This document shows positions 1-64,000 of a DNA stretch of 64,000 nucleotides, piece by piece. The position numbers were made by a program, and so were the translations under genes. Below the pieces are notes generated by a model that saw nothing but the letters and a program-made list of their open reading frames with translations, ran no database searches and was not told the origin of the DNA. The stretch lies in sequence record PZ386972.1, one strand, 5' to 3'. Positions within the stretch are counted from its first letter, which is position 1; the number at the start of each line of letters is the position of its first letter. Source of the stretch: a phage.

Positions 1-115
1 TAATAGGGTATTTACTAGTCATTGTCTCTATGTGATAAGTGGTTTGCTTACTACAATAATCCCAAAGTTCATCATCGGGCTTGAAATAGGCTTTATTAGA
101 TATAACAACCTTCAT
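1..115 (-). CDS. hypothetical protein, N-terminal fragment running off the window edge
   Basis: Minus-strand ATG at 113-115 overlaps the TGA stop of the 112..609 ORF (ATGA overlap); reading frame stays open to position 1. Confidence 0.3.
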   Translation of the reverse strand, partial: MKVVISNKAYFKPDDELWDYCSKQTTYHIETMTSKYPI

Positions 116-609
116 AATTTTATTCTAAGTCTAGGAATTTCAGGCTCCTCTTGATGGACTTGATAAATAACAGGGCTATTATTTACCAGAATATAGCTTA
201 TATAAGCTGGAACATAGGATAATACAAACGGATATGGAACTTTAGCTACATAGCATTGGTATTTTCCGTTATAAATTCTAGCTGAATGCAAAACTTTAGA
301 GGTAACAACATCATAGAACGTAGTTTTCTTCCAATTAATAAGATTTCCATCAGAATCTATAAATTGGCTACGCTTTGACCCAACTAATTGGGACAACATT
401 GATATTCTACCTCTAATAGGATAGAGCTTGTATGGTAATTCTTTCCGTTTCTCAAATAGAATAAGCCTACGTTGAGAAAAAGTGCCAGGCAACTTCCTAT
501 TATCTAGCACATATTTATTATATCTTGTTGTAATTACGGAATAATCACCTTCTTGCTCAATTGATACAAACGCCCGTAAAGCATATACGGGCAATTTGAA
601 ATCAAGCAC
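112..609 (-). CDS. hypothetical protein (165 aa)
   Basis: ORF track; ends 8 nt into the DNA polymerase gene, same strand, operon-like packing. Confidence 0.5.
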   Translation of the reverse strand: MLDFKLPVYALRAFVSIEQEGDYSVITTRYNKYVLDNRKLPGTFSQRRLILFEKRKELPYKLYPIRGRISMLSQLVGSKRSQFIDSDGNLINWKKTTFYDVVTSKVLHSARIYNGKYQCYVAKVPYPFVLSYVPAYISYILVNNSPVIYQVHQEEPEIPRLRIKL

Positions 610-3169
610 CGAGAATCCTTCTCACGTTATCCAAATCTTTACATACAGCAATAAACTTATCATCCTTGTATTTGCTATGATCTGGATGCTCTTTATCCAT
701 TGCAGCTAGTTTCTTATACTCGAACTCTGCATCAAGTAATACACCCTTGACATAACGAGTATATTCATCATCATCAATACAAGCGATTGATGGGTGCTGT
801 TTCTTCATCTTACCACAAGAGTAGTCACGAGAACCTCCAGCTTCAGAATCAGAATCAATACCAATCGGACAACCAGGAATACTGATACCACGGTCTTTCT
901 GAATATTACGAATCAGGATTTCATTGTATTGGTCGATCAAGTCTTCACGAACAATAGCAACTACGGAGTCATGAACCAGCATAACAATCTTCATCTCTTG
1001 TTCTAGGCCAAGAGAAATGATCTCATTATCTGCATCTACAGCACCTAAAAGGAGACTATCAGAAGAAGCAGACTGAATGATTGCGTTAAATCCAGAACGA
1101 ATTTCTTCACCCTGAACGCCACGGTCTTCGGAGTGGATATTATGCAGACGACGTTTACGACCAAAGTGACTATAGATAAATCCATGATTCTTGATCTGGT
1201 CGTGACACTTATCAATCCAACGCTTAAGCTGTGGGAACTGACCGAAGTAAGTTTCAATATAGTCCTTCGCATCCGCAACAGTACACTCTACAAACGGTTC
1301 ACCTGTCTTAGCAGCCTGTTCCAGAAGAGCTTCGTTAACAGAATGAGCTACTTTAGCTGGGCCAGAACCATACAGAATACCGAAGGTGATTGCTTTAGCT
1401 GCTTGACGCAGAGCTGGGAACAGCTTTTTAACATCACGTGGTTCGCATTGGAGTTTAAATACCATGTGTGCGATGTTAGAGTGGAAGTCCGGGTATTTAT
1501 CAGGTTCATTTCTCATGTTGATAAATACCTGTTGCATATTTCTATCACCAGATAGAACAGCAGCATAATAAACTTCCGCAGTTGTTAAGTCCCACGCGAT
1601 TACACGATACCCCGGAAGGGCTACTACACAACCCTTGATAATAGATTCATCACGAGGTAACTGCTGCAGGTTCAGTTTACCAGAAGAACTCAGACGACCA
1701 GAAGTAGTCATGTGTTCGTGGAAACCAGTACGAATGCAACCATCAGCATCAATGCTCAGAAGAATCTTCTCAACGTAAGTAGAGATCAGCTTAGTCAGCT
1801 TACGAATCTCTAGTAGAGTCTTAGCAATTGGATGCTGCGTAGACAATTCGTTCAGAGCTTCTGCATCTGTAGAGTCTGCTCCAGTATCCGTCAATTTACC
1901 TGTTGGAGTTAAGCCAACATAGTCAAACAGAAGAACACGGAGTTGTTTAACAGAGTTTGGGTTAAACGCTTCATTCTGATCTTTCTCTAGCTGAACGACT
2001 TCTGGATAAGTATACAGCTTTTCACGGGCTTTATTCAGATTATGGGTTAACTGGTACTGAGCTTCTTTTAAACGATCAATAGAAATAGGTACACCACGAT
2101 CCTCAACACGCTGGAGAAATACACAACCAGGCATTAGGACATCATAATACAGGCTGCAAAGTTTTTCATTCTTCTCAATTTTTGGTAAGAAGAAGTTGTG
2201 CAAACGTATGGTAGCATCTGTATCTTTCGCAGCGTAAGGCCACATAATATCAAACGGAATTAAATCATAGGTGAAATCTTCTTTCTTGATTTTATGTGCT
2301 TTGCAGTAGTCCTCTTTGAACTTATCTAGTTCGAAGTCATAGTCACCCATATCGGTGTACTTCATCGCTAGAGATTTCAAGCCATGAGTACCACGACGTT
2401 CATCTAGAACATAGTGCTGCAACATGGTATCATGGAGCCTGCGTTCTTTATGCGCTTTATCAAAAGTAAGTCCCAGATGGTACTTATAAAAGTGCATATC
2501 AAACTTCAAGTTGTGAAAAACAATAGTGTGGTTTTCACTATCCAGAATTTTCTGGAGATAATATACTGCAACCTCTGTGAGACAATCAGAATCGATATAT
2601 ACACCCTGATATTCTTGGTGAGACATAGAAACACCAAGCAGATAACCATCTCGACAGTATAGTGCTGAGGTTTCGGAGTCGAATGCGACAGGTCCGATAA
2701 CCATATTATACACCATCTTGATATATTCTTCTGCCTCATCAGGGTCAGTAATAGGACGGTAATCACCAGCTTTTGCAATCTTCTCACGACCATTGATAAT
2801 ATCGTGGATATTCTCTACTGTTGCATCAAAAACTGGTTTCATTTCAGGTTTAAAGTGTAACTGGGCTGGGCTGATACTCGCAATCCAGTTAGCATATCCA
2901 TTATATTCTACACGTTTACCGGTATAATCACCAATACCTTTCTTACCTGCAAAGTACAGGAAAGGTTCGGCACCTACCAGTATAACAAAATCATAATCAT
3001 TCGGATCAAATGGGTTTTCTGGTGTTCCAATAGTAATGTGCTTTTTAAGCAAACGACCAGATAACTTCTCGTTACACATATGAAATACATCAACTTCCTC
3101 GCCGTATAGCTGGAAATGTTTATCGTAACGAGTGTTATTTAGAGCTTTATCAACTACTGCGATTTTCAA
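602..3169 (-). CDS. DNA polymerase, family A, with 3'-5' exonuclease domain
   Basis: 855-aa ORF; exo motif DSETSALY; Pol I motif B KAITFGILYGSG; motif C LVHDSVV; upstream minus-strand promoter at 3231-3259. Confidence 0.9.
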   Translation of the reverse strand: MKIAVVDKALNNTRYDKHFQLYGEEVDVFHMCNEKLSGRLLKKHITIGTPENPFDPNDYDFVILVGAEPFLYFAGKKGIGDYTGKRVEYNGYANWIASISPAQLHFKPEMKPVFDATVENIHDIINGREKIAKAGDYRPITDPDEAEEYIKMVYNMVIGPVAFDSETSALYCRDGYLLGVSMSHQEYQGVYIDSDCLTEVAVYYLQKILDSENHTIVFHNLKFDMHFYKYHLGLTFDKAHKERRLHDTMLQHYVLDERRGTHGLKSLAMKYTDMGDYDFELDKFKEDYCKAHKIKKEDFTYDLIPFDIMWPYAAKDTDATIRLHNFFLPKIEKNEKLCSLYYDVLMPGCVFLQRVEDRGVPISIDRLKEAQYQLTHNLNKAREKLYTYPEVVQLEKDQNEAFNPNSVKQLRVLLFDYVGLTPTGKLTDTGADSTDAEALNELSTQHPIAKTLLEIRKLTKLISTYVEKILLSIDADGCIRTGFHEHMTTSGRLSSSGKLNLQQLPRDESIIKGCVVALPGYRVIAWDLTTAEVYYAAVLSGDRNMQQVFINMRNEPDKYPDFHSNIAHMVFKLQCEPRDVKKLFPALRQAAKAITFGILYGSGPAKVAHSVNEALLEQAAKTGEPFVECTVADAKDYIETYFGQFPQLKRWIDKCHDQIKNHGFIYSHFGRKRRLHNIHSEDRGVQGEEIRSGFNAIIQSASSDSLLLGAVDADNEIISLGLEQEMKIVMLVHDSVVAIVREDLIDQYNEILIRNIQKDRGISIPGCPIGIDSDSEAGGSRDYSCGKMKKQHPSIACIDDDEYTRYVKGVLLDAEFEYKKLAAMDKEHPDHSKYKDDKFIAVCKDLDNVRRILGA

Positions 3170-3230
3170 ATTTAATCTCCTCTTGGTAAGTAAGTATAAC
3201 TTCAGTGTTTCTTCTCTAACTTACCAATAT

Positions 3231-3259
3231 ATTATATCAAAATATTGGGATAATAGCAA
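3231..3259 (-). promoter_or_regulatory. early promoter (-35 TTGCTA, 17-bp spacer, -10 TATAAT) reading into DNA polymerase
   Basis: Plus strand shows ATTATA at 3231-3236 and TAGCAA at 3254-3259, the reverse complement of the conserved plus-strand promoter. Confidence 0.6.
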
Positions 3260-3262
3260 ATA

Positions 3263-3592
3263 CTATTTATAGGTGTGAAGTAATTTACGCATTTCATTGC
3301 GCTGCTTTTCTAGTACCCGAAATTCTTCATCTATACGCAGAAAAGCATCTAGCGCTTTCATAGATTGCTCAGTATTTTCTACAACAGCCCAATCATATGT
3401 TAGGTATACCTCTTGACCTGTATCTTTTACTTTAAAGTAAATATAAGATGCAGGTAATTTAGGATCACCAAATAAATGGAAATTCTTTCGTTTATTAAGG
3501 GACTCCAGTGTTGTAAACCGCTCTAGTTTAACCTCTTTGTGTGTTATACTATCATACACTGGAACATCCGCATAAATATATACATATTCCAT
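3263..3592 (-). CDS. hypothetical protein (109 aa)
   Basis: ORF track; same-strand operon context between primase and polymerase. Confidence 0.5.
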   Translation of the reverse strand: MEYVYIYADVPVYDSITHKEVKLERFTTLESLNKRKNFHLFGDPKLPASYIYFKVKDTGQEVYLTYDWAVVENTEQSMKALDAFLRIDEEFRVLEKQRNEMRKLLHTYK

Positions 3593-3618
3593 AGTAGCTC
3601 CTCAGTTATTTAGGACTA

Positions 3619-4509
3619 TTATACCAAATCTTTAAGCGATTCAGCAACTAAAATTTCAATACGTTTTGCTAACATATCAATTTCTTCTTTACTTAAGTCA
3701 CCTGGGTCTTTACCTTCAGGCAGAAGAAAGTTAGCAACTACAGGTGTTAAACGCGTTTTTGTACGAATTAACTTAGCCAGTGCTTGTGCAGCTTTATTAC
3801 CAGAAGCATCATTATCTAGTAAGATAACAACAACTTTAACACCAGCAATAATATACGGACTGAACTTATCTGCAATGTTGTCTGAAGTAAACTGATGTGT
3901 ACCAAAGCAACAAGAAGCATAGTCTATACCATTATCCTCTAGATTCAGCATATCAAAGATACCTTCAACTAGAATAAGAACTGGAGTATTATATCGTACA
4001 GGAAAAATTGGCGGTGAAACTTGTTTTGGTTTTACTAGGTATTTAGGAGGGGCAGAACTGTTTATAGAACGACCCAAAAATAGGATATTGCGTCCAACAG
4101 CATCTGTGATTGGGAATACAATTCTGCCTTCCCAGTCTGCTTGGTGTTGGAAAGCAAAATATTTCTTCAAGGTCTTAGAACTTATACCTCGGAAATCACC
4201 TTCGAAAAGGTAAGCAGATTCAGGAATTGCAAGATTCGTAGATCCATTCCTAATCTCTGAAATCTTTTTACGTACCTGTGATAGTCTTGGGGACTGTCGG
4301 TACTGAGTCTCATTAAAATAATGGTAAATGCTCGGTATACCTTTACCGAAGCCACAACTCAAGCAGTGCATAATACCTGTTTCAGGATCAATACGCAAAC
4401 TTGGGTGTTTATCGTCATGATCTGGATTGAGACAACAGATGAGGATGTCCCCACCTGTGTCTTTATATTCAATGCCTTTCAGATCAAGTAGTTCTGTTAT
4501 TCTACTCAT
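3619..4509 (-). CDS. DNA primase (DnaG-like zinc finger plus TOPRIM)
   Basis: 296-aa ORF; zinc-binding CLNPDHDDKHPSLRID...CLSCGFGKG; TOPRIM-like LVEGIFDMLNL and VILLDNDASGNKAA; start overlaps helicase stop. Confidence 0.75.
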   Translation of the reverse strand: MSRITELLDLKGIEYKDTGGDILICCLNPDHDDKHPSLRIDPETGIMHCLSCGFGKGIPSIYHYFNETQYRQSPRLSQVRKKISEIRNGSTNLAIPESAYLFEGDFRGISSKTLKKYFAFQHQADWEGRIVFPITDAVGRNILFLGRSINSSAPPKYLVKPKQVSPPIFPVRYNTPVLILVEGIFDMLNLEDNGIDYASCCFGTHQFTSDNIADKFSPYIIAGVKVVVILLDNDASGNKAAQALAKLIRTKTRLTPVVANFLLPEGKDPGDLSKEEIDMLAKRIEILVAESLKDLV

Positions 4510-5978
4510 ATATCGCTGGCCTGTTCACCTGTTGAATTTTCAGCTTTGTCTTTCTTAGCACGTTTAGGTTGAGCCGGCTTATCCTTCTCAATAGGGATAA
4601 CGAACTCAGCTTCCATTTGAGATATATCTTCCATTGCTAGGTTGGTAGTGTTATCCATCCGCAGGGTTTCCCAGTTCATTTTAGGCATAAACTTCACGCT
4701 ATCAGAAGAACGAGTCTTAACGAAGTCAAACATAATAGCACCTTGACCATTATCAGCTTTTGCAGCATTAAGATTAGCAGCCATGTCTGCAGAATCAAGA
4801 ATCCCCTTTGACATACGTGTTCTACCATCTTGATCGATCTGGTAAGGAGCTACGCCAGCCACGTTATGTTTCTGGCAGATAGATTTGAAAGACGAGCTAA
4901 CAACCATCTGTTCTTTCCAGTCATACATATCAATGGTTTTAGAGTCTGGAAGTCGGGTTTGGTTAATATAGTCCAGTAAAGCTACTGTAACTTTATCTCC
5001 GTATCTAGCAACTAATTTATTTAATTCTACGTCAACTGTTGTAATGGACAGTTCAGGATCATAAACAATAATCATGGGAGTATGTAGTTCATATCCCTCT
5101 ATTAGCTTACTCTCCATATCGTAGAAATCACTCATCTTAGCCATTGTGTACTGTTTAACGAAGTTATCAAAAAGCTCTTCACCTCCATTAAACATTCTAG
5201 CTCTAGTTCTGGCCAATCTCAACAGAGCTGCACCTTCTAGAGTATTATTACGCATTGCTAGTGCTGATACACCAGCTAACATGGCTAGATTACGTCTAAA
5301 TACTTCATGTTCTTTCATCTCAATTGAGAAGTATGGAGCAATATCCCCATTCAAATATTGCTGAACCTGTATGTTTGAACAGATAATGGATTTACCAGTA
5401 CCACGCCAACCACCAAGCAGTAACGTTTCTGTGCGAGCTAAACCAATTTGAGCGTCGAACTCATTACAAATACCAAGAGCGATTAAGTTCAGTTTGGTAT
5501 CTTCTTCTCTCTGGAAAATACGCATGTTATCTGCGTTGAATACTTTTCCAGTATTCGTTACTTTCTCTTCTAATTTTAAGTGAAGGGAGGCAACTCGGTT
5601 GAGAATTTCTCCCTGATCCAGCATTGTTAAATCTTGAAGCACGTCTGTTTCTAGAAGCTTCAGGAATAAATCCTGTGTATATTCGGCCTCTAGGACTTCA
5701 AGTGCCTGTTCCATGCTCACTTCTGGAATTTGAGTGTTAGCTAAGACGACTAGAGCTTGAGAAAGGCGGGCGTTCCTATTAGCCTCAAGCATCAGTGCAT
5801 CAATGGACGGCATTGTGTTATATTTTTTATAATAATTCTGGACGGCTTGGTAAATTGAGGAGAAAGCGTCATTAAAATGATCTTTATGCAGTTTTGAGAA
5901 TGTTTCCAATGCTATTTGCTTCTGTTCAGAAGCTAGAAGCATCTTCAACACTACAGCTTGCACGTTAAACAAGGTCAT
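4506..5978 (-). CDS. DnaB-like replicative helicase
   Basis: ORF track 4506..6029; start moved to internal ATG at 5978 preceded by AAGGAGA RBS; Walker A-like GGWRGTGKS. Confidence 0.65.
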   Translation of the reverse strand: MTLFNVQAVVLKMLLASEQKQIALETFSKLHKDHFNDAFSSIYQAVQNYYKKYNTMPSIDALMLEANRNARLSQALVVLANTQIPEVSMEQALEVLEAEYTQDLFLKLLETDVLQDLTMLDQGEILNRVASLHLKLEEKVTNTGKVFNADNMRIFQREEDTKLNLIALGICNEFDAQIGLARTETLLLGGWRGTGKSIICSNIQVQQYLNGDIAPYFSIEMKEHEVFRRNLAMLAGVSALAMRNNTLEGAALLRLARTRARMFNGGEELFDNFVKQYTMAKMSDFYDMESKLIEGYELHTPMIIVYDPELSITTVDVELNKLVARYGDKVTVALLDYINQTRLPDSKTIDMYDWKEQMVVSSSFKSICQKHNVAGVAPYQIDQDGRTRMSKGILDSADMAANLNAAKADNGQGAIMFDFVKTRSSDSVKFMPKMNWETLRMDNTTNLAMEDISQMEAEFVIPIEKDKPAQPKRAKKDKAENSTGEQASDI

Positions 5979-6022
5979 TCTCCTTTGCACGCTTTCGTGC
6001 CTTCTAAATGCAAAAAGGGGAA

Positions 6023-6055
6023 GGAGCATAGCCCCCTCCCCTTAGGTTTAATTTA
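6023..6055 (-). terminator. rho-independent terminator (minus strand)
   Basis: GC-rich hairpin AGGGGAGGGGGCTATGCTCCTTCCCCT followed by a T-run when read on the minus strand. Confidence 0.5.
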
Positions 6056-6060
6056 CCAGA

Positions 6061-6828
6061 TTATTCAGCAGCCGCAGCTTTTGCATCCAGTTTAGCACGC
6101 TTAGCGGCACCATCATAGTCCTTAGCAACCAGACCACGACGAGACAGCATAGATTTAACACCGCGCTCAGATTTACCAGTTTTCTCAGCGATCTCAGCAA
6201 CAGTCATGTTAGCCAGATCCAGACCTTCTAACAGATCTTCACGAGTTTTAGCACTTGAGGTTTCCTGTACCGGCATAGCAGCGATACGACCTTCACGAAG
6301 CAGGCTCAGAGCTTTACCACGGATCTGCTTGATATTACGACCGAAGTGAGCAGCGATAGCTTCAATAGTAGCACCAGCAACAACCTGATTAACAAAATCA
6401 GTTTCTTCATCCGGAGTAAAGGAACGAACAGCAGCAGCTTTTTCAGTTGGTTTAACAGAAGCAGTCATTTCCAGACTCAGGATCTTACCCTGTACCTGTT
6501 TAGCACCGAACTGACCACCAGCTACAGCAGCAGCGATTTCAGCATAGGTATACTGACCAGCATGAGCGTTCAGGAAATCAACCAGTTCAGCTTCCTGCTC
6601 AGGAGTCCACGGGGATTTCTGTACTTCGTTAGCTTTCTGTACTTCAAAACCTTCTTTACGCAGTTTAGAGCCAACAGAGCGAGCAGTAACATCTTTGCCA
6701 GTTTCAGCAGCCAGTTCAGTAGCGATAGCAGCTACTTGTTCTTGAGAGATTACAGAAACACCCAGAGCAGTGGCTTTTGCTTTCAGAGACTCGGTTACAC
6801 CTTCTACGTTCCAGTTCAGTTTAGACAT
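6061..6828 (-). CDS. hypothetical Ala/Lys-rich protein with internal repeats (255 aa)
   Basis: ORF track; repeated GK(A/I)LSL segments; sits between ligase and helicase. Confidence 0.5.
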   Translation of the reverse strand: MSKLNWNVEGVTESLKAKATALGVSVISQEQVAAIATELAAETGKDVTARSVGSKLRKEGFEVQKANEVQKSPWTPEQEAELVDFLNAHAGQYTYAEIAAAVAGGQFGAKQVQGKILSLEMTASVKPTEKAAAVRSFTPDEETDFVNQVVAGATIEAIAAHFGRNIKQIRGKALSLLREGRIAAMPVQETSSAKTREDLLEGLDLANMTVAEIAEKTGKSERGVKSMLSRRGLVAKDYDGAAKRAKLDAKAAAAE

Positions 6829-7603
6829 TATTATTTTTCTCCAATAGTTCTTTAATCGACAGGATTTCTATCCCATTCGTTTCGGCTTTCTTATAAGATG
6901 AGGAAGAACGCTTCGATTCATCCTCACAGATTAGGTATTTGACGTCTTTGGTAACGGATTTCTTAACCGTATACCCTAGACTTTCTAAATAGTTTGTTGC
7001 ATCCGTTCGATTTGCAAAATCTTGCAAAGATCCGGTAATACATACCGCGATTCCATTTGGCTGGGCAACTAATTCATCTGTAATGATGACGTCAGCTTTA
7101 GTGCCCTTAATACCAGTTGAAAATTTCCACGGTAATTCGATAACATCCTTGCCTTGTGGGGAATTTAGCCAGGCTTTATAATTTTCTCCAGCCTTGCCGT
7201 CAGCCTTCACATCATGGAAGCTAGTGCAATTTTGGGATAATTTCTTTGCTGCAACCTCTCCAATTAGAGGGATTCCTAAAGAACCGAGAACTGAACCAAA
7301 GTCAATGTCTCCGCGAACTTTAGTATTTAATTCGCTAATTAACTTAGCGGCAACCTTGCTACCCACGGCTCTAACCAAATCTTCTTCGGTTAGGTAAAAT
7401 AGTTCTGAGATCTTCGTCAGCTCCAGCTTCTCAATAGTTTTTGGACCAAAGCCCTTTAACTTCATTTTTGTACAGAAGTTCTCAATTAACTTACTTGATT
7501 GCGCTGGACAGTTGGACTTATTCCGACAAAATAATTGTCCGTTGACAAGATCTAGCTTAGAACCACAAGAGGGACATTGTGTTGGAATTTCGATTTTCAT
7601 CAA
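6821..7603 (-). CDS. ligB: NAD-dependent DNA ligase, C-terminal subunit (Zn finger, HhH, BRCT)
   Basis: 260 aa; Cys4 zinc finger CPSCGSKLDLVNGQLFCRNKSNCPAQ; HhH GFGPKTIEKL; BRCT-like C-terminus; own promoter at 7631-7659. Confidence 0.8.
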   Translation of the reverse strand: MMKIEIPTQCPSCGSKLDLVNGQLFCRNKSNCPAQSSKLIENFCTKMKLKGFGPKTIEKLELTKISELFYLTEEDLVRAVGSKVAAKLISELNTKVRGDIDFGSVLGSLGIPLIGEVAAKKLSQNCTSFHDVKADGKAGENYKAWLNSPQGKDVIELPWKFSTGIKGTKADVIITDELVAQPNGIAVCITGSLQDFANRTDATNYLESLGYTVKKSVTKDVKYLICEDESKRSSSSYKKAETNGIEILSIKELLEKNNNV

Positions 7604-7630
7604 ATTTCTTCCTTATCAATTTATATAAAT

Positions 7631-7659
7631 ATTATAGCAAGTATTTAAGCATTTAGCAA
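7631..7659 (-). promoter_or_regulatory. early promoter inside the gap between the two ligase ORFs
   Basis: Plus strand ATTATA 7631-7636 and TAGCAA 7654-7659 (minus-strand TTGCTA, 17 bp, TATAAT). Confidence 0.6.
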
Positions 7660-7802
7660 CTACAATTTTAACTAACTTTGCTTACCCTCGCCATAACTTT
7701 CTATCCCTCAACTGAATGATAATAGTATATACCTAAGCGGCGAAAATGTCAATAACCACTTTATAATTCCGATATGGTAGATGGGTAGCAAAGGGTTATG
7801 TA

Positions 7803-8774
7803 TTAATCGTATACTCGTTCTACTATGCACGGGATTACACCACCAGCACGAATCACTCGAATCTGGCAACCGATCTCTAGATCGAGAGAGTTAATATAAT
7901 CAACGTTATTAAGAGTCGCTTTAACAATTGTAGCATCATCAATAATTACCGGTTCGAAATAACCAACTGGAGTTACTTTACCAGAAGCCCCTACCTGCCA
8001 TTCAACTTTAGTAAGAGTTGTAACCTCGCCTTCTTCATCCTCTTTAATAGCGAATGCTCCACGAGGGAATTTATTAGTCCAGCCTTCACGGAAGAATTTG
8101 TTGTTGTCATTAATACGAACAACTTTACCATCCGTCGGAATCCATTTAAAGAAGGAACGCACATTAACAACTGTTAAGAAGTTCTCATTCTCCAGCCAAA
8201 GCATATCTTTTAAATATGCTTCTGTAATACCTACAGATTCAGCAGAACACTGGATACCATATGCAACGAAGATTAAACCACCTTCTCCGATACGTTGTAC
8301 AAAATCATCACTATCTTTGAGGTTAATAGCACCAGAGGCAAAGTTACGTTTATTTTCTACTTCTTTTGTAATTAGAACTTCACCAGTGATTTGAGTAGGT
8401 ATTTTTTGGGAAATCTTTTTAGGGATATTCAGCAATCTTACGTTGCTTGTGACATCATTTCCCAGAATACCATTGCCACGAGTTAGTGCTTGAACAAATT
8501 CTCCATTAATATATAACAGAGAAATCGCACAACCATCTAACTTATCAGTTTCTACCTGACCTAATGGGTTGAATGGGGGTTTATCTCCACGATTATAATA
8601 AACTTTCTGTAAAGAATACATACGATATAGATGTGGAATATCACCCTTAGGTCCGATCTCTTCTTCTAACGGGAAGCGTTTTACCAGGCAATCATACTCC
8701 TCATCTGAGATTAAAGACATACCTTGATAATATGCTTCTTGGCAACGTTTAATAAAGTCTTTTACATTGGTCAT
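7803..8774 (-). CDS. ligA: NAD-dependent DNA ligase, N-terminal adenylation subunit
   Basis: 323 aa; adenylation KxDG motif (ETDKLDGCAI); OB-fold region; separated from the C-terminal ORF by 199 bp. Confidence 0.8.
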   Translation of the reverse strand: MTNVKDFIKRCQEAYYQGMSLISDEEYDCLVKRFPLEEEIGPKGDIPHLYRMYSLQKVYYNRGDKPPFNPLGQVETDKLDGCAISLLYINGEFVQALTRGNGILGNDVTSNVRLLNIPKKISQKIPTQITGEVLITKEVENKRNFASGAINLKDSDDFVQRIGEGGLIFVAYGIQCSAESVGITEAYLKDMLWLENENFLTVVNVRSFFKWIPTDGKVVRINDNNKFFREGWTNKFPRGAFAIKEDEEGEVTTLTKVEWQVGASGKVTPVGYFEPVIIDDATIVKATLNNVDYINSLDLEIGCQIRVIRAGGVIPCIVERVYD

Positions 8775-9047
8775 TTATTCTGCCTCATAGTATGTGGGTT
8801 GTCTAGTGGATCCGTGCCATGTATAATTTTTGCAAAGATGCAAATATGTAGTTTTTACTAGCCTATCTGACAACGGAGAGTATATTTCAGCTACTAATAC
8901 TTCTTTTTCGTAATGAAGTGAAATCAGCTTATACCCACTTCTAGTTTTAGTATACTTTTCTCCATTAATCTTCTCCTCCCACATAAGTATAAGAGGCTGT
9001 CCGATGTACGGGAAAGGTTTAAGTGTACTTATACTTATCTTTTTCAC
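8775..9047 (-). CDS. hypothetical protein (90 aa)
   Basis: ORF track; directly abuts ligA start. Confidence 0.45.
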   Translation of the reverse strand: MKKISISTLKPFPYIGQPLILMWEEKINGEKYTKTRSGYKLISLHYEKEVLVAEIYSPLSDRLVKTTYLHLCKNYTWHGSTRQPTYYEAE

Positions 9048-9077
9048 TTTGCAACCCTCTCATTAATTTATATAAAT

Positions 9078-9106
9078 ATTATATAACAAAACTGAGTTGA
9101 AAGCAA
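9078..9106 (-). promoter_or_regulatory. early promoter (minus strand)
   Basis: Plus strand ATTATA 9078-9083 and AAGCAA 9101-9106; 17-bp spacer. Confidence 0.55.
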
Positions 9107-9133
9107 GTACATTTATAAAGAAAAAGCCAAGAA

Positions 9134-9442
9134 CTAGGCATTCTTGGCTTTGAGTTCTTCAGCTCGTTTCTGTACTTCATGTAAAACCTCAGATTCGCTA
9201 AGAATCTGTGTAAACGCATAGAAAAGCTGTGATGTTGTTTCTAGGGTGTAAGGAAAAGAGAAGCCAGATTTCGTTGGAAACCATTCATCATTAATATCAA
9301 GAAGCCAGTAACGAATACCCATGTATAGATTCCCACGAAATTCAGATACTGTTAATCTTACTTGTTCCCCCTCCTTCTCCCAAAGTATGATGGACTGGTC
9401 ATCAACGTGTCCTTCATAGTTTTGATTTACCTGTTCGCTCAT
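9134..9442 (-). CDS. hypothetical protein (102 aa)
   Basis: ORF track. Confidence 0.5.
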   Translation of the reverse strand: MSEQVNQNYEGHVDDQSIILWEKEGEQVRLTVSEFRGNLYMGIRYWLLDINDEWFPTKSGFSFPYTLETTSQLFYAFTQILSESEVLHEVQKRAEELKAKNA

Positions 9443-9454
9443 TTACATATCCCA

Positions 9455-9482
9455 AATACACAAAAAGCCCCATATAGGGGCT
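9455..9482 (-). terminator. rho-independent terminator (minus strand)
   Basis: Hairpin GCCCCTATATGGGGC followed by TTTTTG on the minus strand. Confidence 0.5.
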
Positions 9483-9492
9483 AATTGGTTTC

Positions 9493-9789
9493 TTATCGGC
9501 CTACTGGAGAAGCACGATCTAACTCTGATTGGAGGCTAGTCACACGACGGACTTTCTCGACAGGAATAAAACGGAAGCTATCATTAGTACGAGAGAAGAC
9601 AAGGATTTCATCATCTTTCGCTTTACGAATACGTTCACGTTTAATACGCTCAGCCAGATATTTATCTTGGGCTGGATCAAATTCCATCGTACCCTGAAGG
9701 TACGTGGTTCCTTTCTGACGAAGTTTCTCGTAATGAAGATAAAACTCACCAAATTTTTCACATTGTGCGATAATTTCAGCTTTGGTCAT
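9493..9789 (-). CDS. hypothetical protein (98 aa)
   Basis: ORF track. Confidence 0.5.
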   Translation of the reverse strand: MTKAEIIAQCEKFGEFYLHYEKLRQKGTTYLQGTMEFDPAQDKYLAERIKRERIRKAKDDEILVFSRTNDSFRFIPVEKVRRVTSLQSELDRASPVGR

Positions 9790-9825
9790 AACTGTGTTCC
9801 TTTTGTTGGTGGATTTATCTAAAAA

Positions 9826-10236
9826 TTACTTAGTGATAGCTCGGATTGCTTCTGCCAGATGAGCAGCCGCTTTACCGGTCAGTTTGTCGATAATCGCATC
9901 ATCCAGAAAATCTGGTGCTAGGCCAGCATCAGAGAATGCTGAACGAAGATCGGCGTGAGCTTGGGCTTTGGAGGTACGAGAACCACCGGAAGCTTTTTCT
10001 CCAGTAGATGCGCTAGATTTAGAAGCAGAGCCAGCAGCTTTCTTGATATATACACCTGCTTTGGTCAGCTTCATACGAAAACCGTTCGGAGTTACACCAT
10101 TTTCCTGAGCAATTTCGCTAACAATTTCCATGCTAACACCCGGACGTTCATCCTCTGGGAATTGCTCCATACGAGCAATGTATTCGGAAGACATTTTTTC
10201 GAACAGTTCATCAGTCCACTGAGTTGGAGTAGTCAT
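9826..10236 (-). CDS. hypothetical protein (136 aa)
   Basis: ORF track. Confidence 0.5.
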   Translation of the reverse strand: MTTPTQWTDELFEKMSSEYIARMEQFPEDERPGVSMEIVSEIAQENGVTPNGFRMKLTKAGVYIKKAAGSASKSSASTGEKASGGSRTSKAQAHADLRSAFSDAGLAPDFLDDAIIDKLTGKAAAHLAEAIRAITK

Positions 10237-10293
10237 ATTTTATATTTCCTTAATTAAGAATTAAACAGAATAGTTCTTTCAAACTATGAGAAT

Positions 10294-10322
10294 ATTATAT
10301 CAAGAATTATAGGATTAAGCAA
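10294..10322 (-). promoter_or_regulatory. early promoter (minus strand)
   Basis: Plus strand ATTATA 10294-10299 and AAGCAA 10317-10322; 17-bp spacer. Confidence 0.55.
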
Positions 10323-10342
10323 CTGAAATTTTTCGGTAACTG

Positions 10343-10630
10343 CTACACATCTAGTTCAACGATCTCCCAATCATCCGCCAATGCTTCCTCTAAGGTTAGA
10401 GATGTGGTTTTCCATGTTGCGTCTTTTATATCGAACTTGGTATATCCATCTTCATTGGGCCACCAGGTAAACTCGACAATATCATTATTATCAACATCTA
10501 CTTTTATAATAGTAGAGTAACAGGTACGAACATCCCAGTTACCCCAGCTATCCCGTTGGAGATATTTTACATCTCCATCTTTAAGCAAATCTGTTAGCTT
10601 ACTCACGGCGTTTTCCTTTCTCTTTATCAA
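10343..10630 (-). CDS. hypothetical protein (95 aa)
   Basis: ORF track. Confidence 0.45.
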   Translation of the reverse strand: MIKRKENAVSKLTDLLKDGDVKYLQRDSWGNWDVRTCYSTIIKVDVDNNDIVEFTWWPNEDGYTKFDIKDATWKTTSLTLEEALADDWEIVELDV

Positions 10631-11303
10631 GTTTCAAGGCGGCCTTAACAGCTTCGTTAATCAACGTAATAATTTCTTCACGAGTCCACTTATATCCTAG
10701 AGATTTTACGTCTACCCCTAACTTTTCCAGATGTTTAACAGAAGCCAGCTCGTAATTCATATAATGAACGTTCTGTTGTTTGCCTTCTGATAGAAGCCAT
10801 ACACGGTAGCAACCAACAGGATTATCCATTGCTTTTTTGATTTCACCGATACACTGGTATCCAGGAACCCAAACAAGCTCACCAACTGCAAATTCTTCTG
10901 CTACAGCATCATCAGGAATAATCGGAGGATTCAATGGATCTACAATATCATTCAAACGAAGTAGAGCACCATAGCGTTCCAGAACAGATTTAACCATTGC
11001 TACAGAACGATAATTACGATCGGCAATCTCTTCAAAAGAATCACCAGATAAATACTGCTCAATAACGTTGGCTAACTCGATGCCTTCAATGAGTGTGCCA
11101 CGTTTCTTTTTCTTCATTTCGGCAACTTGAATCTGGCGGTCTTGCCATTCTTCAATCATCCTTTCCATAGTTGGATTGGATGATACGCCGAGCATTTCAC
11201 ATGCTGCTTTCTTAGTACCACCGTTCTCCAGATGCTCTATAACCTTTTTAAAGACTTCATCCGGGATTTCATGGATATGTTTCTTTCTGCGAGAACCAGC
11301 CAT
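10599..11303 (-). CDS. putative DNA-binding protein (N-terminal HTH-like segment)
   Basis: 234 aa; GGTKKAACEMLGVSSNPTMERMI resembles a helix-turn-helix. Confidence 0.45.
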   Translation of the reverse strand: MAGSRRKKHIHEIPDEVFKKVIEHLENGGTKKAACEMLGVSSNPTMERMIEEWQDRQIQVAEMKKKKRGTLIEGIELANVIEQYLSGDSFEEIADRNYRSVAMVKSVLERYGALLRLNDIVDPLNPPIIPDDAVAEEFAVGELVWVPGYQCIGEIKKAMDNPVGCYRVWLLSEGKQQNVHYMNYELASVKHLEKLGVDVKSLGYKWTREEIITLINEAVKAALKLDKEKGKRRE

Positions 11304-11334
11304 ATTTAAACTCCTCTCTCAAATTTATGAATCT

Positions 11335-11363
11335 ATTATACAGAAAAATTTTCCTGAAAGCAA
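11335..11363 (-). promoter_or_regulatory. early promoter (minus strand)
   Basis: Plus strand ATTATA 11335-11340 and AAGCAA 11358-11363. Confidence 0.55.
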
Positions 11364-11371
11364 ATAAATTT

Positions 11372-11614
11372 TTACGATTCCTTGAGCAAAGAAGCAAGTT
11401 CAGCATAGACTTTATCTAACTCAAAGCCGATGCGAAGAGATACGTTAGTTTTCCGTTGTTTAAGTAACCACTCGGATATGTTAGGGATGCCAGCTAATCT
11501 ATGTGGTACCACCCTACATAGCTTTTCCGAAGTGTCGTAAACAGGAACTTTACGTTCTTTTACTGGGAACTTCCTTGTTTCCCATTTTTTATTCTTCACT
11601 GTCATTTCTAGCAC
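11372..11614 (-). CDS. hypothetical protein (80 aa)
   Basis: ORF track. Confidence 0.4.
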   Translation of the reverse strand: MLEMTVKNKKWETRKFPVKERKVPVYDTSEKLCRVVPHRLAGIPNISEWLLKQRKTNVSLRIGFELDKVYAELASLLKES

Positions 11615-14456
11615 CTAGCTCTGCCATTGCTTCATCATGCATATGTTTCTCCTCATCAGTCATAAACTTATATGGAATTGGCATACACTCGATTTTACAA
11701 TAAGTTCTGTACCAGTCTACAATATTCTCCGTGTTCATATCCTTACCAATACCCATCATACCAAGATACATTCTTGCATATTTTGGGTTAGCACTCTGAC
11801 CTGTTTTAAGGAAGAAATCTTTCTTTTTACCTTTCAAAGCTTCTATGAATGGTTTGATAGTGACATTTGAACACTTCTTAATATCCTCCCAGAACATCTC
11901 GTGCATCTTATGAAAGAATGCAGCTCTATCATTCGGTTTATCTTTGATATATTGTTCAACATGCTCAACCGTTACATCTTTAATAGACTCAAGATGATAA
12001 TAGCGAACAAGAAGTAGTTTAGCTTCATACGCATCTGCATGGCGGGGGGCACAATAATCAGGAGTTGAGTACAAAATGGCTTTGATTCGCTCTTCTGTAT
12101 ACTCTTTACCTGCACCTTCGATAGTTCCCCAGCTTTCACTGAAAATATCAATAGTTGCACCCTGATCAAGCAAGTAATAACGTAAAGTACTAGTATAGTT
12201 CCTAGACTCCAGCTCCCTGCGACGTGCGTATAATTGCTGTGCTAACTCCAGCCAACCCTCATCAATGTTATATTGTTCAGAACCTGCGGAAAATCCACTC
12301 GTAGATTTATCAATAAAATAATAAATGTTCTGAGCGCCACGGTCGCGCCTGATTGCTTGAAAACGCATGTTTGGCGCTTGGTTACTAGTTCTAGTAATAA
12401 CGAATACGTTATCAAAATAGTTGAAGTCAACACCACTCGTTACGGATGGACTACATAATAAGCAATCAATTTGTTGGTCAATTAGCTCATTAGTTGTGTA
12501 ATCCAGAATACGTCGAATATCCACATCAGACGTAGAGTTTGAGTGGATTTCCTTAACTAACGCACCCGTATTACGACGCAATGCCATGCCCTTCTCATTC
12601 AGTTCATCCGGACCACAGTCAGATACTAGGATAGATTTCTCACCCATCTCTAGGGAAGTCTGAAGTGCAACCCAAATACTGGATTCATCAGGGAACTCAT
12701 AAGCATGAGCTTTTGACAGCATTTTACGATGATGATTATAAAATGCAACCGGTTTATCAAACTCAATCAAAGAACCATATGCTTCAATTGTTTCTGCACT
12801 AATATCCCCATCAGATAATATAATGATTTTTGCAGTTGCAAGAATATCCCGAAGAACCTGAATGCACTCGCGACGTTGTTTAACAACCGGGGCGAATAAT
12901 AGGTCATTCATTACTGCATCACATTCATCAATAAAGATTGCATCAATTTGACCAATAAAACTCTTGAACTTATGCAAAGAGTGAATAGTTGTGGACATAC
13001 GGTCAATAGCACCACGCTTAAAATTAAGCATATCTACAGACTTATCATATTGTCCTGCGCTAAATTTCTTAGCGTTTGAAGATACCAGCGCTCTAGTATT
13101 TGTAACTGCTAAGAAATTACCTTTAATAACTCCTGAATCTAACCAACGCACAACCGCCGTGGTTTTACCTGTACCTAGACTTGCTTTTACAAAAGTCATA
13201 TAACCTTCTGGCGGTACAGTATTTAATTTCAAAAAGTTATCAGTTTCTAGGGAATTAGTTTCTAGCTTTTTAAGTGGAATACCTTTTAAAACATCAGGTA
13301 TATCACGTTTAGAATTATTAACAAACGCTTTCAGAGCCTGTTTACGACCGTTATTAAAGTAATCTTGAATATTACGACTATTATCTTTAGTTGCAATATA
13401 TTCTGATAAGGCTGGACGGATTTCTTTTTCTAGCCATGCAAAATCAACACCATCCTCTAAAGCTCTGTGATAGAGTTTAGGTATGATACGTAGATACACT
13501 CCATCCTCAGCTTCTTCTAGTTCGCTGATAGTTTCCTCTACTTTATCAGAGGCAGCTTTTTTACCTTTAATTTGATCGAGTAAAGAGTAAAACTCCTCCT
13601 TAAACTCACCTCTAGTTGTTTCATAGTCAACCAGATTATTAGGTAAATTTACTTTAGAACCCTTAACAAATACCAGACGTGAAGCACCCTCCGCCTTAAA
13701 CGGATCTACTATACCATCAGTAAATAACGGATCTGCAAAATAATGGAGCTGTACGGAAGAGTAATAAGCTAAGTCGGCAATATCAAAGCCATACTTTTGT
13801 CTACTACTTTCGTTGATAGATGTAAATAAGAATTTGATTTGACCCTGAGTTACTTTAACATTAGATTCTAGTATTAGGTGCATTCGGATACCTGGTTTTA
13901 GCCCAGCCGAAGACGATGCATGAGCGATAAACCCTGCATCGAGAGGAAACATGTCCTCACTAATACTATTTAACATTCTAATAATATGTCGAGCCATGCC
14001 AACAAGATCAAACTTGTTACAACCACCTGTATCTACAATACCATCCACGTCCATTGCAATTATATGACTTGGATTAGATACATTAAAGTTGCCCTTCTTA
14101 CGCCGCACATTATTTTTAGGTGCAAGACATCGACCTCGTACCGCAACGATATGAGGATCAGACGTTAAACGTCTCATAAGAGGGAGCATTTCTACTAGGG
14201 TTTGAGGATCAACTTCATCAATTACATCAAACTTGAAGGGCATTGAAGCTGGTTTACCTTCAGAATGCTTTGAGGAAAATCTTTTAGCAAAAAGATAGTC
14301 TTCTGCTTTAACTTCTCGCCAAATGCCTGTGGCTAAATCGCGATGAAATCCTGCATGACCTTGTAGGATTGAGAACACAACAATACTCCTGTGTTGGAAA
14401 TGAAATAAGTTTTCTTTAGGACTATTCAGAAAGAATAGAACAACTGTTACTGTCAA
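11589..14456 (-). CDS. large helicase-like protein with Walker A/B motifs, possible origin-binding or replication helicase
   Basis: 955 aa; Walker A SLGTGKTT; Walker B IFIDECD; embedded in the replication gene block. Confidence 0.55.
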   Translation of the reverse strand: MTVTVVLFFLNSPKENLFHFQHRSIVVFSILQGHAGFHRDLATGIWREVKAEDYLFAKRFSSKHSEGKPASMPFKFDVIDEVDPQTLVEMLPLMRRLTSDPHIVAVRGRCLAPKNNVRRKKGNFNVSNPSHIIAMDVDGIVDTGGCNKFDLVGMARHIIRMLNSISEDMFPLDAGFIAHASSSAGLKPGIRMHLILESNVKVTQGQIKFLFTSINESSRQKYGFDIADLAYYSSVQLHYFADPLFTDGIVDPFKAEGASRLVFVKGSKVNLPNNLVDYETTRGEFKEEFYSLLDQIKGKKAASDKVEETISELEEAEDGVYLRIIPKLYHRALEDGVDFAWLEKEIRPALSEYIATKDNSRNIQDYFNNGRKQALKAFVNNSKRDIPDVLKGIPLKKLETNSLETDNFLKLNTVPPEGYMTFVKASLGTGKTTAVVRWLDSGVIKGNFLAVTNTRALVSSNAKKFSAGQYDKSVDMLNFKRGAIDRMSTTIHSLHKFKSFIGQIDAIFIDECDAVMNDLLFAPVVKQRRECIQVLRDILATAKIIILSDGDISAETIEAYGSLIEFDKPVAFYNHHRKMLSKAHAYEFPDESSIWVALQTSLEMGEKSILVSDCGPDELNEKGMALRRNTGALVKEIHSNSTSDVDIRRILDYTTNELIDQQIDCLLCSPSVTSGVDFNYFDNVFVITRTSNQAPNMRFQAIRRDRGAQNIYYFIDKSTSGFSAGSEQYNIDEGWLELAQQLYARRRELESRNYTSTLRYYLLDQGATIDIFSESWGTIEGAGKEYTEERIKAILYSTPDYCAPRHADAYEAKLLLVRYYHLESIKDVTVEHVEQYIKDKPNDRAAFFHKMHEMFWEDIKKCSNVTIKPFIEALKGKKKDFFLKTGQSANPKYARMYLGMMGIGKDMNTENIVDWYRTYCKIECMPIPYKFMTDEEKHMHDEAMAELGARNDSEE

Positions 14457-14877
14457 TTTCTCAACAAATTAATTGCAAATACTGAAGTGGGGTGGCAACT
14501 TCCACTTTCACGCTGCGCTGCTGCTTTGCTATATCGCACAAATCCTTGAGGATGGCCGCTAAGCCAGATTTGCTCACCTAATGCTTCATATACTAGCTCA
14601 TACTAGATGCAATATAACTTACAGAATCACGTCTCGGAGTTTTTCACTCCTCCCGTCTCACTTCACAACCACCTCTATCTAGGTTGCTTCGAGGCCTTAC
14701 CAGGGTTCCTACGGGACGCAGATCGCTAAGTATTCTATTAACTATTTGTTTAAAAACTAACACGTAACAGTTAAAACAACCCTTAATGTGGCAGCCTAAC
14801 TGTTCCGTATCGCGGATTGTAAACAAGAAAAATTAGCAAAATCAATTTTTACTAATGTCTCTCAATTCAATATAAAT

Positions 14878-14906
14878 ATTATACCAAGATTTTGGGCATC
14901 ATGCAA
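14878..14906 (-). promoter_or_regulatory. early promoter (minus strand), about 420 nt upstream of the 955-aa gene
   Basis: Plus strand ATTATA 14878-14883 and ATGCAA 14901-14906 (minus-strand TTGCAT, 17 bp, TATAAT). Confidence 0.5.
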
Positions 14907-14945
14907 GTAAAATTTTCCGGATGGTGCTATCATTGGTCTTAAGTA

Positions 14946-14975
14946 CGGATAAAACCGAGCCAAAATGACTCGGTA
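14946..14975 (-). terminator. rho-independent terminator (minus strand)
   Basis: Minus-strand hairpin CCGAGTCATTTTGGCTCGG followed by TTTTAT. Confidence 0.5.
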
Positions 14976-14997
14976 ATCAGAGTTCAGCTAATAAAAA

Positions 14998-15390
14998 TCA
15001 TTCATCATTTAATCCTGGAACATAGATCCCAACACGATTTAATTGTTCTTTAGCTTCTGCGAGAATATCTGGAGTGTACTCCCAAATATCGTCTTCCACC
15101 TGTAAAAGATGGGAAGAACAACCATCATGCGGCACACGACATATGGCCAAACCACGTGGATGGAACAAAGAGAAATTTAGGGCAACAATTAAACCCATAG
15201 CAGACAACTCATTCCAATCCAACTCCCATTCCCCCGCGTAGCCGGATAGGAAAACACCAACACAGGGATCATCTATTTGCTGCTCCGGAAAAGTGAAGGA
15301 GGCTTGTCTTACCCCCAACCAACGTTGTAGCAGCTTCTCCGCACGTTTCACCAAACTAGGATCAATCTGACGCCAATATACTTGTTCCAT
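14998..15390 (-). CDS. hypothetical protein, tandem paralog A (130 aa)
   Basis: Shares WxELxxMGLxxALNxxLFxP and C-terminal PGL motifs with the adjacent 15400..15828 ORF. Confidence 0.5.
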   Translation of the reverse strand: MEQVYWRQIDPSLVKRAEKLLQRWLGVRQASFTFPEQQIDDPCVGVFLSGYAGEWELDWNELSAMGLIVALNFSLFHPRGLAICRVPHDGCSSHLLQVEDDIWEYTPDILAEAKEQLNRVGIYVPGLNDE

Positions 15391-15399
15391 TCTGCCTCC

Positions 15400-15828
15400 T
15401 TAAGCAGTTAAACCTGGGATCATATACCCGAAACGTCGAAGTTTCTGAATCCCATCATTTACTTCTTCCGGTGAGTAAGACCAACCGTAACGTTCATTAA
15501 CCTGAAAACCAGGAGATTCACTAGTTTTATAGTTAACAACAAGGCGATGCTTAGCAGGCATAAACAGCTTATAGTTTAACGCAAAAACTAAGCCCATTTC
15601 ATCTAACTCTTTCCAGCCGACAATTTCTTCAAGACCCTCCTCTACCTGAACAATTAAACCAATACAGGGAGCCTCATCAATATCATCTTTAAAAGCAAAG
15701 GAGATTTCGTTATTCTCACACCATATTTTCAAAGAGTTAATAGCCTCATTATATAGGCTAGCTGGGAGAGTACGCCAAAAGTTAACCAAAATTGGGTTAG
15801 CTTCTTTAGAGAATACATTATTGAACAT
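15400..15828 (-). CDS. hypothetical protein, tandem paralog B (142 aa)
   Basis: Paralogous to 14998..15390. Confidence 0.5.
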   Translation of the reverse strand: MFNNVFSKEANPILVNFWRTLPASLYNEAINSLKIWCENNEISFAFKDDIDEAPCIGLIVQVEEGLEEIVGWKELDEMGLVFALNYKLFMPAKHRLVVNYKTSESPGFQVNERYGWSYSPEEVNDGIQKLRRFGYMIPGLTA

Positions 15829-15830
15829 AT

Positions 15831-16337
15831 TTACACCTTAAATTGCTGTAAGGATTTACACATTTCAAGATCCGGACTAAATTCTAGCATATAGCTAACA
15901 GCTTTTAAATCTTGAAGATTTATCCCAGTCCTACCGTTGACTATAACCGTTGGATACTGATACATCATAGCACCCGCATCATCAAGCACACACCAATGTT
16001 TGAGCTTATGCTTTTCAACGAAGCGAAGAACAGAATTACCCCTAGATAATCCACCTCCAGTAAAATCCGTTGTACCAAGAAAGCGATCGATAAGACCTAA
16101 TCCGGTCATAATCTGAACGTTCTCCATCTCATTTCTAACAGAGAACCAAGATGATACCCCAACAATCATTATTGGGGAAGGACGAATAAAGTCCTGAAAA
16201 GCCTTGAGAAGTGGTTTGAAAACCCAGTCACTTCCAAAGAAAATCTTTTCATCATCAGGTGCATGATGGTGGGAGATGCTCGAATTGAGCACCCCATCAA
16301 TATCTAGAAAAATAATTGGAGTATTACTTATTTCCAT
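15831..16337 (-). CDS. HAD-superfamily phosphatase-like protein
   Basis: 168 aa; HAD motif I IIFLDIDGVLNS; C-terminal DD motif. Confidence 0.5.
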   Translation of the reverse strand: MEISNTPIIFLDIDGVLNSSISHHHAPDDEKIFFGSDWVFKPLLKAFQDFIRPSPIMIVGVSSWFSVRNEMENVQIMTGLGLIDRFLGTTDFTGGGLSRGNSVLRFVEKHKLKHWCVLDDAGAMMYQYPTVIVNGRTGINLQDLKAVSYMLEFSPDLEMCKSLQQFKV

Positions 16338-16506
16338 TTTTGTTCCTTTCTAAGAACGTATCATACTCAACCGTATCAACATATATAACACCATAGTCAT
16401 CGGATTTATAGTCCATTTCCCACAGCTCACAGCGATAGCACCAACTACCATCAGCCCATACAAATATATCATCGGGATGTGTATAAACAGATTTAACTAT
16501 GGACAT
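16324..16506 (-). CDS. hypothetical small protein (60 aa)
   Basis: ORF track; overlapping-stop packing. Confidence 0.3.
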   Translation of the reverse strand: MSIVKSVYTHPDDIFVWADGSWCYRCELWEMDYKSDDYGVIYVDTVEYDTFLERNKNGNK

Positions 16507-16682
16507 ACCTGTTTCTCCTCATCTCCAGAGGAGAACCACATATTATCCGTAGTATAGATAATTTTATATGTGTATCCCAACCGTTTTCTTACACTAGGAA
16601 ACCTGTAGGCAAACCTATAACACCAAGTGCCAGACTCAGTTATAAAAATATCCCATTCATTATTTCTTGCTTCTCGACACAT
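16497..16682 (-). CDS. hypothetical small protein (61 aa)
   Basis: ORF track. Confidence 0.3.
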   Translation of the reverse strand: MCREARNNEWDIFITESGTWCYRFAYRFPSVRKRLGYTYKIIYTTDNMWFSSGDEEKQVCP

Positions 16683-17478
16683 AAGGTCTACCCTCTAAAT
16701 GAGCTTCTACACGAGCAATAAAATCAGGATCACTGAAAGCATCTACCGCACCCTTACTCCAATAAGGGATACTACGTTCTTCCAGCTGGTACATCTCACT
16801 ACGAGTCATACCCTGATAGCCTGGCTCCGCTGCTAGGGCACTATCATAGTAGTTAACTACCATAAATTTCGCAGCAGTCCTATTAAGAACAGGAAATAAT
16901 TCCCAGTAGAAGTTAATTACTTGGTTAGAGCAACCAACCACAACGATCATATCTTGGCTGGTAATACCATCAAAAACATTGTACATTTCTGCATATGCTG
17001 GAGCATGCTCTCCAAAGAAGATTACATTAGGTTTAACCCATTTATAATCATCTGGATCAATAGAAGTATATCCTACATCAATAACCAGTTTATTGCTACT
17101 ATTGTAGCTATCAGCTACAACAACCTCTTTTAAATATCCGTGAATGTGCAGAATGTCACTATGTGGAACGCCAGCACGCTCAATAAGGTCATCGACGTTG
17201 GTAGTCAAGTTTACTACTTGACCTGGATATTGTTTATACCATTCACCAATACGCAAATGCGCAAGATTGGGTTCAACAGTTTTTAGCTCTTCACGACGCT
17301 TGTTGTAAAACATATGGGTTTTATGATAAAAATTACCACGAAAGGCATGAATATTACATACTTCTTCTAGATCATAATCATCCCACAATGCTTTACCACT
17401 AGCAGTATCAGTACGAAAAGCTCGTACACCACTTTCAACACTCAAACCTGCACCGCTAATAATAATTAATCTACGCAT
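16660..17478 (-). CDS. Sir2 (sirtuin)-like NAD-binding protein
   Basis: 272 aa; N-terminal GAGLSVESGVRAFR matches the sirtuin Rossmann signature GAGxSxxSGIPxFR. Confidence 0.5.
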   Translation of the reverse strand: MRRLIIISGAGLSVESGVRAFRTDTASGKALWDDYDLEEVCNIHAFRGNFYHKTHMFYNKRREELKTVEPNLAHLRIGEWYKQYPGQVVNLTTNVDDLIERAGVPHSDILHIHGYLKEVVVADSYNSSNKLVIDVGYTSIDPDDYKWVKPNVIFFGEHAPAYAEMYNVFDGITSQDMIVVVGCSNQVINFYWELFPVLNRTAAKFMVVNYYDSALAAEPGYQGMTRSEMYQLEERSIPYWSKGAVDAFSDPDFIARVEAHLEGRPYVSRSKK

Positions 17479-17692
17479 TTTTCACCTGTTCTCTGAAGTT
17501 TTGCCCAATACTGTCTAATAGCTCAGCTAATTCTTTATTGCCTTTCTCCGTTAAGGTATTAGCAATAACTTCTAGCATAGTAGCGCAGGATTCAACACCG
17601 TCCTTATAGCCAGCTTCCCATTGCTGCATTAATGCGTTTTCCAAAGCAGCGTTTAAACCCTTATCTGGTAGCATCGGCTTCGAGAATGCCAT
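17471..17692 (-). CDS. hypothetical protein (73 aa)
   Basis: ORF track. Confidence 0.4.
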   Translation of the reverse strand: MAFSKPMLPDKGLNAALENALMQQWEAGYKDGVESCATMLEVIANTLTEKGNKELAELLDSIGQNFREQVKNA

Positions 17693-17879
17693 AAAGTTTC
17701 TCCTCTAGTTCCATAACACGATTTTCATAAGAGGCACGCAACTTTTCAATTGCCAGCGCACGCACTGTAACCTCATTAGAGTTAATAGCTAATTGGGCCA
17801 GATCTTCTGTTTCCATACGTCCGTTGTAAATTAAGCGATATTTAAGATGTTTTACATTCTTCATAGTTTCTCCTCTCAA
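17661..17879 (-). CDS. hypothetical protein (72 aa)
   Basis: ORF track; first gene after promoter 17892-17920. Confidence 0.4.
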   Translation of the reverse strand: MRGETMKNVKHLKYRLIYNGRMETEDLAQLAINSNEVTVRALAIEKLRASYENRVMELEEKLYGILEADATR

Positions 17880-17891
17880 ATTTATAAATCA

Positions 17892-17920
17892 ATTATACAT
17901 AAGTTTTAGCTCGAAAGCAA
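17892..17920 (-). promoter_or_regulatory. early promoter (minus strand)
   Basis: Plus strand ATTATA 17892-17897 and AAGCAA 17915-17920. Confidence 0.55.
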
Positions 17921-17962
17921 ATAAAATAAAAGCCAGGTCGACTAGCAACCCGGCTGATTAGC

Positions 17963-19837
17963 TTATTTAGCTCGAATATCCTGATGTTTCACCCTACCCA
18001 TAACTTCATGTTGTTTGCCGGGGTTAAATGGACGAGCACCCGGATTTCCAAGATACCCACAAACTCGACGAGTTACTTCAAGAGTTTCTGGGTCATGATT
18101 ACCACAGATAGGGCACTTAAATCCATCTTCGGATGCTATTGTTTCACCTAAGAATCCACATTTACCACAAGAATCTACTGGAGTATTAATACCGAAGTAA
18201 TGAACCTTACTAGCAGCATAATTAATAACCCATTCGAGTGCATCTGGGAATCGTTTCATATCCGGTAGTTCTACATAGGAAATACACCCACCAGAAGCAA
18301 TCGGAGTAAAGTTAGATTCATAATCAAATTTCACGTTAGGAGCAACTTTACGTTCTACATCAAGGTGATGCGAGTTAGTATAGTATCCTTTGGACAGAAT
18401 ATCTTCATGCTCCGGGAAATATTCACGATCTAGACGACAAAAACGGTCACATAGGGACTCTGATGGTGTAGCATACAGGCTATAACCTAACTTAGTTTCT
18501 TCCTTCTTCTGATCTACCCTATCCCGCATGTACTGCAGTACACGCTGAACAAACTTGATGCAGGTCTCGGACATTGTGTCTATATCTTTGCCAAACATGA
18601 ACTGTAGCATTTCATGGCAACCAATATACCCTAGAGATACAGAAGCACGGTTATAGAAATGATCGAATACGTATTCATCAGGCTCCAAGCGCAGTCCAAA
18701 GGCTCCTGACATATAGAGGATGGGTGCAGCTTTAGCTTGAATGTATTTTAAGCGATCAACTCTCCACTCCAATGCTTTTAACGCTGTATCCACACGTAGC
18801 TCAAGCAAATCAAAGAATAGGTCAATATTTCCTTCAGCTTCGATAGCAATTCTAGGCAAGTTTACAGAAACAACACCTAAGTTATTACGACCGGCAGTTT
18901 CACCATCTTCTGTAGCAGCTAGGAATGAACGGCAGCCCATAGAAACTTTGTAGTCTCCAGTAACTTCTACAACTTTGTCATAGCTGATATAATCTGGATA
19001 CATACGTTCAGCAGTACATTTCATAGCTAACTTCTTGATGTCATAATTAACATCTCCTGGTTTCATATTTACGCCATCACGAAGCACAAATACCAGTTTC
19101 GGGAAGATAGCTGTACGTTTATTGATACCTAAACCATCCATGCGTACTTTCAGTATTGCTTTCTGTACTAGACGTGCTTCCCAAGAAGTTCCTAGACCAA
19201 AACCAAAGGTAATAAATGGACTCTGACCATTAGAGTTGAACATCGTATTGATTTCATACTCTAGACCCTGACAAGCATCATAGACTTCTTTTTCAGTCAT
19301 CTCCGTAGCCATTACTGATGCTTTGGCTTCATCCTTAGTCCAACGTTTTGCAAAGGCATGATTTTTGTCATAGGATTTACGAACATAAGGAGCTAATACC
19401 TCATCTAATCGGTCTACAGAAGTACCACCATACTGATGGGAGCTAACCTGTGTGATAATCTGAGCTGTAATAGCCGCCGCAGTAGTAATAGAGTTTGGAG
19501 TACTAATTTCAGCATTACCAACCTTCATACCATTCTTCAACATATCTTCCAGAGCTACCAGACAACAATTAGTCATGCCTAATGCAGCATAATCAGCATC
19601 ATGGAAATGAATATCCCCAATCATATGAGCATTTCGAATCTGAATTGGCATTTCTTCTAGAATCAGATACTTACTCAATTCACCTGCAAGCATATCCCTC
19701 TGTGTAGGGAAACGTTCTGAGGGTTTATTGGCATTATTAAACAGCAGCTCTTCATCTGCTGACCCTTCGATAATCTCTTTGCAGTTTCTAATTAACGCCT
19801 GCATTTCTTTATACTTTAGTTCTTCATTGCGATTCAT
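17963..19837 (-). CDS. nrdD: anaerobic ribonucleoside-triphosphate reductase (class III, glycyl radical)
   Basis: 624 aa; C-terminal zinc ribbon CGKCGF...CPICG and glycyl-radical motif RRVCGYLG. Confidence 0.85.
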   Translation of the reverse strand: MNRNEELKYKEMQALIRNCKEIIEGSADEELLFNNANKPSERFPTQRDMLAGELSKYLILEEMPIQIRNAHMIGDIHFHDADYAALGMTNCCLVALEDMLKNGMKVGNAEISTPNSITTAAAITAQIITQVSSHQYGGTSVDRLDEVLAPYVRKSYDKNHAFAKRWTKDEAKASVMATEMTEKEVYDACQGLEYEINTMFNSNGQSPFITFGFGLGTSWEARLVQKAILKVRMDGLGINKRTAIFPKLVFVLRDGVNMKPGDVNYDIKKLAMKCTAERMYPDYISYDKVVEVTGDYKVSMGCRSFLAATEDGETAGRNNLGVVSVNLPRIAIEAEGNIDLFFDLLELRVDTALKALEWRVDRLKYIQAKAAPILYMSGAFGLRLEPDEYVFDHFYNRASVSLGYIGCHEMLQFMFGKDIDTMSETCIKFVQRVLQYMRDRVDQKKEETKLGYSLYATPSESLCDRFCRLDREYFPEHEDILSKGYYTNSHHLDVERKVAPNVKFDYESNFTPIASGGCISYVELPDMKRFPDALEWVINYAASKVHYFGINTPVDSCGKCGFLGETIASEDGFKCPICGNHDPETLEVTRRVCGYLGNPGARPFNPGKQHEVMGRVKHQDIRAK

Positions 19838-19866
19838 TATACTCTCCTTCTCTAACTAAGACTACT

Positions 19867-19895
19867 ATTATAACTCATTCGAGGGCGGATGTCAA
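19867..19895 (-). promoter_or_regulatory. consensus sigma70-type promoter for nrdD (TTGACA, 17 bp, TATAAT)
   Basis: Plus strand ATTATA 19867-19872 and TGTCAA 19890-19895. Confidence 0.6.
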
Positions 19896-19946
19896 CAATA
19901 TTTTACTATAAAGTTCTGTAACATGATCTGAGTCAAAAAATTTTAT

Positions 19947-19975
19947 TTGCCAATTTCTATTAAAAATTGTATAAT
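19947..19975 (+). promoter_or_regulatory. early promoter (TTGCCA, 17 bp, TATAAT) followed by palindromic CGTGCACG element
   Basis: -35 at 19947-19952, -10 at 19970-19975. Confidence 0.5.
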
Positions 19976-20087
19976 CACGCACTCGTGCACGCGATATAAA
20001 ATGATTATCTAGTATCACACATCTCACGTTAAAAGCAAGCAAATTTTTTATTTAAATGCAATATCATAGGCTTATTTAAAATTGTAG

Positions 20088-20116
20088 TTGCTTTTTACTG
20101 TATATATTGGTATAAT
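20088..20116 (+). promoter_or_regulatory. early promoter (TTGCTT, 17 bp, TATAAT)
   Basis: -35 at 20088-20093, -10 at 20111-20116. Confidence 0.55.
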
Positions 20117-20189
20117 ATATTTGTAAGTTGATAAACAAGATCTTTTTGTTGATCCTCTGTTAGCGAAGTACACTATAGGAGTGTTATTT

Positions 20190-20942
20190 ATGGGAAAAGC
20201 ACGTCAAAAAAGAGAGAACCGCAATGGTTCAAGAAAGCGTGGCAACAAATATGAGAATAACGTAATTCAGGCTGATTTTTCTAATGATTACGCTAACCCA
20301 GTTGCTAAATCCCTAGTAGGTAAAAACCGCGAGCAAAAATCATATATCAATATGATCAAGAACAACACAGTGACTGTGGGTATCGGTGAGCCAGGTACTG
20401 GTAAAACCTTTATTCCGTCCGTTCTTGCAGCTCAGGAACTCGTAGACATTCACTCAGATATTGAGCAAGTGATCCTCGTACGTCCTAATGAACCTCTAGG
20501 TAAGTCTCTTGGTATGCTTCCTGGTGATCTAGCAGAAAAGCTAGAGCCTTGGTTGGAGCCAATAGCTGATGGTATGAAATGGGCCATCGGCGAACATGCC
20601 TATAAGGGATATGTCGAACGTCAGAAAATTAAATTTTTGGCTATCGAACATGCTCGTGGCAGAACTTTCAACAACTCCTATGTAATTGTCGATGAAGCTC
20701 AGAATATTTCCGTTGAGGCAATGATTTGTCTCCTAACTCGTGTAGGACAAGACTGCCGTTTAATTATCTGCGGAGATATAGCTCAGAAAGACATTAAAGG
20801 TGACTCAGGTCTAGCACTCCTTATGGAAGTCTATGAGAAATACGAAAATGCCCCATTCTCAATGATCGAATTGATTGATAACGTTCGTTCTGTTGAGTCT
20901 AAAGCATTCTATGACATCTTTAAAGACATGGGGAAGGTGTAA
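20190..20942 (+). CDS. phoH: PhoH-like ATPase
   Basis: Walker A GEPGTGKTF; Walker B VIVDEAQN; start set to ATG 20190 with AGGAG RBS. Confidence 0.75.
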   Translation: MGKARQKRENRNGSRKRGNKYENNVIQADFSNDYANPVAKSLVGKNREQKSYINMIKNNTVTVGIGEPGTGKTFIPSVLAAQELVDIHSDIEQVILVRPNEPLGKSLGMLPGDLAEKLEPWLEPIADGMKWAIGEHAYKGYVERQKIKFLAIEHARGRTFNNSYVIVDEAQNISVEAMICLLTRVGQDCRLIICGDIAQKDIKGDSGLALLMEVYEKYENAPFSMIELIDNVRSVESKAFYDIFKDMGKV

Positions 20943-20943
20943 T

Positions 20944-21165
20944 ATGGGAAACGTCGTTCATCTGAGCCGTAAAACTAAAATACATCGTACTTCACTGAGT
21001 GCTGCTAATATGATTACACGTAAGGAAGGGGAAGAAAGTCCTAAGACAACCCTAGCGTGGAAAATTGTAACCTCAAATCCAAATAAACCATTCAATTATA
21101 ACGAGCTGAGCACCTCCATAGATATTCTATTAAAAGAAGTAGCTAGAGCTAAAGTAATTGAATAA
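20944..21165 (+). CDS. hypothetical protein (73 aa)
   Basis: ORF track 20875..21165, start moved to ATG 20944 immediately after the phoH stop. Confidence 0.4.
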   Translation: MGNVVHLSRKTKIHRTSLSAANMITRKEGEESPKTTLAWKIVTSNPNKPFNYNELSTSIDILLKEVARAKVIE

Positions 21166-21307
21166 GCTAAAAAGCTAGACTGGTAATATACAGGGCCTGG
21201 GTATGAAAATACTCGGGCCTTTTCTATCAGAAAATTTTATTTGCCTAATGACCGATAATAAAGTAGAATATTCCTTAAATCCTGATAACTATAAAAAGGA
21301 AAGCCAA

Positions 21308-23638
21308 ATGAGCCATCGCATTGAAAAAGTAATTAAACGTGACGGTACTGTAGAAGACTTTGCTCCTGAAAAACTCAATGGTTGGGCAGAGTATGGTTGC
21401 AAAACAGTTGATGTAAGTTGGTCCGCCATTACTATGGCTGCTCAAAAAACGCTACCTAAAGGGGTTGTAGATTCCGACACTCTGATGGACGCATTAATTA
21501 AAGCTGCTGAAAGTCTTATCAAAGATAACCCAGCATACGATGTGCCAGCAAAGGAATTACGTCTTGCGCAAATGCGTAAACGCCTTTATGACTCTTTCGA
21601 ACCGCCTTCTCTACGCTTCTTCCATGACCACATGGTTAGCGTAGGTGCATGGGAAGACATGAGTGCATGGATTACCGATGAGCAATTTGAAGCTCTGAAT
21701 CAGGTTATCGACCATGATCGTGACCGTCTTTTTACTAGTGGTGGGCTGAAGCAGTTCTTTGATAAGTATTCCCGTCGTAACATAGCCACTGGTGAAATTT
21801 ACGAAACTCCGCAGTTTGCCTACATGGGTATGGCAATGGCGATGCTATCTCAACCTAACTGGACAATTCTAGATGCAATCGACCTCTACAACGCAATGTC
21901 ACTCCACAAAATCAACGTTCCTACGCCGCCACTGGTTGGTCTGCGCTCTAGTGACCGTGGATTTGCTAGTTGCTGCCTCGTGGATTCCACTGACACGTTG
22001 GATTCAATCGACACCGCCGAGCACATCGTCTTCAAAATGGTCGCAGCCAGAGCGGGAATCGGGTATCATCTTGAAAGCCGATCAATTGCTGATCCGGTGC
22101 GAAATGGGGCATTCCCGCATTCCGGAAAACTGCCATATTATCGACACATTGACCGCTCAGTAAAGGCCAATACTCAGCAAACTCGTGGTGGTTCTGCTAC
22201 AGTATCTTATCCATACTTCGACCCTGAAATCATTCAATTGATGCAGGTTAAGCAACAACGTGCTACAGATGAGAATAAAATCGATAAGATGGATTATTCT
22301 CTGAGCTTTAACAACCTTTTGTTAAAACGTTATCTTAAAAACGAAGATATTACGCTAATGTCATACTTCTATGCTCCAGAAGTTCATGAAGCGTTTTATA
22401 GTGATGACGAGGCTAAATTTGAAGAAATCTACGTGGCAGCGGAGAAACGTGTGGCATCTCTTACAAAGATCGACCACGAAGGAAAAACAGTTCCTGCAGC
22501 TCCTAAAGTCTCTGCAAAAGAAATCCTAGATACTTGGCTACGTATCCGAATGGAAACAGGACGTATGTATGCTCACCACATTGGAGAATCTAATCGTCAC
22601 GGTAACTTCCTTGATCCGATCCGTATGACAAACCTTTGTGTTGAAATTACTCAGCCTACACGCCCGTTCCATCACATTACAGAGCTGTACAAGACAAAAG
22701 AGCAGCTTGATCAAATGAAGCCGGAGGATATTGGTGAAGTATCTCTGTGTAACTTAGGTGGTGTTGTACTTGGACGCATGGAATCTCTGGCTGAGTGGGA
22801 AAAAACTTGCTACATCCTTCTGAAATTTGTTGACACAATTATTGAAATTCAGGATTATCCGTTCCCAACTATGGAATATACGGCTAAGAAACGTCGTAAT
22901 GTTGGTATTGGCCTGATGAACGCAGCGGGTGCAATGGCAGCAGAAGGTCTGGCTTACGAAGGTATTGAAGCCCGTAACTGGATTCACCGTGAGGCTGAAA
23001 AACTGTCTTACTTCCTGCATAAAGCCTCTGTACGCCTGGCTAAAGAACAGGGTGCATGTGAGTGGTTTGATCGTACTAAACCATCTAAAGGAATTCTAGT
23101 AATCGACACGTATAAGAAAACTGTTGATGAACTGGTATCCGTAGGTCTAGAAATGGATTGGGAGTCTCTACGTGCAGATATTCTGAAATATGGTATGCGT
23201 AACTCTGTTCTGACTGCTCAGATGCCGGGAGAAAGTTCTTCTGTTCTGCTAGGAGTTACTAACTCTATTGAACCGCCTCGTAAGATTGTATCTATCAAGG
23301 GTAGTGCAGTGAATAAAGTAATTGCAATTGCTCCGGGTGCAACCGATTGGGAAACGTTAATGAGCTATAAACTGGCTTATGATGTAGATCGTATCGAGTG
23401 GATCAAATGGGTAGCAACTATGCAAAAATTCTTCAGTCAGTCTATCAGTACGAATATGTACTATGACTACACCAAGTTTGAGAATGAAATCATTCCTGGC
23501 CCAGTAGTAGTTCGTGATTTCATGACTGCTGTTAAGTATGGGTGGAAAACTTTCTACTATGCAAACTTCAATACCGCAAATGGTGGAGGTGCTGGAGAAG
23601 AAGCAGCCGGTTGTGCATCCGGTGGTTGTACTATTTAA
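21308..23638 (+). CDS. nrdA: ribonucleotide reductase class Ia large subunit
   Basis: ATP-cone start MSHRIEKVIKRDGTVEDF; active site NLCVEI; C-terminal Cys pair; start moved from 21203 to ATG 21308 with RBS. Confidence 0.85.
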   Translation: MSHRIEKVIKRDGTVEDFAPEKLNGWAEYGCKTVDVSWSAITMAAQKTLPKGVVDSDTLMDALIKAAESLIKDNPAYDVPAKELRLAQMRKRLYDSFEPPSLRFFHDHMVSVGAWEDMSAWITDEQFEALNQVIDHDRDRLFTSGGLKQFFDKYSRRNIATGEIYETPQFAYMGMAMAMLSQPNWTILDAIDLYNAMSLHKINVPTPPLVGLRSSDRGFASCCLVDSTDTLDSIDTAEHIVFKMVAARAGIGYHLESRSIADPVRNGAFPHSGKLPYYRHIDRSVKANTQQTRGGSATVSYPYFDPEIIQLMQVKQQRATDENKIDKMDYSLSFNNLLLKRYLKNEDITLMSYFYAPEVHEAFYSDDEAKFEEIYVAAEKRVASLTKIDHEGKTVPAAPKVSAKEILDTWLRIRMETGRMYAHHIGESNRHGNFLDPIRMTNLCVEITQPTRPFHHITELYKTKEQLDQMKPEDIGEVSLCNLGGVVLGRMESLAEWEKTCYILLKFVDTIIEIQDYPFPTMEYTAKKRRNVGIGLMNAAGAMAAEGLAYEGIEARNWIHREAEKLSYFLHKASVRLAKEQGACEWFDRTKPSKGILVIDTYKKTVDELVSVGLEMDWESLRADILKYGMRNSVLTAQMPGESSSVLLGVTNSIEPPRKIVSIKGSAVNKVIAIAPGATDWETLMSYKLAYDVDRIEWIKWVATMQKFFSQSISTNMYYDYTKFENEIIPGPVVVRDFMTAVKYGWKTFYYANFNTANGGGAGEEAAGCASGGCTI

Positions 23639-23647
23639 TAAAAACAA

Positions 23648-23670
23648 GGAGATCTTCGGGTCTCCTTTTT
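23648..23670 (+). terminator. rho-independent terminator after nrdA
   Basis: Hairpin GGAGATCTTCGGGTCTCC followed by TTTTT. Confidence 0.6.
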
Positions 23671-23684
23671 CTTTGAAATTTTAC

Positions 23685-23713
23685 TTGCTAATCGCTACCA
23701 GATTTGCTATAAT
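23685..23713 (+). promoter_or_regulatory. early promoter (TTGCTA, 17 bp, TATAAT)
   Basis: -35 at 23685-23690, -10 at 23708-23713. Confidence 0.55.
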
Positions 23714-23719
23714 ATTTAT

Positions 23720-24217
23720 ATGAAATTAACACAGAGTAGATTAAAAGAGCTAATCTCCTATGATCCTGAAACTGGTGAATTTACCTGGCTTCCAAGAAAA
23801 AATTTAGCAAAGCATTTATGGAACGCTAAAGCAGGAACCTACGATAAGCTAGGGTATCTTCGTATAAAAGTGGAAGGAGTTCAATACTTAGCTCATCGCC
23901 TAGCCTTCTTGTATATGACTGGAGAAATACCAGAAGGAAAAATTGACCATAAAGATACTAATCCGTCCAATTGTGCCTGGAATAATCTACGTGAAGCCAC
24001 GAGTTCCCAAAATTCTATGAACTCATGCGCAAGAGTGGATAACCAGCTTGGAATGAAAAATATTCGTGTAAAAGGCAATTCATTTCAGGTTAGGATAGGC
24101 AAAGACGGTAAATCTTATACAAAAACTTTAAAAACCATAGAAGAAGCTATAGAGTGGAGAGATACCAAACTACTAGAACTTCATGGGGACTTTGCAAACA
24201 ACGGAGAAGCTAAATGA
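23720..24217 (+). CDS. HNH homing-endonuclease-like protein
   Basis: 165 aa; HRLAFLYMTGE...IDHKDTNPSNCAWNNLREATSSQN matches the HNH signature; inserted between nrdA and nrdB. Confidence 0.7.
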   Translation: MKLTQSRLKELISYDPETGEFTWLPRKNLAKHLWNAKAGTYDKLGYLRIKVEGVQYLAHRLAFLYMTGEIPEGKIDHKDTNPSNCAWNNLREATSSQNSMNSCARVDNQLGMKNIRVKGNSFQVRIGKDGKSYTKTLKTIEEAIEWRDTKLLELHGDFANNGEAK

Positions 24218-25359
24218 CTACTTTACTTAACTTAGAATGGGATCATACTAACGCTGATCTTTTCCTCGGTGATTCTTTGGGTATCGCAGATTATGTGCGT
24301 GTGGCACATCCCGAACTGGAGCGATTAGCTCTGTTGCAGCGTTCCCAATTCTGGACTGAAACTGAAATTAGTCTTGAAGCTGATAAAAAGCAGTGGGGTA
24401 ATCTCCCGCGTGAAATTCAGGAAATTACACTCCTGAACTTAGCATGGCAAACTCAAACTGATTCCTTTATCAGTCGTGCCCCTGAAGCAGCTATTATGCC
24501 GCTTGTAAGTCGTCCAGAATTGGAAGGTATGCTCAAGCAGTGGAGCTACTTCGAAGATCTGCATAGCCGTGCATATAGTAATATTATTCGTAATGTGCTG
24601 ACTGATCCAGCAGAATTTATTGATTCTGTAACCAAAAACCAGGAAGCATTCGCACGCATCGCTGATTCTGTTGAACTATTCGATGAACTGTATCAGTTAG
24701 GTCAGTATTTCATCGCAGTACGCGATCATCGTGGTGACAATACATATCCAGAAACTGAGTTCCCTGAAGTTAAACGTGAAACTCAGGCTAAACTATTAGA
24801 CGCTTACTTTGCGATCTATGGTCTGGAAGCAATGCAGTTTTACGCATCCTTTGCATGTACCTTTGCATTAGCAGAGAACGATATTCTGCAAGGTATTGCT
24901 AAAAATCTGCAATTAATCGCTAAAGATGAAGCTCTGCACACTCAGATGTCCAAAGCAATCATCCAGATTATGTTCCAGCAGTTTGACAAAGATCTGGTGA
25001 ATGAAGCAGTGGCTAAAGCACCAGCACAGCTCCTGAAAACTCTGAAAACTGAAATTGAATGGGGTCATTTCATTTTCAAAGGTCGTAGTCTGATTGGCTT
25101 GAATGCAGAACTTCTAGAAGAATATCTGTACTTTGTGGGGCGTAATGCATTTATGCACATCGGTGTAGAATGGCCTAGTCATTTACCAGTAATCACCAAG
25201 AACCCCATTCCGTGGATCATGAACTGGCTGGATACCACTTCTTTACAGCCTGCTCCACAAGAAATCCAGATTGGTGCAGCATATCGTGTAGGTCAGGTAA
25301 CTGAGACCTCTACTGATACTCTGAAAGATCTGGGTAATGAATTTGGAGATTTCTTATGA
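24214..25359 (+). CDS. nrdB: ribonucleotide reductase class Ia small subunit
   Basis: 381 aa; ferritin-like fold with iron-ligand EALHT motif; overlaps upstream and downstream stops. Confidence 0.8.
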   Translation: MTTLLNLEWDHTNADLFLGDSLGIADYVRVAHPELERLALLQRSQFWTETEISLEADKKQWGNLPREIQEITLLNLAWQTQTDSFISRAPEAAIMPLVSRPELEGMLKQWSYFEDLHSRAYSNIIRNVLTDPAEFIDSVTKNQEAFARIADSVELFDELYQLGQYFIAVRDHRGDNTYPETEFPEVKRETQAKLLDAYFAIYGLEAMQFYASFACTFALAENDILQGIAKNLQLIAKDEALHTQMSKAIIQIMFQQFDKDLVNEAVAKAPAQLLKTLKTEIEWGHFIFKGRSLIGLNAELLEEYLYFVGRNAFMHIGVEWPSHLPVITKNPIPWIMNWLDTTSLQPAPQEIQIGAAYRVGQVTETSTDTLKDLGNEFGDFL

Positions 25360-25889
25360 TTACAGCAATGTATGCAGTTGGGCCGAATGGAGAGTTCGGC
25401 CTCCGCGGTAAACTTCCCTGGGGTTCCTTCAAAGAAGAACTAGATGCCTTCTATTCTCAACTGGACGTGTTGAATCCAGATAACATCATCATTGGTGCTG
25501 GTACTTATTTAGCTCTTCCATACGCCGTTAGGGAACGTATGATTGGAGCTTCTGATCTATTTATTCGTGCTGATCGTCCACTGCCAGACGATATTACGCA
25601 TGATATTTACACCCCAATTTCAAAGATTGGGGATACATTACCTACTTTTCTAAAAGATCAGCAAACAGTAGTTCTAGGTGGAGCTAATCTTCTTCTAGAA
25701 ATGTACCAACATGGGCATATAGAAAGTGCTTTTGTATCTACAATCTTTAGCGAACAGAAGCTAGAGGCAGATATACACCTAGATAGTATGATACTGGATT
25801 ATAACTATGAATCCACCCGATTAGTCTATGCAGTTGGCGCAAACAGTGATAACAGCCTGCGATTTGTACAGGAATTGGTTACTTATTAA
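25356..25889 (+). CDS. frd: dihydrofolate reductase
   Basis: 177 aa; N-terminal MITAMYAVGPNGEFGLRGKLPW matches the DHFR signature. Confidence 0.75.
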   Translation: MITAMYAVGPNGEFGLRGKLPWGSFKEELDAFYSQLDVLNPDNIIIGAGTYLALPYAVRERMIGASDLFIRADRPLPDDITHDIYTPISKIGDTLPTFLKDQQTVVLGGANLLLEMYQHGHIESAFVSTIFSEQKLEADIHLDSMILDYNYESTRLVYAVGANSDNSLRFVQELVTY

Positions 25890-26728
25890 TGCAACAATAT
25901 TTAAAAATTTTGACAGATGTAATTTTACTAGGTGAACCCCGTAATGACCGTACAGGAACAGGCACAGTTTCAATTTTTGATTCCTATGCTAAGTTCGACC
26001 TACGTGAAGGGTTCCCGGCTGTAACTACCAAACGCCTGGCCTGGAAATCAGTAGTAGGAGAACTTTTATGGTTCTTGTCTGGTTCCACAAATCTTCATGA
26101 TCTACGTGTATTCACATTCGGTCGTGACGAAGGACAGTGGACCATCTGGACTCCAAATTATGAAGACCAAGCCATAAGTATGGGGTATGATAAGGGTAAT
26201 CTAGGACCAGTATATGGTAAACAGTGGCGTAACTTTGGTGGGCGAGATCAGATTCTAGAACTTATTGAAGGACTCAAGAATAATCCTCATGGCCGCAGAC
26301 ATCTAGTTTCTGCATGGAACGTAGCTGAACTTGATAAAATGGCATTACCACCCTGTCACTACGGCTTCCAGTGCTATGTAAGTAACGAGGGATACCTAGA
26401 CCTTAAATGGACACAACGTTCTGTAGATTGTTTCCTCGGTTTACCTTTCAATATTGCTAGTTATGCTTTATTAACGCATATATTAGCAAAACTGACAGGG
26501 TTAAAACCTCGTTATCTTATCTTTAGTGGCGGTGATACTCATATCTATAATGACCACATGGAACAGGTAGAAGAACAGGTAAAACGTAAACCTCGTGCTT
26601 TACCTACTCTAGTAATGCCAGAGTTTGTAGATCTTTACGATTTATTAGAAAATAATACAGCAGCTTGGTCCTTCCAGCTTGAAGGATATGATCCGCATCC
26701 GGCTCTTAAAGCTAAAATGTCCTCTTAA
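25889..26728 (+). CDS. thyA: thymidylate synthase
   Basis: 279 aa; active-site LPPCHYGFQCYV. Confidence 0.85.
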   Translation: MQQYLKILTDVILLGEPRNDRTGTGTVSIFDSYAKFDLREGFPAVTTKRLAWKSVVGELLWFLSGSTNLHDLRVFTFGRDEGQWTIWTPNYEDQAISMGYDKGNLGPVYGKQWRNFGGRDQILELIEGLKNNPHGRRHLVSAWNVAELDKMALPPCHYGFQCYVSNEGYLDLKWTQRSVDCFLGLPFNIASYALLTHILAKLTGLKPRYLIFSGGDTHIYNDHMEQVEEQVKRKPRALPTLVMPEFVDLYDLLENNTAAWSFQLEGYDPHPALKAKMSS

Positions 26729-26733
26729 CTTAA

Positions 26734-26757
26734 ATAGCCCTTCGGGGCTATTATATT
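26734..26757 (+). terminator. rho-independent terminator after thyA
   Basis: Hairpin TAGCCCTTCGGGGCTA followed by a T-rich run. Confidence 0.55.
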
Positions 26758-26767
26758 TAAATTTCAT

Positions 26768-26796
26768 TTGCTTATTTAGTGAAATCTAAATATAAT
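26768..26796 (+). promoter_or_regulatory. early promoter
   Basis: TTGCTT 26768-26773, TATAAT 26791-26796, 17-bp spacer. Confidence 0.6.
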
Positions 26797-26821
26797 ATAT
26801 TTTATAAATTGGAGGTATACA

Positions 26822-27103
26822 ATGATTTCAGCCAAAGAAGCTCAAGAACTTGCAGGATTAACAGAAGTACCCGCATTTCTAAAGTTTATAGAAGAAAAGA
26901 TTGTAGAAGCTGCTAAGTCTGGAAATACAGAAGTAATTATTCGAGATAATCCTTACGCTAGGTGGCTATATAATCCTAGAGAAATGCCAGGAGCAGCTAA
27001 ATCGGTACTAAAAACCTTATCGGATAAGGGGTATCATCTCTCACAATACTACCGAGAAGCCGCCTTTGTAGACATGGGTCTTAAAATTAGTTGGGAGGTA
27101 TAA
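26822..27103 (+). CDS. hypothetical protein (93 aa)
   Basis: ORF track; GGAGG RBS. Confidence 0.5.
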   Translation: MISAKEAQELAGLTEVPAFLKFIEEKIVEAAKSGNTEVIIRDNPYARWLYNPREMPGAAKSVLKTLSDKGYHLSQYYREAAFVDMGLKISWEV

Positions 27104-27579
27104 TGTCGGTTTTCCACATTTATACAGATGGTGCTTGTAAGTCTAATCCAGGTCCAGGTGCTTGGGGTTTTATTGTCTATGATGATAACGACGATCGTTT
27201 AGGTTCTAAATCTGGATATAGTCCTAAAACTACAAATAATGAGATGGAACTCACGGCTATTGTAGAAGCTCTACGTTGGTCTGTTAAAAAAGATAATAGA
27301 CCAATTGCTATCTATACTGACTCTGCTTATTGCAAAAATGGCATGGAAAGTTGGATGTTTTCTTGGCAAAGGAAAGGCTGGAAGAAAGCAGATGGTGAAG
27401 TCCCTCTTAATCTAGAACTTTGGCAGGAAGCATTTAAATTAACACAGCAGTATATCAACTTTCACAATACTAATCCTACCTTTATTAAGGTTAAAGGACA
27501 TTCTGGTATTAGTGGTAATGAAGCTGTAGATGCATTGTGTAACACAGTTATTACTGAGGCTGAAATGGCCGAGATGTGA
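27103..27579 (+). CDS. rnh: ribonuclease H
   Basis: MSVFHIYTDGACKSNPGPGAWGF matches the RNase HI N-terminus; start set to ATG 27103 after GGGAGG. Confidence 0.75.
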   Translation: MSVFHIYTDGACKSNPGPGAWGFIVYDDNDDRLGSKSGYSPKTTNNEMELTAIVEALRWSVKKDNRPIAIYTDSAYCKNGMESWMFSWQRKGWKKADGEVPLNLELWQEAFKLTQQYINFHNTNPTFIKVKGHSGISGNEAVDALCNTVITEAEMAEM

Positions 27580-27599
27580 TAAATAAATTAAAAATTTTC

Positions 27600-27628
27600 T
27601 TGCTTAAAGCCACCTAATTTAGTATAAT
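27600..27628 (+). promoter_or_regulatory. early promoter
   Basis: TTGCTT 27600-27605, TATAAT 27623-27628. Confidence 0.6.
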
Positions 27629-27655
27629 ATTCGTATTGAAAGTGAGGAGGGCTTT

Positions 27656-27940
27656 ATGCGAATTTATAACTCAAATTCATTAGGATTTAAACCATTGAGA
27701 AAACGTGCACAATCACCTCGTCAAATAAGAAAGGCTAATATTGGTGAGCCAGAAACACGTCTTCCACCTCCTCCAGAACAACGTTTAGTTTATCTGGACG
27801 AAGAATTAGCTGAACGCGAAAGAAAAGCTCAAGAAGAGATTGAGCGTAAGAAAATGTGTACTGCCCCAGCCTACTCCAAAGGGGCTTATCAGTATATCTA
27901 TACAGCCGAAGAGGCCAAAGATGCGGGGCGTAAAAAATGA
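27656..27940 (+). CDS. hypothetical protein (94 aa)
   Basis: ORF track. Confidence 0.5.
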   Translation: MRIYNSNSLGFKPLRKRAQSPRQIRKANIGEPETRLPPPPEQRLVYLDEELAERERKAQEEIERKKMCTAPAYSKGAYQYIYTAEEAKDAGRKK

Positions 27941-28386
27941 AGATTACTGAATTTAAAGGTGCTTATAGTTTCTTATCTAACTTTTATTTATCACCAATTA
28001 CTTTCGAATATCTGAATGAAATATGGCATGCTGATACTGTAGAACATGCTTTTCAGGCTATGAAATCCGACCAAAAAGATGATGTAGCTCATGTACTACG
28101 CTCCCTAAATGCAGGAGTTGCTAAACGTAGAGGACGTAAATTAATTCTACGCTCTGACTGGGATAAGGTAAAAGATGATGTAATGTTAGAGCTTTTACGG
28201 TTAAAGTTTGCAATCCCTGATTTGAGAGACAAACTGTTAGCAACAGAAAATGCAACTTTGATTGAAGGAAATACCTGGGGGGATACATATTGGGGTGTTT
28301 GCCGAGGCATCGGGGATAATACTTTAGGAGTTCTTTTGATGCAGGTAAGGTCTGAAATTAAAAGAAGCTTACAGTTAATAAATTAA
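27937..28386 (+). CDS. NADAR (YbiA/DUF1768-like) domain protein
   Basis: 149 aa; YSFLSNFYLSPI...EHAFQAMK matches the NADAR signature. Confidence 0.6.
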   Translation: MKITEFKGAYSFLSNFYLSPITFEYLNEIWHADTVEHAFQAMKSDQKDDVAHVLRSLNAGVAKRRGRKLILRSDWDKVKDDVMLELLRLKFAIPDLRDKLLATENATLIEGNTWGDTYWGVCRGIGDNTLGVLLMQVRSEIKRSLQLIN

Positions 28387-28394
28387 AAATTCAT

Positions 28395-28423
28395 TTGCTA
28401 AACGCTTCAAATTCTCGTATAAT
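28395..28423 (+). promoter_or_regulatory. early promoter
   Basis: TTGCTA 28395-28400, TATAAT 28418-28423. Confidence 0.6.
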
Positions 28424-28461
28424 ATACTTCATAAATTGATAAACAAAAAGGAAAATAAATA

Positions 28462-28977
28462 ATGGCTAAGCAGAAAAACGCAAAAACTCAAGCAGCTCCG
28501 GCAGTTAAAACTTTCCCCCAGACTGAGGCTAACCGCAAAGCTCGTCTGGAACGCCACCTGCGTAAGCATCCTACCGATGCTCAGGCTGCGCAAGCACTGA
28601 ATAATCCGGCTCCGATTCGTCAAAAGCCGAAGGCTAAGAACGCTACTCGTTCTGTAGCCCGCCTTGTGACCTATGTACAGGGTTACGGTCACAAATCTGT
28701 TCCCGTAGCACTGAGTTTCAATGCTGGAGCAGAATTGTTCCCTCGTAATGGCATGGCCATGAAAGATTATGAGAAAGCAGTTAACCAGAAACGCAAACCA
28801 ACGGCAGATGTATTGCGTGATACTCGTGGACAGTTTGGTTCTGTTAAGCCAAATATCTTTGGCGTAGAGTATAGTAAAGATAATGTTCGTGCTCTGTGTT
28901 ACGGTGTAGGCATTAAGTTCACGGGTGATTCTGCTCGTAAATCTGCTAAACCAGCTCGTAAACGTAAAGAGAAGTAA
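28462..28977 (+). CDS. hypothetical basic (Lys/Arg-rich) protein (171 aa)
   Basis: ORF track; RBS. Confidence 0.5.
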   Translation: MAKQKNAKTQAAPAVKTFPQTEANRKARLERHLRKHPTDAQAAQALNNPAPIRQKPKAKNATRSVARLVTYVQGYGHKSVPVALSFNAGAELFPRNGMAMKDYEKAVNQKRKPTADVLRDTRGQFGSVKPNIFGVEYSKDNVRALCYGVGIKFTGDSARKSAKPARKRKEK

Positions 28978-29040
28978 TAGATAAATAGGGGCTTCTGCCC
29001 CTAGAATCTACTAATTCTCTAACTAATCAAGGATATTTTT

Positions 29041-29256
29041 ATGTTCTCTAAGAAACCACGTTCTGTTACTGAAATCGTTGCTTCCTTTACCACTATCACT
29101 GATGAGCTTCAAGCTCGTATTGAGGCTGATCAAAAAATTGCTGCGGATATTCAGAAACAGCAGGAAGAACTCGCTTTAAAGTTGGCTGAAACCAACAAGA
29201 GTGAAAAATCTGCCCAAACTATTATGGAAAATATCCTTAAACTGCTGGGCAAGTGA
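29041..29256 (+). CDS. hypothetical protein (71 aa)
   Basis: ORF track. Confidence 0.45.
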   Translation: MFSKKPRSVTEIVASFTTITDELQARIEADQKIAADIQKQQEELALKLAETNKSEKSAQTIMENILKLLGK

Positions 29257-29264
29257 TTTAAATC

Positions 29265-29288
29265 AGGGGGCGAAAGCCCCTCTTATTT
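29265..29288 (+). terminator. rho-independent terminator
   Basis: Hairpin GGGGGCGAAAGCCCC followed by TCTTATTT. Confidence 0.5.
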
Positions 29289-29297
29289 GGAGAAACT

Positions 29298-29534
29298 ATG
29301 CGTAATTTTGTAGCAAAGAATGATTTTAACCGTGCTAGCACCCATAAGTCAGCTAGGGATTATACACGACTTTCTAGTCATGAGGTAATGGATGCCTGTT
29401 ATGAAGAGCTGGAAGGTAGCTGGAATGAATGGCCCGACTTCTCTATGGAAGAGAACTGGGATGTCAGTGAGGATATGCTTCCTGGTTTTAAAGACCCCAA
29501 GAAGTGGGAGTCTATTAAAGAGACAGCTCTTTAA
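29298..29534 (+). CDS. hypothetical acidic protein (78 aa)
   Basis: ORF track. Confidence 0.45.
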   Translation: MRNFVAKNDFNRASTHKSARDYTRLSSHEVMDACYEELEGSWNEWPDFSMEENWDVSEDMLPGFKDPKKWESIKETAL

Positions 29535-29562
29535 TAGTTTTCTACACAATAAAGGATAGATT

Positions 29563-30264
29563 ATGAAAGTAAAACCATTTGGTATGCTAGATATTGAATC
29601 TCTAGGAACTCCAGGAGATTGTGGTACTACTCATATCGCAATGCCTTCTTTCGCTTTTGTGGCTATGCATGGGATTGATAAAGACCCTGACTTAGTATTT
29701 GTTACTTTGGATGTGCAGGATCAGCTTAATTCTGGTGCCAAAGTTACAGCATCTACTCTAGCATTCTGGATGGATCAAGCTAAAAATAGCCCCTCTGCTA
29801 TTCACATAATGGAAGCTATGAAGGAACGTAATCCAAAACTGATTGCCTTCCAAAATGGTAAACATCATTGCACTAATAAATTAGGCTCAAACTATGCTGC
29901 CTTCTCTATGGCGCAAAATATTATGGAGTTGGCTCTAGGCGAAAATGCTTTGTATTATGGCAATGGCCCAGAGTTTGATATGACTATCTACTCTGCAAAC
30001 ACGTTCCATGCTGGAACCAATGAAGAGGTAGTTCCGTGGAAATTCTGGAATTTAGGCAATGTTCGATCTCTTCGTAATCTCTGGATGCAAGCTGGTTATA
30101 GTTACAAAGATCTAGAGGCTGAAGGTATTAGCTGGGCAAAAGCTAAAATGGAAAAGATGGACACCATTCGTTATGGGATCTATCCGGTTAAGCACGACCC
30201 AGCATTCGATGCCCTAGTTGAGGGCTATTGTGTTGCAGCTATGATCGAAAAAATGAAAATTTGA
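29563..30264 (+). CDS. DEDDh-type 3'-5' exonuclease-like protein
   Basis: 233 aa; N-terminal LDIESLG (Exo I-like D-x-E) and C-terminal HDPAFDAL (H-x4-D). Confidence 0.4.
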   Translation: MKVKPFGMLDIESLGTPGDCGTTHIAMPSFAFVAMHGIDKDPDLVFVTLDVQDQLNSGAKVTASTLAFWMDQAKNSPSAIHIMEAMKERNPKLIAFQNGKHHCTNKLGSNYAAFSMAQNIMELALGENALYYGNGPEFDMTIYSANTFHAGTNEEVVPWKFWNLGNVRSLRNLWMQAGYSYKDLEAEGISWAKAKMEKMDTIRYGIYPVKHDPAFDALVEGYCVAAMIEKMKI

Positions 30265-30265
30265 T

Positions 30266-30294
30266 TTGCTTCCGGCTCCAAAATTCTGTATAAT
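30266..30294 (+). promoter_or_regulatory. early promoter
   Basis: TTGCTT 30266-30271, TATAAT 30289-30294. Confidence 0.6.
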
Positions 30295-30334
30295 ATATTC
30301 ATAAATTTGAGAAAACAATAAAAGGAAAACAAAT

Positions 30335-30517
30335 ATGCCAGTATCTAAAAATGTTCGTAAAAATGGTAAGAAAGCTACTCGTAATCTTGGTATCCGTCGT
30401 ATGGCTGAACGTCAATCAGGTATCCAGAAAATCTTTGATCTGCTAAATCGTGCTAATCCTAAAATTGATAACAGTAACGATACTGTTCTGCGCACTCTGC
30501 TGGCAATTGGTCTGTAA
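30335..30517 (+). CDS. hypothetical small basic protein (60 aa)
   Basis: ORF track. Confidence 0.45.
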   Translation: MPVSKNVRKNGKKATRNLGIRRMAERQSGIQKIFDLLNRANPKIDNSNDTVLRTLLAIGL

Positions 30518-30570
30518 TAGACCAAGTTTAAACAAATTCAAATCTCAAACTTCATATAAGGAAGCAAATA

Positions 30571-31209
30571 ATGACTACTCGTATTTCTAAAACTCGTGCT
30601 CTGGCAACCATCAAATCTCTGGAAGCTAAAATCCGTAAAGCTACTGAACAACAGCTCCTGATCGCTGTTGGTGAAGGTAAGGATAAAAATAAGGTTGTAG
30701 TTGGCGCTGCAATCGAAGTAGACGATCTATCTGCTCGTATTAAGGCAGATTTCCAATCTCTCCTAGATATGATGTCCCAGCGTGATCGTATAAAAGCTGC
30801 TCTGATTAAGAGCAATGCGGAAACAGTAGTTGAGATTGGTTCTCGTAAGATGACTGTTGCGGAAGCAATTGAAGCTAAGCGTTCTATGGAACTTAAAGCT
30901 CAACTGCTGGCTAACATGCGTAAACAGTTCCATGCCGCTACGGTTAAGTTTAATACGCAGAAAGCACAGTTTGATGCTAAATATGAGCGTCTGCAGGATA
31001 GCATGGCTACCCGCGATAAGAAAACTTCCGAAGATGAAGTTAAAATGCAGCTCAACCTGCTGGAACTCAAGAATACTCCATTCTTGATTGATCCGCTGGA
31101 ACTGGAAAAGCTGATTAAGCAGCATGACGAGGAATATCAGGACTTTGCAACAAATGTTGACTTTGTTCTGTCCGAGTCTAACGCCTCTACCTTCATTGAA
31201 GTAGAGTAA
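30571..31209 (+). CDS. hypothetical coiled-coil protein (212 aa)
   Basis: ORF track. Confidence 0.5.
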   Translation: MTTRISKTRALATIKSLEAKIRKATEQQLLIAVGEGKDKNKVVVGAAIEVDDLSARIKADFQSLLDMMSQRDRIKAALIKSNAETVVEIGSRKMTVAEAIEAKRSMELKAQLLANMRKQFHAATVKFNTQKAQFDAKYERLQDSMATRDKKTSEDEVKMQLNLLELKNTPFLIDPLELEKLIKQHDEEYQDFATNVDFVLSESNASTFIEVE

Positions 31210-31592
31210 TAATTTAAAAGCTAGTAAATCGGTAGACGAAAGCCCAAGCATCTTACCTCGCAGCAGCGGTTGAAATACGAGGTTAAATAAGACCGCTGAC
31301 CATACTATAAAGTATAATCTATTGGAGATTATGTTTATTACACCAGCCTTTTAAGCTGACACGTAAGAACAAAGCGTCGTTGATATTACCGACACAACTT
31401 CAAAGATCAACATTTAAGTATGAAAGCTGAAAAGTTTAAAGAACTCAAACTTCTAAACTTCTAAAGCTAAAAGATGCAAAGTATTCGTTGATGATTCAAA
31501 CCCTAGATCAAAGGTACATGGCTTATAAGATATGGCCTGTGGCGCCTCTAGGCTGTTTATCGGTTTACTAGTTTCACAATTTAAAAATGTAT

Positions 31593-31621
31593 TTGCTAAT
31601 TTACTAAGTTATTTGTATAAT
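31593..31621 (+). promoter_or_regulatory. early promoter
   Basis: TTGCTA 31593-31598, TATAAT 31616-31621. Confidence 0.6.
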
Positions 31622-31651
31622 ATATTTTTAAATTGATGAAACGAGGCTATT

Positions 31652-31969
31652 ATGACTTTTCATATTTTGATTGATGATGTGCGTAATCTTCACGGAATGG
31701 ACATTATCATTCGAACCCCAGAAGCCGCTGTAGAGTTTCTGAATAAAACTGATACCACAGGCCACTTCGTTTATATGGATAATGACTTGGCTGTAGATGG
31801 TATGGAAGGTTATCAAATTCTTCGTTTACTATTAGAATTTGGGCAGAGACCAAAGAAAGTGGTACTAGTAACCTCGAACCCAGTAGCTAAGCAAAATATG
31901 CGTAATGATTTGCTTGACTTAGGGTATAAAGAAAATCCCAATCGTGTTGAATATGATTGGCAGGAGTAA
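31652..31969 (+). CDS. hypothetical protein (105 aa)
   Basis: ORF track. Confidence 0.5.
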   Translation: MTFHILIDDVRNLHGMDIIIRTPEAAVEFLNKTDTTGHFVYMDNDLAVDGMEGYQILRLLLEFGQRPKKVVLVTSNPVAKQNMRNDLLDLGYKENPNRVEYDWQE

Positions 31970-32424
31970 AAAGAATGAAGGCAGCTTTGCTTTTAGTAGC
32001 TGCCCTTACCTTCAGCTTTAGTAGTCAGGCATCGCACGATGCAAAAGAAATAGATTGCATTGCTAAAAATATCTATTTCGAGAGTCGTGGTGAGGGCATA
32101 AAGGGAATGACGGCGATAGCACATGTTACTAAAAACCGTGTAAACTCCGGTAAATTCCCAGATTCCTACTGTAAAGTAGTATATCAGTCTAACCAGTTCT
32201 CTTGGGTATCTAAGAGACCAAAAGTTGATAAAACTGATGAGGCTTGGCAAACCGCTAAGAATTTAGCTAGAGTGATATACTACGTTGATTTACCACAAGA
32301 TCCTACACATGGAGCACTATACTTCCATAGTGGTAAAGATAAACCTTACTGGACAAAGAAGTTTAAGAAAACAACTAAGATTAAGGGACATACGTTTTAT
32401 AAACCTGTTGTCACTAAAACTTAA
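31957..32424 (+). CDS. secreted SleB-like cell wall hydrolase (Hydrolase_2 family)
   Basis: 155 aa; signal peptide MKAALLLVAALTFSFSSQA; NIYFESRGE...AHVTKNRV...QSNQFSW matches the SleB signature. Confidence 0.6.
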   Translation: MAGVKRMKAALLLVAALTFSFSSQASHDAKEIDCIAKNIYFESRGEGIKGMTAIAHVTKNRVNSGKFPDSYCKVVYQSNQFSWVSKRPKVDKTDEAWQTAKNLARVIYYVDLPQDPTHGALYFHSGKDKPYWTKKFKKTTKIKGHTFYKPVVTKT

Positions 32425-32433
32425 AAATTTACT

Positions 32434-32461
32434 TGCTTAAATACTTAAATTTCTGTATAAT
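32434..32461 (+). promoter_or_regulatory. early promoter
   Basis: TTGCTT 32434-32439, TATAAT 32456-32461. Confidence 0.55.
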
Positions 32462-32492
32462 ACTTTCATAAATTAATGAGAGGAAGCGAATT

Positions 32493-32663
32493 ATGAAATC
32501 AGTTGTAATTATTGGTGTTAACACTCGCGGTATTCGTACTACGAAAACTGTTAAAACTTCTAACGTTGCTGAAATCACTACGAACCCTAAAAAGTTTGAT
32601 TTCGCCAAAGTCTCAGCAGTTATGACAGAACAATCTTTTAACCAAGCATTGGGGATGAAATAA
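32493..32663 (+). CDS. hypothetical small protein (56 aa), below the ORF-track size cutoff
   Basis: ATG 10 nt after GAGAGGAAG RBS, directly downstream of promoter 32434-32461; stop overlaps next start. Confidence 0.35.
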   Translation: MKSVVIIGVNTRGIRTTKTVKTSNVAEITTNPKKFDFAKVSAVMTEQSFNQALGMK

Positions 32664-33097
32664 TGGGTACGAATATGCTTCGTGTGCTGCGAGAATTAAT
32701 TGAAAAAGCTCGCAAACACGGTGATACTGTGTCAGTCAAGCACCTTAGTACGATTTTAGGCGACTTACAACGAATTGATAAAGATTGCGTATCTAGACTA
32801 GAGTTTACTAACTGGGTTAAATCACAGTTCAAAGCAATTGAGAATACAATGACTTCTGCTGCAAAAGCAAATATCGAATATACTCCAGATGCTGAATATC
32901 TCGACTTGTTAGCAGGTCTAGAGCATGAATATGCTCTGGAGCAGTTAACTGAAGTTCAGATTCGTGAGTATTTTGCAGAACTGGTTAAATTAAACCCAGG
33001 TATTACCAAAGCTCTATTAATGAAAACTATTAAGGCAGAATTTCCTGGACGTTATGATGGTAAAACAACTGCTTTGATTGCTAGTGAATTTTTCTAA
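32663..33097 (+). CDS. hypothetical protein (144 aa)
   Basis: ORF track. Confidence 0.5.
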   Translation: MGTNMLRVLRELIEKARKHGDTVSVKHLSTILGDLQRIDKDCVSRLEFTNWVKSQFKAIENTMTSAAKANIEYTPDAEYLDLLAGLEHEYALEQLTEVQIREYFAELVKLNPGITKALLMKTIKAEFPGRYDGKTTALIASEFF

Positions 33098-33105
33098 AAA
33101 TTCAT

Positions 33106-33134
33106 TTGCTAAATACTTATAAATTCTGTATAAT
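33106..33134 (+). promoter_or_regulatory. early promoter driving an ~0.8 kb non-coding transcript
   Basis: TTGCTA 33106-33111, TATAAT 33129-33134. Confidence 0.6.
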
Positions 33135-33357
33135 ATATTCATAAATTAGGGAACAGCGAGCCGATTACGCTGAGTGCAGAATCCCAACCGGAGCGCATTG
33201 AATAGAGTCGGTGGGTTAGTTGTAAAACTAGTACACAGGGGGCGGCAATCCCGGTTAGTGGCTAGAACGTGTAAAATGAGGCGTCTGAAACCTCTCCCCT
33301 AAACTCTTCTCTGATTTATAAATAGTGGGGTGTGGAAATCACTTATGTAGTAACACT

Positions 33358-33429
33358 GCCGTCCTAGTATAATTGGTATTATCAAGCCGTAACTGGTGGA
33401 AGATGTAGGTTCGAATCCTACGGTCGGTA
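33358..33429 (+). ncRNA. tRNA-like element with canonical T-arm but no anticodon arm found by hand
   Basis: T-arm GTAGGTTCGAATCCTAC at 33405-33421; 5' segment GCCGTCC pairs to 3' GGTCGGT with one mismatch. Confidence 0.3.
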
Positions 33430-33931
33430 AGAACTGGATAACTGATGCTTTTAACGTAAAAGCTTCCTAGGTTAGTTGCGCACTGCCTAAACCACGCGGT
33501 AGTTGGTTCCAGACTAACCAACCAGTCTGCTGAATAGTTTTATTACGATTTAACTATGTCCAGGCTAAAGAAGAACTTTAGAAGGTATTCTAGGATAGTG
33601 AAGTTCTTTCTCCATATCGGAGTAGTTTTTCAAGCTATCCACAAAGTGGGAAATGCTGACATGAGAGATGTCACTAATGGTGCACAATAGCACAGGTAAT
33701 TCGCGATAACTCCTGTTGAGTAGCAGCAAAAGGTGGGAAGTCATGACCCCAAGCCTAACCGAGTCCTCAATATACCGCAGGACATAACCACTAAGTCACC
33801 CTGACTTAAACTGGAAAATAATAGACGTTACTGTATTTTGTCTTGAAATACTTAATGAGTGAGACTTATGACTCTCCCGGTATCGTCTGTATTTTTAAGA
33901 GTTTTTACGAGAGTTCTTAAAAATACTTAAA

Positions 33932-34006
33932 CGGGGTGTAGTCTAAGGGAGAGGCAGGAGTCTTCTAAATTCCTTTATGCAGGTTCGAATCCTGTCACCT
34001 CGGCCA
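33932..34006 (+). tRNA. tRNA-Arg (anticodon UCU)
   Basis: Acceptor CGGGGTG/CACCTCG; D-stem; anticodon loop CTTCTAA; T-arm GCAGGTTCGAATCCTGT; encoded CCA. Confidence 0.6.
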
Positions 34007-34040
34007 ATTTTATTAACTGTAACTAAAACAAAGGAAATAT

Positions 34041-34988
34041 ATGTTTAATACTAAAAATATGAAAGAACTGACTTCTGAGCAGAAAGTAATTCGTACTATT
34101 AAACGTTGGGGTATTGGTGCTGTAGTTGGTTTAGCAGGCTTGATTCTAGCCTTTAATTCATATACTATTGTTTCTGATGGTACGGTTAAAACTCAAACAT
34201 TCCTGGGTAAAGTAGATCCTAATCCAGTATTGCCGGGTTTCCATCTTGTAAACCCGTTTGCATCTTTCGATACTTTTAGTACAAAAGATATTGCTGTAAA
34301 ATTAGATAAACTTCAGGTTCCTAGTCAGGATAAGTTTAAATCCACTGTTGACCTGACTGTTATGTTGCAATTTGATGGTTCTAAGGCACCGATTAACCGT
34401 ATTAACGCAGGTACTCAGGATCAGGCACTAGACAAGTATGTAACTGAAAAATTACTGTCTACTATTCGTGAGTTTGGTAAGTCTGTACCTAAAGCACAAG
34501 ATTTGTTTGATGCTAAAATTCAGGCTCAATTGCAAACTGCAATTCAACAGGAAGTTGAAGAGTATGCGCGCCCATATGGTTACACAGTTAAGCAGGTATT
34601 CCTTCAGGATATTACCTTGCCGCCAGTAATCATGGAACAGGTACAGAATACCAAAGTTCGTGAAGAGCAAGTTAATGCTGCGAAAGCTGAACTTGCTCGC
34701 GTTGAACAGGAAGCACAGCAAAAAGTTAAACAAGCAGAAGCAGATCGTGAAGCTCGTAACAACCAAGCTATTGCTAATGAACGTGACGCAGATGCTAAAC
34801 TGTACGCAGCTAAGAAAGAAGCTGAAGCTAACGCCGCATTGCAACGTACCATTACTCCTGAAATGATTCGTTGGAAACAACTGGAAGTTGAAATGATCCG
34901 TGCTCAGAAGTATCAAGGTGGTGTACCTCAGACTGTGGTAGGTACTGGCTACGATGGTCAAATGATCATGGATATGCGTAATAAATAA
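34041..34988 (+). CDS. SPFH/band-7 (stomatin/prohibitin-like) membrane protein
   Basis: 315 aa; N-terminal TM helix; SPFH-like core (GFHLVNPF...); C-terminal Ala/Glu/Lys-rich coiled coil. Confidence 0.55.
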   Translation: MFNTKNMKELTSEQKVIRTIKRWGIGAVVGLAGLILAFNSYTIVSDGTVKTQTFLGKVDPNPVLPGFHLVNPFASFDTFSTKDIAVKLDKLQVPSQDKFKSTVDLTVMLQFDGSKAPINRINAGTQDQALDKYVTEKLLSTIREFGKSVPKAQDLFDAKIQAQLQTAIQQEVEEYARPYGYTVKQVFLQDITLPPVIMEQVQNTKVREEQVNAAKAELARVEQEAQQKVKQAEADREARNNQAIANERDADAKLYAAKKEAEANAALQRTITPEMIRWKQLEVEMIRAQKYQGGVPQTVVGTGYDGQMIMDMRNK

Positions 34989-35013
34989 TACCCGCATGTA
35001 ACATCTGAAGTAA

Positions 35014-35046
35014 GCCCTGCGTTTCCTGGAGAGCGCAGGGCTTTTC
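35014..35046 (+). terminator. rho-independent terminator
   Basis: Hairpin GCCCTGCGTTTCCTGGAGAGCGCAGGGC followed by TTTTCT. Confidence 0.6.
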
Positions 35047-35084
35047 TATATAATGTAATTATAAAACTAACTAGGAGATTAAAC

Positions 35085-35603
35085 ATGGGTGTTGATGAAT
35101 TAACACAGCATCTTCTATCTAGAGGATTTGATGCGGATAAATATCATTGCTGGTTAAGTCCGGAAGGATGGCTAACAGTCCCGTTGTATGATTTCTCTGG
35201 GATGTTGAGGGGCTATCAAACTTATAATCCTTCTGCTCCAAAAGGTCATGGTAAGTGTCCCTTTGAAGCTAAATATTTTACCTATTCTACTACCCAGTGT
35301 GTATGGGGATTAGAAACTCTCAATGGAGATGAAAAAGTAGTATTGATCGCTGAATCTGTATTTAAGGCAGTTGCGTTACATAATGCTGGTTATCCAGCCC
35401 TAGCAATGTTGGGTTCTTCTCCAGGAAAAGCGTTATTAAAGCAACTGAAATTATTACCTTTTAAATTGGTAGCTGTCGGGGATAACGATCCTGCGGGTGA
35501 AAAATTTGCTAGAAAATTAAACGGCTTTGTTTCTCCTGTAGATGTGGATGAGATGTCTACAGAAAACTTGAAAAATTTTCTTGCTATGAAGCTAAATTTC
35601 TAA
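35085..35603 (+). CDS. TOPRIM-like domain protein
   Basis: 172 aa; VVLIAESVFKAVAL...VAVGDNDPAGEKFA resembles a TOPRIM fold. Confidence 0.4.
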   Translation: MGVDELTQHLLSRGFDADKYHCWLSPEGWLTVPLYDFSGMLRGYQTYNPSAPKGHGKCPFEAKYFTYSTTQCVWGLETLNGDEKVVLIAESVFKAVALHNAGYPALAMLGSSPGKALLKQLKLLPFKLVAVGDNDPAGEKFARKLNGFVSPVDVDEMSTENLKNFLAMKLNF

Positions 35604-35609
35604 TATAAT
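35581..35609 (+). promoter_or_regulatory. early promoter embedded in the 3' end of the 35085..35603 CDS
   Basis: TTGCTA 35581-35586, TATAAT 35604-35609. Confidence 0.55.
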
Positions 35610-35624
35610 ATATCTTATAAATTC

Positions 35625-35713
35625 GGAAGAATAGCATAACGGTATTGCAGCAGATTGCTAATCTGTCGGTTTGAAATATAGCCTTGTGGGTTCGATTCCC
35701 ACTTCTTCCACCA
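35625..35713 (+). tRNA. tRNA-Ser (anticodon GCU), long variable arm
   Basis: Acceptor GGAAGAA/TTCTTCC; anticodon loop TTGCTAA; T-arm GTGGGTTCGATTCCCAC; CCA encoded; 89 nt. Confidence 0.6.
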
Positions 35714-35719
35714 AATTCT

Positions 35720-35797
35720 GGTTCTCAAGCTCATATGGTATGAGCACCCGGCTCATAACCGGAAGGTACGTAGGTTCGAATCCTCGGGGAGCCACCA
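35720..35797 (+). tRNA. tRNA with CAU anticodon (Met, fMet or Ile2)
   Basis: Acceptor GGTTCTC/GGGAGCC; D-arm GCTC/GAGC; anticodon loop CTCATAA; weak T-stem; CCA. Confidence 0.5.
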
Positions 35798-35816
35798 AAT
35801 TAAATAAGGACAACTA

Positions 35817-36005
35817 ATGGAATTATTCATAGTTTCTGTTAAATTTGCACAAGATAGAGAACGTTCGGATGAGTTTAAACAAGGGTACAGACTAGTAAAG
35901 GCTACATCTGAACTCCATGCTATGGACAAAGTAGTAGACTATATGTATAATGTAGAAGATGTTTACTACGTCAATGCTTTAGAAGCCTCAAAAGTAATTA
36001 ACTAG
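35817..36005 (+). CDS. hypothetical protein (62 aa)
   Basis: ORF track. Confidence 0.4.
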   Translation: MELFIVSVKFAQDRERSDEFKQGYRLVKATSELHAMDKVVDYMYNVEDVYYVNALEASKVIN

Positions 36006-36014
36006 GGAGACTAT

Positions 36015-36191
36015 ATGTCTAAGTTTCAAGAACTCAAGCAAGAGCTAGAAGAGTGTGCCTGCCCTGAGTGTAGGGGAATTGGTGAAAGTTCTGATGCAGA
36101 AGCAGGAGATACTTTTTGCAATATCTGGGTTTGCCCAAATTGCAGTGGTACAGGTATTAATCCTAACTGCGGTATTTCCCCTAGATATTGA
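36015..36191 (+). CDS. small Cys-rich zinc-ribbon-like protein (58 aa), below the ORF-track cutoff
   Basis: CPECRG...CNIWVCPNCSG Cys pairs; GGGAGA RBS. Confidence 0.35.
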   Translation: MSKFQELKQELEECACPECRGIGESSDAEAGDTFCNIWVCPNCSGTGINPNCGISPRY

Positions 36192-36302
36192 ACGAGGGTA
36201 ACACCTGTGAAACTAAAAGATTATTATATTGGTTGGTTTGTGGGACTAGTAGTAGGATTTTCACTAGGCTATAATATGTATCAACTAATAAACTGATTAC
36301 AT

Positions 36303-36379
36303 GGGGGTGTAATCGAATTGGCATAGGTACTGGACTTAAAATTCAGGTTTTGTGGGTTCGAATCCCACCACCCCTACCA
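36303..36379 (+). tRNA. tRNA, anticodon uncertain (hand fold gives UAA)
   Basis: Acceptor GGGGGTG/CACCCCT; T-arm GTGGGTTCGAATCCCAC; CCA; D-arm not resolved. Confidence 0.45.
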
Positions 36380-36554
36380 ACTTAAGGAAATAAGATGTAT
36401 AGACATCCACCTCCGCCAACACGTCGTTCTAGAGAAGTTATCCTCATGGAATTGACGAAAAACTTCAAGGCAACTCTTGAAGATAGAGATCTAGGCACGG
36501 ATGAAGACATTGATTTTATTTGTAGACTATTAAAGATGAAACTGGAGAAACAAC

Positions 36555-36761
36555 ATGGCTAATCCTGAAATTACCGCACAACGTTTCATGCTTAAAGGCA
36601 TGATTGCTGAGGCAGGTATGACCCAAGAGGTTGCAGACTTTCATAAGCAATTTCTTGATATTATAACTCTAGCTAAAGAGACAGGAGAAAGAGAACACGG
36701 AGCAGCAATTATGGCTATATCTCTTATTAGCCTAGACTTAGCTGAAGAATCTGGAGTTTAG
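36555..36761 (+). CDS. hypothetical protein (68 aa)
   Basis: ORF track. Confidence 0.4.
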   Translation: MANPEITAQRFMLKGMIAEAGMTQEVADFHKQFLDIITLAKETGEREHGAAIMAISLISLDLAEESGV

Positions 36762-36791
36762 CTCCTCCAAACAGAATTTTTAAAAATGTAC

Positions 36792-36821
36792 TTGCCTTTT
36801 GCTTTAAATTTCTGGTATAAT
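36792..36821 (+). promoter_or_regulatory. early promoter
   Basis: TTGCCT 36792-36797, TATAAT 36816-36821, 18-bp spacer. Confidence 0.55.
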
Positions 36822-36851
36822 AGTTATATAAATTGATGAAGGAGTTAACGA

Positions 36852-37127
36852 ATGCAAAATCGTGTTATAGCAACTGGTATTGAAAGTGCAATCTGTAAAT
36901 CCTGGGAAGGCTGGGAAGGTGAGATTGAATGGCTTTATTTCTACGATGTAGAACTTCTGCCGGAAGTTAAAGCTAAATGTGTTGAAGCTGGCATGGCTCC
37001 AGATGCAAAAGCTGATATTGATATTTCAATGTCTGAACTTAAAGGTCGTGTAATTACTGTTAGTGATGAGGGCGAAGAAGTTTTCGAACTTCCATTCTCC
37101 TTAACTGTCGCTCCTAAGTTCGACTAA
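36852..37127 (+). CDS. hypothetical protein (91 aa)
   Basis: ORF track; GGAG RBS. Confidence 0.45.
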   Translation: MQNRVIATGIESAICKSWEGWEGEIEWLYFYDVELLPEVKAKCVEAGMAPDAKADIDISMSELKGRVITVSDEGEEVFELPFSLTVAPKFD

Positions 37128-37132
37128 CTAAT

Positions 37133-37173
37133 ACAGCACTGAGCAAGTTCTTTAAAATTTGACTTGCTCAGTG
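37133..37173 (+). terminator. 12-bp-stem hairpin whose 3' arm overlaps the next promoter's -35
   Basis: GCACTGAGCAAG ... CTTGCTCAGTGC inverted repeat. Confidence 0.4.
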
Positions 37174-37192
37174 CCATAAAACTTGATATAAT
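37164..37192 (+). promoter_or_regulatory. early promoter
   Basis: TTGCTC 37164-37169, TATAAT 37187-37192. Confidence 0.5.
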
Positions 37193-37255
37193 AGTTATCT
37201 AATTTGGAAACATATCTAAAAGTGTTTAAACTAGTATTTGAATACTTTTAAATAT

Positions 37256-37343
37256 GGGCGTTTATTCCGTAGATGGTAGCGGAGGGGATTGTAAATCCCT
37301 GGTCATTGCGACTCGAGTGGTTCGACTCCATTAACGCCCACCA
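37256..37343 (+). tRNA. tRNA-Tyr (anticodon GUA), long variable arm
   Basis: Acceptor GGGCGTT/AACGCCC; anticodon stem GGGGA/TCCCT with loop TTGTAAA; variable stem-loop; CCA. Confidence 0.65.
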
Positions 37344-37361
37344 AATTTAAAGGTAAAATAT

Positions 37362-37844
37362 ATGTACACTGATAGAATTGTTCAAGAAGCTGCAAACAGA
37401 GGTCTTATTGATCTGGGATCACCAGTTGATATAACTAAAGAGCTAATAACAGAGAGCCTTACGTTTGGCACAGCTAACTTTGGCCGAGATAGTAACCGTC
37501 GGTATAGCTTGAAACTATCAGCATTATCTTTTATTAAGTACAATAAGAGTATTGGAGAAAAATCAAGTTGTGGTTTTATCTACGCGATAACTAATCCAGC
37601 TTGGACTGATTATGTAAAAATTGGCATGTCTTCTGACCCAAAAACAAGATTAGCCAATTACCAGACATATTCTCCACTACGTGACTATAAGTTAATACAT
37701 TGGTCATTTTGGTTTAATGCTAGAGAAGCAGAGAAAATGCTTCATAATAGCTTTCCAAAAAGAATTAATGAATGGGTAGTTTTGGACAGAAGTGTAGATG
37801 AAACACTTGCTGATTTTAATAAACTATCTAATAAACAATTTTAA
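37362..37844 (+). CDS. GIY-YIG-like (T5orf172-type) domain protein within the tRNA cluster
   Basis: 160 aa; GFIYAITNPAWTDYVKIGMSSDPKTRLANYQT resembles the GIY-YIG/T5orf172 core. Confidence 0.5.
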   Translation: MYTDRIVQEAANRGLIDLGSPVDITKELITESLTFGTANFGRDSNRRYSLKLSALSFIKYNKSIGEKSSCGFIYAITNPAWTDYVKIGMSSDPKTRLANYQTYSPLRDYKLIHWSFWFNAREAEKMLHNSFPKRINEWVVLDRSVDETLADFNKLSNKQF

Positions 37845-37845
37845 T

Positions 37846-37920
37846 GCACCTATCATCTATCGGTTAGGACATCAGGTTTTCAACCTGAGAAGCTTGGTTC
37901 GATTCCGTGTGGGTGTACCA
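37846..37920 (+). tRNA. tRNA-Glu (anticodon UUC)
   Basis: Acceptor GCACCTA/TGGGTGT; anticodon stem TCAGG/CCTGA with loop TTTTCAA; CCA. Confidence 0.55.
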
Positions 37921-37928
37921 AATTCTGC

Positions 37929-38005
37929 ATTCCTAGAGTGTTACTGGACAGCATGTCGGTCTCCAAAACCGTACGGTCTAGGTTCGAGTCCTAGTAGGTT
38001 TGCCA
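37929..38005 (+). tRNA. tRNA candidate, anticodon uncertain (possibly CCA/Trp)
   Basis: T-arm CTAGGTTCGAGTCCTAG and CCA end are clear; acceptor pairing needs two U-U mismatches. Confidence 0.35.
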
Positions 38006-38011
38006 AAATTT

Positions 38012-38086
38012 GCACCTTTAGCTGAGATGGATTAGCGCTTGCCTGAAGAGCTTGAGAGGTTCGTTCGATACGAACAGGGTGCACCA
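38012..38086 (+). tRNA. tRNA candidate, anticodon uncertain (possibly GAA/Phe)
   Basis: Acceptor GCACCTT/AGGGTGC; D-arm GCTG/TAGC; T-arm GTTCGTTCGATACGAAC; CCA; loop CTGAAGA with weak stem. Confidence 0.4.
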
Positions 38087-38088
38087 AA

Positions 38089-38376
38089 TTGAGGGAGCTG
38101 CTGATGCATCCTGAAAACTTCTTTATTTACTGCGCGGATAAGTTGCTGAAACGTAGAATTAACAAAGTCTATCATTATCGTGCTAGTCAACAGCCTTATG
38201 TATACGCTTTTGACGGTGATCACATCCCATTAGAACAACTATCTTGTGATTACATGATATTGAAGAACTTTGACGAGACAAAGATCTCAAGCGTTCATAA
38301 TCGACAGAATCCCTTAACGTGGAAATATAAGAAGAAAAAGAAAGGCATCAAATTCTTAAAAAATGTAGTTGCTTAG
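38089..38376 (+). CDS. hypothetical protein (95 aa)
   Basis: ORF track. Confidence 0.4.
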   Translation: MRELLMHPENFFIYCADKLLKRRINKVYHYRASQQPYVYAFDGDHIPLEQLSCDYMILKNFDETKISSVHNRQNPLTWKYKKKKKGIKFLKNVVA

Positions 38377-38397
38377 TTTCCAAAAGTTCTGTATAAT
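38369..38397 (+). promoter_or_regulatory. early promoter
   Basis: TTGCTT 38369-38374, TATAAT 38392-38397. Confidence 0.55.
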
Positions 38398-38425
38398 AAT
38401 TACATAAATTGAACTGGAGAAGCAA

Positions 38426-38713
38426 ATGAAACGATTAGTTAGATTTAAGTGTTGTGGTTCTGAACATATTTTCACACATCTTCGTGAATTTAAAATGTGT
38501 GATTGTGGTAAATCAGGCTATGACTCAGGAGATGGGTTCTACACCCGTACTCTAGGGAACTTCAATGATCTAGAATTTGAAGATCTCGAAAAACAAGAAA
38601 AAGAATTATGTATCTGTTATGAATGTGGTGATCAAGATTACTACTCTAAAACAGGTAAGAAAGTGTGTAGCAATTGTGGTTCCGATCATGTAGCTACACA
38701 TTATGAAAGATAA
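38426..38713 (+). CDS. Cys-rich zinc-finger-like protein (95 aa)
   Basis: Multiple CxxC pairs (CDCGKSG, CYECGD, CSNCGSDH). Confidence 0.45.
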   Translation: MKRLVRFKCCGSEHIFTHLREFKMCDCGKSGYDSGDGFYTRTLGNFNDLEFEDLEKQEKELCICYECGDQDYYSKTGKKVCSNCGSDHVATHYER

Positions 38714-38718
38714 TAAAC

Positions 38719-38794
38719 CGACCGTTGGCTGAATGGCTTAGGCGAAGGATTGCAAATCCTTTTTATGTGAGTTCAAATCTCATGCGGTCGTCCA
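38719..38794 (+). tRNA. tRNA-Cys (anticodon GCA)
   Basis: Acceptor CGACCGT/GCGGTCG; anticodon stem AAGGA/TCCTT with loop TTGCAAA; T-arm GTGAGTTCAAATCTCAT; CCA. Confidence 0.6.
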
Positions 38795-38796
38795 AT

Positions 38797-38936
38797 TTGC
38801 TGAAAGAATTGTTAAATCAATTCAGGCACGCGTAGGAACACTGTCTCCGTAATTGAAAGATGAGACACGGTTTGGAGAGGTATGCCGCTACACGCTACGG
38901 TGCTAACTCCGTCTAGGTGAAAATCCTAGTCAGCAA
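38797..38936 (+). ncRNA. structured RNA (~140 nt) with terminal pairing and T-arm-like hairpin, not a canonical tRNA
   Basis: 5' TTGCTGA pairs with 3' TCAGCAA; hairpins GTCTC...GAGAC and CTAGGTGAAAATCCTAG. Confidence 0.3.
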
Positions 38937-38946
38937 TATAAATTTA

Positions 38947-39029
38947 GGGTCGTTAGCCAAGCGGTTTGGCGGTGGACTGTTAATCCATGTCGAAAGACAA
39001 CGTAGGTTCGAATCCTACACGGCCCGCCA
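38947..39029 (+). tRNA. tRNA with GUU anticodon (Asn-like) and an atypical 13-nt variable stem-loop
   Basis: Acceptor GGGTCGT/ACGGCCC; anticodon stem GTGGA/TCCAT with loop CTGTTAA; variable GTCGAAAGACAAC; CCA. Confidence 0.45.
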
Positions 39030-39131
39030 AATTCTGTGTAGAGTTAAGTAAACCGGTAGCCAACCAGCTATCATTGCTGACATCGAATTCAGCCACAGAT
39101 ACCATTTTCATTAATAACTGAGGAAACAAGC

Positions 39132-39317
39132 ATGTCCAAGAATGTAATTGCACAGTTAGAAGTTCATCGTGATAACACAGCTAATAACATTAAGTGCCGA
39201 CAAAAAGATATTGAAGCTCAAAAGGCTGATCTTTTAATGAGTATTCGAGAGCTTAATGTACGAAAAGAGTTTCTTAAAGAACTTAATGCAGCTATTGAAA
39301 AACTCAAAGCTGAGTAA
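39132..39317 (+). CDS. hypothetical protein (61 aa)
   Basis: ORF track; AGGAAACAAGC RBS. Confidence 0.35.
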   Translation: MSKNVIAQLEVHRDNTANNIKCRQKDIEAQKADLLMSIRELNVRKEFLKELNAAIEKLKAE

Positions 39318-39326
39318 ATGAATTAT

Positions 39327-39403
39327 GCGACCGGGGCTGGCTTGGTAATGGTACTCCCCTGTCACGGGAGGGAATGTGGGTTCGAATCCCATCGGTCGCG
39401 CCA
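39327..39403 (+). tRNA. tRNA-Asp (anticodon GUC)
   Basis: Acceptor GCGACCG/CGGTCGC; anticodon stem CTCCC/GGGAG with loop CTGTCAC; CCA. Confidence 0.6.
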
Positions 39404-39420
39404 AATAAGGTAGGTTAGCT

Positions 39421-39579
39421 ATGGAACGTAGGGAGTTTACTCCGGAAGAGATAGAGCAGATAAAAGAATCTGCTATGAAAAATGCTAGAATATCTCTGTC
39501 ACTGGAAGGTATCATTATAAGTGATGTAAACTTTGAAAAAATCAAAGCCATAGCTGATGAACTGGAAAAAGTAATTTAA
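39421..39579 (+). CDS. hypothetical small protein (52 aa), below the ORF-track cutoff
   Basis: ATG after AAGGTAGG; fills the gap between two tRNAs. Confidence 0.3.
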   Translation: MERREFTPEEIEQIKESAMKNARISLSLEGIIISDVNFEKIKAIADELEKVI

Positions 39580-39580
39580 T

Positions 39581-39656
39581 ACATCCATAGCTCAATGGTT
39601 AGAGCTACCGCCTCTTAAGCGGAGGGTTCTAGGTTCAAGTCCTAGTGGGTGTACCA
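39581..39656 (+). tRNA. tRNA-Lys (anticodon CUU)
   Basis: Acceptor ACATCCA/TGGGTGT; D-arm GCTC/GAGC; anticodon loop CTCTTAA; T-arm CTAGGTTCAAGTCCTAG; CCA. Confidence 0.55.
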
Positions 39657-39682
39657 AACTAAACTAGCACGAGAAATATGCT

Positions 39683-40030
39683 ATGATTAATGCTAAAGAA
39701 GAGTTGTTACTTGCCCTAAAGAATACTAAGTCTGAAGTTAAGTGTATTAAGATAGAATTCGGTTATTATGGGAACAAAGAAGTTTGGATATTACCCGTAG
39801 GTTATACAGAAAAAGATATTGAAGATTTTCTAAATAATCTAGACTTCAAATATGATTCTGGTTTCGGTGGACAATTGCTTTACGGTAACGTATGGTTTAC
39901 TGATGGAACTTGGTTAGAGCGTGGTGAATATGATGGTTCTGAATGGTGGGAGTATAAGACTACACCAGCAATCCCAGAAGAATGCCGAACAATTAATGGT
40001 GAAGTAGATCGTACTTTACTATTAAATTAA
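39683..40030 (+). CDS. hypothetical protein (115 aa)
   Basis: ORF track. Confidence 0.45.
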   Translation: MINAKEELLLALKNTKSEVKCIKIEFGYYGNKEVWILPVGYTEKDIEDFLNNLDFKYDSGFGGQLLYGNVWFTDGTWLERGEYDGSEWWEYKTTPAIPEECRTINGEVDRTLLLN

Positions 40031-40038
40031 CAAAATTT

Positions 40039-40277
40039 CAGTGCAGAACACGGAGCTAGCAATTCGGAAGTGCTGACTCATGATAGGCTGCCTATGTACT
40101 TGCGAAGCGGTCGTGTCCAAGACTCGGACTCTTGCACTGAAAACAATCAAACATTCTAGCGTGGTTGATGGGGAAACCAGCTTGGCTAGGGCAGAAGCTC
40201 GTTCGATTCGAGTGAAAGAATGGTTCTCGTAAGTCCGCACAAGTGATAACAGGTTCGAGTCCTGTCTAGAATGACAC
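40039..40277 (+). ncRNA. composite structured RNA region with closing stems and two T-arm-like hairpins, unresolved
   Basis: CAGTGCAG (40039-46) pairs CTGCACTG (40132-39); ATTCTAG (40153-59) pairs CTAGAAT (40267-73); T-arm-like hairpins at 40197-40213 and 40250-40266. Confidence 0.3.
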
Positions 40278-40422
40278 TATAAAGTTTACTTATTATGTAG
40301 GTTCCGATAGATCGGCGGGTCTATTCTGGCATTTAAGAGAGGTCTCGCAAACTTCTTTGTCAGCCGTGGGGTTGATAGCCTCCAGGTGGCCTACACAATA
40401 AGTAAATTTATTAAAAATTCAT

Positions 40423-40451
40423 TTGCTATTCTGCTTAATTATCTGTATAAT
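40423..40451 (+). promoter_or_regulatory. early promoter
   Basis: TTGCTA 40423-40428, TATAAT 40446-40451. Confidence 0.6.
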
Positions 40452-40481
40452 ATATTTTATAAAGTGAGTTAACAAAATTAA

Positions 40482-40557
40482 CAGTGCGTAGCGCAGTTGG
40501 TAGCGTGGGAGCCTTGGATGCTTCGGGTCGCAGGTTCGAGTCCTGCCGCACTGACCA
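40482..40557 (+). tRNA. tRNA-Pro (anticodon UGG)
   Basis: Acceptor CAGTGCG/CGCACTG; anticodon stem GGAGC/GCTTC with loop CTTGGAT; T-arm GCAGGTTCGAGTCCTGC; CCA. Confidence 0.65.
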
Positions 40558-40563
40558 AACAAT

Positions 40564-40641
40564 TGCGGGTTAGATCTCTGGTAGAGATCGCTAGTCTCAT
40601 AAGCTAGAAAGAGGTAGGTTCGATTCCTGCACCCGCTTCCA
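40564..40641 (+). tRNA. tRNA with CAU anticodon and a 1:72 mismatch (initiator- or Ile2-like)
   Basis: D-arm GATC/GATC; anticodon stem CTAGT/GCTAG with loop CTCATAA; T-arm with TTCGATT loop; CCA. Confidence 0.55.
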
Positions 40642-40661
40642 TTTTAATAGAGGATTTCGAA

Positions 40662-40829
40662 ATGAAAGTATTTCGATTAGTAGTAAGTGACAAACGTTTA
40701 GGTAAGAATACCTCAAAATCCTTACTTGCTCATTATGGAAAAGATGAGAAAGAAGTAATGGCGGAGTTTGGGATTAATCACCCTTACTTGAAAGTTCACT
40801 CTATTAAAGAAGTATATAATGGTTACTAA
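40662..40829 (+). CDS. hypothetical small protein (55 aa), below the ORF-track cutoff
   Basis: ATG after GAGGA; between two tRNAs. Confidence 0.3.
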   Translation: MKVFRLVVSDKRLGKNTSKSLLAHYGKDEKEVMAEFGINHPYLKVHSIKEVYNGY

Positions 40830-40830
40830 T

Positions 40831-40909
40831 AGATCGCTAGCTCAATAGGTTTAGTAGCATCCGACTTTTAATCGGAAGGTTCTGGGTTCGAGTCCCAGGC
40901 GATCTACCA
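40831..40909 (+). tRNA. tRNA-Lys (anticodon UUU)
   Basis: Acceptor AGATCGC/GCGATCT; anticodon stem TCCGA/TCGGA with loop CTTTTAA; T-arm CTGGGTTCGAGTCCCAG; CCA. Confidence 0.55.
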
Positions 40910-40927
40910 ATTTCAAGAAAAACGCAG

Positions 40928-40956
40928 TTGCTTGATGCTTAATTTCTTGTTATAAT
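40928..40956 (+). promoter_or_regulatory. early promoter followed by a 9-bp-stem leader hairpin
   Basis: TTGCTT 40928-40933, TATAAT 40951-40956; hairpin TGATGAGGA-TTT-TCCTCATCA at 40969-40989. Confidence 0.55.
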
Positions 40957-41194
40957 ATTTATATAAATTGATGAGGATTTCTCCTCATCATAGTTCACTA
41001 AGGTATTAGCTCGACCTAGGACTGGCTGCCAAAAAGCACGATCCCTACGATTCGGGAGAAGTTCTAGATTAGTCCACTAGATTCAGCGGCAACTGAATAG
41101 TGTATCGGGTTTGCGAGATGACGCGGTTCCTTCCGCTCGAAGCGAAGGTGCTGTAGTTACGCCGAGCTAATAGCCTTAGTAAACTAAAGAATTT

Positions 41195-41273
41195 GGGGAA
41201 TGGGTCTGCATGGAGTGGACACCTCGCTTGCACCGAGGACATCAGAACGGTTCGATTCCGTTATTCTCCACCA
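41195..41273 (+). tRNA. tRNA-Ala (anticodon UGC)
   Basis: Acceptor GGGGAAT/ATTCTCC; anticodon stem CCTCG/CGAGG with loop CTTGCAC; T-arm AACGGTTCGATTCCGTT; CCA. Confidence 0.6.
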
Positions 41274-41278
41274 AATAC

Positions 41279-41355
41279 GCGTGATTGATGGAATTGGCAT
41301 ACATACCGTCCTTAGAAGTCGGGTTTTGAGGGTTCGAATCCCTTGTCACGCACCA
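41279..41355 (+). tRNA. tRNA, anticodon uncertain (hand fold gives UAG)
   Basis: Acceptor GCGTGAT/GTCACGC; D-arm ATG/CAT; T-arm GAGGGTTCGAATCCCTT; CCA; anticodon stem has a U-U mismatch. Confidence 0.4.
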
Positions 41356-41440
41356 AATTTGATGGTCAGAGTAAATTAAACCTACTATCTCGGTTGAGCT
41401 GTTTTAATGGGTTCGAATCCCAGCGAGGCGTAACTGCCTG
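41356..41440 (+). ncRNA. orphan T-arm-like hairpin plus adjacent hairpin; possible tRNA remnant or small RNA
   Basis: TGGGTTCGAATCCCA at 41408-41422 and AGGCGTAACTGCCT at 41427-41440; no acceptor partner found. Confidence 0.25.
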
Positions 41441-41467
41441 GCGTGATAGAGGCATCATCTTATTATT

Positions 41468-41558
41468 GGAAGAGCAAATCGAATTGGCGACGAAAACCGC
41501 TTGGAAAGTGGCTGACTGGTAAAACGGCTTGAGAGTTCAAATCTCTCCTCTTCCGCCA
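41468..41558 (+). tRNA. tRNA-Ser (anticodon GGA), long variable arm
   Basis: Acceptor GGAAGAG/CTCTTCC; anticodon loop TTGGAAA; T-arm GAGAGTTCAAATCTCTC; CCA; 91 nt. Confidence 0.55.
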
Positions 41559-41570
41559 AACAATTTATAT

Positions 41571-41665
41571 GGTAGGTCAATCCAATGGCTGGCGCTGGAC
41601 TCCGACTTGAAATCGGTTGATCGTAGTGATACGGTGTAAGGGTTCGATCCCCTTACCTACCTCCA
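41571..41665 (+). tRNA. tRNA-Ser (anticodon UGA), long variable arm
   Basis: Acceptor GGTAGGT/ACCTACC; anticodon loop CTTGAAA; variable stem CGTA/TACG; T-arm AAGGGTTCGATCCCCTT; CCA; 95 nt. Confidence 0.55.
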
Positions 41666-41670
41666 AGTCT

Positions 41671-41802
41671 TGAAGTATGCCGGAATCGGTAGACGGGGCT
41701 GCCTAAAAGGTTTATAGGGAACATCCACTCCCTACAACATACCTCATAAAGCGGCTGAGATAAATGGTCTATCTCGTGAAGGTTCAAGTCCTTCTGCTTC
41801 TT
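41671..41802 (+). ncRNA. structured region with terminal T-arm (GAAGGTTCAAGTCCTTC) and internal hairpins, unresolved
   Basis: Hairpins TAGGGA...TCCCTA (41714-41734) and GAGATA...TATCTC (41757-41775); T-arm 41778-41794; no CCA. Confidence 0.25.
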
Positions 41803-42031
41803 GATACATCTATGGCTCAAAGTGTAACGGTGCTATTTGATGCTCTTAGTAAGACTTTCCCGACATGCGTTCGGGAGTAAGCTGCTAAGGCTAGAATAGA
41901 AGAGTTTCTGAGAGCCGCCACAATTGAAAATTCGTACTCGTCTTGAGCTGCGTGCAATAGGAGATAACTTGATTAGTATTCTAGAACATGCTAATTGAGG
42001 ATGGTTTCGCTAACCCTGCGAGTTTTCAATT

Positions 42032-42108
42032 GTGGCTATATCATAATTGGTTAATGATCCTGATTGTGAATCAGGCCTATGTGGATTCGAATTCCACTAG
42101 CCACCCCA
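42032..42108 (+). tRNA. tRNA-His (anticodon GUG)
   Basis: Acceptor GTGGCTA/TAGCCAC; D-arm TCAT/ATGA; anticodon stem CCTGA/TCAGG with loop TTGTGAA; T-arm GTGGATTCGAATTCCAC; CCA. Confidence 0.65.
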
Positions 42109-42133
42109 AATTAACTTAAATAGGAAATAAAAT

Positions 42134-42331
42134 ATGGCTGATTTCTGCAAACAATGCTCCATTGATATGTGGGGCAGAGATACTGGTGATCTTTCTGGTT
42201 TGATTACAGAAGCTGAGGTCAAAGAAGGTTATGGTGCAGTTGTGATTTGCGAAGGATGCGGAGTTATTCGAGTAGATCATGAAGGCAAACGTTTAGAAGA
42301 ACAGGAAAACTTAGGAGAAACAAATGAGTAA
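42134..42331 (+). CDS. hypothetical Cys-containing protein (65 aa)
   Basis: ORF track; RBS. Confidence 0.4.
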   Translation: MADFCKQCSIDMWGRDTGDLSGLITEAEVKEGYGAVVICEGCGVIRVDHEGKRLEEQENLGETNE

Positions 42332-42560
42332 TGCTTTAATTAGTGAAATTATGTTAACACGTCTTGCAGAACTGCAAACTCTTCGAGATGAATCTCAGAA
42401 TAACTTAGCCTACCATAAACAGATGGTAGATACTCTTACTACTCGTATTGATACTTACGAGCGTGATATTGCAGCATTACAAGCTCTTTTCTCTGTATCA
42501 GCACCAGATACGTTAGAACAGCCTGCTGTATCTCAGCCAGTAGAAACAGCATCTAGCTAA
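42324..42560 (+). CDS. hypothetical protein (78 aa)
   Basis: ORF track; overlapping start and stop. Confidence 0.4.
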   Translation: MSNALISEIMLTRLAELQTLRDESQNNLAYHKQMVDTLTTRIDTYERDIAALQALFSVSAPDTLEQPAVSQPVETASS

Positions 42561-42569
42561 TAGCATTCT

Positions 42570-42645
42570 TGGGATGTAGATCAATTGGCAGATCGTCGGC
42601 CTCTGACTCCGAAGGTTCCACGTTCGATCCGTGGCATCCCAGCCA
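42570..42645 (+). tRNA. tRNA-Gln (anticodon CUG)
   Basis: U1-A72 acceptor TGGGATG/CATCCCA; D-arm GATC/GATC; anticodon loop CTCTGAC; T-arm CCACGTTCGATCCGTGG; CCA. Confidence 0.6.
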
Positions 42646-42651
42646 AACAAT

Positions 42652-42727
42652 TGGAGAGTAGTGTAACGGTTAGCACAACGGCCTTTGACTCCGTTAATGG
42701 TAGGTTCGATTCCTCCTTCTCCAGCCA
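42652..42727 (+). tRNA. tRNA-Gln (anticodon UUG)
   Basis: U1-A72 acceptor TGGAGAG/TTCTCCA; D-arm GTGT/GCAC; anticodon loop CTTTGAC; CCA. Confidence 0.6.
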
Positions 42728-42735
42728 AGTAATAA

Positions 42736-42811
42736 GCGGTTAAGCACACGGGTTGTGTCGCAGGCCTTCCAAGCCTCGCTGAGTAGGGTTCGATTCCCTC
42801 TAGCCGCTCCA
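42736..42811 (+). tRNA. tRNA-Gly (anticodon UCC)
   Basis: Acceptor GCGGTTA/TAGCCGC; anticodon stem AGGC/GCCT with loop CTTCCAA; T-loop TTCGATT; CCA. Confidence 0.55.
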
Positions 42812-42827
42812 ACTTTAAGGAAACATT

Positions 42828-43079
42828 ATGCACGTTTTTGAGTTTCGTAATAAAAGTACCGATAAACGAGTTATTGTTATTGGAGAAACATACCGAGCAT
42901 ACGAACAAACTGACGGCTCTGTTATCCTAAACGATGAGAAAGGAGGTTTTAGCTTTTATCCAGAAGAACCTTATGAAGAGTTTCGAAAACAATTTAACCT
43001 AGACTGGAGAAAGCATTTAAACACTGTTGCTTCATCTGTAGTATTGCCAACTACCAGTACTGTACTCTCTAATGGCTGA
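42828..43079 (+). CDS. hypothetical protein (83 aa)
   Basis: ORF track; AAGGAAACA RBS. Confidence 0.4.
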   Translation: MHVFEFRNKSTDKRVIVIGETYRAYEQTDGSVILNDEKGGFSFYPEEPYEEFRKQFNLDWRKHLNTVASSVVLPTTSTVLSNG

Positions 43080-43236
43080 TAACCTAAAAGTCAAGATCGA
43101 TAAACAAAAGAAACGTGTAGAAGTAGAGATTGGTGAAGAACGTGTAGCCTTCACCTTTGAATTTCTACAACAAATGGCAATGGCGGTTATGACTGATAAG
43201 TCTCCTGTTATTGAAAAAGAAATCCCGTTGAAATAA
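43072..43236 (+). CDS. hypothetical small protein (54 aa), below the ORF-track cutoff
   Basis: ATG overlapping the upstream stop region. Confidence 0.3.
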   Translation: MADNLKVKIDKQKKRVEVEIGEERVAFTFEFLQQMAMAVMTDKSPVIEKEIPLK

Positions 43237-43244
43237 CGGGTTCT

Positions 43245-43331
43245 GCTGGGTTGGCAGAATGGTTGAATGCACCTGATTTGTAATCAGGAGGAGTAATCCC
43301 GTTGCAGGTTCGAATCCTGTGCCCAGCACCA
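43245..43331 (+). tRNA. tRNA with UGU anticodon (Thr-like) and an atypical 15-nt variable region
   Basis: Acceptor GCTGGGT/GCCCAGC; anticodon stem CCTGA/TCAGG with loop TTTGTAA; T-arm GCAGGTTCGAATCCTGT; CCA. Confidence 0.5.
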
Positions 43332-43345
43332 ACTTAAGGACTATT

Positions 43346-43513
43346 ATGTTTAAATTATTAGTAGTTATCTGGTATAGTCAATCAAATAGAGCGAATACCT
43401 CCCACGTTATAGACTTTAATACTAAAAATGAAGCTGAAAAAGCATATTCTAATTTAATAGAACGTAATAAAGAATCTCGTAGTATAGTTTATGAAGTGAC
43501 TAAACTTTATTAA
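43346..43513 (+). CDS. hypothetical protein (55 aa)
   Basis: ORF track 43319..43513, start moved to ATG 43346 after AAGGA so it no longer overlaps the tRNA. Confidence 0.35.
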   Translation: MFKLLVVIWYSQSNRANTSHVIDFNTKNEAEKAYSNLIERNKESRSIVYEVTKLY

Positions 43514-43521
43514 AAATTCAT

Positions 43522-43550
43522 TTGCTTTCTCTCTTATTTATTGTTATAAT
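43522..43550 (+). promoter_or_regulatory. early promoter
   Basis: TTGCTT 43522-43527, TATAAT 43545-43550. Confidence 0.6.
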
Positions 43551-43580
43551 ATTTATATAAATTAATGAGAGGGAAGCCAA

Positions 43581-43874
43581 ATGAAACGTTATCTTTCTGT
43601 TGTGTTCCAAACTGGTGGTCAACGCTATACCTATGAATTTCCTGGCTCTTGGAAGATCAAAGAGGGTGATCAAGTAGTAGTGTTAACACCGCGTGAGGGT
43701 TTCAAGGTAGTAACGGTTAAGCAAGTATTTCCAAAAGAGCATGAACCAGCTAAAGGCATTCGCTATAAGATGATTCATGGTGTAGTTCGTCAAGTACCAC
43801 GAGCGGAAGTCGAAATCAAAGTAGATAAAGATGGTAGACTTAAATATACCTCTTGCTTAGATGAGCTGCTATAA
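43581..43874 (+). CDS. hypothetical protein (97 aa)
   Basis: ORF track; GAGGGAAG RBS. Confidence 0.45.
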   Translation: MKRYLSVVFQTGGQRYTYEFPGSWKIKEGDQVVVLTPREGFKVVTVKQVFPKEHEPAKGIRYKMIHGVVRQVPRAEVEIKVDKDGRLKYTSCLDELL

Positions 43875-44080
43875 TGAGGATTACTTTCACAGAAAAGATC
43901 ATGAGTAATGGTGTTATGATCATTACTGCATGGGATGGCAATCAGTGGTGTAGTGTTTCAGGTATTAAGCCTGAAGAACAAACACTAGAAAATATCTCAA
44001 AGATTAAGCGAAGAATGGCAGAACGTGCACGACTTCCAGGTGCACCTAGAAATGGCAAACGTTCTGCTGCAAAATGTTAA
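43874..44080 (+). CDS. hypothetical protein (68 aa)
   Basis: ORF track. Confidence 0.45.
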   Translation: MRITFTEKIMSNGVMIITAWDGNQWCSVSGIKPEEQTLENISKIKRRMAERARLPGAPRNGKRSAAKC

Positions 44081-44081
44081 T

Positions 44082-44158
44082 GCTTCGGTAGCTTAGCGAT
44101 CTAAAGCACTCGGCTGATAACCGAGAGATCGGGGGTTTAAATCCCTCCCGGAGTACCA
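44082..44158 (+). tRNA. tRNA-Ile (anticodon GAU)
   Basis: Acceptor GCTTCGG/CCGGAGT; D-arm GCTT/AAGC; anticodon stem CTCGG/CCGAG with loop CTGATAA; T-loop TTTAAAT; CCA. Confidence 0.6.
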
Positions 44159-44244
44159 AATTTAGGAATTAAGACTATGCGTCCAGGAAAGTTTAAAAAA
44201 GCTAATTGGTCTAAAGAGTATAAAGAATACTTACTTAGTCTAGT

Positions 44245-44320
44245 AAAACATAACAGTTAGTTGGCAGAGTGGTTATGCACCTCCTTCATACGGAGCGACT
44301 ACAGTGGTTCAAATCCACTA
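44245..44320 (+). tRNA. tRNA with CAU anticodon (third CAU tRNA in the cluster)
   Basis: Acceptor AGTTAGT/ACTAACT; anticodon loop TTCATAC; T-arm AGTGGTTCAAATCCACT; CCA. Confidence 0.55.
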
Positions 44321-44367
44321 CTAACTACCATTAAAAGAGCTAGAGATAGCTAAATTTAGGAGCAGCT

Positions 44368-44562
44368 ATGTTAACAATTAAAATAATGTCAGCCAAGAAT
44401 GGTGAACATATCCATACAGGCAAAAGTGTGAGCTTTAATCCTAGAAATAAAAGATTGGCTATAGTTGGAGTAGACCAAGCCATCTTTTTAAAAGAAGATG
44501 AAGTAGCATATGTCATGAACCAAACTGGTAAGACAGTTTCCGTATACTATGGAAAAGTATAA
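44368..44562 (+). CDS. hypothetical protein (64 aa)
   Basis: ORF track; GGAG RBS. Confidence 0.4.
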   Translation: MLTIKIMSAKNGEHIHTGKSVSFNPRNKRLAIVGVDQAIFLKEDEVAYVMNQTGKTVSVYYGKV

Positions 44563-44604
44563 AGAATAAATAGCTGAGCCAAATTCTAACATCTGGGAGA
44601 TCTA

Positions 44605-44973
44605 ATGAAAGCATATCAAAATCTTAAATCTGGCGTAATTAACCTTGTTCATGAAAATCAGATTATTCAGCTATACTCCGACAACGGTGAACTTAAACAG
44701 AAAGTTCTAGTTGAAGATCTAGAAGGTATCACACCACAATTCGATCCCGAAGCCTTCCGTGAAGTCAAAGTGGAAGTCGCCCCTCAAATCGAAGGTGGTC
44801 AGCACCTAAATGTCAATGTGTTAAGCCGTGATCAGCTTTTGGATGCGCAGAAACATCCTGAAAAATATCCTCAGTTGACCATCCGTGTCTCTGGCTACGC
44901 TGTTCGATTTAACGCACTGACTCGTGAACAACAGAACGACGTTATTAGTCGTACATTTACTCAGGCGATGTAA
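44605..44973 (+). CDS. grcA: GrcA/YfiD-like autonomous glycyl radical cofactor
   Basis: 122 aa; [11 protein letters not shown]...[21 protein letters not shown]...[11 protein letters not shown] closely matches the GrcA family and its RVSGY glycyl-radical motif. Confidence 0.75.
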
Positions 44974-45054
44974 TGGGGTTTGGGTACGATTTCTCCGAAC
45001 TACGTGAGGTAGTCGAGCAAACTCCATTTATCTCCCAAGTTTTAGGAGAAATGT

Positions 45055-45369
45055 GTGGATCGAGCATTAAGACGCCATCACCGGCAACGTGTGAAGAACA
45101 ACCGCAGGAAGTATTGGACAGTCTTCCCACATGAAGAAAGCCCTAAGCGGTTAGGTATTATCACTACTACTCCTTGCATCTGTTCTTGTTGGATGTGTGG
45201 GAACCCTCGCAAATACTATAAGAATAGTAAAGCAGGCATGAAAATTTCGGAGATTAGAAAAATGGAAGCAATGATTATGGGCATCTCAAATGATGAATTT
45301 GATGGCTTTGTAGGATTCGGAGAAGGAATCAGCTCAAGCTGTTTCGAAGATGAACGCCCCGATCTGTGA
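45055..45369 (+). CDS. hypothetical Arg-rich protein (104 aa, GTG start)
   Basis: ORF track; an alternative 52-aa ORF at 44973..45131 in another frame is equally plausible. Confidence 0.3.
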   Translation: MDRALRRHHRQRVKNNRRKYWTVFPHEESPKRLGIITTTPCICSCWMCGNPRKYYKNSKAGMKISEIRKMEAMIMGISNDEFDGFVGFGEGISSSCFEDERPDL

Positions 45370-45380
45370 TTAATAACAAA

Positions 45381-45414
45381 CCCCAGCTATTGAATAAGTA
45401 GTCTGGGGTTTTTC
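45381..45414 (+). terminator. rho-independent terminator
   Basis: Stem CCCCAG/CTGGGG followed by TTTTTCT. Confidence 0.55.
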
Positions 45415-45490
45415 TGTATATAGGTAAATAATTTATGTATAACAAAATTCATCCACATTAGGTTAATTTAAAAGACTTAATGGAGGTAAT

Positions 45491-45838
45491 ATGAGCCGTA
45501 CTTATCGTAAACAATCTGGTGATCAGTGGTGGAAGTCTAAAGAACAATTCTCTCAAGAATATTCTTTCTTCAAAGAAAATGGCTACTGGATTCGTGTTAT
45601 TTATGCTAAATCCTGGGATGATATAAGACAGGAAATGAAGGAAGCAACCATTCGTAATGAGAAAAAGGATGGTTATAACTGGAATTCTATTAGTAAGAAT
45701 GTTAAGTGGCATTCTAATAAAATGGTTCGTCAAGGGAATCGTCAAGAACTCCACCGCGTGATGAAAGATCCAGAAAATTACGACTATAATCGCGATCATG
45801 ACATGCGTAAGCGTGGATTATGGTGGTGCTATGACTAA
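45491..45838 (+). CDS. hypothetical Trp-rich protein (115 aa)
   Basis: ORF track; GGAGG RBS; preferred over the antisense ORF 45458..45799. Confidence 0.45.
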   Translation: MSRTYRKQSGDQWWKSKEQFSQEYSFFKENGYWIRVIYAKSWDDIRQEMKEATIRNEKKDGYNWNSISKNVKWHSNKMVRQGNRQELHRVMKDPENYDYNRDHDMRKRGLWWCYD

Positions 45839-45855
45839 ATTCTGAAATAATTCAT

Positions 45856-45884
45856 TTGCTAAACCTCTCTTTTCTTGATATAAT
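45856..45884 (+). promoter_or_regulatory. early promoter
   Basis: TTGCTA 45856-45861, TATAAT 45879-45884. Confidence 0.6.
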
Positions 45885-45914
45885 ATATTTATAAATTGAT
45901 GAGAGAGGTTTGAA

Positions 45915-46196
45915 ATGAAAAATCGCCTAGACTGTGCTGTTCATGTTCTTGAACATGATGTTGTGGGAACCTGTATGTCTTACCATGAAGCAGGTCGTTT
46001 AATTAAAGAACGTGTGGCAGATGTGTGCGGGTTGAAGATTACTGCTGAGGAAGCTGATGATCTCTTAGGTCAAGCACTGGAGAAAACCGAAATGTTCCTC
46101 TGCGATTCTTGTTCTTGGTGGTGTGAAGCTCACGAACGTTCTTTCAACGATTATGATGTATGTCGTGATTGTAGCGGGGAGGATGAAGATGAATAA
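45915..46196 (+). CDS. hypothetical Cys-rich protein (93 aa)
   Basis: ORF track; CDSCSWWC...CRDCSG. Confidence 0.45.
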   Translation: MKNRLDCAVHVLEHDVVGTCMSYHEAGRLIKERVADVCGLKITAEEADDLLGQALEKTEMFLCDSCSWWCEAHERSFNDYDVCRDCSGEDEDE

Positions 46197-46488
46197 GTTT
46201 ATTATTGCACTGATGATCTCCGCAGTTAGTTTCGGTTCTCTGGCATCTACCAAAGTTTCTATGAAAAATGGTAATGTTAAAGTCCAACAGAACGGCATTA
46301 TTACTGAATATGGTAAAGTTCGTGATGTTAAGGAACGTAATGGTAAAGTAGAAATATATACTAATAAAAACTTCTCTACTCCAGCCGTTACTATTAGCAA
46401 ACGCGGTGAAATAACCACTCAACGTACTAATAGCTCTAGTTCTTTTACTTGTCGTTATGATTGCGACTTTGAAGGTGAAGATGAATAA
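46189..46488 (+). CDS. hypothetical exported protein with signal peptide (99 aa)
   Basis: ORF track 46123..46488, start moved to ATG 46189 after GGGGAGG; N-terminus MNKFIIALMISAVSFGSLAS. Confidence 0.4.
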   Translation: MNKFIIALMISAVSFGSLASTKVSMKNGNVKVQQNGIITEYGKVRDVKERNGKVEIYTNKNFSTPAVTISKRGEITTQRTNSSSSFTCRYDCDFEGEDE

Positions 46489-46900
46489 TTTAGACCCTAG
46501 AATTAAATTTGCAATTACAGAAATCCAAGATCAAATTGATGAGGACTTCACTGTTTGGTCAAGGTCTGGTAATGGAGAATATTGCCAGCTTTATAGCATG
46601 AAAATGGGTATCTCAATTGAGCTTAATATCAACTCTGAAGGTAGAGTAGAAGCCCAACCCATGTTCAGTGTTCCAGGCTTCTCTGGATTTGTTTCAGGTA
46701 TAAAATTGTGTCTACCAAATAACCATCTTCATCGAGTTATTTGTCAGCTAGAGACTATCAAGCATTTCTTGCCAGAAGATAACATTAATGACTACTACCA
46801 CGAAGTTATAGCAGCTCATATGATGAAAGAATGTAAACGTCGGAGAGAAGAACGTGAAAAGGCTAAACATCAACAGCACGGTGCAGATTCCAGCAACTAA
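46481..46900 (+). CDS. hypothetical protein (139 aa)
   Basis: ORF track 46457..46900, start moved to ATG 46481. Confidence 0.4.
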   Translation: MNNLDPRIKFAITEIQDQIDEDFTVWSRSGNGEYCQLYSMKMGISIELNINSEGRVEAQPMFSVPGFSGFVSGIKLCLPNNHLHRVICQLETIKHFLPEDNINDYYHEVIAAHMMKECKRRREEREKAKHQQHGADSSN

Positions 46901-47150
46901 GGATATTTTAACATTCCTACGTAGTGAGAATACCCAGTTTTGGCATGACTATATTCAGGAAAATAAAAATAATCCAGATATAGTTGCTTTTGCCAAGAAA
47001 CGTATTGGGGAGTATAAAGATCCAGAGATTAAAGATGGGATGATTACTATGCAGTTATGGATAGCTATGAAAACCTTTGGACCCACTATGAGTCTAGGAT
47101 TTACTCCACTGTTTACTGATATTCTAATTAATGAAAAGGATCTGAAATGA
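46854..47150 (+). CDS. hypothetical protein (98 aa, non-ATG start)
   Basis: ORF track only; overlaps the upstream gene end. Confidence 0.3.
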   Translation: MKRLNINSTVQIPATKDILTFLRSENTQFWHDYIQENKNNPDIVAFAKKRIGEYKDPEIKDGMITMQLWIAMKTFGPTMSLGFTPLFTDILINEKDLK

Positions 47151-47431
47151 TTATCTCTCCCTTTGCTCTTTGGTTCGTCATCGGGTCTGTGGTTGCTATT
47201 TACAGCTTGATTGATGATCTATATATTTCTAAGAATAAAGATGTAATATTATACGTTATACATAAAACCCGACCATTAGACCTACCACCTCTTGATGATA
47301 AAACATTACTCAGGTGTGCTAGATCTATGATATTTATTATGGATATTCTTTTAGGGCCAGCATCTGTACTTTTCTTTTATAGAAAAACTCGTAATATGAA
47401 AAAGTTTAAAGCTGAAATGCGGAATATTTAA
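47147..47431 (+). CDS. hypothetical membrane protein (94 aa)
   Basis: ORF track; hydrophobic N-terminus. Confidence 0.4.
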   Translation: MIISPFALWFVIGSVVAIYSLIDDLYISKNKDVILYVIHKTRPLDLPPLDDKTLLRCARSMIFIMDILLGPASVLFFYRKTRNMKKFKAEMRNI

Positions 47432-47541
47432 AGAACTCGCGTAGGACCGAGTTGCGTCACCTGCAACTGTTACGGATAAGGGAGTCGTGCCCCTTAGTGC
47501 GGTAAGTGGTGAGGTGGCTGCTAGCCATAACTGGAGATGAT

Positions 47542-47886
47542 ATGACTATATTACTAATTCTTGTTACAACTTGGTTTTTAATTGGTGCTGGATATGCGAT
47601 AGCTATTATTAGACATTTGGACGAATATTCTGCTGAATGGTTTGTTAAGTATCTACGTATTGATGATCAGGAACATGAATTTAAGGATGAAAAGCAGAAA
47701 AAGGCAGTAGAGAAAATGACAGGCAAAGAATGTTTATTCTACATGCGTATTGTAGGATTCTTTGGGTTATTAATTGCTGGCCCAATTGGTTCTACTATTG
47801 CTCCGTACAAAGAAACAGTTGCTGACATCAAATTATGGAGAAATGCAGGGGTACTACGCAAAGCTAGAGAAACTAATATCACATAA
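47542..47886 (+). CDS. hypothetical membrane protein (114 aa)
   Basis: ORF track 47506..47886, start moved to ATG 47542 after GGAG; two hydrophobic segments. Confidence 0.4.
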   Translation: MTILLILVTTWFLIGAGYAIAIIRHLDEYSAEWFVKYLRIDDQEHEFKDEKQKKAVEKMTGKECLFYMRIVGFFGLLIAGPIGSTIAPYKETVADIKLWRNAGVLRKARETNIT

Positions 47887-47980
47887 GATTGACACTAAGT
47901 CAACTTACTAGCAAAAGCAAATAATGACAAAGCCCAGCCTGCACTTTTGCGACTGGGCTATTTTTGTAATAAAATTTTAG

Positions 47981-48009
47981 TTGCATAGATGCCCGAACTT
48001 TTGTATAAT
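47981..48009 (+). promoter_or_regulatory. early promoter
   Basis: TTGCAT 47981-47986, TATAAT 48004-48009. Confidence 0.55.
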
Positions 48010-48040
48010 ATATTCATAGATTGAGGCAAGAGGATTAAAT

Positions 48041-48739
48041 ATGAGGATTATTTCTAAATTCGCAGATGTATATGATTTGCAGAACAGTTTGTTTGATCCC
48101 GATCGTGTTTGGGAGCGTAAAACTGAAGAGTTACTGGTTAAAGTAACTGATGATGCAGAAAAGAACATCGTGCATAGTCGCCAGGTATTTCGTGAAGATT
48201 CACTATCTTTCCGTGGAGACTTCGAATACTTTGTAAATCCATTGTTCGTTGCAGGTGAAGTTTACTGGTTACACGAGCTGTACTGCTGGCATCCAGAGTT
48301 TAGCTTCAAAACGTTCGACCTCGACACTATGTTCGATAAAATGGAAGAGATGGGATTGCATGCTCGCTCTTACTTAATGGATAAGAGTCGTGGAGATGTT
48401 CGTGAAACAATGCGTGATTTGCTCGTTGAAGCAAAACCTAAAGCAGAACGTATCTTGTCCGAACTGCGTGTACCGATTGCATATGTGAAAGGTATCAAGA
48501 AGAACGATAACGATGATGTTCGTAACTTCGTGATTCAGACTAACATTCGTTTCCATCAGTCAGGTATTCCGTGGCAGGAAATTGAAAGTAACTTATACCG
48601 TTTACACCAAGTTCTCGAACAGTATATCTTCGGTGTACTAGGAACTGGTGAGCCTGATATGATTAAAGTATCAGATAAAGATAGGTTAGCAGCGCATGGA
48701 TTTGATACAAAAACTTCTTTCAGGAATATGGCATGGTAA
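48041..48739 (+). CDS. hypothetical protein (232 aa)
   Basis: ORF track; AGGATTAAAT RBS. Confidence 0.5.
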   Translation: MRIISKFADVYDLQNSLFDPDRVWERKTEELLVKVTDDAEKNIVHSRQVFREDSLSFRGDFEYFVNPLFVAGEVYWLHELYCWHPEFSFKTFDLDTMFDKMEEMGLHARSYLMDKSRGDVRETMRDLLVEAKPKAERILSELRVPIAYVKGIKKNDNDDVRNFVIQTNIRFHQSGIPWQEIESNLYRLHQVLEQYIFGVLGTGEPDMIKVSDKDRLAAHGFDTKTSFRNMAW

Positions 48740-49145
48740 GTGGTATATCCTGGGAGCAGGTCTAGCGATAGGCATCGGATTCGGTGCTTATCACTTAGTA
48801 GATAAAGTGGAGACTTTAGCGGGAGATCTTGCAGTAGCTACTAAAAAGATCTCTTCTCTAGAGACTTCCCTTAATAAGGTGAAAGCTGAAAGCGAACTTC
48901 GTGAGACTAGAATGAATCAGTATTTCACGATGAATAATATTTCTCAAGCAGATCTAGACAAAAAGATTAAGCAGCTAGATAAAGCTCTTAGTCGTCAAGA
49001 TGTTATCGCTGCAAAACCTGGATTGGTAACATTAATTGCTAAAAAGCAGAATAAAGAGTTCGAGGAAAGATTAGCGTGTTTAACTGGAAACTTGGAGTAC
49101 TGCTCGCAGCCACAATCACAATCACAGGCTGTGCAGAAGAAATAA
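48696..49145 (+). CDS. i-spanin-like protein (N-terminal TM anchor plus coiled coil)
   Basis: 149 aa; TM WYILGAGLAIGIGFGAYHL; coiled-coil body; C-terminal Cys residues. Confidence 0.4.
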   Translation: MDLIQKLLSGIWHGKWYILGAGLAIGIGFGAYHLVDKVETLAGDLAVATKKISSLETSLNKVKAESELRETRMNQYFTMNNISQADLDKKIKQLDKALSRQDVIAAKPGLVTLIAKKQNKEFEERLACLTGNLEYCSQPQSQSQAVQKK

Positions 49146-49429
49146 AACCAGAGCCATCTCATGAGTTAAAGCAAGCTCATGTAGATTGGCCTAAAGGACT
49201 TCAACCTTGTAGCTTTGACTTTAAATTTGAAAAGAAATTAGCTACAAATGGGGAAGATGGCGTAGTAGTTGTTATACCATACAAAGATTGGAATGCAAAA
49301 GCAAAATGTGAGGAAGCAGTTTACTCTTACATTTCACGACTGACTGGTATGGTCTGCTTTTATCGTCAAGATTTACAAGAAAAACGTTGCTTAGTTTACT
49401 ATCCACCAATTAACAATAGGAAAGATTAA
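49076..49429 (+). CDS. o-spanin-like outer-membrane lipoprotein, start overlapping the i-spanin-like gene
   Basis: GTG start after GAGGA; lipoprotein signal with lipobox ITGC (MFNWKLGVLLAATITITGC). Confidence 0.45.
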   Translation: MFNWKLGVLLAATITITGCAEEIKPEPSHELKQAHVDWPKGLQPCSFDFKFEKKLATNGEDGVVVVIPYKDWNAKAKCEEAVYSYISRLTGMVCFYRQDLQEKRCLVYYPPINNRKD

Positions 49430-50181
49430 TGTCAGTATTAGTCGGTTTACATGGTGAAGCTGGTTCGGGAAAAGATACCGTTGCAAAATTAATTATCGAT
49501 TGGTGTAATGACACGTATCCAACGTGTTTATCTCGTCGTTATAGTTTTGCTAAGCCCGTTTATGAACTTGCATCCGTAATCCTCGGTGTAACTCCAGAGT
49601 TTCTAGGAGAGCGCAGGGGGAAAGAGATTGACCAATGGTTTACGGTCACACAATCTCAGTTGGAACGAGCCAGGGATGTGTGGTTTAAGTACGGTATCGA
49701 TAAGTTTGAAGACTTCTCGTACGTTTGGCCTATTTTTGAGGAAAAATATCTTAATCCTCAACAACTTATCTCAGAGAATAAAGAAGACGGACTTTATAGT
49801 TTATTTATTTCTCCGAGAAAAATGTTACAGCTCGTAGGGACAGAGCTAGGAAGGCAGCTGGTGCATGAACGCATTTGGCTCATAATTCTGGAGCAATCCA
49901 TCGCTAAAGACGACCCAGACGTCGCCGTAATAACAGATGTTAGATTCCCCAATGAAGGAGAGCTACTCAGAGAAACAAACCATTTAGATATGGATTCTTT
50001 GATAGTAAATGTAGTACCCGCTGAGCAGAAGTTTACTATTAAATCAGATCATCCATCTGAAAGTGGTATTCCTGCAAAATATATTACCCACGAATTAGTT
50101 AATAAATTCGATGGTATCAATAACCTTAAACTAGAAGTTTATAACTTCTGTGACTTAGAGCTAGAACCACTAGTTGAATAA
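49429..50181 (+). CDS. deoxynucleoside monophosphate kinase-like protein
   Basis: 250 aa; N-terminal P-loop LHGEAGSGKDT as in phage dNMP kinases. Confidence 0.55.
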   Translation: MSVLVGLHGEAGSGKDTVAKLIIDWCNDTYPTCLSRRYSFAKPVYELASVILGVTPEFLGERRGKEIDQWFTVTQSQLERARDVWFKYGIDKFEDFSYVWPIFEEKYLNPQQLISENKEDGLYSLFISPRKMLQLVGTELGRQLVHERIWLIILEQSIAKDDPDVAVITDVRFPNEGELLRETNHLDMDSLIVNVVPAEQKFTIKSDHPSESGIPAKYITHELVNKFDGINNLKLEVYNFCDLELEPLVE

Positions 50182-50193
50182 TCAAGGATCGCT

Positions 50194-50793
50194 ATGACTA
50201 ATAAAAAAGAAGAAAAGACTAACCTGTTTCACTCCATTCGCCAATCTAATGAGTATACCTTTTTCTTTGATGAAGAATTAGGCCCGCCGGATGAATACCG
50301 TGATTTATCAATGGTACTTATGCAGGCAAATGAGGACGACGAAATTAATCTGATGATTAATGGCCCGGGTGGTTATGTTGATACTGCTGCACAGTTATCT
50401 AACTTAATTGCTAATTGCCGTGGAACAGTTATAGGACATCTGGTTGGTCCTAGTGCTTCTGCTTACTGCACAATTTTCCTATCCTGTCATGGATGGGTGG
50501 TACATCCACATGCTACGCTAATGGGACACACGTTCTCTGGCGGATTCTGTGAGAAAGGTCAAGAAATCAAGAAAGCCTATGAATCTTACAACAAGTTCGT
50601 AGAAGATATGATGCTAGATGTCTACTATCCGTTCTTCTCAATAGATGAAATCGACGAGATGGTAAAAGACAACAAAAATATCTATCTAGATAGCAAGGAA
50701 ATCCATAAGCGTATTGAAATCTTGGCAAAATATCGATCTGAGCAATATAATAAAGCCCATTTACCTAAATCCGAGAAGCACAACGAAGAGTAA
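50194..50793 (+). CDS. ClpP-like (S14-fold) protease family protein
   Basis: 199 aa; INLMINGPGGYV resembles the ClpP YINSPGG motif; downstream Ser and His in register. Confidence 0.45.
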   Translation: MTNKKEEKTNLFHSIRQSNEYTFFFDEELGPPDEYRDLSMVLMQANEDDEINLMINGPGGYVDTAAQLSNLIANCRGTVIGHLVGPSASAYCTIFLSCHGWVVHPHATLMGHTFSGGFCEKGQEIKKAYESYNKFVEDMMLDVYYPFFSIDEIDEMVKDNKNIYLDSKEIHKRIEILAKYRSEQYNKAHLPKSEKHNEE

Positions 50794-50803
50794 GTAATTT
50801 TAA

Positions 50804-50833
50804 GCCAGGGTTTAACGACCCTGGCTTTTCTTT
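50804..50833 (+). terminator. rho-independent terminator
   Basis: Hairpin GCCAGGGTTTAACGACCCTGGC followed by a T-run. Confidence 0.6.
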
Positions 50834-50896
50834 TATCTAAAATTCTTCTTGACAACGACAAAATTTTATGCTCCAGAAGTGATCTTTAAAAACACA

Positions 50897-50925
50897 TTGT
50901 AATTTTCCTCCAAAATTAGTATAAT
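50897..50925 (+). promoter_or_regulatory. promoter (TTGTAA, 17 bp, TATAAT) for the holin-endolysin operon
   Basis: -35 at 50897-50902, -10 at 50920-50925; an additional TTGACA at 50849-50854. Confidence 0.5.
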
Positions 50926-50949
50926 GGTAATGGTTAGAGGAGGTTACAA

Positions 50950-51606
50950 TTGGAAAAGTTCTTACAATTATTAACAGTACTGCTCCAAGAAGCGAAAGAT
51001 CCAGCATCGCTTCTTAAACGTCTGCTAACTATCTTAGTTGCTGTCATTATTTTCTTATTTGTTAGTAATACTAGCGAGGTGATGTCATTCTTAAAGACTT
51101 TCTCCACGTCTGCGGTTCTACAGGATGTTCAAACTCAAAGGATAGATAACTTTCCCAATGTAGCTAGAGAAAAGAGCATGGTACTCTTTTCTCAAACGGG
51201 TGCGGATGCTGTTTTTGTCGTCAAGTATAAACCCGATGCCATTAATGATTATTCTAACATTATTGCATGGGAAAGCAATGCGCAATTAGATAGGGCTGAC
51301 TTGGCCGATAAAGCGGTAAATAAAACGTCTGAGCTATATAGACGTCACTTGGAAGGCTTTAACTACGCATCGGATTTAAGTGTAAAAGTAAATAAATACA
51401 TGGGGTTAAATATACCTGCGTTTAAGAACGTTACTTTTAATTACATATACACTTGTCCGTATTTCAATCTAAACAATATCTATGCTGGATATATTGGTAT
51501 TGCTTGGAAAGATAATCCTGTAGATGCGGCCGATTCTGAGAAATTTAACGAGTATTTAACAAAGCTCTGTTCTCCACAACAGAGATCTTTAGGTAGATCA
51601 ATATGA
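50950..51606 (+). CDS. holin-like membrane protein
   Basis: 218 aa; strong TM segment LLTILVAVIIFLFV; immediately upstream of and overlapping the endolysin. Confidence 0.5.
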   Translation: MEKFLQLLTVLLQEAKDPASLLKRLLTILVAVIIFLFVSNTSEVMSFLKTFSTSAVLQDVQTQRIDNFPNVAREKSMVLFSQTGADAVFVVKYKPDAINDYSNIIAWESNAQLDRADLADKAVNKTSELYRRHLEGFNYASDLSVKVNKYMGLNIPAFKNVTFNYIYTCPYFNLNNIYAGYIGIAWKDNPVDAADSEKFNEYLTKLCSPQQRSLGRSI

Positions 51607-52016
51607 GTTTTAAATTTGGTAAAAATAGCGAAAAACAATTAGCTACCGTTAAGCCAGAGCTACAAAAAGTAGCTCGTAGAGCTTTAGAATTATCTCCATA
51701 TGATTTCACGATCGTACAGGGTATTCGTACAGTAGCACAAAGTGCCCAGAATATTGCTAATGGTACTTCATTTTTAAAAGATCCTAGTAAAAGCAAGCAT
51801 ATTACTGGGGATGCCCTTGATTTTGCTCCATACATTAATGGCAAAATTGATTGGAATGATTTAGAAGCATTTTGGGCAGTTAAAAAGGCTTTTGAACAAG
51901 CTGGTAAAGAACTGGGCATTAAACTTCGTTTTGGTGCTGATTGGAATGCTTCGGGAGATTATCACGACGAAATAAAACGTGGTACCTATGATGGTGGTCA
52001 TGTCGAACTAGTTTAA
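51603..52016 (+). CDS. endolysin, L-alanyl-D-glutamate peptidase (peptidase M15-like)
   Basis: 137 aa; HITGDALDFAP...DWNASGDYHDE...GGHVELV zinc-peptidase motifs. Confidence 0.8.
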   Translation: MSFKFGKNSEKQLATVKPELQKVARRALELSPYDFTIVQGIRTVAQSAQNIANGTSFLKDPSKSKHITGDALDFAPYINGKIDWNDLEAFWAVKKAFEQAGKELGIKLRFGADWNASGDYHDEIKRGTYDGGHVELV

Positions 52017-52026
52017 TTAATAACTG

Positions 52027-52050
52027 AGGCGGGGATATTCCCGCCTTTTT
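52027..52050 (+). terminator. rho-independent terminator after the endolysin
   Basis: Hairpin AGGCGGGGATATTCCCGCCT followed by TTTTT. Confidence 0.65.
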
Positions 52051-52093
52051 AGGCAAAGGGGGCTTTAATAATTTTTGAAGATAGGAGAAAGCC

Positions 52094-52510
52094 ATGTTTG
52101 CAGAACTATTCACTATGATGCTGCTAGGTATCTGGAAAATAAGTCTAGTAGTATTCGTTTTAATGATAGTCTTTACTATCATTGCATTAACTACCCGAAA
52201 TAGCTTATTAATAAAGGTTATTCACGGACTAGAGTATATAATTATGGGTTCATTCGGCGTTTGTAAATGCAATTGCCATAGAGATACGAAATATTGTTGG
52301 TTATGGATGGAACTAGAGAATCCTATATCCATAGCTTTGGCTGTTTCATTCGGTATGATTCTTATGGCCCTTACTCTAGCATTAATACCTTTGATGTTAG
52401 CTGGGGGAGTTACAGCGTATTTCACCCTTTTCTCCCCGATACTTATGTACTCAATTTACCCAATAACTATGTATCTAGTTAGGAAAAAATTTATACATAC
52501 AGTAGATTAA
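52094..52510 (+). CDS. hypothetical multi-pass membrane protein (138 aa)
   Basis: ORF track; several hydrophobic segments. Confidence 0.4.
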   Translation: MFAELFTMMLLGIWKISLVVFVLMIVFTIIALTTRNSLLIKVIHGLEYIIMGSFGVCKCNCHRDTKYCWLWMELENPISIALAVSFGMILMALTLALIPLMLAGGVTAYFTLFSPILMYSIYPITMYLVRKKFIHTVD

Positions 52511-52523
52511 GATAAAAAAGTAG

Positions 52524-52552
52524 TTGACTTTTAGCCCTAGTTATTATATAAT
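52524..52552 (+). promoter_or_regulatory. promoter (TTGACT, 17 bp, TATAAT)
   Basis: -35 at 52524-52529, -10 at 52547-52552. Confidence 0.55.
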
Positions 52553-52585
52553 ATATACATAAATTAGTTAAGAGAGGTATATATT

Positions 52586-53017
52586 ATGTCTGATCGTTTC
52601 TATACTCAAATGGCGGAACATTTTCGTATACCACATTACGAGCTAAACATTGCACTCCGTGATCATGACTCTCCTGAGTACAAAAAGCTCGAAAAGAAAG
52701 CGGAAAAATCTATTGATACAAAGGTAGGTGCATCTATGTCTAAGGGCAAAAAGTTAACTCGTCTTGATCTTAATAAAATTTTAACTGAACTTTTGGGTAC
52801 TGATATTGAAGGTGCTAAATTACCGCTTCTTGTATTAGAGACTATGATTAAAAAGGTCAAAAATAAAGAATATAAGAAGGTAGAAGTGCCAGAAGGCAGA
52901 TTAAAGGCTCCTTATCAGGAAGCATTAACCGAGTGTTTGGGTGTAAATCTTGATCTGAGCACCGCAACCGTAAAAACTATGAAAAACTTCTTAGAGGCCA
53001 TTAATAACTATGAGTAA
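52586..53017 (+). CDS. hypothetical protein (143 aa)
   Basis: ORF track; GAGAGG RBS. Confidence 0.45.
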   Translation: MSDRFYTQMAEHFRIPHYELNIALRDHDSPEYKKLEKKAEKSIDTKVGASMSKGKKLTRLDLNKILTELLGTDIEGAKLPLLVLETMIKKVKNKEYKKVEVPEGRLKAPYQEALTECLGVNLDLSTATVKTMKNFLEAINNYE

Positions 53018-53300
53018 ACTAGTATATCTATTGAAAGGTTCCACTTGCAATCCTTGCAAAATGTTTGAGCCAGTATTTGATAAAGTAGTCAATGACTATA
53101 ATTTGGAAATCCATAAAGAGACTGATAACACAGAATTAATGCAGAAATTTGGTGTGCGCCAAGTTCCTGTAGTAGTTCTGGCGGATCGCTTACCTAATGG
53201 TCGAGTAGAAGCTAATCATATTCTGATTGGACGTCAGCTTCGTAAAGAAACTATGCACGAAGCTATTAAAAATTTCCTGGATGATAATCCAGAGGACTAA
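53010..53300 (+). CDS. thioredoxin/glutaredoxin-like protein
   Basis: 96 aa; CxxC active-site-like STCNPCKMF; cis-Pro-like VRQVPVVV. Confidence 0.5.
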   Translation: MSKLVYLLKGSTCNPCKMFEPVFDKVVNDYNLEIHKETDNTELMQKFGVRQVPVVVLADRLPNGRVEANHILIGRQLRKETMHEAIKNFLDDNPED

Positions 53301-53308
53301 TAAACAAA

Positions 53309-53337
53309 GCCTGATCTTAGCGGATCAGGCTTTTATT
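53309..53337 (+). terminator. rho-independent terminator
   Basis: Hairpin GCCTGATCTTAGCGGATCAGGC followed by TTTTATTTT. Confidence 0.65.
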
Positions 53338-53341
53338 TTAC

Positions 53342-53370
53342 TTGCTTTTTGCTAAAAATTTTGGTATAAT
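53342..53370 (+). promoter_or_regulatory. early promoter
   Basis: TTGCTT 53342-53347, TATAAT 53365-53370. Confidence 0.6.
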
Positions 53371-53397
53371 ATTTATATAAATTGACCGGAGGATTAA

Positions 53398-53643
53398 ATG
53401 TTAGCGGAACAGGCAAAACGTTTAGCCAGAATAAATAGAGCTGCACTTCTTAAAAGCAGAAAGAAACAATATAAGTATGTTAAAAAGAGAATAGTTTCTT
53501 CTGTGGGGATTGGAGGTTCTTTTGTACAGTTTAATCGTGATGAAATTAGTTATGAAGCTATAAAAGCCCTCTATAAAGAGGGTTATACCCTCCAACTATC
53601 TAATGATTATGGTACAACTATTTTAACTGTTATTTGGGAATAA
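53398..53643 (+). CDS. hypothetical protein (81 aa)
   Basis: ORF track; GGAGG RBS. Confidence 0.4.
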   Translation: MLAEQAKRLARINRAALLKSRKKQYKYVKKRIVSSVGIGGSFVQFNRDEISYEAIKALYKEGYTLQLSNDYGTTILTVIWE

Positions 53644-54509
53644 TTATGAAAAAAGAATTTAATGTACATAAAACTCTAGTAGTGCCGGATGATGCCAACT
53701 TGTTTTTCGTTGGTGATATTCATGGATGCAACGATTTGCTAGAAGATGCGTTGAAATTAGCTGGGTATAATAGCAAAAAAGATTGCGTAGTATGTGTTGG
53801 TGATTTAATTGACCGAGGCACGCAAAACCTACAAGTTTTAGCCAAATTCCTGTATAATCCACGCTTTATCAGTGTCCGTGGTAATCATGACCAATTTATG
53901 ATTGTGGGAGATTGGGCTAATTGGATGTATAATGGCGGTATGTGGGCCATGAATGAACTAGATGCAGACACCATTAAAAATATTGCCGAAGATATGGCTG
54001 AAAAAATGCCAGTATTCCTAACTGTTAGACATCGTGGTAAGAAGTTTGGTGTTGTTCATGGTGGTGTACCTTTTACATACAAAGAATGTGGTAATGAAGT
54101 AGAAACCCCAGTATGGGATAATCTTATTGCACAAGTAGAAGCAACTAAGGAAGACCCACATGACCATCCGGGATACCATGTTGAACCATATTTATGGGAT
54201 CGAGATGTAATCCAAGAAATAGGCTTCTACTTGTCCAAAAATGGTGAGGAACACCCATATTTCCAGCGTTATGCAGGATTTAAAGAAAAATACATGGTAG
54301 AAGTGCCAGAAGTTAAAGGGGTAGATTTCGTATTTCACGGGCATACTGGGGTCCCTTACCCGCTTCTTTATAAAAACCGTGTTTATCTTGATACTGGCGG
54401 TGTTTTCAACGGGCAGTTGACGGTTGCGCAGGTTAATGATGAAACGGGCAAAATCACCACATTTACTACACTCCGGGAAGATAGCTGTGGTGTACAGAGG
54501 ATTCTTTAA
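53634..54509 (+). CDS. Ser/Thr protein phosphatase (PPP-family metallophosphatase)
   Basis: 291 aa; GDIHG...GDLIDRG...RGNHD signature. Confidence 0.7.
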   Translation: MGIIMKKEFNVHKTLVVPDDANLFFVGDIHGCNDLLEDALKLAGYNSKKDCVVCVGDLIDRGTQNLQVLAKFLYNPRFISVRGNHDQFMIVGDWANWMYNGGMWAMNELDADTIKNIAEDMAEKMPVFLTVRHRGKKFGVVHGGVPFTYKECGNEVETPVWDNLIAQVEATKEDPHDHPGYHVEPYLWDRDVIQEIGFYLSKNGEEHPYFQRYAGFKEKYMVEVPEVKGVDFVFHGHTGVPYPLLYKNRVYLDTGGVFNGQLTVAQVNDETGKITTFTTLREDSCGVQRIL

Positions 54510-54808
54510 TGAATGATAGAATGAAAGAAGTACGAGAAGAATTACGAGCAATGCGTATTGATGCCCTTCGTTGGAGGGCATTAGTTAATGCTTTCGTCAA
54601 AGGAGATACTGGGGTAATATATTCTGGGATAGCAGTCAATTTTTGTTTTAATTCTCCTACTGAAATAGAGGTAGAAACAAGGCTTACTACCTATCTTAAT
54701 GAGGTAGACCTTAAGGAAGGAGAGACTTCCGAGGAGTTTAAAACCAAAGTGTTAACCTCTTGGGTTGATAGTTTAATACAGAATAAGGAAAAGAGTAATG
54801 AAAGTTAA
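54509..54808 (+). CDS. hypothetical protein (99 aa)
   Basis: ORF track. Confidence 0.4.
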   Translation: MNDRMKEVREELRAMRIDALRWRALVNAFVKGDTGVIYSGIAVNFCFNSPTEIEVETRLTTYLNEVDLKEGETSEEFKTKVLTSWVDSLIQNKEKSNES

Positions 54809-55388
54809 ATTCTGGTCAGACTTGCACCTAGACCACCCTGGAGCGTTACGTTTCCGTCCGTGGTTTAAGAACATGAAGGAGCACGATGAGTATATTCTAG
54901 ACACTTTGTCCAAGCATATTGGTAAACGAACAAAACTTATTTTGCTAGGGGATATTGCAGTAGGTCGTGAAGGTCTGGCCAAATTAAAGTCGGTTATCCA
55001 CAATGTTCCTAACCAACTTATAATGGGCAACCACGATGCGGAACGTCAAGGACTGAGTATTAGGGACTTAGCAGAAGTTTATGACGATATTCAGGCTCTA
55101 GGTAAACAGACTGGAGGCGGCAAAAAGTTTTGGCTATCTCACTGCCCTTTGCACCATAATGAACTTCGTGGCAAACTAAATATTCACGGACACGTACATA
55201 CTACTTCTCTACGTGATCCACGTTATATCAATGTCTCATTTGAAATGAGTAAAACTCCAATTCCACTAGAAGATATTGTGTCTGGTAAGTTTACTAGTTA
55301 TGATAGAGTAGTTAATTGTACTACCGGCGAGGTATTACAAATAGGGGAAGACGTAGCTGCTGTATTGCGTGGTGATATAAATGTCTGA
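54798..55388 (+). CDS. calcineurin-like metallophosphoesterase
   Basis: 196 aa; SDLHLDHP, LLGDIAVGREG, MGNHD, GHVH motifs. Confidence 0.6.
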   Translation: MKVKFWSDLHLDHPGALRFRPWFKNMKEHDEYILDTLSKHIGKRTKLILLGDIAVGREGLAKLKSVIHNVPNQLIMGNHDAERQGLSIRDLAEVYDDIQALGKQTGGGKKFWLSHCPLHHNELRGKLNIHGHVHTTSLRDPRYINVSFEMSKTPIPLEDIVSGKFTSYDRVVNCTTGEVLQIGEDVAAVLRGDINV

Positions 55389-55496
55389 GTATATAGCTGA
55401 GGCTATTATTAAACGAATTATACAAGCGGTAGCAATACTTATAATCATTTGTATTGCTATTGGCACAGGATTAGGCATTTTAATTAAAAGTTTTAT

Positions 55497-55525
55497 TTGC
55501 TAAAATGCTTAAGTTTCTGTATAAT
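55497..55525 (+). promoter_or_regulatory. early promoter overlapping the end of a 39-aa hydrophobic mini-ORF (55384..55503)
   Basis: TTGCTA 55497-55502, TATAAT 55520-55525. Confidence 0.55.
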
Positions 55526-55555
55526 TACTTTATAAATTGATGAGAAGGAATCAAA

Positions 55556-55984
55556 ATGAACAAAGTTGATAAAGCTCTAGTTTTCGCAGCAGCAGATAAG
55601 TTTGAACAAGTTAAGGCAACTTTCCGAACCTTGTTCCAGTCTTACGTTCAGGATAAGTCTAACCCTATCTCTGAACGTTTGATGGTCTGGGAATGTTACG
55701 CAACTGATGCCCTATTAATGGCAGATTACAGAGGTGAGGCAGACGAAGAGATCGAAGAACTCTTTGCTGAAGAAGCACCACGTTACCAGGCAGTTTATTT
55801 CCAGGATCTAGCTGAACGCATCATTCCTGATGATCTTTGGGACAAATACTATGGCAATCCTGAAGATGATGGAATGACACCAGAAGCGTGTATTGAGCTG
55901 ATCTGCAAAGATCATCCTGAAATCGCAGAAAAATTTGAGCAAGTATTGGCTTCTGAGTTTTCAGGTTTCGTTAACGATTGGTAA
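55556..55984 (+). CDS. hypothetical acidic protein (142 aa)
   Basis: ORF track; GAAGGAA RBS. Confidence 0.45.
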   Translation: MNKVDKALVFAAADKFEQVKATFRTLFQSYVQDKSNPISERLMVWECYATDALLMADYRGEADEEIEELFAEEAPRYQAVYFQDLAERIIPDDLWDKYYGNPEDDGMTPEACIELICKDHPEIAEKFEQVLASEFSGFVNDW

Positions 55985-56001
55985 GTAATTAAAAAATTCA
56001 G

Positions 56002-56030
56002 TTGCTTTAAGCCTTAAAATTCTGTATAAT
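56002..56030 (+). promoter_or_regulatory. early promoter
   Basis: TTGCTT 56002-56007, TATAAT 56025-56030. Confidence 0.6.
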
Positions 56031-56062
56031 AAGTTCATAAATTAATGAGAGAGGAAATTCTA

Positions 56063-56314
56063 ATGGAAAACATGACTAAAAATGAAATGGCTAACGTTCT
56101 GGCAATTCTCCTCGACATGCAGGGTTTTGAGGGCCAGCTCATGAAGATGTCTATTCCGGCAATGAAAAAGATGTATGATTCCCTGAATAAGAATGCTATG
56201 GCGTTCAACCTCGCAAAACAGGAAGCACGTTTTGCGAAAGAACATCAGGCGACTGCCGAACGCCGTGCAGCATCTTTTGAGCGTGAAGTTAAGCAACTGA
56301 AAGGTAAGAAATAA
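56063..56314 (+). CDS. hypothetical protein (83 aa)
   Basis: ORF track 56045..56314, start moved to ATG 56063. Confidence 0.4.
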   Translation: MENMTKNEMANVLAILLDMQGFEGQLMKMSIPAMKKMYDSLNKNAMAFNLAKQEARFAKEHQATAERRAASFEREVKQLKGKK

Positions 56315-56478
56315 TGGAAAGAGTATCAATTTCAATACTGTCATTCCTTATAGGAGTACTAATATATAATATGGTTGCTCTTAACATACACTTAACTGAA
56401 GTAGACAAGTCTCTTCATGAGCTAAATGTAGAGATTTGCAAAGTAACTCCAAATAACGAAAAATGTAAGGGTATTTAA
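56314..56478 (+). CDS. hypothetical small membrane protein (54 aa), below the ORF-track cutoff
   Basis: Overlapping start and stop with neighbours; hydrophobic N-terminus. Confidence 0.3.
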   Translation: MERVSISILSFLIGVLIYNMVALNIHLTEVDKSLHELNVEICKVTPNNEKCKGI

Positions 56479-56759
56479 TGTTAATTGAAATTCTTATTGG
56501 ACTGCTAGTGCTTATGACACTAGCAGCGATTGGTGGAATTATTGGTATTGTAAGCATACGAAAAAATATGGAAGGTATGCTCATTACTAACAGCGGATTG
56601 CACCACCGTTTACTAGAGCAAGAACAAGATATTGAACTGGCCCAAAGACGCTCAGATATTCTTAAAGAAAAGTTAAATAATATTGAAGTAATAGTTGGAA
56701 ATAATAAATTACCTGCTAAAGTAATGCGTGCGCAGATAATTACGGAGATTAAAAAATGA
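56478..56759 (+). CDS. hypothetical membrane protein (93 aa)
   Basis: ORF track; N-terminal TM. Confidence 0.4.
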   Translation: MLIEILIGLLVLMTLAAIGGIIGIVSIRKNMEGMLITNSGLHHRLLEQEQDIELAQRRSDILKEKLNNIEVIVGNNKLPAKVMRAQIITEIKK

Positions 56760-57001
56760 TGATGTTTATTCTCGCATTTTATTTAGTTGTGGTTGGTGTA
56801 CTAGTTACTAAATACCACACATGGACACCAAAGAATGTAGCTAAGGTAGCTTTATTTGTTATTCCAGTACCTTTTATTATCTTCTCTATGTTACTGGTAA
56901 TGCTAATTGGTAAAGTAACAAAAACCGATGTTAAACGTATTGCTGATGAATTGCAACAGTCTTGTGATATGGTAGAGGATATTATTAAAGATGAAGCTTA
57001 A
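56756..57001 (+). CDS. hypothetical membrane protein (81 aa)
   Basis: ORF track; two hydrophobic segments. Confidence 0.4.
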   Translation: MMMFILAFYLVVVGVLVTKYHTWTPKNVAKVALFVIPVPFIIFSMLLVMLIGKVTKTDVKRIADELQQSCDMVEDIIKDEA

Positions 57002-57317
57002 TTTTAATGAATTAAATACCTTACATGAGATATTACAGTTTGTGAATAATAATATTAGTATTCCGGATGATACAGTAGAAGTTCTCAAGATAATTGAGAA
57101 AAAAGTAGGAATTGAGATTGAGGACTCCTGGAAGCCACTTTCTGTATTAACACCTCTTAATATGAAAGTGATAGTTAAAAATATTGATACTGGTGAAGAA
57201 TGTGAAATGATTCGTAAAGAACTAGCTGATAGCTATTCACCAAAGTCTGTAGTAATGTACCATGATGATACCGCTAAGATTCTACAGACAGCTAATTACG
57301 TATGGCGTCTCCCATGA
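56991..57317 (+). CDS. hypothetical protein (108 aa)
   Basis: ORF track. Confidence 0.4.
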   Translation: MKLNFNELNTLHEILQFVNNNISIPDDTVEVLKIIEKKVGIEIEDSWKPLSVLTPLNMKVIVKNIDTGEECEMIRKELADSYSPKSVVMYHDDTAKILQTANYVWRLP

Positions 57318-57416
57318 TTGATTTAGTACCAATTACTGCGGGGCTAATAGCACTATTAGTGCTCGCAGTTTTTATTATTGTGGAGCAGGCCAAAGTAATA
57401 AGGAGACTTAAAAACA

Positions 57417-57617
57417 ATGATTGATTTTTATAACCCTAACATTCCCACAGCAGCAACAGAGTATTGTGTATTGCTCCCTTTTGCCGCTCTGTTAGCAGCA
57501 CTCTTTAATATAGTTTTTAAAACAATAGGTCTAGATGTTCCTCCATATTATATTTCTGACCTCATTCCTTATATGTATGAGATGCTTCCAGTAGCGTTTA
57601 ATGGAGTTCGTAAATGA
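57417..57617 (+). CDS. hypothetical protein (66 aa)
   Basis: ORF track. Confidence 0.35.
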   Translation: MIDFYNPNIPTAATEYCVLLPFAALLAALFNIVFKTIGLDVPPYYISDLIPYMYEMLPVAFNGVRK

Positions 57618-58075
57618 CAGCACTACAACAACTACAGAATTACTGGTTTGATAATCAATTTAACGATCTCTTTATCCAGTTATTTGTCGAAACGAACGGA
57701 CGCTTCAACTACCGATTCTTTAATAAGTTTCACGAAACAAAATTCTCTCATACAGAAATTAATGCAGCGATCCAAGACCTAACGGGTTCTAAAGTAATTC
57801 AGTATCGTGAAGTAGACTTCACACCAGATTGTTTTGGGTTTGAATTGTTTAAGAAAGCGTATAAATTTGGTAAGTTTGAGGATGCTCGTCAATGGGTTCA
57901 CGATTTCTGGTACAACACTGATATTGTTCCTAGTCGTGTACTGATTCTTAACTGGATTGCTAAACAACATCCACCTAAAATGCAGTCATCCTTCTTACCA
58001 ACTGACACAGGAAACCTCTACCATGACAGAAAAGAAAAATCCATTGCTGGAGCAGATGAAGGAATGGGAGAGTAA
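57614..58075 (+). CDS. hypothetical protein (153 aa)
   Basis: ORF track. Confidence 0.45.
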   Translation: MTALQQLQNYWFDNQFNDLFIQLFVETNGRFNYRFFNKFHETKFSHTEINAAIQDLTGSKVIQYREVDFTPDCFGFELFKKAYKFGKFEDARQWVHDFWYNTDIVPSRVLILNWIAKQHPPKMQSSFLPTDTGNLYHDRKEKSIAGADEGMGE

Positions 58076-58394
58076 TATTGAATCTGGTCTAGTAGACGGA
58101 GAAGATATTGTTAACTCTATGCTAGAAATAACAATAGATAATGTTAACCCTATCTTGGCCAGTGAAACCTCAGATCTTATAGGACTTTCTAGTACTTTCG
58201 ATTCTTTAGCTAAATTAGCTTTAGATAATGAAGAGATAACCAAAGAAGATCTCGCCTCAGCTATGAATATGGCTATTAACGCTTACATTGGCAAACGTAC
58301 CGATGAACTTGACAAACAAATCAAAAAGCGTGATACAACGTTAAATCTTATGGAAACGGCCACTATTTTAAGAAGTGGTAAACAACTTCATTAA
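58023..58394 (+). CDS. hypothetical protein (123 aa)
   Basis: ORF track 57957..58394, start moved to internal ATG 58023. Confidence 0.4.
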   Translation: MTEKKNPLLEQMKEWESNIESGLVDGEDIVNSMLEITIDNVNPILASETSDLIGLSSTFDSLAKLALDNEEITKEDLASAMNMAINAYIGKRTDELDKQIKKRDTTLNLMETATILRSGKQLH

Positions 58395-58401
58395 TTTTAG
58401 A

Positions 58402-58430
58402 GGCCAGGACTTAATTGTTCTGGCCTTTTG
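58402..58430 (+). terminator. rho-independent terminator
   Basis: Stem GGCCAG/CTGGCC followed by TTTTG. Confidence 0.55.
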
Positions 58431-58448
58431 TGTTTCAAGGAACTTCAA

Positions 58449-58652
58449 ATGCAAGTATATGTCCTTACTAGAGATATAAATGAGTATAATCAGGATGGTG
58501 AGTATTTTGTAAAAGTATTCGCTGAAAAGCCAAGTAAACAACAATTATTAGATGCTGGAGTACCAGAAGACCAGGCTAAGTGTATACTACAAGATAAAGA
58601 GTTTACTGGTGATGCTTACGAATGTTTCTACCTTAGCTGTGAGAATATCTAA
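58449..58652 (+). CDS. hypothetical protein (67 aa)
   Basis: ORF track 58428..58652, start moved to ATG 58449 after AAGGA. Confidence 0.4.
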   Translation: MQVYVLTRDINEYNQDGEYFVKVFAEKPSKQQLLDAGVPEDQAKCILQDKEFTGDAYECFYLSCENI

Positions 58653-58653
58653 T

Positions 58654-59094
58654 ATGAGAGAAAAAGTAAATGAATTACTAATCAAGGAAGCTAACAACTT
58701 TCCAATAAATAGATTCATCAAATCGGATGGATCTATTAATAGAACTAAGATTAAGCAGCTACATCCCGACTTTCAACAAGAAGCACTAAACCTTATATTT
58801 ATCAAGAAAGCTGTTGCAGCTCATGGAGCTTTCTTTGGGTATGAGCGTGTAAATTACAAAACAATGCAACAGCAAGTAGAAATCTATTGTCCAGATCATG
58901 AAGGATATTACTGGCAAACTGCTAGATCTCATTTAGAAGGGCACGGTTGTCGACTGTGTGCACACAAGGTTGTGCAGCGTGTCACGGATTATGGAACTTA
59001 TACCGTACCAGCATGTTATCATAAATTTGTAATTGACGATAATCACATAGTTTGGTATAATAAGTTTTCAAAGTTAAGAATGGAGATAAAATAA
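58654..59094 (+). CDS. hypothetical Cys/His-containing protein (146 aa)
   Basis: ORF track 58552..59094, start moved to ATG 58654; CPDHEGYYW...GHGCRLCAH. Confidence 0.4.
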   Translation: MREKVNELLIKEANNFPINRFIKSDGSINRTKIKQLHPDFQQEALNLIFIKKAVAAHGAFFGYERVNYKTMQQQVEIYCPDHEGYYWQTARSHLEGHGCRLCAHKVVQRVTDYGTYTVPACYHKFVIDDNHIVWYNKFSKLRMEIK

Positions 59095-59279
59095 TGGAAA
59101 CTCTTTTTATTTTAATGCTAGTAGGTTCCTTGCTAGTTATACTAGCACTTCTATTTATTTGCAGTCTTCTTAATAAAGAGAACCTAGAGTTAAAGTGTGA
59201 GAACCAAATCCTTAATCGTGAACTTGAACAATATAACCTAGCAGCCCATAAACTGTTAGACAAACTGGAGAATAAATAA
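59094..59279 (+). CDS. hypothetical small membrane protein (61 aa)
   Basis: ORF track; N-terminal TM. Confidence 0.4.
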   Translation: METLFILMLVGSLLVILALLFICSLLNKENLELKCENQILNRELEQYNLAAHKLLDKLENK

Positions 59280-59884
59280 TGACTTTTAATGCACAACAAT
59301 CTATTCAAGTAGTACCGGATCATGAATTGAATACGTGGGATTATAGCTTTAAAGATTTAACTGCTACTGTACAATTCAAATCTATGAAGCTAACATTTGC
59401 ACACGCTGACATTAGCGCCTGTAAAGATCTTGAAAGTAAGCTCGAAGATGCTCGTAAGATTTTTGGTACGGCTCGCATCCCCGCTGATAACCTGATTAAT
59501 GCACTGATCGATGCAGGGTACAAACTCGTGAAGACCGAGGTGAACCGCCCTAGTACTCCAGTGACTATTAGAGATCCGTGGCAATCAGGGTCAATCGCAC
59601 TGTTAAATAAATCATCGGATTTGCACAATATTCCATGCGGTGGTACGCTGTCATCTAACCAATCCTATCGAGTTGGGGAAGATTATGGCCCTTCTGTACA
59701 GTTGAAACATACTCAAGAAGCTTTTGAATCTGATATGCGAAGCGTAGCACCTGCGGATGCTGGAGTTTCTAGGAGTTCTGTTTGTACTATTCATTTTAAT
59801 AATCCTGGTAAACATGGAAGTTTAGAGGATGCTATTATGGAGGCGTTGGGAGCTGCTATTAACGAGAGTAAAAAAGATCAATAA
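59279..59884 (+). CDS. hypothetical protein (201 aa)
   Basis: ORF track. Confidence 0.45.
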   Translation: MTFNAQQSIQVVPDHELNTWDYSFKDLTATVQFKSMKLTFAHADISACKDLESKLEDARKIFGTARIPADNLINALIDAGYKLVKTEVNRPSTPVTIRDPWQSGSIALLNKSSDLHNIPCGGTLSSNQSYRVGEDYGPSVQLKHTQEAFESDMRSVAPADAGVSRSSVCTIHFNNPGKHGSLEDAIMEALGAAINESKKDQ

Positions 59885-59903
59885 AGATCGTTAACTAATT
59901 TAT

Positions 59904-59929
59904 AGGTCTACGCCTCTCCAGACCTTTTA
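59904..59929 (+). terminator. rho-independent terminator
   Basis: Stem GGTCT/AGACC followed by TTTTATT. Confidence 0.5.
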
Positions 59930-59956
59930 TTAGGGGAGGCACATTAGGAGAATAAT

Positions 59957-60340
59957 ATGTTACATTACACAATCGCATTAAATCGTCAAATAACTAGTCA
60001 AACTCGTGTTATCATTCGTGAGCTGGATGCAAATAGAGTCCATCCAGAAGAGGAGGGAATAATCATAGAAGTATCTTTAGTTACTAATGGAGTGGATGAA
60101 GTAATCTATGAATCTCAAGCCTTAGCTGTACATCAGGTTGAAGATGCAAAAAAGATCCTAGAGATTTTGGTAGAAGAAATCATAAAGCTCAAACCTAATC
60201 GTAAGATCTTCAAAGAGTCTTTTATTAATGAACTGCGTTATATCCAGAATACTGCTGATTACTTAAGTTTTGAGTTCTTTACTGCTCACTACAATTCACT
60301 AGAAGATTTCTATCCGGCAGACAAAGTTCAGGAGGCTTAA
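59957..60340 (+). CDS. hypothetical protein (127 aa)
   Basis: ORF track; GGGGAGG RBS. Confidence 0.45.
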   Translation: MLHYTIALNRQITSQTRVIIRELDANRVHPEEEGIIIEVSLVTNGVDEVIYESQALAVHQVEDAKKILEILVEEIIKLKPNRKIFKESFINELRYIQNTADYLSFEFFTAHYNSLEDFYPADKVQEA

Positions 60341-60341
60341 T

Positions 60342-61073
60342 ATGAGTATTAGTGAGAATTTAAAGACTATTATTAAGCTGGCTAAGAATGCAGACGGCAA
60401 ATGTGTTTCTGAACTAACTCCTGATGAAGCTCATGCAGTAGCATTCTGTTCTGAGTTTCATCCCGCAGCTTATACAGAAGCTGGAATTGTTAAATATAAT
60501 AAAGAAGAAAAATTCGTAACTCTATCTCCTTCTTATATTGCAATGAGAAAGATCATCAATTCTGTTGGTGATAAGATTGTAGGGTTCAAGGCAGATTCAT
60601 ATCATGTCTTTGCAGATCAGGAACTTCCAGTATTTAAAGAAGGAAATGTTAGAGTTGCACTAGAATTATATCCCGAGGAAAAGTTCATTCCACCTAAACG
60701 TTGTGAATATGATCATCTTCCTAGACTCCAAAGAAAAGATACTGGATTCCCTTATACAAAAGATGAAGTGTTGCTAGGGATTGCTTCTACGATTGCGCAG
60801 GTTCATCTATGTCTCGAAAAGAACCTAGAGATGCCATTAATCTTACAGTCTGCACATAAAGCAATGTTAAATGACTGGGATCAATTCTTTAAGATTATAG
60901 GAGCTGTCGGATTAGCACGTTTACTTCCTGCATTTGAGAACTCTGAAGTATTTGGCGAAGGTTCTTTCGGAACTGTAGATTATGATGCGCTAAAATCCCC
61001 ACACTCCTATCTTGCAACTTTTCTCTTCATGGTCTCGAAGGGTATCGTTCTCAAATACAAGCGGAAGGAATAA
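60342..61073 (+). CDS. hypothetical protein (243 aa)
   Basis: ORF track; last plus-strand gene before the repeat region. Confidence 0.5.
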   Translation: MSISENLKTIIKLAKNADGKCVSELTPDEAHAVAFCSEFHPAAYTEAGIVKYNKEEKFVTLSPSYIAMRKIINSVGDKIVGFKADSYHVFADQELPVFKEGNVRVALELYPEEKFIPPKRCEYDHLPRLQRKDTGFPYTKDEVLLGIASTIAQVHLCLEKNLEMPLILQSAHKAMLNDWDQFFKIIGAVGLARLLPAFENSEVFGEGSFGTVDYDALKSPHSYLATFLFMVSKGIVLKYKRKE

Positions 61074-61090
61074 ACGTTAACAAAATCTTC

Positions 61091-61120
61091 TTGACAACTC
61101 ATTAAGGTACATGTTATAAT
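61091..61120 (+). promoter_or_regulatory. consensus sigma70-type promoter (TTGACA, 18 bp, TATAAT) pointing into the repeat region
   Basis: -35 at 61091-61096, -10 at 61115-61120; no plus-strand ORF downstream. Confidence 0.5.
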
Positions 61121-61156
61121 AATCTCATAGATTAAAAACAACTTCTGTTTTTAGCT

Positions 61157-61438
61157 CTAGGCAACAAGATTATTGCTATCCCAACTCGAAGAGTACACCA
61201 GAGCCCCTGGCGCTAGGATGTATTCTGCAGCAGTTTTCACGGGATTAGCATACAGATCTTGAACGCCTAGAGCAGCAGACTTACGAGATTGGGGGATCTT
61301 ATATTTAAAATAAAAGTAAAACTTTTGACCACATAATTTACATTCAAGATGATACACCTGTTGCCGCTCATCTGCTAGGATGGCACAACACTTTCCTAGA
61401 AACTCCAGAGTTCTCACGAAATAATCACGAGATACCAC
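61157..61438 (-). CDS. hypothetical protein (93 aa)
   Basis: ORF track only; no promoter or RBS support found. Confidence 0.3.
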   Translation of the reverse strand: MVSRDYFVRTLEFLGKCCAILADERQQVYHLECKLCGQKFYFYFKYKIPQSRKSAALGVQDLYANPVKTAAEYILAPGALVYSSSWDSNNLVA

Positions 61439-61446
61439 TCTTTCTA

Positions 61447-61518
61447 GGGCGGTTCTCCTAAGTTTCTAGGAACATATACTAGGCGGTTTAATACAGGGCG
61501 GTTATTGGGAGGGCGGTT
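61447..61518. repeat. four direct copies of GGGCGGTT
   Basis: Copies at 61447, 61482 (GGCGGTT), 61496 and 61511. Confidence 0.7.
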
Positions 61519-61636
61519 ATTTCTAGGAGACATTTTTTGAAAACACATTTCCAGAAATTACTGTCGGATTTGCACATTGTGTTTCTAGAAATTTATGGTC
61601 GGATTTGCACAATCGCCTAAGTTTTTAGGAACATAT
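61456..61636. repeat. 22-bp direct repeat CCTAAGTTT(C/T)TAGGAACATATA, two copies
   Basis: Copies at 61456-61477 and 61615-61636, one mismatch. Confidence 0.7.
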
Positions 61637-62161
61637 AATCTCTTGAAAATGGCAGCATTATTTCGGGCCGAAGGCCCATGATTGCCTGAGTTTTTAGAGC
61701 CACAAGAATTTTCACTTGTCAAGCTATTTTGCCCCATTTTGCTAATAAAATTTTACTTTATCTGCACTTATCTCAAATTAACCCAAATCTTCTCAACTCT
61801 TCTCCAAAATCCCCGCAAATCAGGTGCTCCGCACCAAACATGCGCCCCTCCCGCAGTTCCCCCAAATTTCTCTCGCTCTCTCAACTTCTCCCCAAACTCA
61901 CACAATCACACACCCTCTAATCGAAGTCACAAAAATCTTGTCGGATTCGCACATCTTAATCCTAGAAAAACCATGTCGGATTTGCACATACCCCACAGGA
62001 TTCGAACGCAGTTCGTGATTGCTGGAGTTTTTAGGAAAATTCATTGTCGGATTTGCACACTATAAAAATTTTTCGGGTCGGATTTGCACACTACCAAAAA
62101 TTGTCGGATTTGCACATACACGCCCCCGCGTAATCCATGGGGGCAAATGTCGGTTTTGCAC
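61563..62161. repeat. eight direct copies of the 15-mer TGTCGGATTTGCACA, irregularly spaced
   Basis: Copies at 61563, 61597, 61939, 61974, 62044, 62075, 62101 and 62147; variants GGTCGG, GATTCG, GGTTTTG. Confidence 0.8.
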
Positions 62162-62167
62162 AAAAGC

Positions 62168-62185
62168 GCAGGGCAATTGCCCTGC
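62168..62185. repeat. perfect 18-bp palindrome GCAGGGCAATTGCCCTGC
   Basis: Self-complementary sequence read directly. Confidence 0.8.
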
Positions 62186-62191
62186 CCACCT

Positions 62192-62345
62192 GAATGCAAA
62201 TAAAAATGAGAATCGTTTGCATTTAAAAAGTGAAATGAGAATGATAATGATTCGCATTTAGAAAGTGAAATGATTCTCATTTAGAAAGTGGAATGATTCT
62301 CATTTAGATAGTGAAATACAAATGATAATGATTCGCATTTAAGAA
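62192..62345. repeat. array of AATGAGAAT / ATTCTCATT and AATGATAATGATT (Fur-box-like) palindromic repeats
   Basis: AATGATAATGATTCGCATTT twice (62242, 62320); GAAATGATTCTCATTTAGA twice; inverted partner AATGAGAATCG at 62205. Confidence 0.7.
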
Positions 62346-62372
62346 CGGAAGTGAGAAACACTATTATTTAAG

Positions 62373-62381
62373 TTATCCACA
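62373..62381. promoter_or_regulatory. perfect DnaA box TTATCCACA
   Basis: Exact 9-mer match. Confidence 0.6.
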
Positions 62382-62445
62382 GACTTATTAACAGCACGAT
62401 TTGACTTGACAGAATCCTAGCCATTTTGAGGCGTTATTAACAGAC

Positions 62446-62454
62446 TTATCCACA
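62446..62454. promoter_or_regulatory. perfect DnaA box TTATCCACA (second copy, 73 bp from the first)
   Basis: Exact 9-mer match within repeated CAGACTTAT context. Confidence 0.6.
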
Positions 62455-62462
62455 GCTTATCC

Positions 62463-62482
62463 TACTGTATAAATATACAGTA
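62463..62482. promoter_or_regulatory. LexA (SOS) box-like palindrome TACTGTATAAATATACAGTA
   Basis: Matches CTGT-N8-ACAG with AT-rich core. Confidence 0.55.
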
Positions 62483-62847
62483 TTCCTACGCAGTGAATAA
62501 TTCTAATATAGCGTTAAAACGTCCTAGATCGCATTCTAACGCGTTTAATTTTGGTGGGGATACTAAAACAAGGGCAAAATTGGAGGAGGCTTGAAAATTA
62601 GTTAGCTCGCTAACGATCACACAAGGCGACACGTAACATCCTAATCATTAGCAGGCTAACCATCGCGGGCGCGGTCAAATAAGAATGATTCTCATTTGAG
62701 AATTGGGGCACTTCCTGATAGTTGCGCCCCGTGATTATTACAGTAGTGGGCAACCGTTACGCTTTGCCCATTCCCGCCACTCATCTTGATGTCTAGACTT
62801 GCGACGGCGTACTAAAAACCGTTTATACCAGTGATTAAACCATCGTT

Positions 62848-63081
62848 TCATAAATCCTCCTCCGGTAGTCGATGCGTGATTTTTTCCTCCTCCCCATAGG
62901 AATCCGCCAAATGCTGATAATAACCCTCGTGATCATAAATCACTTTATCATACTCGCCACGCTCGACCGCTTGCCGATTCTCTGGCGTATCGGGCACGTA
63001 AAAAACGTCTACCATCGTAGTAGTTTTGGTCACAATAATTTTATTGCTCATAGTAACTCCTAGTAAATATATTTTTGCCAA
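62848..63081 (-). CDS. hypothetical protein (77 aa)
   Basis: ORF track; GGAGG RBS on the minus strand upstream of ATG. Confidence 0.4.
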   Translation of the reverse strand: MAKIYLLGVTMSNKIIVTKTTTMVDVFYVPDTPENRQAVERGEYDKVIYDHEGYYQHLADSYGEEEKITHRLPEEDL

Positions 63082-63151
63082 TAGTGGCGAACGTTATCGC
63101 CACCAGCGGAATCATTAGCTGCCTCAACATTACCAACGAAAATATATAATT

Positions 63152-63511
63152 TCATTGCGCCACCTTTCGAAACGCTGTTTCAATACTATCAGCCGTGGAT
63201 TGAATATACGCGCCTTTCATTATCAGGCGCTCGGTGCATACCTTGCGGAAAATATTAATAAAATCCTCTTCATTTTCTGCAATCAATGCTTCCCCCATGA
63301 CCTGAATATCACAAGATGCAAAGGTCAAAAATTGAAATGCTAGTTCACGGGCAACGACCGCATTGATTTTATAATGCGCCTTGCCCTCATAAATATTAAT
63401 AACGCCCTTGTAAGCTGGGGAAAGCTGATTTAAGTAATTTGCTAGTAATGCCGGACGGCAATTAGCAACAAAGCGATTGCCTTCATAAATTATCATTTGC
63501 ATAGCTCCCAA
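63152..63511 (-). CDS. hypothetical protein (119 aa)
   Basis: ORF track; GGAGCTATGCAA start context. Confidence 0.45.
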   Translation of the reverse strand: MGAMQMIIYEGNRFVANCRPALLANYLNQLSPAYKGVINIYEGKAHYKINAVVARELAFQFLTFASCDIQVMGEALIAENEEDFINIFRKVCTERLIMKGAYIQSTADSIETAFRKVAQ

Positions 63512-63738
63512 ATAGTTCCGCCGATGATCATTAGCTGACTAATAATTATCAGAATAAAACCAATTGAAGGCAGGACGCCCCAATATTGGAACGCCCTTTT
63601 AATTTGTTGAATCATTTGTTAGCCTCCCAATCAGATAGCCAGATAAAAGCATAAAAATCCCCAATGAAAGGGGATCATTTTTAAATAAGGTGGCGGTAAA
63701 ACCGCCAACCATTGCAAGGATAATAATAATAACGCTTT

Positions 63739-63951
63739 TCATAGTACCCCACGAAAGGCCGCGTAAAAGGTGGCAAAGTGTTTAACCGTTTCAGCGATAA
63801 CGTTGCCGCGCTTATCAAATTTCTTTTCTGTAACACGGAAGGCGTTTTTATTCCGCGCTACATATTCGATTTTACAATCAGGACGCTCAAACGTGTTTAC
63901 ATCCACCAGCTTAAAGCCTTTCGAACGTGCAAGGGAAACGTTGCGAATCAT
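63739..63951 (-). CDS. hypothetical protein (70 aa)
   Basis: ORF track; AGGAGAATAAAAAATG start context. Confidence 0.4.
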   Translation of the reverse strand: MIRNVSLARSKGFKLVDVNTFERPDCKIEYVARNKNAFRVTEKKFDKRGNVIAETVKHFATFYAAFRGVL

Positions 63952-64000
63952 TTTTTATTCTCCTTTACTAGTCATGCAGCCCAGCAGATAAGAAAATGCA

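What the first reader, a model, noticed from the sequence alone, without database searches (positions are those of the whole stretch)
33135..33931. Promoter-driven ~0.8 kb structured non-coding transcript ahead of tRNA-Arg
A canonical early promoter (33106-33134) fires into about 800 nt with no ORF of 60 aa or more on the plus strand. The stretch is full of stable hairpins (for example CAGACT...AGTCTG at 33509-33535 and GAAGAACTT...AAGTTCTTC at 33568-33612) and one tRNA-like T-arm (33405-33421) that lacks a foldable anticodon arm, and it ends in a clean tRNA-Arg(UCU). This looks like one or more stable small RNAs co-transcribed with the tRNA, not a leader.
Basis: partly seen in the sequence, partly recalled or inferred. 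Interest (0 to 1): 0.65.

Follow-up and report, generated by a model that had tools for sequence, protein, structure and literature searches.

The report
Phage T5 long structured RNA "RNAX"
The 0.8-kb gene-free stretch is the already annotated but never explained "RNAX" stable RNA of T5-like phages, and comparison with relatives shows it is a large, folded non-coding RNA with a built-in tRNA-shaped module at the head of the phage's tRNA gene cluster.

Summary
A sigma-70 promoter (33106-33134) is followed by about 790 nt with no coding signal, a tRNA-like element (33358-33429) and tRNA-Arg(UCU) (33932-34006). The window is a Tequintavirus. GenBank records for T5, phage 5 and DT571/2 already annotate this interval as misc_RNA "rnaX / RNAX, stable RNA with unknown functions", downstream of "promoter P16-17". 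The feature is therefore known; its function is not.

New here:
- RNAX homologues occupy the same position in Tequintavirus, Epseptimavirus, Sugarlandvirus, Hongcheonvirus, Novosibvirus and Priunavirus.
- They show invariant short motifs between variable helices.
- Two alignments give strong covariation: 93.5% and 94.2% of cells paired, against 19-42% in slid controls; 22 of 39 and 19 of 33 pairs change on both sides.

The tRNA-like cloverleaf caps a 14-bp irregular stem. It lacks a usable anticodon arm and a CCA end, and some relatives have a plain hairpin in its place. An invariant hairpin loop carries the palindrome GUCAUGAC.

No Rfam family matches apart from tRNA.

My reading is a trans-acting folded RNA, analogous in context to GOLLD and ROOL. 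Its function remains inferred.

The parts
33106..33134 (+). Sigma-70 early promoter (TTGCTA, 17-nt spacer, TATAAT). It is the homologue of T5 'promoter P16-17'. The inferred +1 is A33141.
   Evidence: Consensus scan gives 10 of 12 matches. It is annotated as promoter P16-17 in AJ604531 and AY543070. The stretch from -10 to +7 is repeated at other promoter-like sites in the window. The +1 position is inferred from spacing and from my own knowledge of T5 early promoters.
33141..33931 (+). RNAX, a long non-coding structured RNA. The GenBank misc_RNA 'rnaX' of phage 5 maps to window 33147-33931.
   Evidence: 99.2% identical to AJ604531, where rnaX is annotated. T5 and DT571/2 carry the same annotation. 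No coding signal. Covariation supports folding.
33141..33153 (+). 5' strand of helix P1. It pairs with 33305-33317.
   Evidence: A 12-13 bp duplex is kept in 20 distinct variants. It holds whether the enclosed domain is about 6 nt (T5, DT571/2) or 150-200 nt. One variant has the compensatory change GAGA/UCUC to GAUG/CAUC. The single-sequence MFE fold predicts the same helix.
33154..33304 (+). Optional 5' domain. It contains the hairpin CAGCG...CGCUG (33154-33172), the motif UGAAUAGAGUCGGUGGGUU, and the hairpin GAGG...CCUC (about 33278-33294).
   Evidence: T5 and DT571/2 lack window 33153-33301. In smaug an HNH endonuclease ORF takes its place. It is present, with compensatory changes, in Epseptimavirus, Klebsiella, Pectobacterium and Proteus phages.
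33305..33317 (+). 3' strand of helix P1.
33327..33357 (+). Conserved junction motif GGGGUGUSGAA, followed by the 5' strand of a long irregular stem (AUCA, UUAU, UAGU, CU) that ends in AACACUG.
   Evidence: Alignment A2 has invariant columns here. Helix 1 is 99.8% paired, and 7 of its 12 pairs change on both sides. RNAalifold recovers it independently.
33358..33429 (+). tRNA-like cloverleaf module with acceptor, D and T arms. The 'anticodon' arm is a 3-bp stem with a 6-nt loop, and no CCA is encoded.
   Evidence: Rfam tRNA 35.5 bits; not called by ARAGORN. The acceptor and T stems covary. The arm varies in length between relatives. The whole module is replaced by a hairpin in L061, L062 and in Proteus and Providencia phages.
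33430..33446 (+). 3' strand of the long stem (AG, ACUG, AUAA, UGAU), including the motif GAUAACUG.
33447..33463 (+). Hairpin GCUUUUA-ACG-UAAAAGC.
   Evidence: 3 of its 7 pairs change on both sides; for example one pair is UA in 19, AU in 10 and CG in 6 sequences.
33464..33636 (+). Variable central region.
   Evidence: It aligns poorly between Tequintavirus and Epseptimavirus or Klebsiella phages. The named hairpins have z = -1.5 and -0.04. No compensatory changes were seen.
33637..33820 (+). 3' domain. Covarying hairpins lie at 33657-33673, 33680-33693, 33694-33714, 33731-33756 and 33763-33783. The invariant hairpin AGUCA-CCC-UGACU is at 33794-33806. Invariant motifs are AGUGGGAAA, AUAACCAC and UAAACUGGAA.
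   Evidence: In alignment A3, 94.2% of cells are paired against 19-39% in slid controls; 19 of 33 pairs change on both sides; 0 of 500 shuffles reach this. RNAalifold partly recovers the structure independently.
33740..33747 (+). Invariant self-complementary loop sequence GUCAUGAC, at the tip of a covarying stem.
   Evidence: The columns G-AGTCATGACC are invariant in 28 distinct sequences while the flanking stems vary. Proteus phages keep it in a GGG/CCC-closed hairpin at a different position.
33889..33926 (+). Terminal 17-bp AU-rich hairpin, 5 nt upstream of tRNA-Arg.
   Evidence: MFE -12.5 kcal/mol, z = -3.65. It is 88-93% identical in Klebsiella, Epseptimavirus and Pectobacterium phages. 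Klebsiella phages carry one compensatory U-A to C-G change. No U-tract follows it, so it is not terminator-like.
33932..34006 (+). tRNA-Arg(UCU) with an encoded CCA. It is co-transcribed, and its maturation would release the 3' end of RNAX.
   Evidence: ARAGORN and Rfam, 49.3 bits. The release step is inferred.
34041..34988 (+). SPFH/Band 7 membrane protein gene, the downstream member of the same transcription unit.
   Evidence: ORF listed. Pfam Band_7, E = 2e-17.
35012..35043 (+). First intrinsic terminator downstream of the promoter.
   Evidence: 13-bp stem followed by a T-run. Annotated as bidirectional terminator ter1 in phage 5.

Best explanation
Window 33141-33931 (+) is the gene for RNAX, the long 'stable RNA with unknown functions' already annotated in phage T5 and its relatives.

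Shown:
- It does not code for protein.
- Host sigma-70 RNA polymerase can start at a consensus early promoter, and no terminator precedes tRNA-Arg. RNAX, tRNA-Arg and the SPFH gene therefore form one transcription unit ending at 35012-35043.
- RNAX is conserved in six Demerecviridae lineages as a modular fold: (a) stem P1, which encloses an optional 5' domain; (b) a 14-bp irregular stem capped by a tRNA-shaped but non-decoding cloverleaf; (c) a 3' domain of covarying hairpins joined by invariant single-stranded motifs, one hairpin presenting the invariant palindrome GUCAUGAC in its loop; (d) a strongly conserved 17-bp AU-rich terminal hairpin.

Inferred:
- Maturation of tRNA-Arg (RNase P at its 5' end), possibly with RNase III cleavage in the terminal hairpin, frees RNAX from the polycistronic transcript.
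- RNAX then persists and acts in trans as a folded RNA scaffold or decoy. It is not an mRNA, not a leader, and not a source of a working tRNA.
- The tRNA-like module would give it a tRNA elbow that tRNA-binding factors can recognise.
- The palindromic loop would allow RNAX-RNAX kissing contacts.

In genomic context, size and modularity it behaves like the GOLLD and ROOL RNAs that sit beside phage tRNA islands, but it is not detectably homologous to them.

Approximate probabilities: identity as RNAX and non-coding structured RNA, about 0.9; stand-alone trans-acting RNA, about 0.6; self-association or tRNA-factor decoy mechanism, about 0.2.
For: - Identity: 99.2% identical over 911 nt to AJ604531, which annotates rnaX, promoter P16-17 and tRNA-Arg. 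T5 AY543070 and DT571/2 carry the same annotation.
- Non-coding.
- Transcription unit.
- Expression: Bas33 (97% identical) RNA-seq gives TPM of about 1900-2500 for the interval equivalent to window 33543-33744 at 20 min after infection, comparable to neighbouring early genes (PMC13250531 Dataset S1).
- Conservation across Tequintavirus, Epseptimavirus, Sugarlandvirus, Hongcheonvirus, Novosibvirus and Priunavirus. The adjoining SleB protein is only 49-67% identical at the amino-acid level in these lineages.
- Covariation: in A2, 93.5% of cells are paired against 33-42% when slid, and 22 of 39 pairs change on both sides. In A3, 94.2% against 19-39%, and 19 of 33 pairs. RNAalifold independently recovers the main helices. 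P1 is kept in 20 variants.
- Strand: five pairs in A2 have G-U or U-G as the commonest type. These would be A-C mismatches in an RNA read from the other strand.
- Independence from tRNA-Arg: ORFs lie between RNAX and tRNA-Arg in Klebsiella, Providencia and 26175V phages.
- Context analogy: GOLLD and ROOL are phage or prophage RNAs near tRNA islands, tRNAs sometimes sit in the GOLLD linker, and both form homo-oligomers (PMC12286853, PMC5737381).
Against: - I found no experimental paper on RNAX. 'Stable RNA' rests on a GenBank note alone.
- The Bas33 counts are not strand-specific. The two short annotated 'genes' over the 5' part have very low counts (42-83 reads). This may be a counting artefact, because those genes are shorter than the reads, but it could also mean the 5' part is not stable.
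- The whole-region fold is no more stable than shuffled sequence.
- The 5' domain and the tRNA-like module are each dispensable in some natural relatives, so neither can be essential to the core function.
- Providencia-type RNAs lack the palindrome.
- Proteus and Providencia phages lack the T5-type 3' half, so the 'family' may be a mosaic of separable modules.
- No GOLLD or ROOL model match was found.
- The sequences are phylogenetically clustered, so shuffle-based covariation statistics overstate significance; the slid controls are the fairer comparison.
Confidence: 0.55

Rival explanations
1. RNAX is a precursor. RNase P, RNase E and RNase III cut it into several small stable RNAs, including a roughly 72-nt tRNA-like RNA, and each acts on its own.
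For: - T5 annotates many small stable and tRNA-like RNAs elsewhere in the tRNA region: RNAI, RNAIII, RNAIV, RNA1, RNA2, RNA3 and RNA2H.
- The tRNA-like element scores above the Rfam tRNA gathering threshold.
- Read counts within RNAX in Bas33 are very uneven.
- Modules are gained, lost and moved independently between lineages.
Against: - The acceptor stem continues into a 14-bp paired extension that is 99.8% conserved as pairs. This is unfavourable for RNase P and points to a structural role inside a larger fold.
- The cloverleaf is swapped for a plain hairpin in some phages while the supporting stem stays.
- Invariant single-stranded junction motifs link the hairpins.
- The uneven counts can be explained by annotated genes shorter than the read length.
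Confidence: 0.2
2. RNAX is a cis-acting leader or processing platform. Its only role is to control synthesis, processing or Rho-resistance of the downstream tRNA-Arg and SPFH gene.
For: - It is co-transcribed with tRNA-Arg and the SPFH gene, with no intervening terminator.
- The highly conserved terminal hairpin lies 5 nt upstream of tRNA-Arg.
- Heavy folding would protect a long untranslated RNA from Rho (inference).
Against: - It is 640-1330 nt of covarying structure with invariant loops, far more than a leader needs.
- It is conserved where one or two ORFs separate it from tRNA-Arg, in Klebsiella, Providencia and 26175V phages.
- The other 21 tRNAs in the cluster have no such leader.
Confidence: 0.12
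3. The interval is evolutionary debris: decayed tRNA genes and homing-endonuclease scars that are transcribed only because they lie downstream of a promoter.
For: - It contains a degenerate tRNA.
- The T5 tRNA region is rich in HNH endonucleases and indels.
- Length varies between strains (683-1372 nt from promoter to terminal hairpin).
Against: - Motifs are invariant, and compensatory substitutions are maintained, across subfamilies whose neighbouring proteins are only about 50-67% identical.
- Indels fall at helix tips and leave the helices intact.
Confidence: 0.04
4. The region encodes small proteins, as annotated in some genomes (for example bas33_0080 to bas33_0082), or a minus-strand transcript.
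For: - Several GenBank records annotate 40-66 aa hypothetical ORFs here.
- The Bas33 RNA-seq is not strand-specific.
Against: - The ORFs are not conserved.
- tblastn hits fall in several overlapping frames on both strands, as expected for nucleotide-level conservation.
- There is no codon periodicity, and frame-breaking indels occur.
- Abundant G-U pairs fit only the plus-strand RNA.
Confidence: 0.03

Closest known systems
RNAX (misc_RNA rnaX) of bacteriophage T5, phage 5 and DT571/2 (GenBank AY543070, AJ604531, KM979355)
   Same: - Same locus: between promoter P16-17 and tRNA-Arg(UCU), downstream of T5.081.
- 96-99% nucleotide identity.
- Same motifs and helices.
   Different: - The window has the 149-nt 5' domain that T5 and DT571/2 lack.
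- The window lacks T5's roughly 85-nt duplication near the 3' end.
- The database entries give only 'stable RNA with unknown functions'. They describe no structure, no family and no function.
GOLLD RNA (RF01998) and ROOL RNA (RF03087)
   Same: - Large RNAs (about 580 to over 800 nt) with many helices.
- Encoded by phages and prophages next to tRNA islands.
- tRNAs sometimes sit inside the GOLLD linker.
- A variable 5' part and a better conserved 3' part.
- Function unknown (PMC12286853, PMC5737381).
   Different: - No match to either covariance model, even at E <= 10 with permissive filters.
- Different conserved motifs.
- Hosts are Enterobacterales-infecting lytic siphoviruses (Demerecviridae).
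- Cage-like self-assembly is untested for RNAX.
tRNA (RF00005) and viral or bacterial tRNA-like structures, including T5's own 'tRNA-like stable RNAs' RNA1, RNA2 and RNA3
   Same: - Acceptor, D and T arms with a GGUUCGAAUCC T-loop.
- Scores above the Rfam tRNA gathering threshold.
- Lies within a phage tRNA cluster.
   Different: - No 5-bp stem with 7-nt loop as an anticodon arm.
- No encoded CCA.
- A conserved U-U mismatch in the acceptor stem.
- Its 5' and 3' flanks are paired into a 14-bp stem.
- It is embedded in a much larger RNA and is replaceable by a hairpin.
Bacterial Y RNA-like YrlA (tRNA-mimicking module on a long stem); comparison from my own knowledge
   Same: A non-coding RNA that combines a long stem formed by distant segments with a tRNA-mimicking domain. 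It occurs in enterobacteria and some phages.
   Different: - No Rfam Y RNA or YrlA match.
- No rsr/Ro gene in the neighbourhood.
- RNAX is 5-10 times larger.
- Here the long stem extends the acceptor stem.

Membership tests
T5 RNAX (GenBank misc_RNA rnaX) | Located between early promoter P16-17 and tRNA-Arg(UCU), downstream of the T5.081 homologue. | tested here: met
   Promoter at 33106-33134, tRNA-Arg at 33932-34006, T5.081 homologue at 32663-33097. The same order is annotated in AJ604531, AY543070 and KM979355.
T5 RNAX (GenBank misc_RNA rnaX) | Sequence homology to the annotated rnaX. | tested here: met
   99.2% identical over 911 nt to AJ604531. 96% identical to DT571/2 outside the 149-nt indel. 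The core model R1 scores 180.8 bits on T5 and 180.2 bits on the window.
T5 RNAX (GenBank misc_RNA rnaX) | Accumulates as a stable RNA in infected cells. | tested here: inconclusive
   Only indirect evidence. A published Bas33 RNA-seq table shows TPM of about 1900-2500 over window-equivalent 33543-33744. It is not strand-specific, and counts over the 5' part are low, possibly as an artefact.
tRNA (RF00005) | Cloverleaf scoring at or above the Rfam gathering score. | tested here: met
   35.5 bits against a gathering score of 29 at 33358-33429.
tRNA (RF00005) | Canonical anticodon arm (5-bp stem, 7-nt loop) giving a readable anticodon. | tested here: not met
   In the Rfam alignment, 18 unaligned nt replace the arm. 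ARAGORN makes no call in the window. Relatives have a 3-4 bp stem with a 6-nt loop, a long extended arm, or a 6-bp stem with a 3-nt loop.
tRNA (RF00005) | Free acceptor end with a 3' CCA (encoded in the other tRNA examined here) and a single-stranded 5' leader for RNase P. | tested here: not met
   The 3' side reads GGUCGGUAAGAAC with no CCA, whereas tRNA-Arg encodes CCA. The flanks form a 14-bp stem that is 99.8% paired.
GOLLD (RF01998) / ROOL (RF03087) | Match to the family covariance model. | tested here: not met
   No hit at E <= 10 in window 32500-34500, and none at E <= 1 in eight relatives' loci.
GOLLD (RF01998) / ROOL (RF03087) | Large multi-helix RNA encoded by a phage or prophage next to a tRNA island. 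| tested here: met
   RNAX is 638-1327 nt and lies at the upstream edge of a 22-tRNA cluster. Family properties are taken from PMC12286853 and PMC5737381.
GOLLD (RF01998) / ROOL (RF03087) | Homo-oligomeric cage assembly. | not testable with these tools
   There is only a hint: the invariant self-complementary loop GUCAUGAC.
tmRNA | tRNA-like domain plus a tag-peptide reading frame. | tested here: not met
   ARAGORN finds no tmRNA in the window. There is no Rfam tmRNA hit.
Y RNA / YrlA | Match to Rfam Y RNA-type models, and linkage to rsr (Ro). | tested here: not met
   No Rfam hit. The neighbours are SleB, T5.081 and an SPFH protein.

The most novel reading that the evidence does not exclude
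RNAX would be the founding member of a third family of giant 'ornate' phage RNAs attached to tRNA islands, after GOLLD and ROOL. In this reading it self-associates through its invariant palindromic loop GUCAUGAC. It displays a tRNA-shaped module that recruits or titrates host tRNA-binding or tRNA-cleaving factors, for example defence nucleases or processing enzymes, during T5 infection. Because T5 and E. coli are a fully tractable pair, this would make the long-standing question of what such RNAs do directly testable.
Probability: 0.2. Interest if true: 0.8.

Novelty: already known. Interest (0 to 1): 0.5.

Why it matters
It is absent from Rfam. In many newer T5-like genomes it is left blank, called a pseudo-tRNA or tRNA-Sec, or filled with spurious small ORFs.

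Three things follow from showing that it is a covariation-supported, multi-domain RNA conserved across Demerecviridae:
1. These annotations can be corrected.
2. A seed alignment and model are available for a new RNA family.
3. A classical, genetically tractable phage-host pair (T5 or Bas33 with E. coli K-12) becomes a model for large structured RNAs placed beside phage tRNA clusters. The function of that class (GOLLD, ROOL) is still unknown.

It also bears on current work on T5 tRNAs as counter-defence factors (PARIS, retrons).

Tried and rejected
- **Rfam scans.** I ran permissive-threshold (E-value) scans of the region and of eight relatives, plus a gathering-threshold scan of the whole window. 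Only tRNA matched. GOLLD, ROOL, OLE, tmRNA, Y RNA, riboswitch and intron models did not.
- **Thermodynamics.** Whole-region and per-hairpin z-scores are unremarkable except for the terminal hairpin (z = -3.65) and the 33657-73 hairpin (z = -2.2). Stability is not the evidence for structure.
- **Coding tests.** ORF length against shuffles, tblastn of all open frames, and codon-position periodicity all rejected coding.
- **Long-range helices.** A search of a trimmed 17-sequence alignment found nothing convincing beyond the long stem under the tRNA-like module. RNAalifold proposes GUGG (33646-49) pairing with CCAC (33788-91), but both are invariant, so this is untestable.
- **Homologues outside Demerecviridae.** Degenerate motif scans found only T5-like phages in IMG/VR (28-33 loci) and in metagenomes (10 loci), and nothing in 185,579 bacterial and archaeal genomes.
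- **Aeromonas phage AhSzq-1.** It has an ~800-nt gap without annotated genes near clpP, but neither nhmmer nor the CM matched there.
- **Literature.** Searches for RNAX or T5 stable RNAs found no paper on this RNA.
- **Bas33 expression table.** The apparent 100-fold drop over the 5' part is uninterpretable, because those annotated genes (129 and 138 nt) are shorter than the 150-nt reads.
No compensatory changes were seen. For 33500-33535 the MFE fold prefers the alternative GUUGGUU/AACCAAC pairing.
Full report
**What the window is.** ARAGORN finds 22 tRNA genes on the plus strand between 33932 and 44330. The 911 nt around the finding are 95-99.7% identical to more than 200 T5-like phage genomes. 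The window is therefore the tRNA region of a Tequintavirus (Demerecviridae).

**Check of the observation.**
- The promoter scan finds TTGCTA-17-TATAAT at 33106-33134, matching 10 of 12 positions.
- Between it and 33931 the longest plus-strand ORF with a start codon is 44 aa.
- Rfam finds tRNA-Arg at 33932-34003 (49.3 bits). It also finds a second, weaker tRNA match at 33358-33429 (35.5 bits; gathering score 29), in which 18 unaligned nt replace the anticodon arm. ARAGORN does not call this second element.
- The statistical framing needs correcting in two ways. A 76-aa longest stop-free run equals the shuffle expectation of 80 +/- 21 aa. The region also folds no better than shuffled sequence: z = -0.77 on the plus strand and -0.56 on the minus strand. 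The two named hairpins have z = -1.5 and -0.04.

**It is already annotated.** Three GenBank records mark exactly this interval as misc_RNA "rnaX / RNAX: stable RNA with unknown functions":
- AJ604531 (bacteriophage 5 tRNA gene region), 99.2% identical to the window;
- AY543070 (T5);
- KM979355 (DT571/2).

In all three it follows "promoter P16-17" and precedes tRNA-Arg. T5 annotates seven further small stable or tRNA-like RNAs in the tRNA region; RNAX, at 719 nt in T5, is by far the largest. Other records leave the interval blank, call the inner element tRNA-OTHER or tRNA-Sec, or place 40-66 aa hypothetical ORFs in it. I found no paper describing RNAX.

**Non-coding, plus strand.**
- Substitutions between the window and two Epseptimaviruses show no codon periodicity (p = 0.59 and 0.85).
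- Ten to sixteen indels have lengths that are not a multiple of three.
- The adjacent CDS (T5.081 homologue) shows clear periodicity (p = 0.004 and 6e-8) and only in-frame indels.
- tblastn matches of the window's open frames fall in overlapping frames on both strands, as expected for nucleotide-level conservation.
- Many conserved pairs are G-U, which only the plus-strand RNA can form.

**Transcription unit.** No terminator-like site lies on the plus strand before 35012-35043 (annotated as terminator ter1 in phage 5). RNAX, tRNA-Arg and the SPFH/Band 7 gene (34041-34988; Pfam E = 2e-17) are therefore probably one unit. A published RNA-seq table for Bas33 (97% identical) gives TPM of about 1900-2500 for the interval equivalent to window 33543-33744 at 20 min, similar to neighbouring early genes. 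The data are not strand-specific. The very low counts for the two upstream annotated "genes" (129 and 138 nt) may only reflect genes shorter than the 150-nt reads.

**Conservation beyond close relatives.** A homologous ORF-poor interval lies at the same place, downstream of the SleB-type hydrolase region and upstream of tRNA-Arg, in:
- Epseptimavirus;
- Klebsiella Sugarlandvirus, 1310-1372 nt;
- Pectobacterium DU_PP_V, Mccorquodalevirinae;
- Proteus Novosibvirus;
- Providencia Priunavirus.

The SleB protein is only 49-67% identical in these lineages, yet RNAX retains blocks of 83-93% nucleotide identity. Alignments show invariant short motifs separated by variable helices and insertions. The motifs are GGGGUGUSGAA, AACACUG, GAUAACUG, AGUGGGAAA, GGAGUCAUGACC, AUAACCAC, AGUCACCYUGACU and UAAACUGGAA. 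Motif scans found the RNA only in T5-like phages and metagenomic contigs, and in none of 185,579 bacterial or archaeal genomes.

**Structure: 5' end.**
- P1 pairs the first 13 nt (33141-33153) with 33305-33317.
- It is kept in 20 distinct variants, whether it encloses about 6 nt (T5, DT571/2) or 150-200 nt.
- One variant carries a compensatory change, GAGA/UCUC to GAUG/CAUC.
- The enclosed 5' domain is thus an optional insertion. In phage smaug an HNH endonuclease ORF takes its place.

**Structure: stem and tRNA-like module (alignment A2).** A2 holds 35 distinct sequences covering window 33321-33475.
- The segments AUCA/UUAU/UAGU/CU (33338-33357) pair with AG/ACUG/AUAA/UGAU (33430-33446). Together they form a 14-bp irregular stem that continues into the acceptor stem of the tRNA-like cloverleaf.
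- A hairpin at 33447-33463 follows.
- For this structure, 93.5% of cells are standard pairs against 33-42% when partners are slid by 1-3 columns. Twenty-two of 39 pairs change on both sides, and no shuffle of 500 reaches the observed values.
- RNAalifold recovers the long stem and the hairpin independently, and the single-sequence MFE fold agrees.
- The "anticodon" arm is a 3-4 bp stem with a 6-nt loop in most phages. It is a long two-part arm in Klebsiella phages and a 6-bp stem with a 3-nt loop in Pectobacterium.
- The whole cloverleaf is replaced by a plain hairpin in two Epseptimaviruses and in Proteus and Providencia phages, while the supporting stem is retained.
- No CCA is encoded. The module is therefore a structural tRNA mimic, not a decoding tRNA.

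**Structure: 3' domain (alignment A3).** A3 holds 28 distinct sequences covering window 33637-33820.
- Nine helices give 94.2% paired cells against 19-39% when slid, and 19 of 33 pairs change on both sides. RNAalifold partly recovers them.
- One covarying stem (33731-33756) presents an invariant loop containing the self-complementary GUCAUGAC (33740-33747).
- Proteus phages keep this hairpin at a different position; Providencia-type RNAs lack it.
- The same GUCA/UGAC half-sites form the invariant hairpin at 33794-33806.

**Structure: terminal hairpin.** A 17-bp AU-rich hairpin (33889-33926; z = -3.65) ends the RNA 5 nt before tRNA-Arg. It is 88-93% identical across subfamilies, including its loop. 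No U-tract follows it, so it looks like a recognition or processing site rather than a terminator. An RNase III site is my inference.

**Model search.** A covariance model of the stem plus cloverleaf block (R1) finds exactly one full-length copy per genome. It scores 180 bits in the window and in T5, 113 in Pectobacterium phages, and 72-82 in Proteus- and Providencia-type phages. It finds none in Aeromonas phage AhSzq-1.

**Interpretation.**

*Shown:*
- a non-coding, plus-strand, promoter-proximal, multi-domain RNA gene with covariation-supported helices;
- conservation across Demerecviridae;
- identity with the annotated RNAX.

*Inferred:*
- RNAX is released from the operon transcript by maturation of tRNA-Arg and perhaps by cleavage in the terminal hairpin.
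- It acts in trans as a folded scaffold or decoy.
- Its tRNA-shaped module offers an elbow for tRNA-binding factors.
- The palindromic loop offers a self-pairing contact.

The closest functional analogues are GOLLD and ROOL. These are large phage or prophage RNAs beside tRNA islands; tRNAs sometimes sit in the GOLLD linker; both assemble into homo-oligomeric cages; their function is unknown (PMC12286853, PMC5737381). RNAX does not match their Rfam models. It is therefore not a member of either family. The resemblance is one of context and style only.

**Rivals.**
- *Precursor of several small RNAs.* This is possible. The paired stem under the cloverleaf and the invariant junction motifs argue against it.
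- *Pure cis leader.* This is unlikely, because RNAX is conserved where ORFs separate it from tRNA-Arg.
- *Debris, small-protein genes or a minus-strand RNA.* Covariation, the lack of codon periodicity and the G-U pairs count against these.

**Verdict.**
- The feature is already known as T5 RNAX but remains uncharacterised and absent from Rfam.
- I rate interest as moderate. The existence of the RNA is not new. However, the evidence that a model coliphage carries a conserved 0.65-1.3 kb structured RNA with an embedded tRNA mimic makes an open question experimentally approachable.

Noticed in passing
window 35720-35794 (+): Rfam finds a tRNA here (40.3 bits), directly after tRNA-Ser(GCU). ARAGORN does not list it. 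The position corresponds to T5 tRNA-Ile2(CAU).
   Followed up: partly
L007 717-1199 (Salmonella phage smaug); also L036/L058: A 160-aa HNH_3 homing-endonuclease ORF (Pfam E = 1.2e-11) sits between promoter P16-17 and the RNAX core, where the 5' domain would be. Phage 26175V (L005 1805-2314) has a 169-aa ORF with no Pfam match between the terminal hairpin and tRNA-Arg.
   Followed up: partly
window 33153-33301; L001, L026 (T5), L020, L053: The 149-nt 5' domain is a presence/absence polymorphism within Tequintavirus. T5 and DT571/2 close helix P1 with a small loop instead. T5 and contig L074 also carry a roughly 85-nt duplication of the AGUCA...UGACU hairpin plus the UAAACUGGAA motif.
   Followed up: yes
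L075 8487-8656; L080 711-855; L061/L062: Variants of the tRNA-like module are exchanged between lineages. A Tequintavirus-like metagenomic contig (L075) carries the Klebsiella-type long 'anticodon' arm. L080 has a 10-nt deletion in the D-arm. L061 and L062 have a different hairpin in the same closing stem.
   Followed up: partly
window 33740-33747 and 33794-33806: The invariant palindromic loop GUCAUGAC is complementary to both arms (GUCA and UGAC) of the invariant downstream hairpin AGUCA-CCC-UGACU. This allows either RNA-RNA kissing or an alternative intramolecular pairing. I have no explanation for it.
   Followed up: no
window 33121-33147; also 30281-30307, 56017-56044, 32438-32475 and 11322-11345 (-): The promoter segment from -10 to +7, including the transcript start AUAAAUU, recurs exactly or nearly so at several other places. 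These probably mark further T5-type early promoters. Part of the conservation of the P1 5' strand may therefore be a promoter constraint.
   Followed up: no
L081 2442-3198 (Proteus phage 2); L083 about 1218-1900 (Providencia PR1); L087: Novosibvirus and Priunavirus RNAs share the 5' hairpin, the GAAUAGA.. and UAAACUC motifs, and the GGGUGUGUCGAA-stem-GAUAACUG block. They lack the T5-type 3' half. They place a T-arm-containing mini tRNA-like element (Providencia) or the GUCAUGAC hairpin (Proteus) upstream of that block instead. The family looks like a mosaic of movable modules.
   Followed up: partly
MZ501074 (Bas33) genes bas33_0080 to bas33_0082, equivalent to window 33174-33302, 33396-33533 and 33543-33744: Small hypothetical ORFs annotated inside RNAX in several genomes are probably spurious. 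In the published RNA-seq table they give wildly different counts (42-83 reads against 9575 reads). This may simply reflect genes shorter than the reads.
   Followed up: partly
L082 3044-3844 (Aeromonas phage AhSzq-1): An ~800-nt gap without annotated genes lies next to clpP in a more distant Demerecviridae member. It shows no detectable similarity to RNAX by nhmmer or by the covariance model.
   Followed up: partly

What the first reader, a model, noticed from the sequence alone, without database searches (positions are those of the whole stretch)
33932..44320. tRNA cluster of about 26 genes with atypical architectures
Hand folding gives type-II-length molecules with anticodons not normally associated with long variable arms (UGU at 43245-43331, GUU at 38947-39029), and short type-I molecules with Leu-type anticodons UAA (36303) and UAG (41279). 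Either the folds are wrong or this phage carries structurally unusual tRNAs.
Basis: partly seen in the sequence, partly recalled or inferred. Interest (0 to 1): 0.4.

Follow-up and report, generated by a model that had tools for sequence, protein, structure and literature searches.

The report
Phage tRNAs with swapped variable arms
A T5-like phage really does encode threonine and asparagine tRNAs with an extra arm and leucine tRNAs lacking theirs, and these odd shapes are widespread in phages and probably help phage tRNAs escape bacterial tRNA-cutting defence enzymes.

Summary

The window is a Tequintavirus (T5-like) tRNA region holding about 27 tRNA genes. All four tRNAs keep the E. coli identity elements for their anticodon's amino acid.

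T5 itself carries the opposite alleles: type-I Thr and Asn with mutated anticodon stems, and a type-II Leu. The window's Thr and Asn keep host-like anticodon stems, including the AriB and P2-OLD cleavage motifs, but add the arm.

Long-arm Asn and Thr(UGU) tRNAs occur in at least 90-120 IMG/VR contigs each, with strong covariation in the arm. They are nearly absent from 185,579 bacterial species genomes. Type-I Leu makes up about a third of Leu tRNAs in phage clusters.

Published work shows that the identical Thr gene, from phage Bas33, strongly counters P2 OLD. None of the defence papers read mentions the variable arm.

Best reading: these are nuclease-evading replacement tRNAs whose remodelled core gives the resistance. 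That last step is inferred, not shown.

The parts
33358..44330 (+). tRNA gene region of a T5-like (Tequintavirus) phage. It holds about 27 tRNA or tRNA-like genes interspersed with small ORFs.
   Evidence: Searches give the gene set. The region is 95-98% identical over 12 kb to Salmonella phage SCF, Escherichia phage slur09 and T5_ev212.
43245..43331 (+). tRNA-Thr(UGU), 87 nt, with class-II architecture. It has a 15-nt variable region (GGA-GUAA-UCC hairpin) and a 3-bp D stem with an 11-nt D loop. It carries G1-C72, C2-G71 and A73. Its anticodon stem CCUGA/UCAGG keeps C28UG30, C40AG42 and U36AAUCA41, as in E. coli thrU.
   Evidence: ARAGORN. Rfam 58.9 bits. Parsing. 100% identical to the Bas33/HildyBeyeler gene (H55). 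Variable-stem covariation.
38947..39029 (+). tRNA-Asn(GUU), 83 nt. It has a type-I D arm plus a 13-nt variable region (GUC-GAAA-GAC hairpin) and G73. Its anticodon stem GUGGA/UCCAU keeps U36AAUCC41, as in E. coli asnT.
   Evidence: ARAGORN. Rfam 59.0 bits. The minimum-free-energy fold is a five-arm cloverleaf. Comparison with asnT. Covariation.
36303..36379 (+). tRNA-Leu(UAA), 77 nt, type I (variable loop GUUUU). Its D arm is Leu-type (3-bp stem; loop GAAUUGGCAUA with A14, A15, G18G19 and A20a). It also has U48 and A73.
   Evidence: Rfam 57.4 bits. Searches give the comparison with E. coli leuZ. 293 phage records are at least 99% identical.
41279..41355 (+). tRNA-Leu(UAG), 77 nt, type I (variable loop GUUUU). 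It has the same Leu-type D arm, A15, U48 and A73. There is a U30.U40 mismatch in the anticodon stem.
   Evidence: Rfam 47.5 bits.. The syntenic gene in T5 is an 85-nt type-II Leu(UAG). Homologues occur in Felixounavirus and other phages.
40831..40909 (+). tRNA-Lys(UUU), 79 nt, with an enlarged D loop and a host-like U36AAUC40. It is the third isoacceptor targeted by AriB and OLD. It is a different allele from T5's (UAAACC).
35625..35713 (+). tRNA-Ser(GCU), 89 nt, a canonical class-II tRNA with a 19-nt variable region. It serves as an internal reference for a Ser-type variable arm.
37256..37343 (+). tRNA-Tyr(GUA), 88 nt, a canonical class-II tRNA with a 15-nt variable region.
   Evidence: Rfam matched it only through the tRNA-Sec model.
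41468..41558 (+). tRNA-Ser(GGA), 91 nt. It was missed by ARAGORN and by Rfam.
   Evidence: 98.9% identical to the annotated tRNA-Ser of T5_ev212.
41571..41665 (+). tRNA-Ser(UGA), 95 nt including CCA.
   Evidence: Rfam tRNA-Sec model, 37.6 bits. 100% identical to the annotated T5_ev212 tRNA-Ser.
35720..35797 (+). tRNA with a CAU anticodon. The syntenic gene is annotated tRNA-Ile2 in T5.
   Evidence: Rfam 40.3 bits..
42736..42811 (+). tRNA-Gly(UCC).
   Evidence: Weak Rfam hit. 98.7% identical to the annotated tRNA-Gly of T5_ev212.
33358..33429 (+). tRNA-like gene with no encoded CCA and a poor anticodon stem.
   Evidence: Rfam 35.5 bits. ARAGORN calls the T5 and Bas33 homologues 'Ser(act)'. In T5 it lies inside the stable 'RNAX'.

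Best explanation
The four flagged genes are genuine, expressed-type elongator tRNAs of a T5-like phage. They decode their normal codons with their normal amino acids.

**Identity elements (shown from sequence).**
- Thr(UGU) has G1-C72, C2-G71, G35 and U36.
- Asn(GUU) has the GUU anticodon plus G73.
- The two Leu tRNAs have A73, the A15:U48 pair, G18G19 and A20a. These are the elements E. coli LeuRS uses. It needs neither the anticodon nor the long arm.

**What differs.** The difference is the architecture of the hinge.
- Thr has a full class-II core: a 3-bp D stem, an 11-nt D loop and a variable-arm hairpin.
- Asn has a variable-arm hairpin grafted on a type-I core.
- Leu has lost its arm.

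**Why (part shown, part inferred).** The tRNAs are nuclease-resistant replacements for host tRNAs that defence systems destroy.
- T5 itself escapes by mutating the anticodon stem of type-I Thr and Asn.
- The window's alleles keep the host-like stem, including the cleavage motifs, and carry the extra arm instead.

[quoted passage not shown] Loss of the arm in Leu is tolerated because LeuRS ignores it. It may remove a handle for arm-directed nucleases of the PtuAB type, which cut the tRNA-Tyr arm.
For: **The structures are real.**

**Identity elements.** The identity rules are taken from PMC9976931.

**Allele pattern within T5-like phages.** In 18 T5-like loci only two Thr alleles and two Asn alleles occur.
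- Long arm with a host-like stem: CCUGA/UCAGG for Thr and GUGGA/UCCAU for Asn.
- Short loop with a mutated stem: GUUGC/GCAUC for Thr and GCAUC/GUUGA for Asn.

E. coli thrU and asnT were fetched for comparison.

**Allele frequencies in GenBank phages at 90% identity or more.**
- Thr: about 100 records with the long arm and about 310 with the short loop.
- Asn: about 285 with the long arm and about 136 with the short loop.

**Selection on the arm.**
- In 25 distinct Asn cores the three core arm pairs are paired in 75 of 75 cells, with both-side changes in 13, 10 and 4 sequences. The covariation score is 0.555, against 0.14 when shuffled (0 of 500) and at most 0.11 when slid.
- In 29 Thr cores 87% of cells are paired, with both-side changes in 11, 10 and 14 sequences. 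The score is 0.688 against 0.216.

**Breadth.**
- 92 IMG/VR stretches match a long-arm Asn pattern, giving 68 distinct sequences.
- At least 120 IMG/VR stretches match a long-arm Thr pattern, giving 76 distinct Thr(UGU) sequences.
- The long arms also occur in T4-like phages CBH8 and PX29.
- Only 17 hits were found in one genome each of 185,579 bacterial and archaeal species. Most confirmed ones lie in tRNA arrays or clusters.

**Specificity by anticodon.** In long-Asn loci, variable regions of 10 nt or more occur in Thr(UGU) 13 of 32, but in Arg 0 of 63, Gly(UCC) 0 of 30 and Lys(UUU) 1 of 46.

**Published function.**
- AriB targets Lys(UUU), Thr(UGU) and Asn(GUU) at position 40/41 (PMC12409363).
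- P2 OLD cuts after C28 and C40 of CNG motifs, prefers Thr(UGU), and is countered by phage Thr(UGU) tRNAs (PMC12445682).
- The Thr(UGU) gene of Bas33 is 100% identical to the window's. It gave strong counter-defence against OLD, whereas T5's gave only partial rescue (bioRxiv 10.64898/2026.07.10.737580).
- Bas33 lacks Lys(UUU). T5 tRNA-Lys alone rescues it from PARIS, while T7 needs Lys plus Thr.

**Type-I Leu is common in phage clusters.** It accounts for 16 of 42 distinct Leu tRNAs in control clusters. Of 30 distinct type-I Leu tRNAs, 28 have A73.
Against: - No experiment isolates the arm. Resistance of the Bas33/window Thr could instead come from the 27-43 pair, from U32, or from D-loop differences.
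- T4's type-I Thr(UGU) also counters OLD strongly, so an arm is not necessary for resistance.
- Across diverse phages, long-arm and short-loop Thr(UGU) tRNAs keep UAAUCA equally often, 6 of 15 against 17 of 42. The 'arm instead of stem mutation' pattern is therefore seen only within T5-like phages, with two isotypes.
- Long arms also occur on phage Cys, Trp, Ile and Asp tRNAs. These are not known primary targets.
- No nuclease aimed at the tRNA-Leu arm is known. E. coli LeuRS failed to charge a Streptomyces type-I tRNA-Leu (PMC6614811), so leucylation of the phage type-I Leu is inferred, not shown.
- ThrRS and AsnRS are class II enzymes that face the variable-loop side of the tRNA (general knowledge). 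That they tolerate the arm is inferred from conservation only.
Confidence: 0.55

Rival explanations
1. Tolerated structural polymorphism. The variable region is not an identity element for ThrRS, AsnRS or LeuRS, so arms come and go neutrally. Recombination in the tRNA region swaps gene cassettes between phages. The tRNAs serve only codon supply, or resist nucleases for other reasons.
For: - Both architectures coexist as alleles at the same positions in T5-like phages.
- Homing-endonuclease genes sit in the region.
- Across diverse phages the arm shows no association with retention of the cleavage motif.
- Type-I T4 Thr also counters OLD.
Against: - The arm helices are maintained by compensatory change over very divergent phages.
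- The arms are concentrated on particular anticodons and absent from Arg, Gly and Lys.
- They are almost missing from cellular genomes.
- Within T5-like phages, arm presence and stem mutation are mutually exclusive for both Thr and Asn.
Confidence: 0.25
2. Identity switch. The added arm turns the Thr and Asn tRNAs into substrates of SerRS, or of LeuRS in the case of the A73-bearing Thr, as with nematode nev-tRNAs. Alternatively the armless 'Leu' tRNAs are charged with another amino acid. Either way the phage would deliberately mistranslate.
For: - The window's Asn has G1-C72, G2-C71 and G73, which also belong to the Ser identity set.
- The window's Thr has A73, A15 and U48, as Leu tRNAs do.
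- There is precedent in nev-tRNAs (PMC3333845).
Against: - Arm stems are modally 3 bp in Asn and Thr, against 5 bp in the Ser tRNAs of the same loci.
- Thr has C2-G71, an antideterminant for SerRS (PMC9976931).
- Thr's G18G19 are in Ser-type register, not Leu-type register.
- Most phage long-arm Thr tRNAs have U73, not A73.
- Most long-arm Asn tRNAs start with U1, as E. coli asnT does.
- The identical Thr gene restores phage growth when host Thr(UGU) is destroyed.
- 28 of 30 type-I Leu tRNAs have A73.
Confidence: 0.06
3. Decoys. The odd tRNAs are not used in translation. They bind and titrate the defence nucleases.
For: Belukhina et al. raise competition as a possibility for over-expressed viral tRNAs.
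Against: - Expression of a phage Thr(UGU) (Bas32) did not protect the host tRNA from OLD. It supplemented the pool.
- The identity elements and an encoded CCA are conserved.
Confidence: 0.05
4. Mis-folding or annotation artefact. On this view the real molecules have standard architecture.
For: Minimum-free-energy folding alone does not recover the cloverleaf for Thr or for the two Leu.
Against: - ARAGORN and the Rfam covariance model agree on the structures.
- Gene lengths leave no alternative. [quoted passage not shown]
- Covariation supports the arm.
Confidence: 0.01

Closest known systems
tRNA gene region of bacteriophage T5 (AY543070; Tequintavirus)
   Same: The gene order is syntenic, with the same set of isoacceptors, interspersed small ORFs and homing endonucleases. 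Many tRNAs are identical or nearly so, for example His, Ile(GAU), Met, Cys, Arg and Ser(GCU).
   Different: At four positions T5 carries the opposite architecture.
- Thr(UGU) is 75 nt and type I.
- Asn is 78 nt and type I.
- Leu(UAG) is 85 nt and type II.
- There is no type-I Leu(UAA).

T5's Lys(UUU) allele also differs.
Phage-encoded nuclease-resistant tRNAs: T5 tRNA-Lys, Thr and Asn against PARIS AriB; phage Thr(UGU) against P2 OLD; T5 tRNA-Tyr against retron-Eco7/Septu PtuAB
   Same: They share the same anticodons as the nuclease targets. The window's Thr gene is identical to the Bas33 gene that counters OLD.
   Different: Described escape is by base substitutions in or near the cleavage site, or by a shortened anticodon stem. 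For Tyr it is by a different sequence of an arm that is normally there. Here the cleavage motif is intact and a whole arm has been added (Thr, Asn) or removed (Leu). The papers read never use the word 'variable' for Thr or Asn.
Canonical bacterial class-II tRNAs (Leu, Ser, Tyr)
   Same: The window's Thr has the class-II D arm (3-bp stem, 11-nt loop) and a variable-arm hairpin. The Asn and Thr arms have GNRA loops about as often as the Ser and Leu arms do.
   Different: The anticodons and acceptor identity are Thr and Asn. The arm stems are short, modally 3 bp. Asn keeps a type-I D arm.
Type-I tRNA-Leu of Streptomyces coelicolor (CAA) and of mitochondria
   Same: They are Leu-anticodon tRNAs with a 4-5-nt variable loop and A73 (PMC6614811).
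   Different: The phage molecules keep the E. coli-type Leu D loop (A15, G18G19, A20a) and U48, and must be charged by enterobacterial LeuRS. That enzyme did not charge the Streptomyces type-I tRNA.
Nematode nev-tRNAs (class-II tRNAs with Gly or Ile anticodons, charged with Leu)
   Same: They carry a long variable arm on anticodons that normally belong to type-I tRNAs (PMC3333845).
   Different: nev-tRNAs have a Leu identity set and mistranslate. The phage tRNAs carry the cognate Thr and Asn identity elements.

Membership tests
tRNA (Rfam RF00005) | [quoted passage not shown] | tested here: met
   The four genes score 47.5-59.0 bits against a gathering score of 29. ARAGORN calls all four.
Class-II (long variable arm) tRNA | Variable region longer than 10 nt that forms a stem-loop | tested here: met
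   Thr has 15 nt and Asn 13 nt, each a 3-bp stem with a GNRA loop. Covariation supports the stem. The two Leu genes have 5 nt, so they do not meet this feature.
Class-II (long variable arm) tRNA | Class-II D arm: 3-bp D stem with an enlarged D loop | tested here: met
   Met for Thr (GCA/UGC stem, 11-nt loop) and also for both armless Leu genes. Not met for the window's Asn, which has a 4-bp stem and a 7-nt loop. The Bas33 Asn allele does have the class-II D arm.
E. coli tRNA-Leu identity set | A73, the A15:U48 pair, G18G19 in Leu register and A20a. The long arm and the anticodon are not required (PMC9976931). | tested here: met
   Both Leu genes have the D loop GAAUUGGCAUA, U48 and A73, and align with E. 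coli leuZ (GAAUCGGUAGA).
E. coli tRNA-Leu identity set | Leucylation by LeuRS | not testable with these tools
   This needs a charging assay. As a caution, E. coli LeuRS did not charge Streptomyces type-I tRNA-Leu(CAA).
tRNA-Thr identity set (E. coli) | G1-C72, C2-G71, and anticodon G35 and U36 | tested here: met
   The acceptor stem is GCUGGGU/GCCCAGC and the anticodon is UGU. Nearly all of 76 phage long-arm Thr tRNAs begin with GC and end with GC.
tRNA-Asn identity set (E. coli) | Anticodon GUU plus discriminator G73 | tested here: met
   G73 is present in nearly all of 68 distinct long-arm Asn tRNAs.
tRNA-Ser identity set (SerRS substrate) | A long variable arm of Ser-type size, with G2-C71 and G73 | tested here: not met
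   - The arm stems are 3 bp, against a modal 5 bp in the Ser tRNAs of the same loci. The window's Ser(GCU) has a 19-nt variable region.
- Thr has C2-G71 and A73.
- Asn does have G2-C71 and G73, so only the arm size argues against serylation of Asn.
Anti-defence (nuclease-resistant replacement) phage tRNA | Same anticodon as a host tRNA destroyed by a defence nuclease | tested here: met
   Thr(UGU), Asn(GUU) and Lys(UUU) are targets of AriB and P2 OLD. No Leu-directed system was found in the literature searched.
Anti-defence (nuclease-resistant replacement) phage tRNA | Rescues infection or growth when the nuclease is active, and resists cleavage | not testable with these tools
   Published for the identical Thr gene of Bas33 against OLD, and indirectly against PARIS. 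Not tested for the window's Asn, Leu or Lys alleles.
Anti-defence (nuclease-resistant replacement) phage tRNA | Sequence change at the nuclease's cleavage or recognition site | tested here: not met
   The window's Thr keeps C28UG30, C40AG42 and U36AAUCA41. The window's Asn keeps U36AAUCC41. Both match the E. coli genes. The difference lies in the arm and the D arm instead.
nev-tRNA-like mistranslating class-II tRNA | Class-II tRNA carrying the Leu identity set but a non-Leu anticodon | tested here: inconclusive
   The window's Thr has A73, A15 and U48, but its G18G19 are in Ser-type register and it has the Thr acceptor pairs. Most phage homologues have U73.

The most novel reading that the evidence does not exclude
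[quoted passage not shown] Loss of the arm from tRNA-Leu is the mirror strategy against nucleases that recognise class-II arms. On this reading tRNA class, type I or type II, is a trait under arms-race selection. The textbook rule that only Leu, Ser and Tyr carry the arm holds for cells but not for their viruses.
Probability: 0.3. Interest if true: 0.75.

Novelty: new variant of a known kind. Interest (0 to 1): 0.6.

Why it matters
tRNA-targeting defence systems and phage counter-tRNAs are an active field. Resistance has so far been explained by point changes in the anticodon stem-loop.

The window shows a second solution. The host-like cleavage site is kept and the tRNA core is rebuilt, with an arm added on Thr and Asn and removed from Leu. 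This architecture is common in phages and mobile tRNA arrays, is under purifying selection, and is nearly absent from cellular genomes.

It offers a ready natural experiment: allele pairs within T5-like phages, one of which is already shown to counter OLD better than T5's. This could show how TOPRIM tRNases recognise whole tRNAs.

It also bears on annotation, since isotype models may flag such genes as odd or as pseudogenes. It also suggests tRNA scaffolds that resist nucleases yet remain chargeable.

Tried and rejected
1. **Arm versus cleavage motif across diverse phages.** I tested whether Thr(UGU) tRNAs with an arm keep the UAAUCA/CNG motif more often than those without. They do not: 6 of 15 against 17 of 42. 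The either/or pattern holds only within T5-like phages.

2. **GNRA loops as a special feature of the new arms.** Rejected. GNRA frequency is 53% in Asn and 35% in Thr, similar to the canonical arms of Ser (43%) and Leu (40%).

3. **Nearest E. coli relatives by BLAST against 5,426 E. coli genomes.** There was no hit for Thr and only T-arm fragments for Leu(UAA). This was uninformative, so I fetched thrU, asnT and leuZ directly.

4. **Thermodynamic folding alone.** It recovers the cloverleaf only for Asn, so I did not use it as evidence either way for the others.

5. **Literature searches for a prior description of long-arm Thr or Asn, or type-I Leu, in phages.** Nothing was found. A 2020 review of non-canonical tRNAs does not mention phages. 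The older non-open-access T5 and BF23 literature could not be searched. No supplementary files of the PARIS and OLD papers were held as text.

6. **Whether Bas32's Thr(UGU), shown by northern blot to survive OLD, is also long-armed.** I could not identify the record.

Full report
**Observation.** ARAGORN finds 22 tRNA genes on the + strand between 33932 and 44330.
- Thr(UGU) at 43245-43331, 87 nt
- Asn(GUU) at 38947-39029, 83 nt
- Leu(UAA) at 36303-36379, 77 nt
- Leu(UAG) at 41279-41355, 77 nt

The Rfam tRNA model scores these four at 58.9, 59.0, 57.4 and 47.5 bits, against a gathering score of 29. [quoted passage not shown]

Parsing every gene into its arms gives these variable regions:
- Thr: AGGAGUAAUCCCGUU (GGA-GUAA-UCC hairpin)
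- Asn: GUCGAAAGACAAC (GUC-GAAA-GAC hairpin)
- both Leu: GUUUU

The phage's own Ser(GCU) and Tyr have 19 and 15 nt. Asn folds into a five-arm cloverleaf as its minimum-free-energy structure.

Five further genes were missed by one or both programs:
- a CAU tRNA at 35720-35797
- Ser(GGA) at 41468-41558
- Ser(UGA) at 41571-41665
- Gly(UCC) at 42736-42811
- a tRNA-like gene at 33358-33429

The total is therefore about 27.

**What the window is.** The 12-kb region is 95-98% identical to T5-like phages: Salmonella phage SCF, Escherichia phages slur09 and T5_ev212, and hundreds more. All belong to Demerecviridae, genus Tequintavirus. Annotators already name the four genes tRNA-Thr, tRNA-Asn and tRNA-Leu, without comment.

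**Anatomy and identity elements.** I fetched E. coli K-12 thrU, asnT and leuZ and laid them beside the phage genes.

- *Thr.* The phage Thr has G1-C72, C2-G71, A73 and the anticodon UGU, which is the E. coli threonine identity set. Unlike thrU it has a 3-bp D stem with an 11-nt D loop (GAAUGGUUGAA). That is a full class-II core.
- *Asn.* The phage Asn has GUU plus G73, the asparagine set. It keeps a type-I D arm and simply carries an added hairpin.
- *Leu.* Both Leu genes have the Leu-type D arm (3-bp stem; loop GAAUUGGCAUA, against leuZ's GAAUCGGUAGA), with A14, A15, G18G19 and A20a, plus U48 and A73.

According to the review of identity rules (PMC9976931), E. coli LeuRS needs A73, the A15:U48 pair, G18G19 and A20a. 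tRNA-Leu variants lacking the long arm, and even the anticodon arm, remain active. Each of the four therefore carries the identity set of its anticodon's amino acid. The parts that differ are not identity elements. Actual charging was not testable here. As a caution, E. coli LeuRS did not charge a Streptomyces type-I tRNA-Leu (PMC6614811).

**Alternative alleles within T5-like phages.** T5 itself (AY543070) carries the opposite architecture at the syntenic positions:
- Thr(UGU): 75 nt, type I, anticodon stem GUUGC/GCAUC
- Asn: 78 nt, type I, anticodon stem GCAUC/GUUGA
- Leu(UAG): 85 nt, type II

In 18 T5-like loci only these two kinds of Thr allele and two kinds of Asn allele occur.
- The long-arm alleles keep a host-like anticodon stem. 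Thr is CCUGA/UCAGG against thrU's ACUGA/UCAGU. Asn is GUGGA/UCCAU against asnT's GCGGA/UCCGU.
- The short-loop alleles have a mutated stem.

At 90% identity or more, GenBank phages hold about 100 long-arm and about 310 short-loop Thr genes. They hold about 285 long-arm and about 136 short-loop Asn genes. A T5orf172-type endonuclease ORF (37362-37844) lies between Tyr and Glu in the window, which are adjacent in T5_ev212. T5 has HNH endonucleases in the same region. These offer a route for swapping gene cassettes.

**The architecture is general in phages.**

*Long-arm Asn.* A pattern that demands a long gap between the Asn anticodon loop and the T loop finds 92 stretches in IMG/VR. ARAGORN turns them into 68 distinct Asn(GUU) genes. 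Their variable regions are mostly 11-20 nt, nearly all have a 2-6-bp hairpin, and G73 is almost invariant. The contigs range from 13 to 476 kb and the acceptor stems are unrelated.

On 25 distinct cores of equal length the three core arm pairs are paired in 75 of 75 cells. Both sides changed in 13, 10 and 4 sequences. The covariation score is 0.555, against 0.14 in shuffles (0 of 500) and at most 0.11 when partners are slid. That is as good as the T stem.

Of the matches, 98 are Thr(UGU) and 76 are distinct. Nearly all have G1-C72 and C2-G71. On 29 cores the arm is paired in 87% of cells, with both-side changes in 11, 10 and 14 sequences.

*Other phage families.* T4-like phages also have these tRNAs. 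Serratia phage CBH8 has an Asn with the same arm as the window. Aeromonas phage PX29 has both a long Asn and a long Thr, with different, compensated stems.

*Cellular genomes.* In one genome for each of 185,579 bacterial and archaeal species, the long-Asn pattern hits only 17 times. ARAGORN confirms a long arm in nine of these. Three lie in Micromonospora or Verrucosispora arrays of 32-36 tRNAs, three in clusters of 7-21 tRNAs on metagenome-assembled contigs, and three stand alone.

*Specificity.* Long arms are not spread evenly. In the long-Asn loci they occur on Thr(UGU) 13 of 32, Cys 7 of 38 and Trp 7 of 37. They occur on Arg 0 of 63, Gly(UCC) 0 of 30 and Lys(UUU) 1 of 46.

*Type-I Leu.* Type-I Leu is also general. 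It accounts for 16 of 42 distinct Leu tRNAs in control phage clusters and 28 of 75 in the long-Asn loci. Of 30 distinct ones, 28 have A73. Homologues of the window's Leu(UAG) occur in Felixounavirus and other myophages.

**What is known about function.**

- *PARIS.* The TOPRIM nuclease AriB of PARIS cuts E. coli tRNA-Lys(UUU), Thr(UGU) and Asn(GUU) between positions 40 and 41, in the context U36AAUC|A41. T5's Lys, Thr and Asn tRNAs together neutralise PARIS. Their resistance is ascribed to substitutions around the site and in the D loop (PMC12409363).
- *P2 OLD.* P2 OLD cuts after C28 and C40 of paired CNG motifs, prefers Thr(UGU), and also cuts Lys(UUU) and Asn(GUU). Phage Thr(UGU) tRNAs suppress it, and they are said to resist through altered CNG motifs and a shortened stem (PMC12445682).
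[quoted passage not shown] T5's gives only partial rescue. A phage tRNA supplements the host tRNA pool and does not shield host tRNA from OLD.
- *Bas33 is the window's allele.* Bas33 is phage HildyBeyeler. Its Thr gene is 100% identical to the window's (H55). Bas33 also has a long-arm Asn whose stem is fully replaced (AUCC-GCAA-GGAU), both type-I Leu genes, and no Lys(UUU).
- *Bas33 against PARIS.* Bas33 is rescued from PARIS by T5 tRNA-Lys alone, whereas T7 needs Lys plus Thr.

The exact Thr molecule of this window is therefore already shown to work and to counter OLD. Yet it keeps C28UG30, C40AG42 and UAAUCA intact. None of these papers uses the word 'variable' in connection with Thr or Asn.

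The variable arm is a known battleground for tRNA-Tyr. [quoted passage not shown]

**Mechanism proposed.**

*Shown:*
- The structures are real, under selection and phage-enriched.
- The identity elements are cognate.
- The identical Thr gene counters OLD.

*Inferred:*
- Resistance of the long-arm alleles resides in the rebuilt hinge: the arm, plus for Thr the class-II D arm. It does not reside in the cleavage site. The arm emerges next to the 3' strand of the anticodon stem, a few nucleotides from position 40/41. The AlphaFold 3 model in PMC12409363 has the AriB dimer spanning from that site to D-loop positions 16 and 17.
- For Leu, the arm can be dropped because LeuRS does not read it, whereas Ser and Tyr cannot drop theirs. 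In all loci examined, Ser was never short and Tyr almost never. What pressure favours dropping it is unknown. An arm-directed nuclease is a guess.

**Weaknesses.**
- No experiment isolates the arm.
- T4's type-I Thr also counters OLD.
- Across diverse phages, arm presence is not associated with retention of the motif.
- Arms also occur on Cys, Trp, Ile and Asp tRNAs.
- The GNRA loops are not special.

A neutral, tolerated polymorphism spread by recombination remains a serious rival. Mischarging with Ser or Leu, and pure decoy function, are unlikely. The reasons are the arm size, C2-G71, the D-loop register, the discriminator statistics and the rescue data, but only charging assays can exclude them.

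**Comparison and novelty.** The cluster itself is the well-known T5-type tRNA region, and phage tRNAs as counter-defence are established. Three things appear undescribed in the literature I could search:
- Many phage Thr(UGU) and Asn(GUU) tRNAs are class-II-like.
- Many phage Leu tRNAs are type I.
- In T5-like phages these architectures alternate with stem-mutated alleles.

Older subscription-journal work on T5 and BF23 tRNAs could not be checked. I rate the finding a new variant of a known kind, with interest of about 0.6.

Noticed in passing
window 35085-35603 (+): A 172-aa ORF inside the tRNA cluster, just upstream of tRNA-Ser(GCU), has a Toprim-like domain (Pfam Toprim_2, E = 2e-5, 25.2 bits against a cut-off of 22.1). 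It is the homologue of T5.076, which is noted in the T5 record as matching a Toprim/OLD sub-domain. This is the same domain family as the AriB and OLD nucleases that attack the tRNAs encoded next to it. It could be a processing enzyme or a mimic.
   Followed up: no
window 37362-37844 (+): A 160-aa ORF with T5orf172/MUG113 domains (endonuclease-like) lies between tRNA-Tyr and tRNA-Glu. These two genes are only 8 nt apart in T5_ev212. It is probably a mobile endonuclease insertion. Such genes could drive the exchange of tRNA alleles between T5-like phages.
   Followed up: partly
window 41468-41558 (+): A 91-nt tRNA-Ser(GGA) with an unusual D arm is missed by both ARAGORN and Rfam, even at E up to 1. 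It was found only by similarity to the annotated gene of T5_ev212.
   Followed up: partly
window 40831-40909 (+): tRNA-Lys(UUU) is 79 nt, with an enlarged and partly mismatched D arm (UAGCUCAAUAGGUUUAGUAGC) and a host-like U36AAUC40. T5's allele has UAAACC instead. It may be a third case of escaping AriB by changing the D loop and hinge instead of the cut site.
   Followed up: partly
window 41279-41355 (+): The type-I Leu(UAG) has a U30.U40 mismatch in the anticodon stem. It is conserved in all seven T5-like copies seen. Position 40 is where TOPRIM tRNases cut other tRNAs.
   Followed up: no
window about 41409-41421 (+): An orphan T-arm-like motif (GGGTTCGAATCCC) sits between Leu(UAG) and Ser(GGA) with no complete tRNA around it. 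T5 annotates several 'tRNA-like stable RNAs of unknown function' in the corresponding intervals.
   Followed up: no
L097, L098, L099 (Verrucosispora and Micromonospora genomes): Arrays of 32-36 tRNA genes within 8 kb show the same combination as the phage: Asn with a 17-nt variable region and Leu(CAG/CAA/GAG) with 5-7-nt loops. Mobile tRNA arrays of actinomycetes may share the phage-type architectures.
   Followed up: no
L005, L012, L026, L028-L031, L048, L074, L093 and others (IMG/VR contigs): Hairpin variable arms, often GNRA-capped, also occur on phage tRNA-Cys(GCA), Trp(CCA), Ile(GAU), Asp, Gln and Met.
   Followed up: no
window 34041-34988 (+) and 44605-44973 (+): An SPFH/Band-7 protein and a GrcA-like glycyl-radical 'spare part' protein flank or sit within the tRNA region. 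This matches the annotation of related phages.
   Followed up: no
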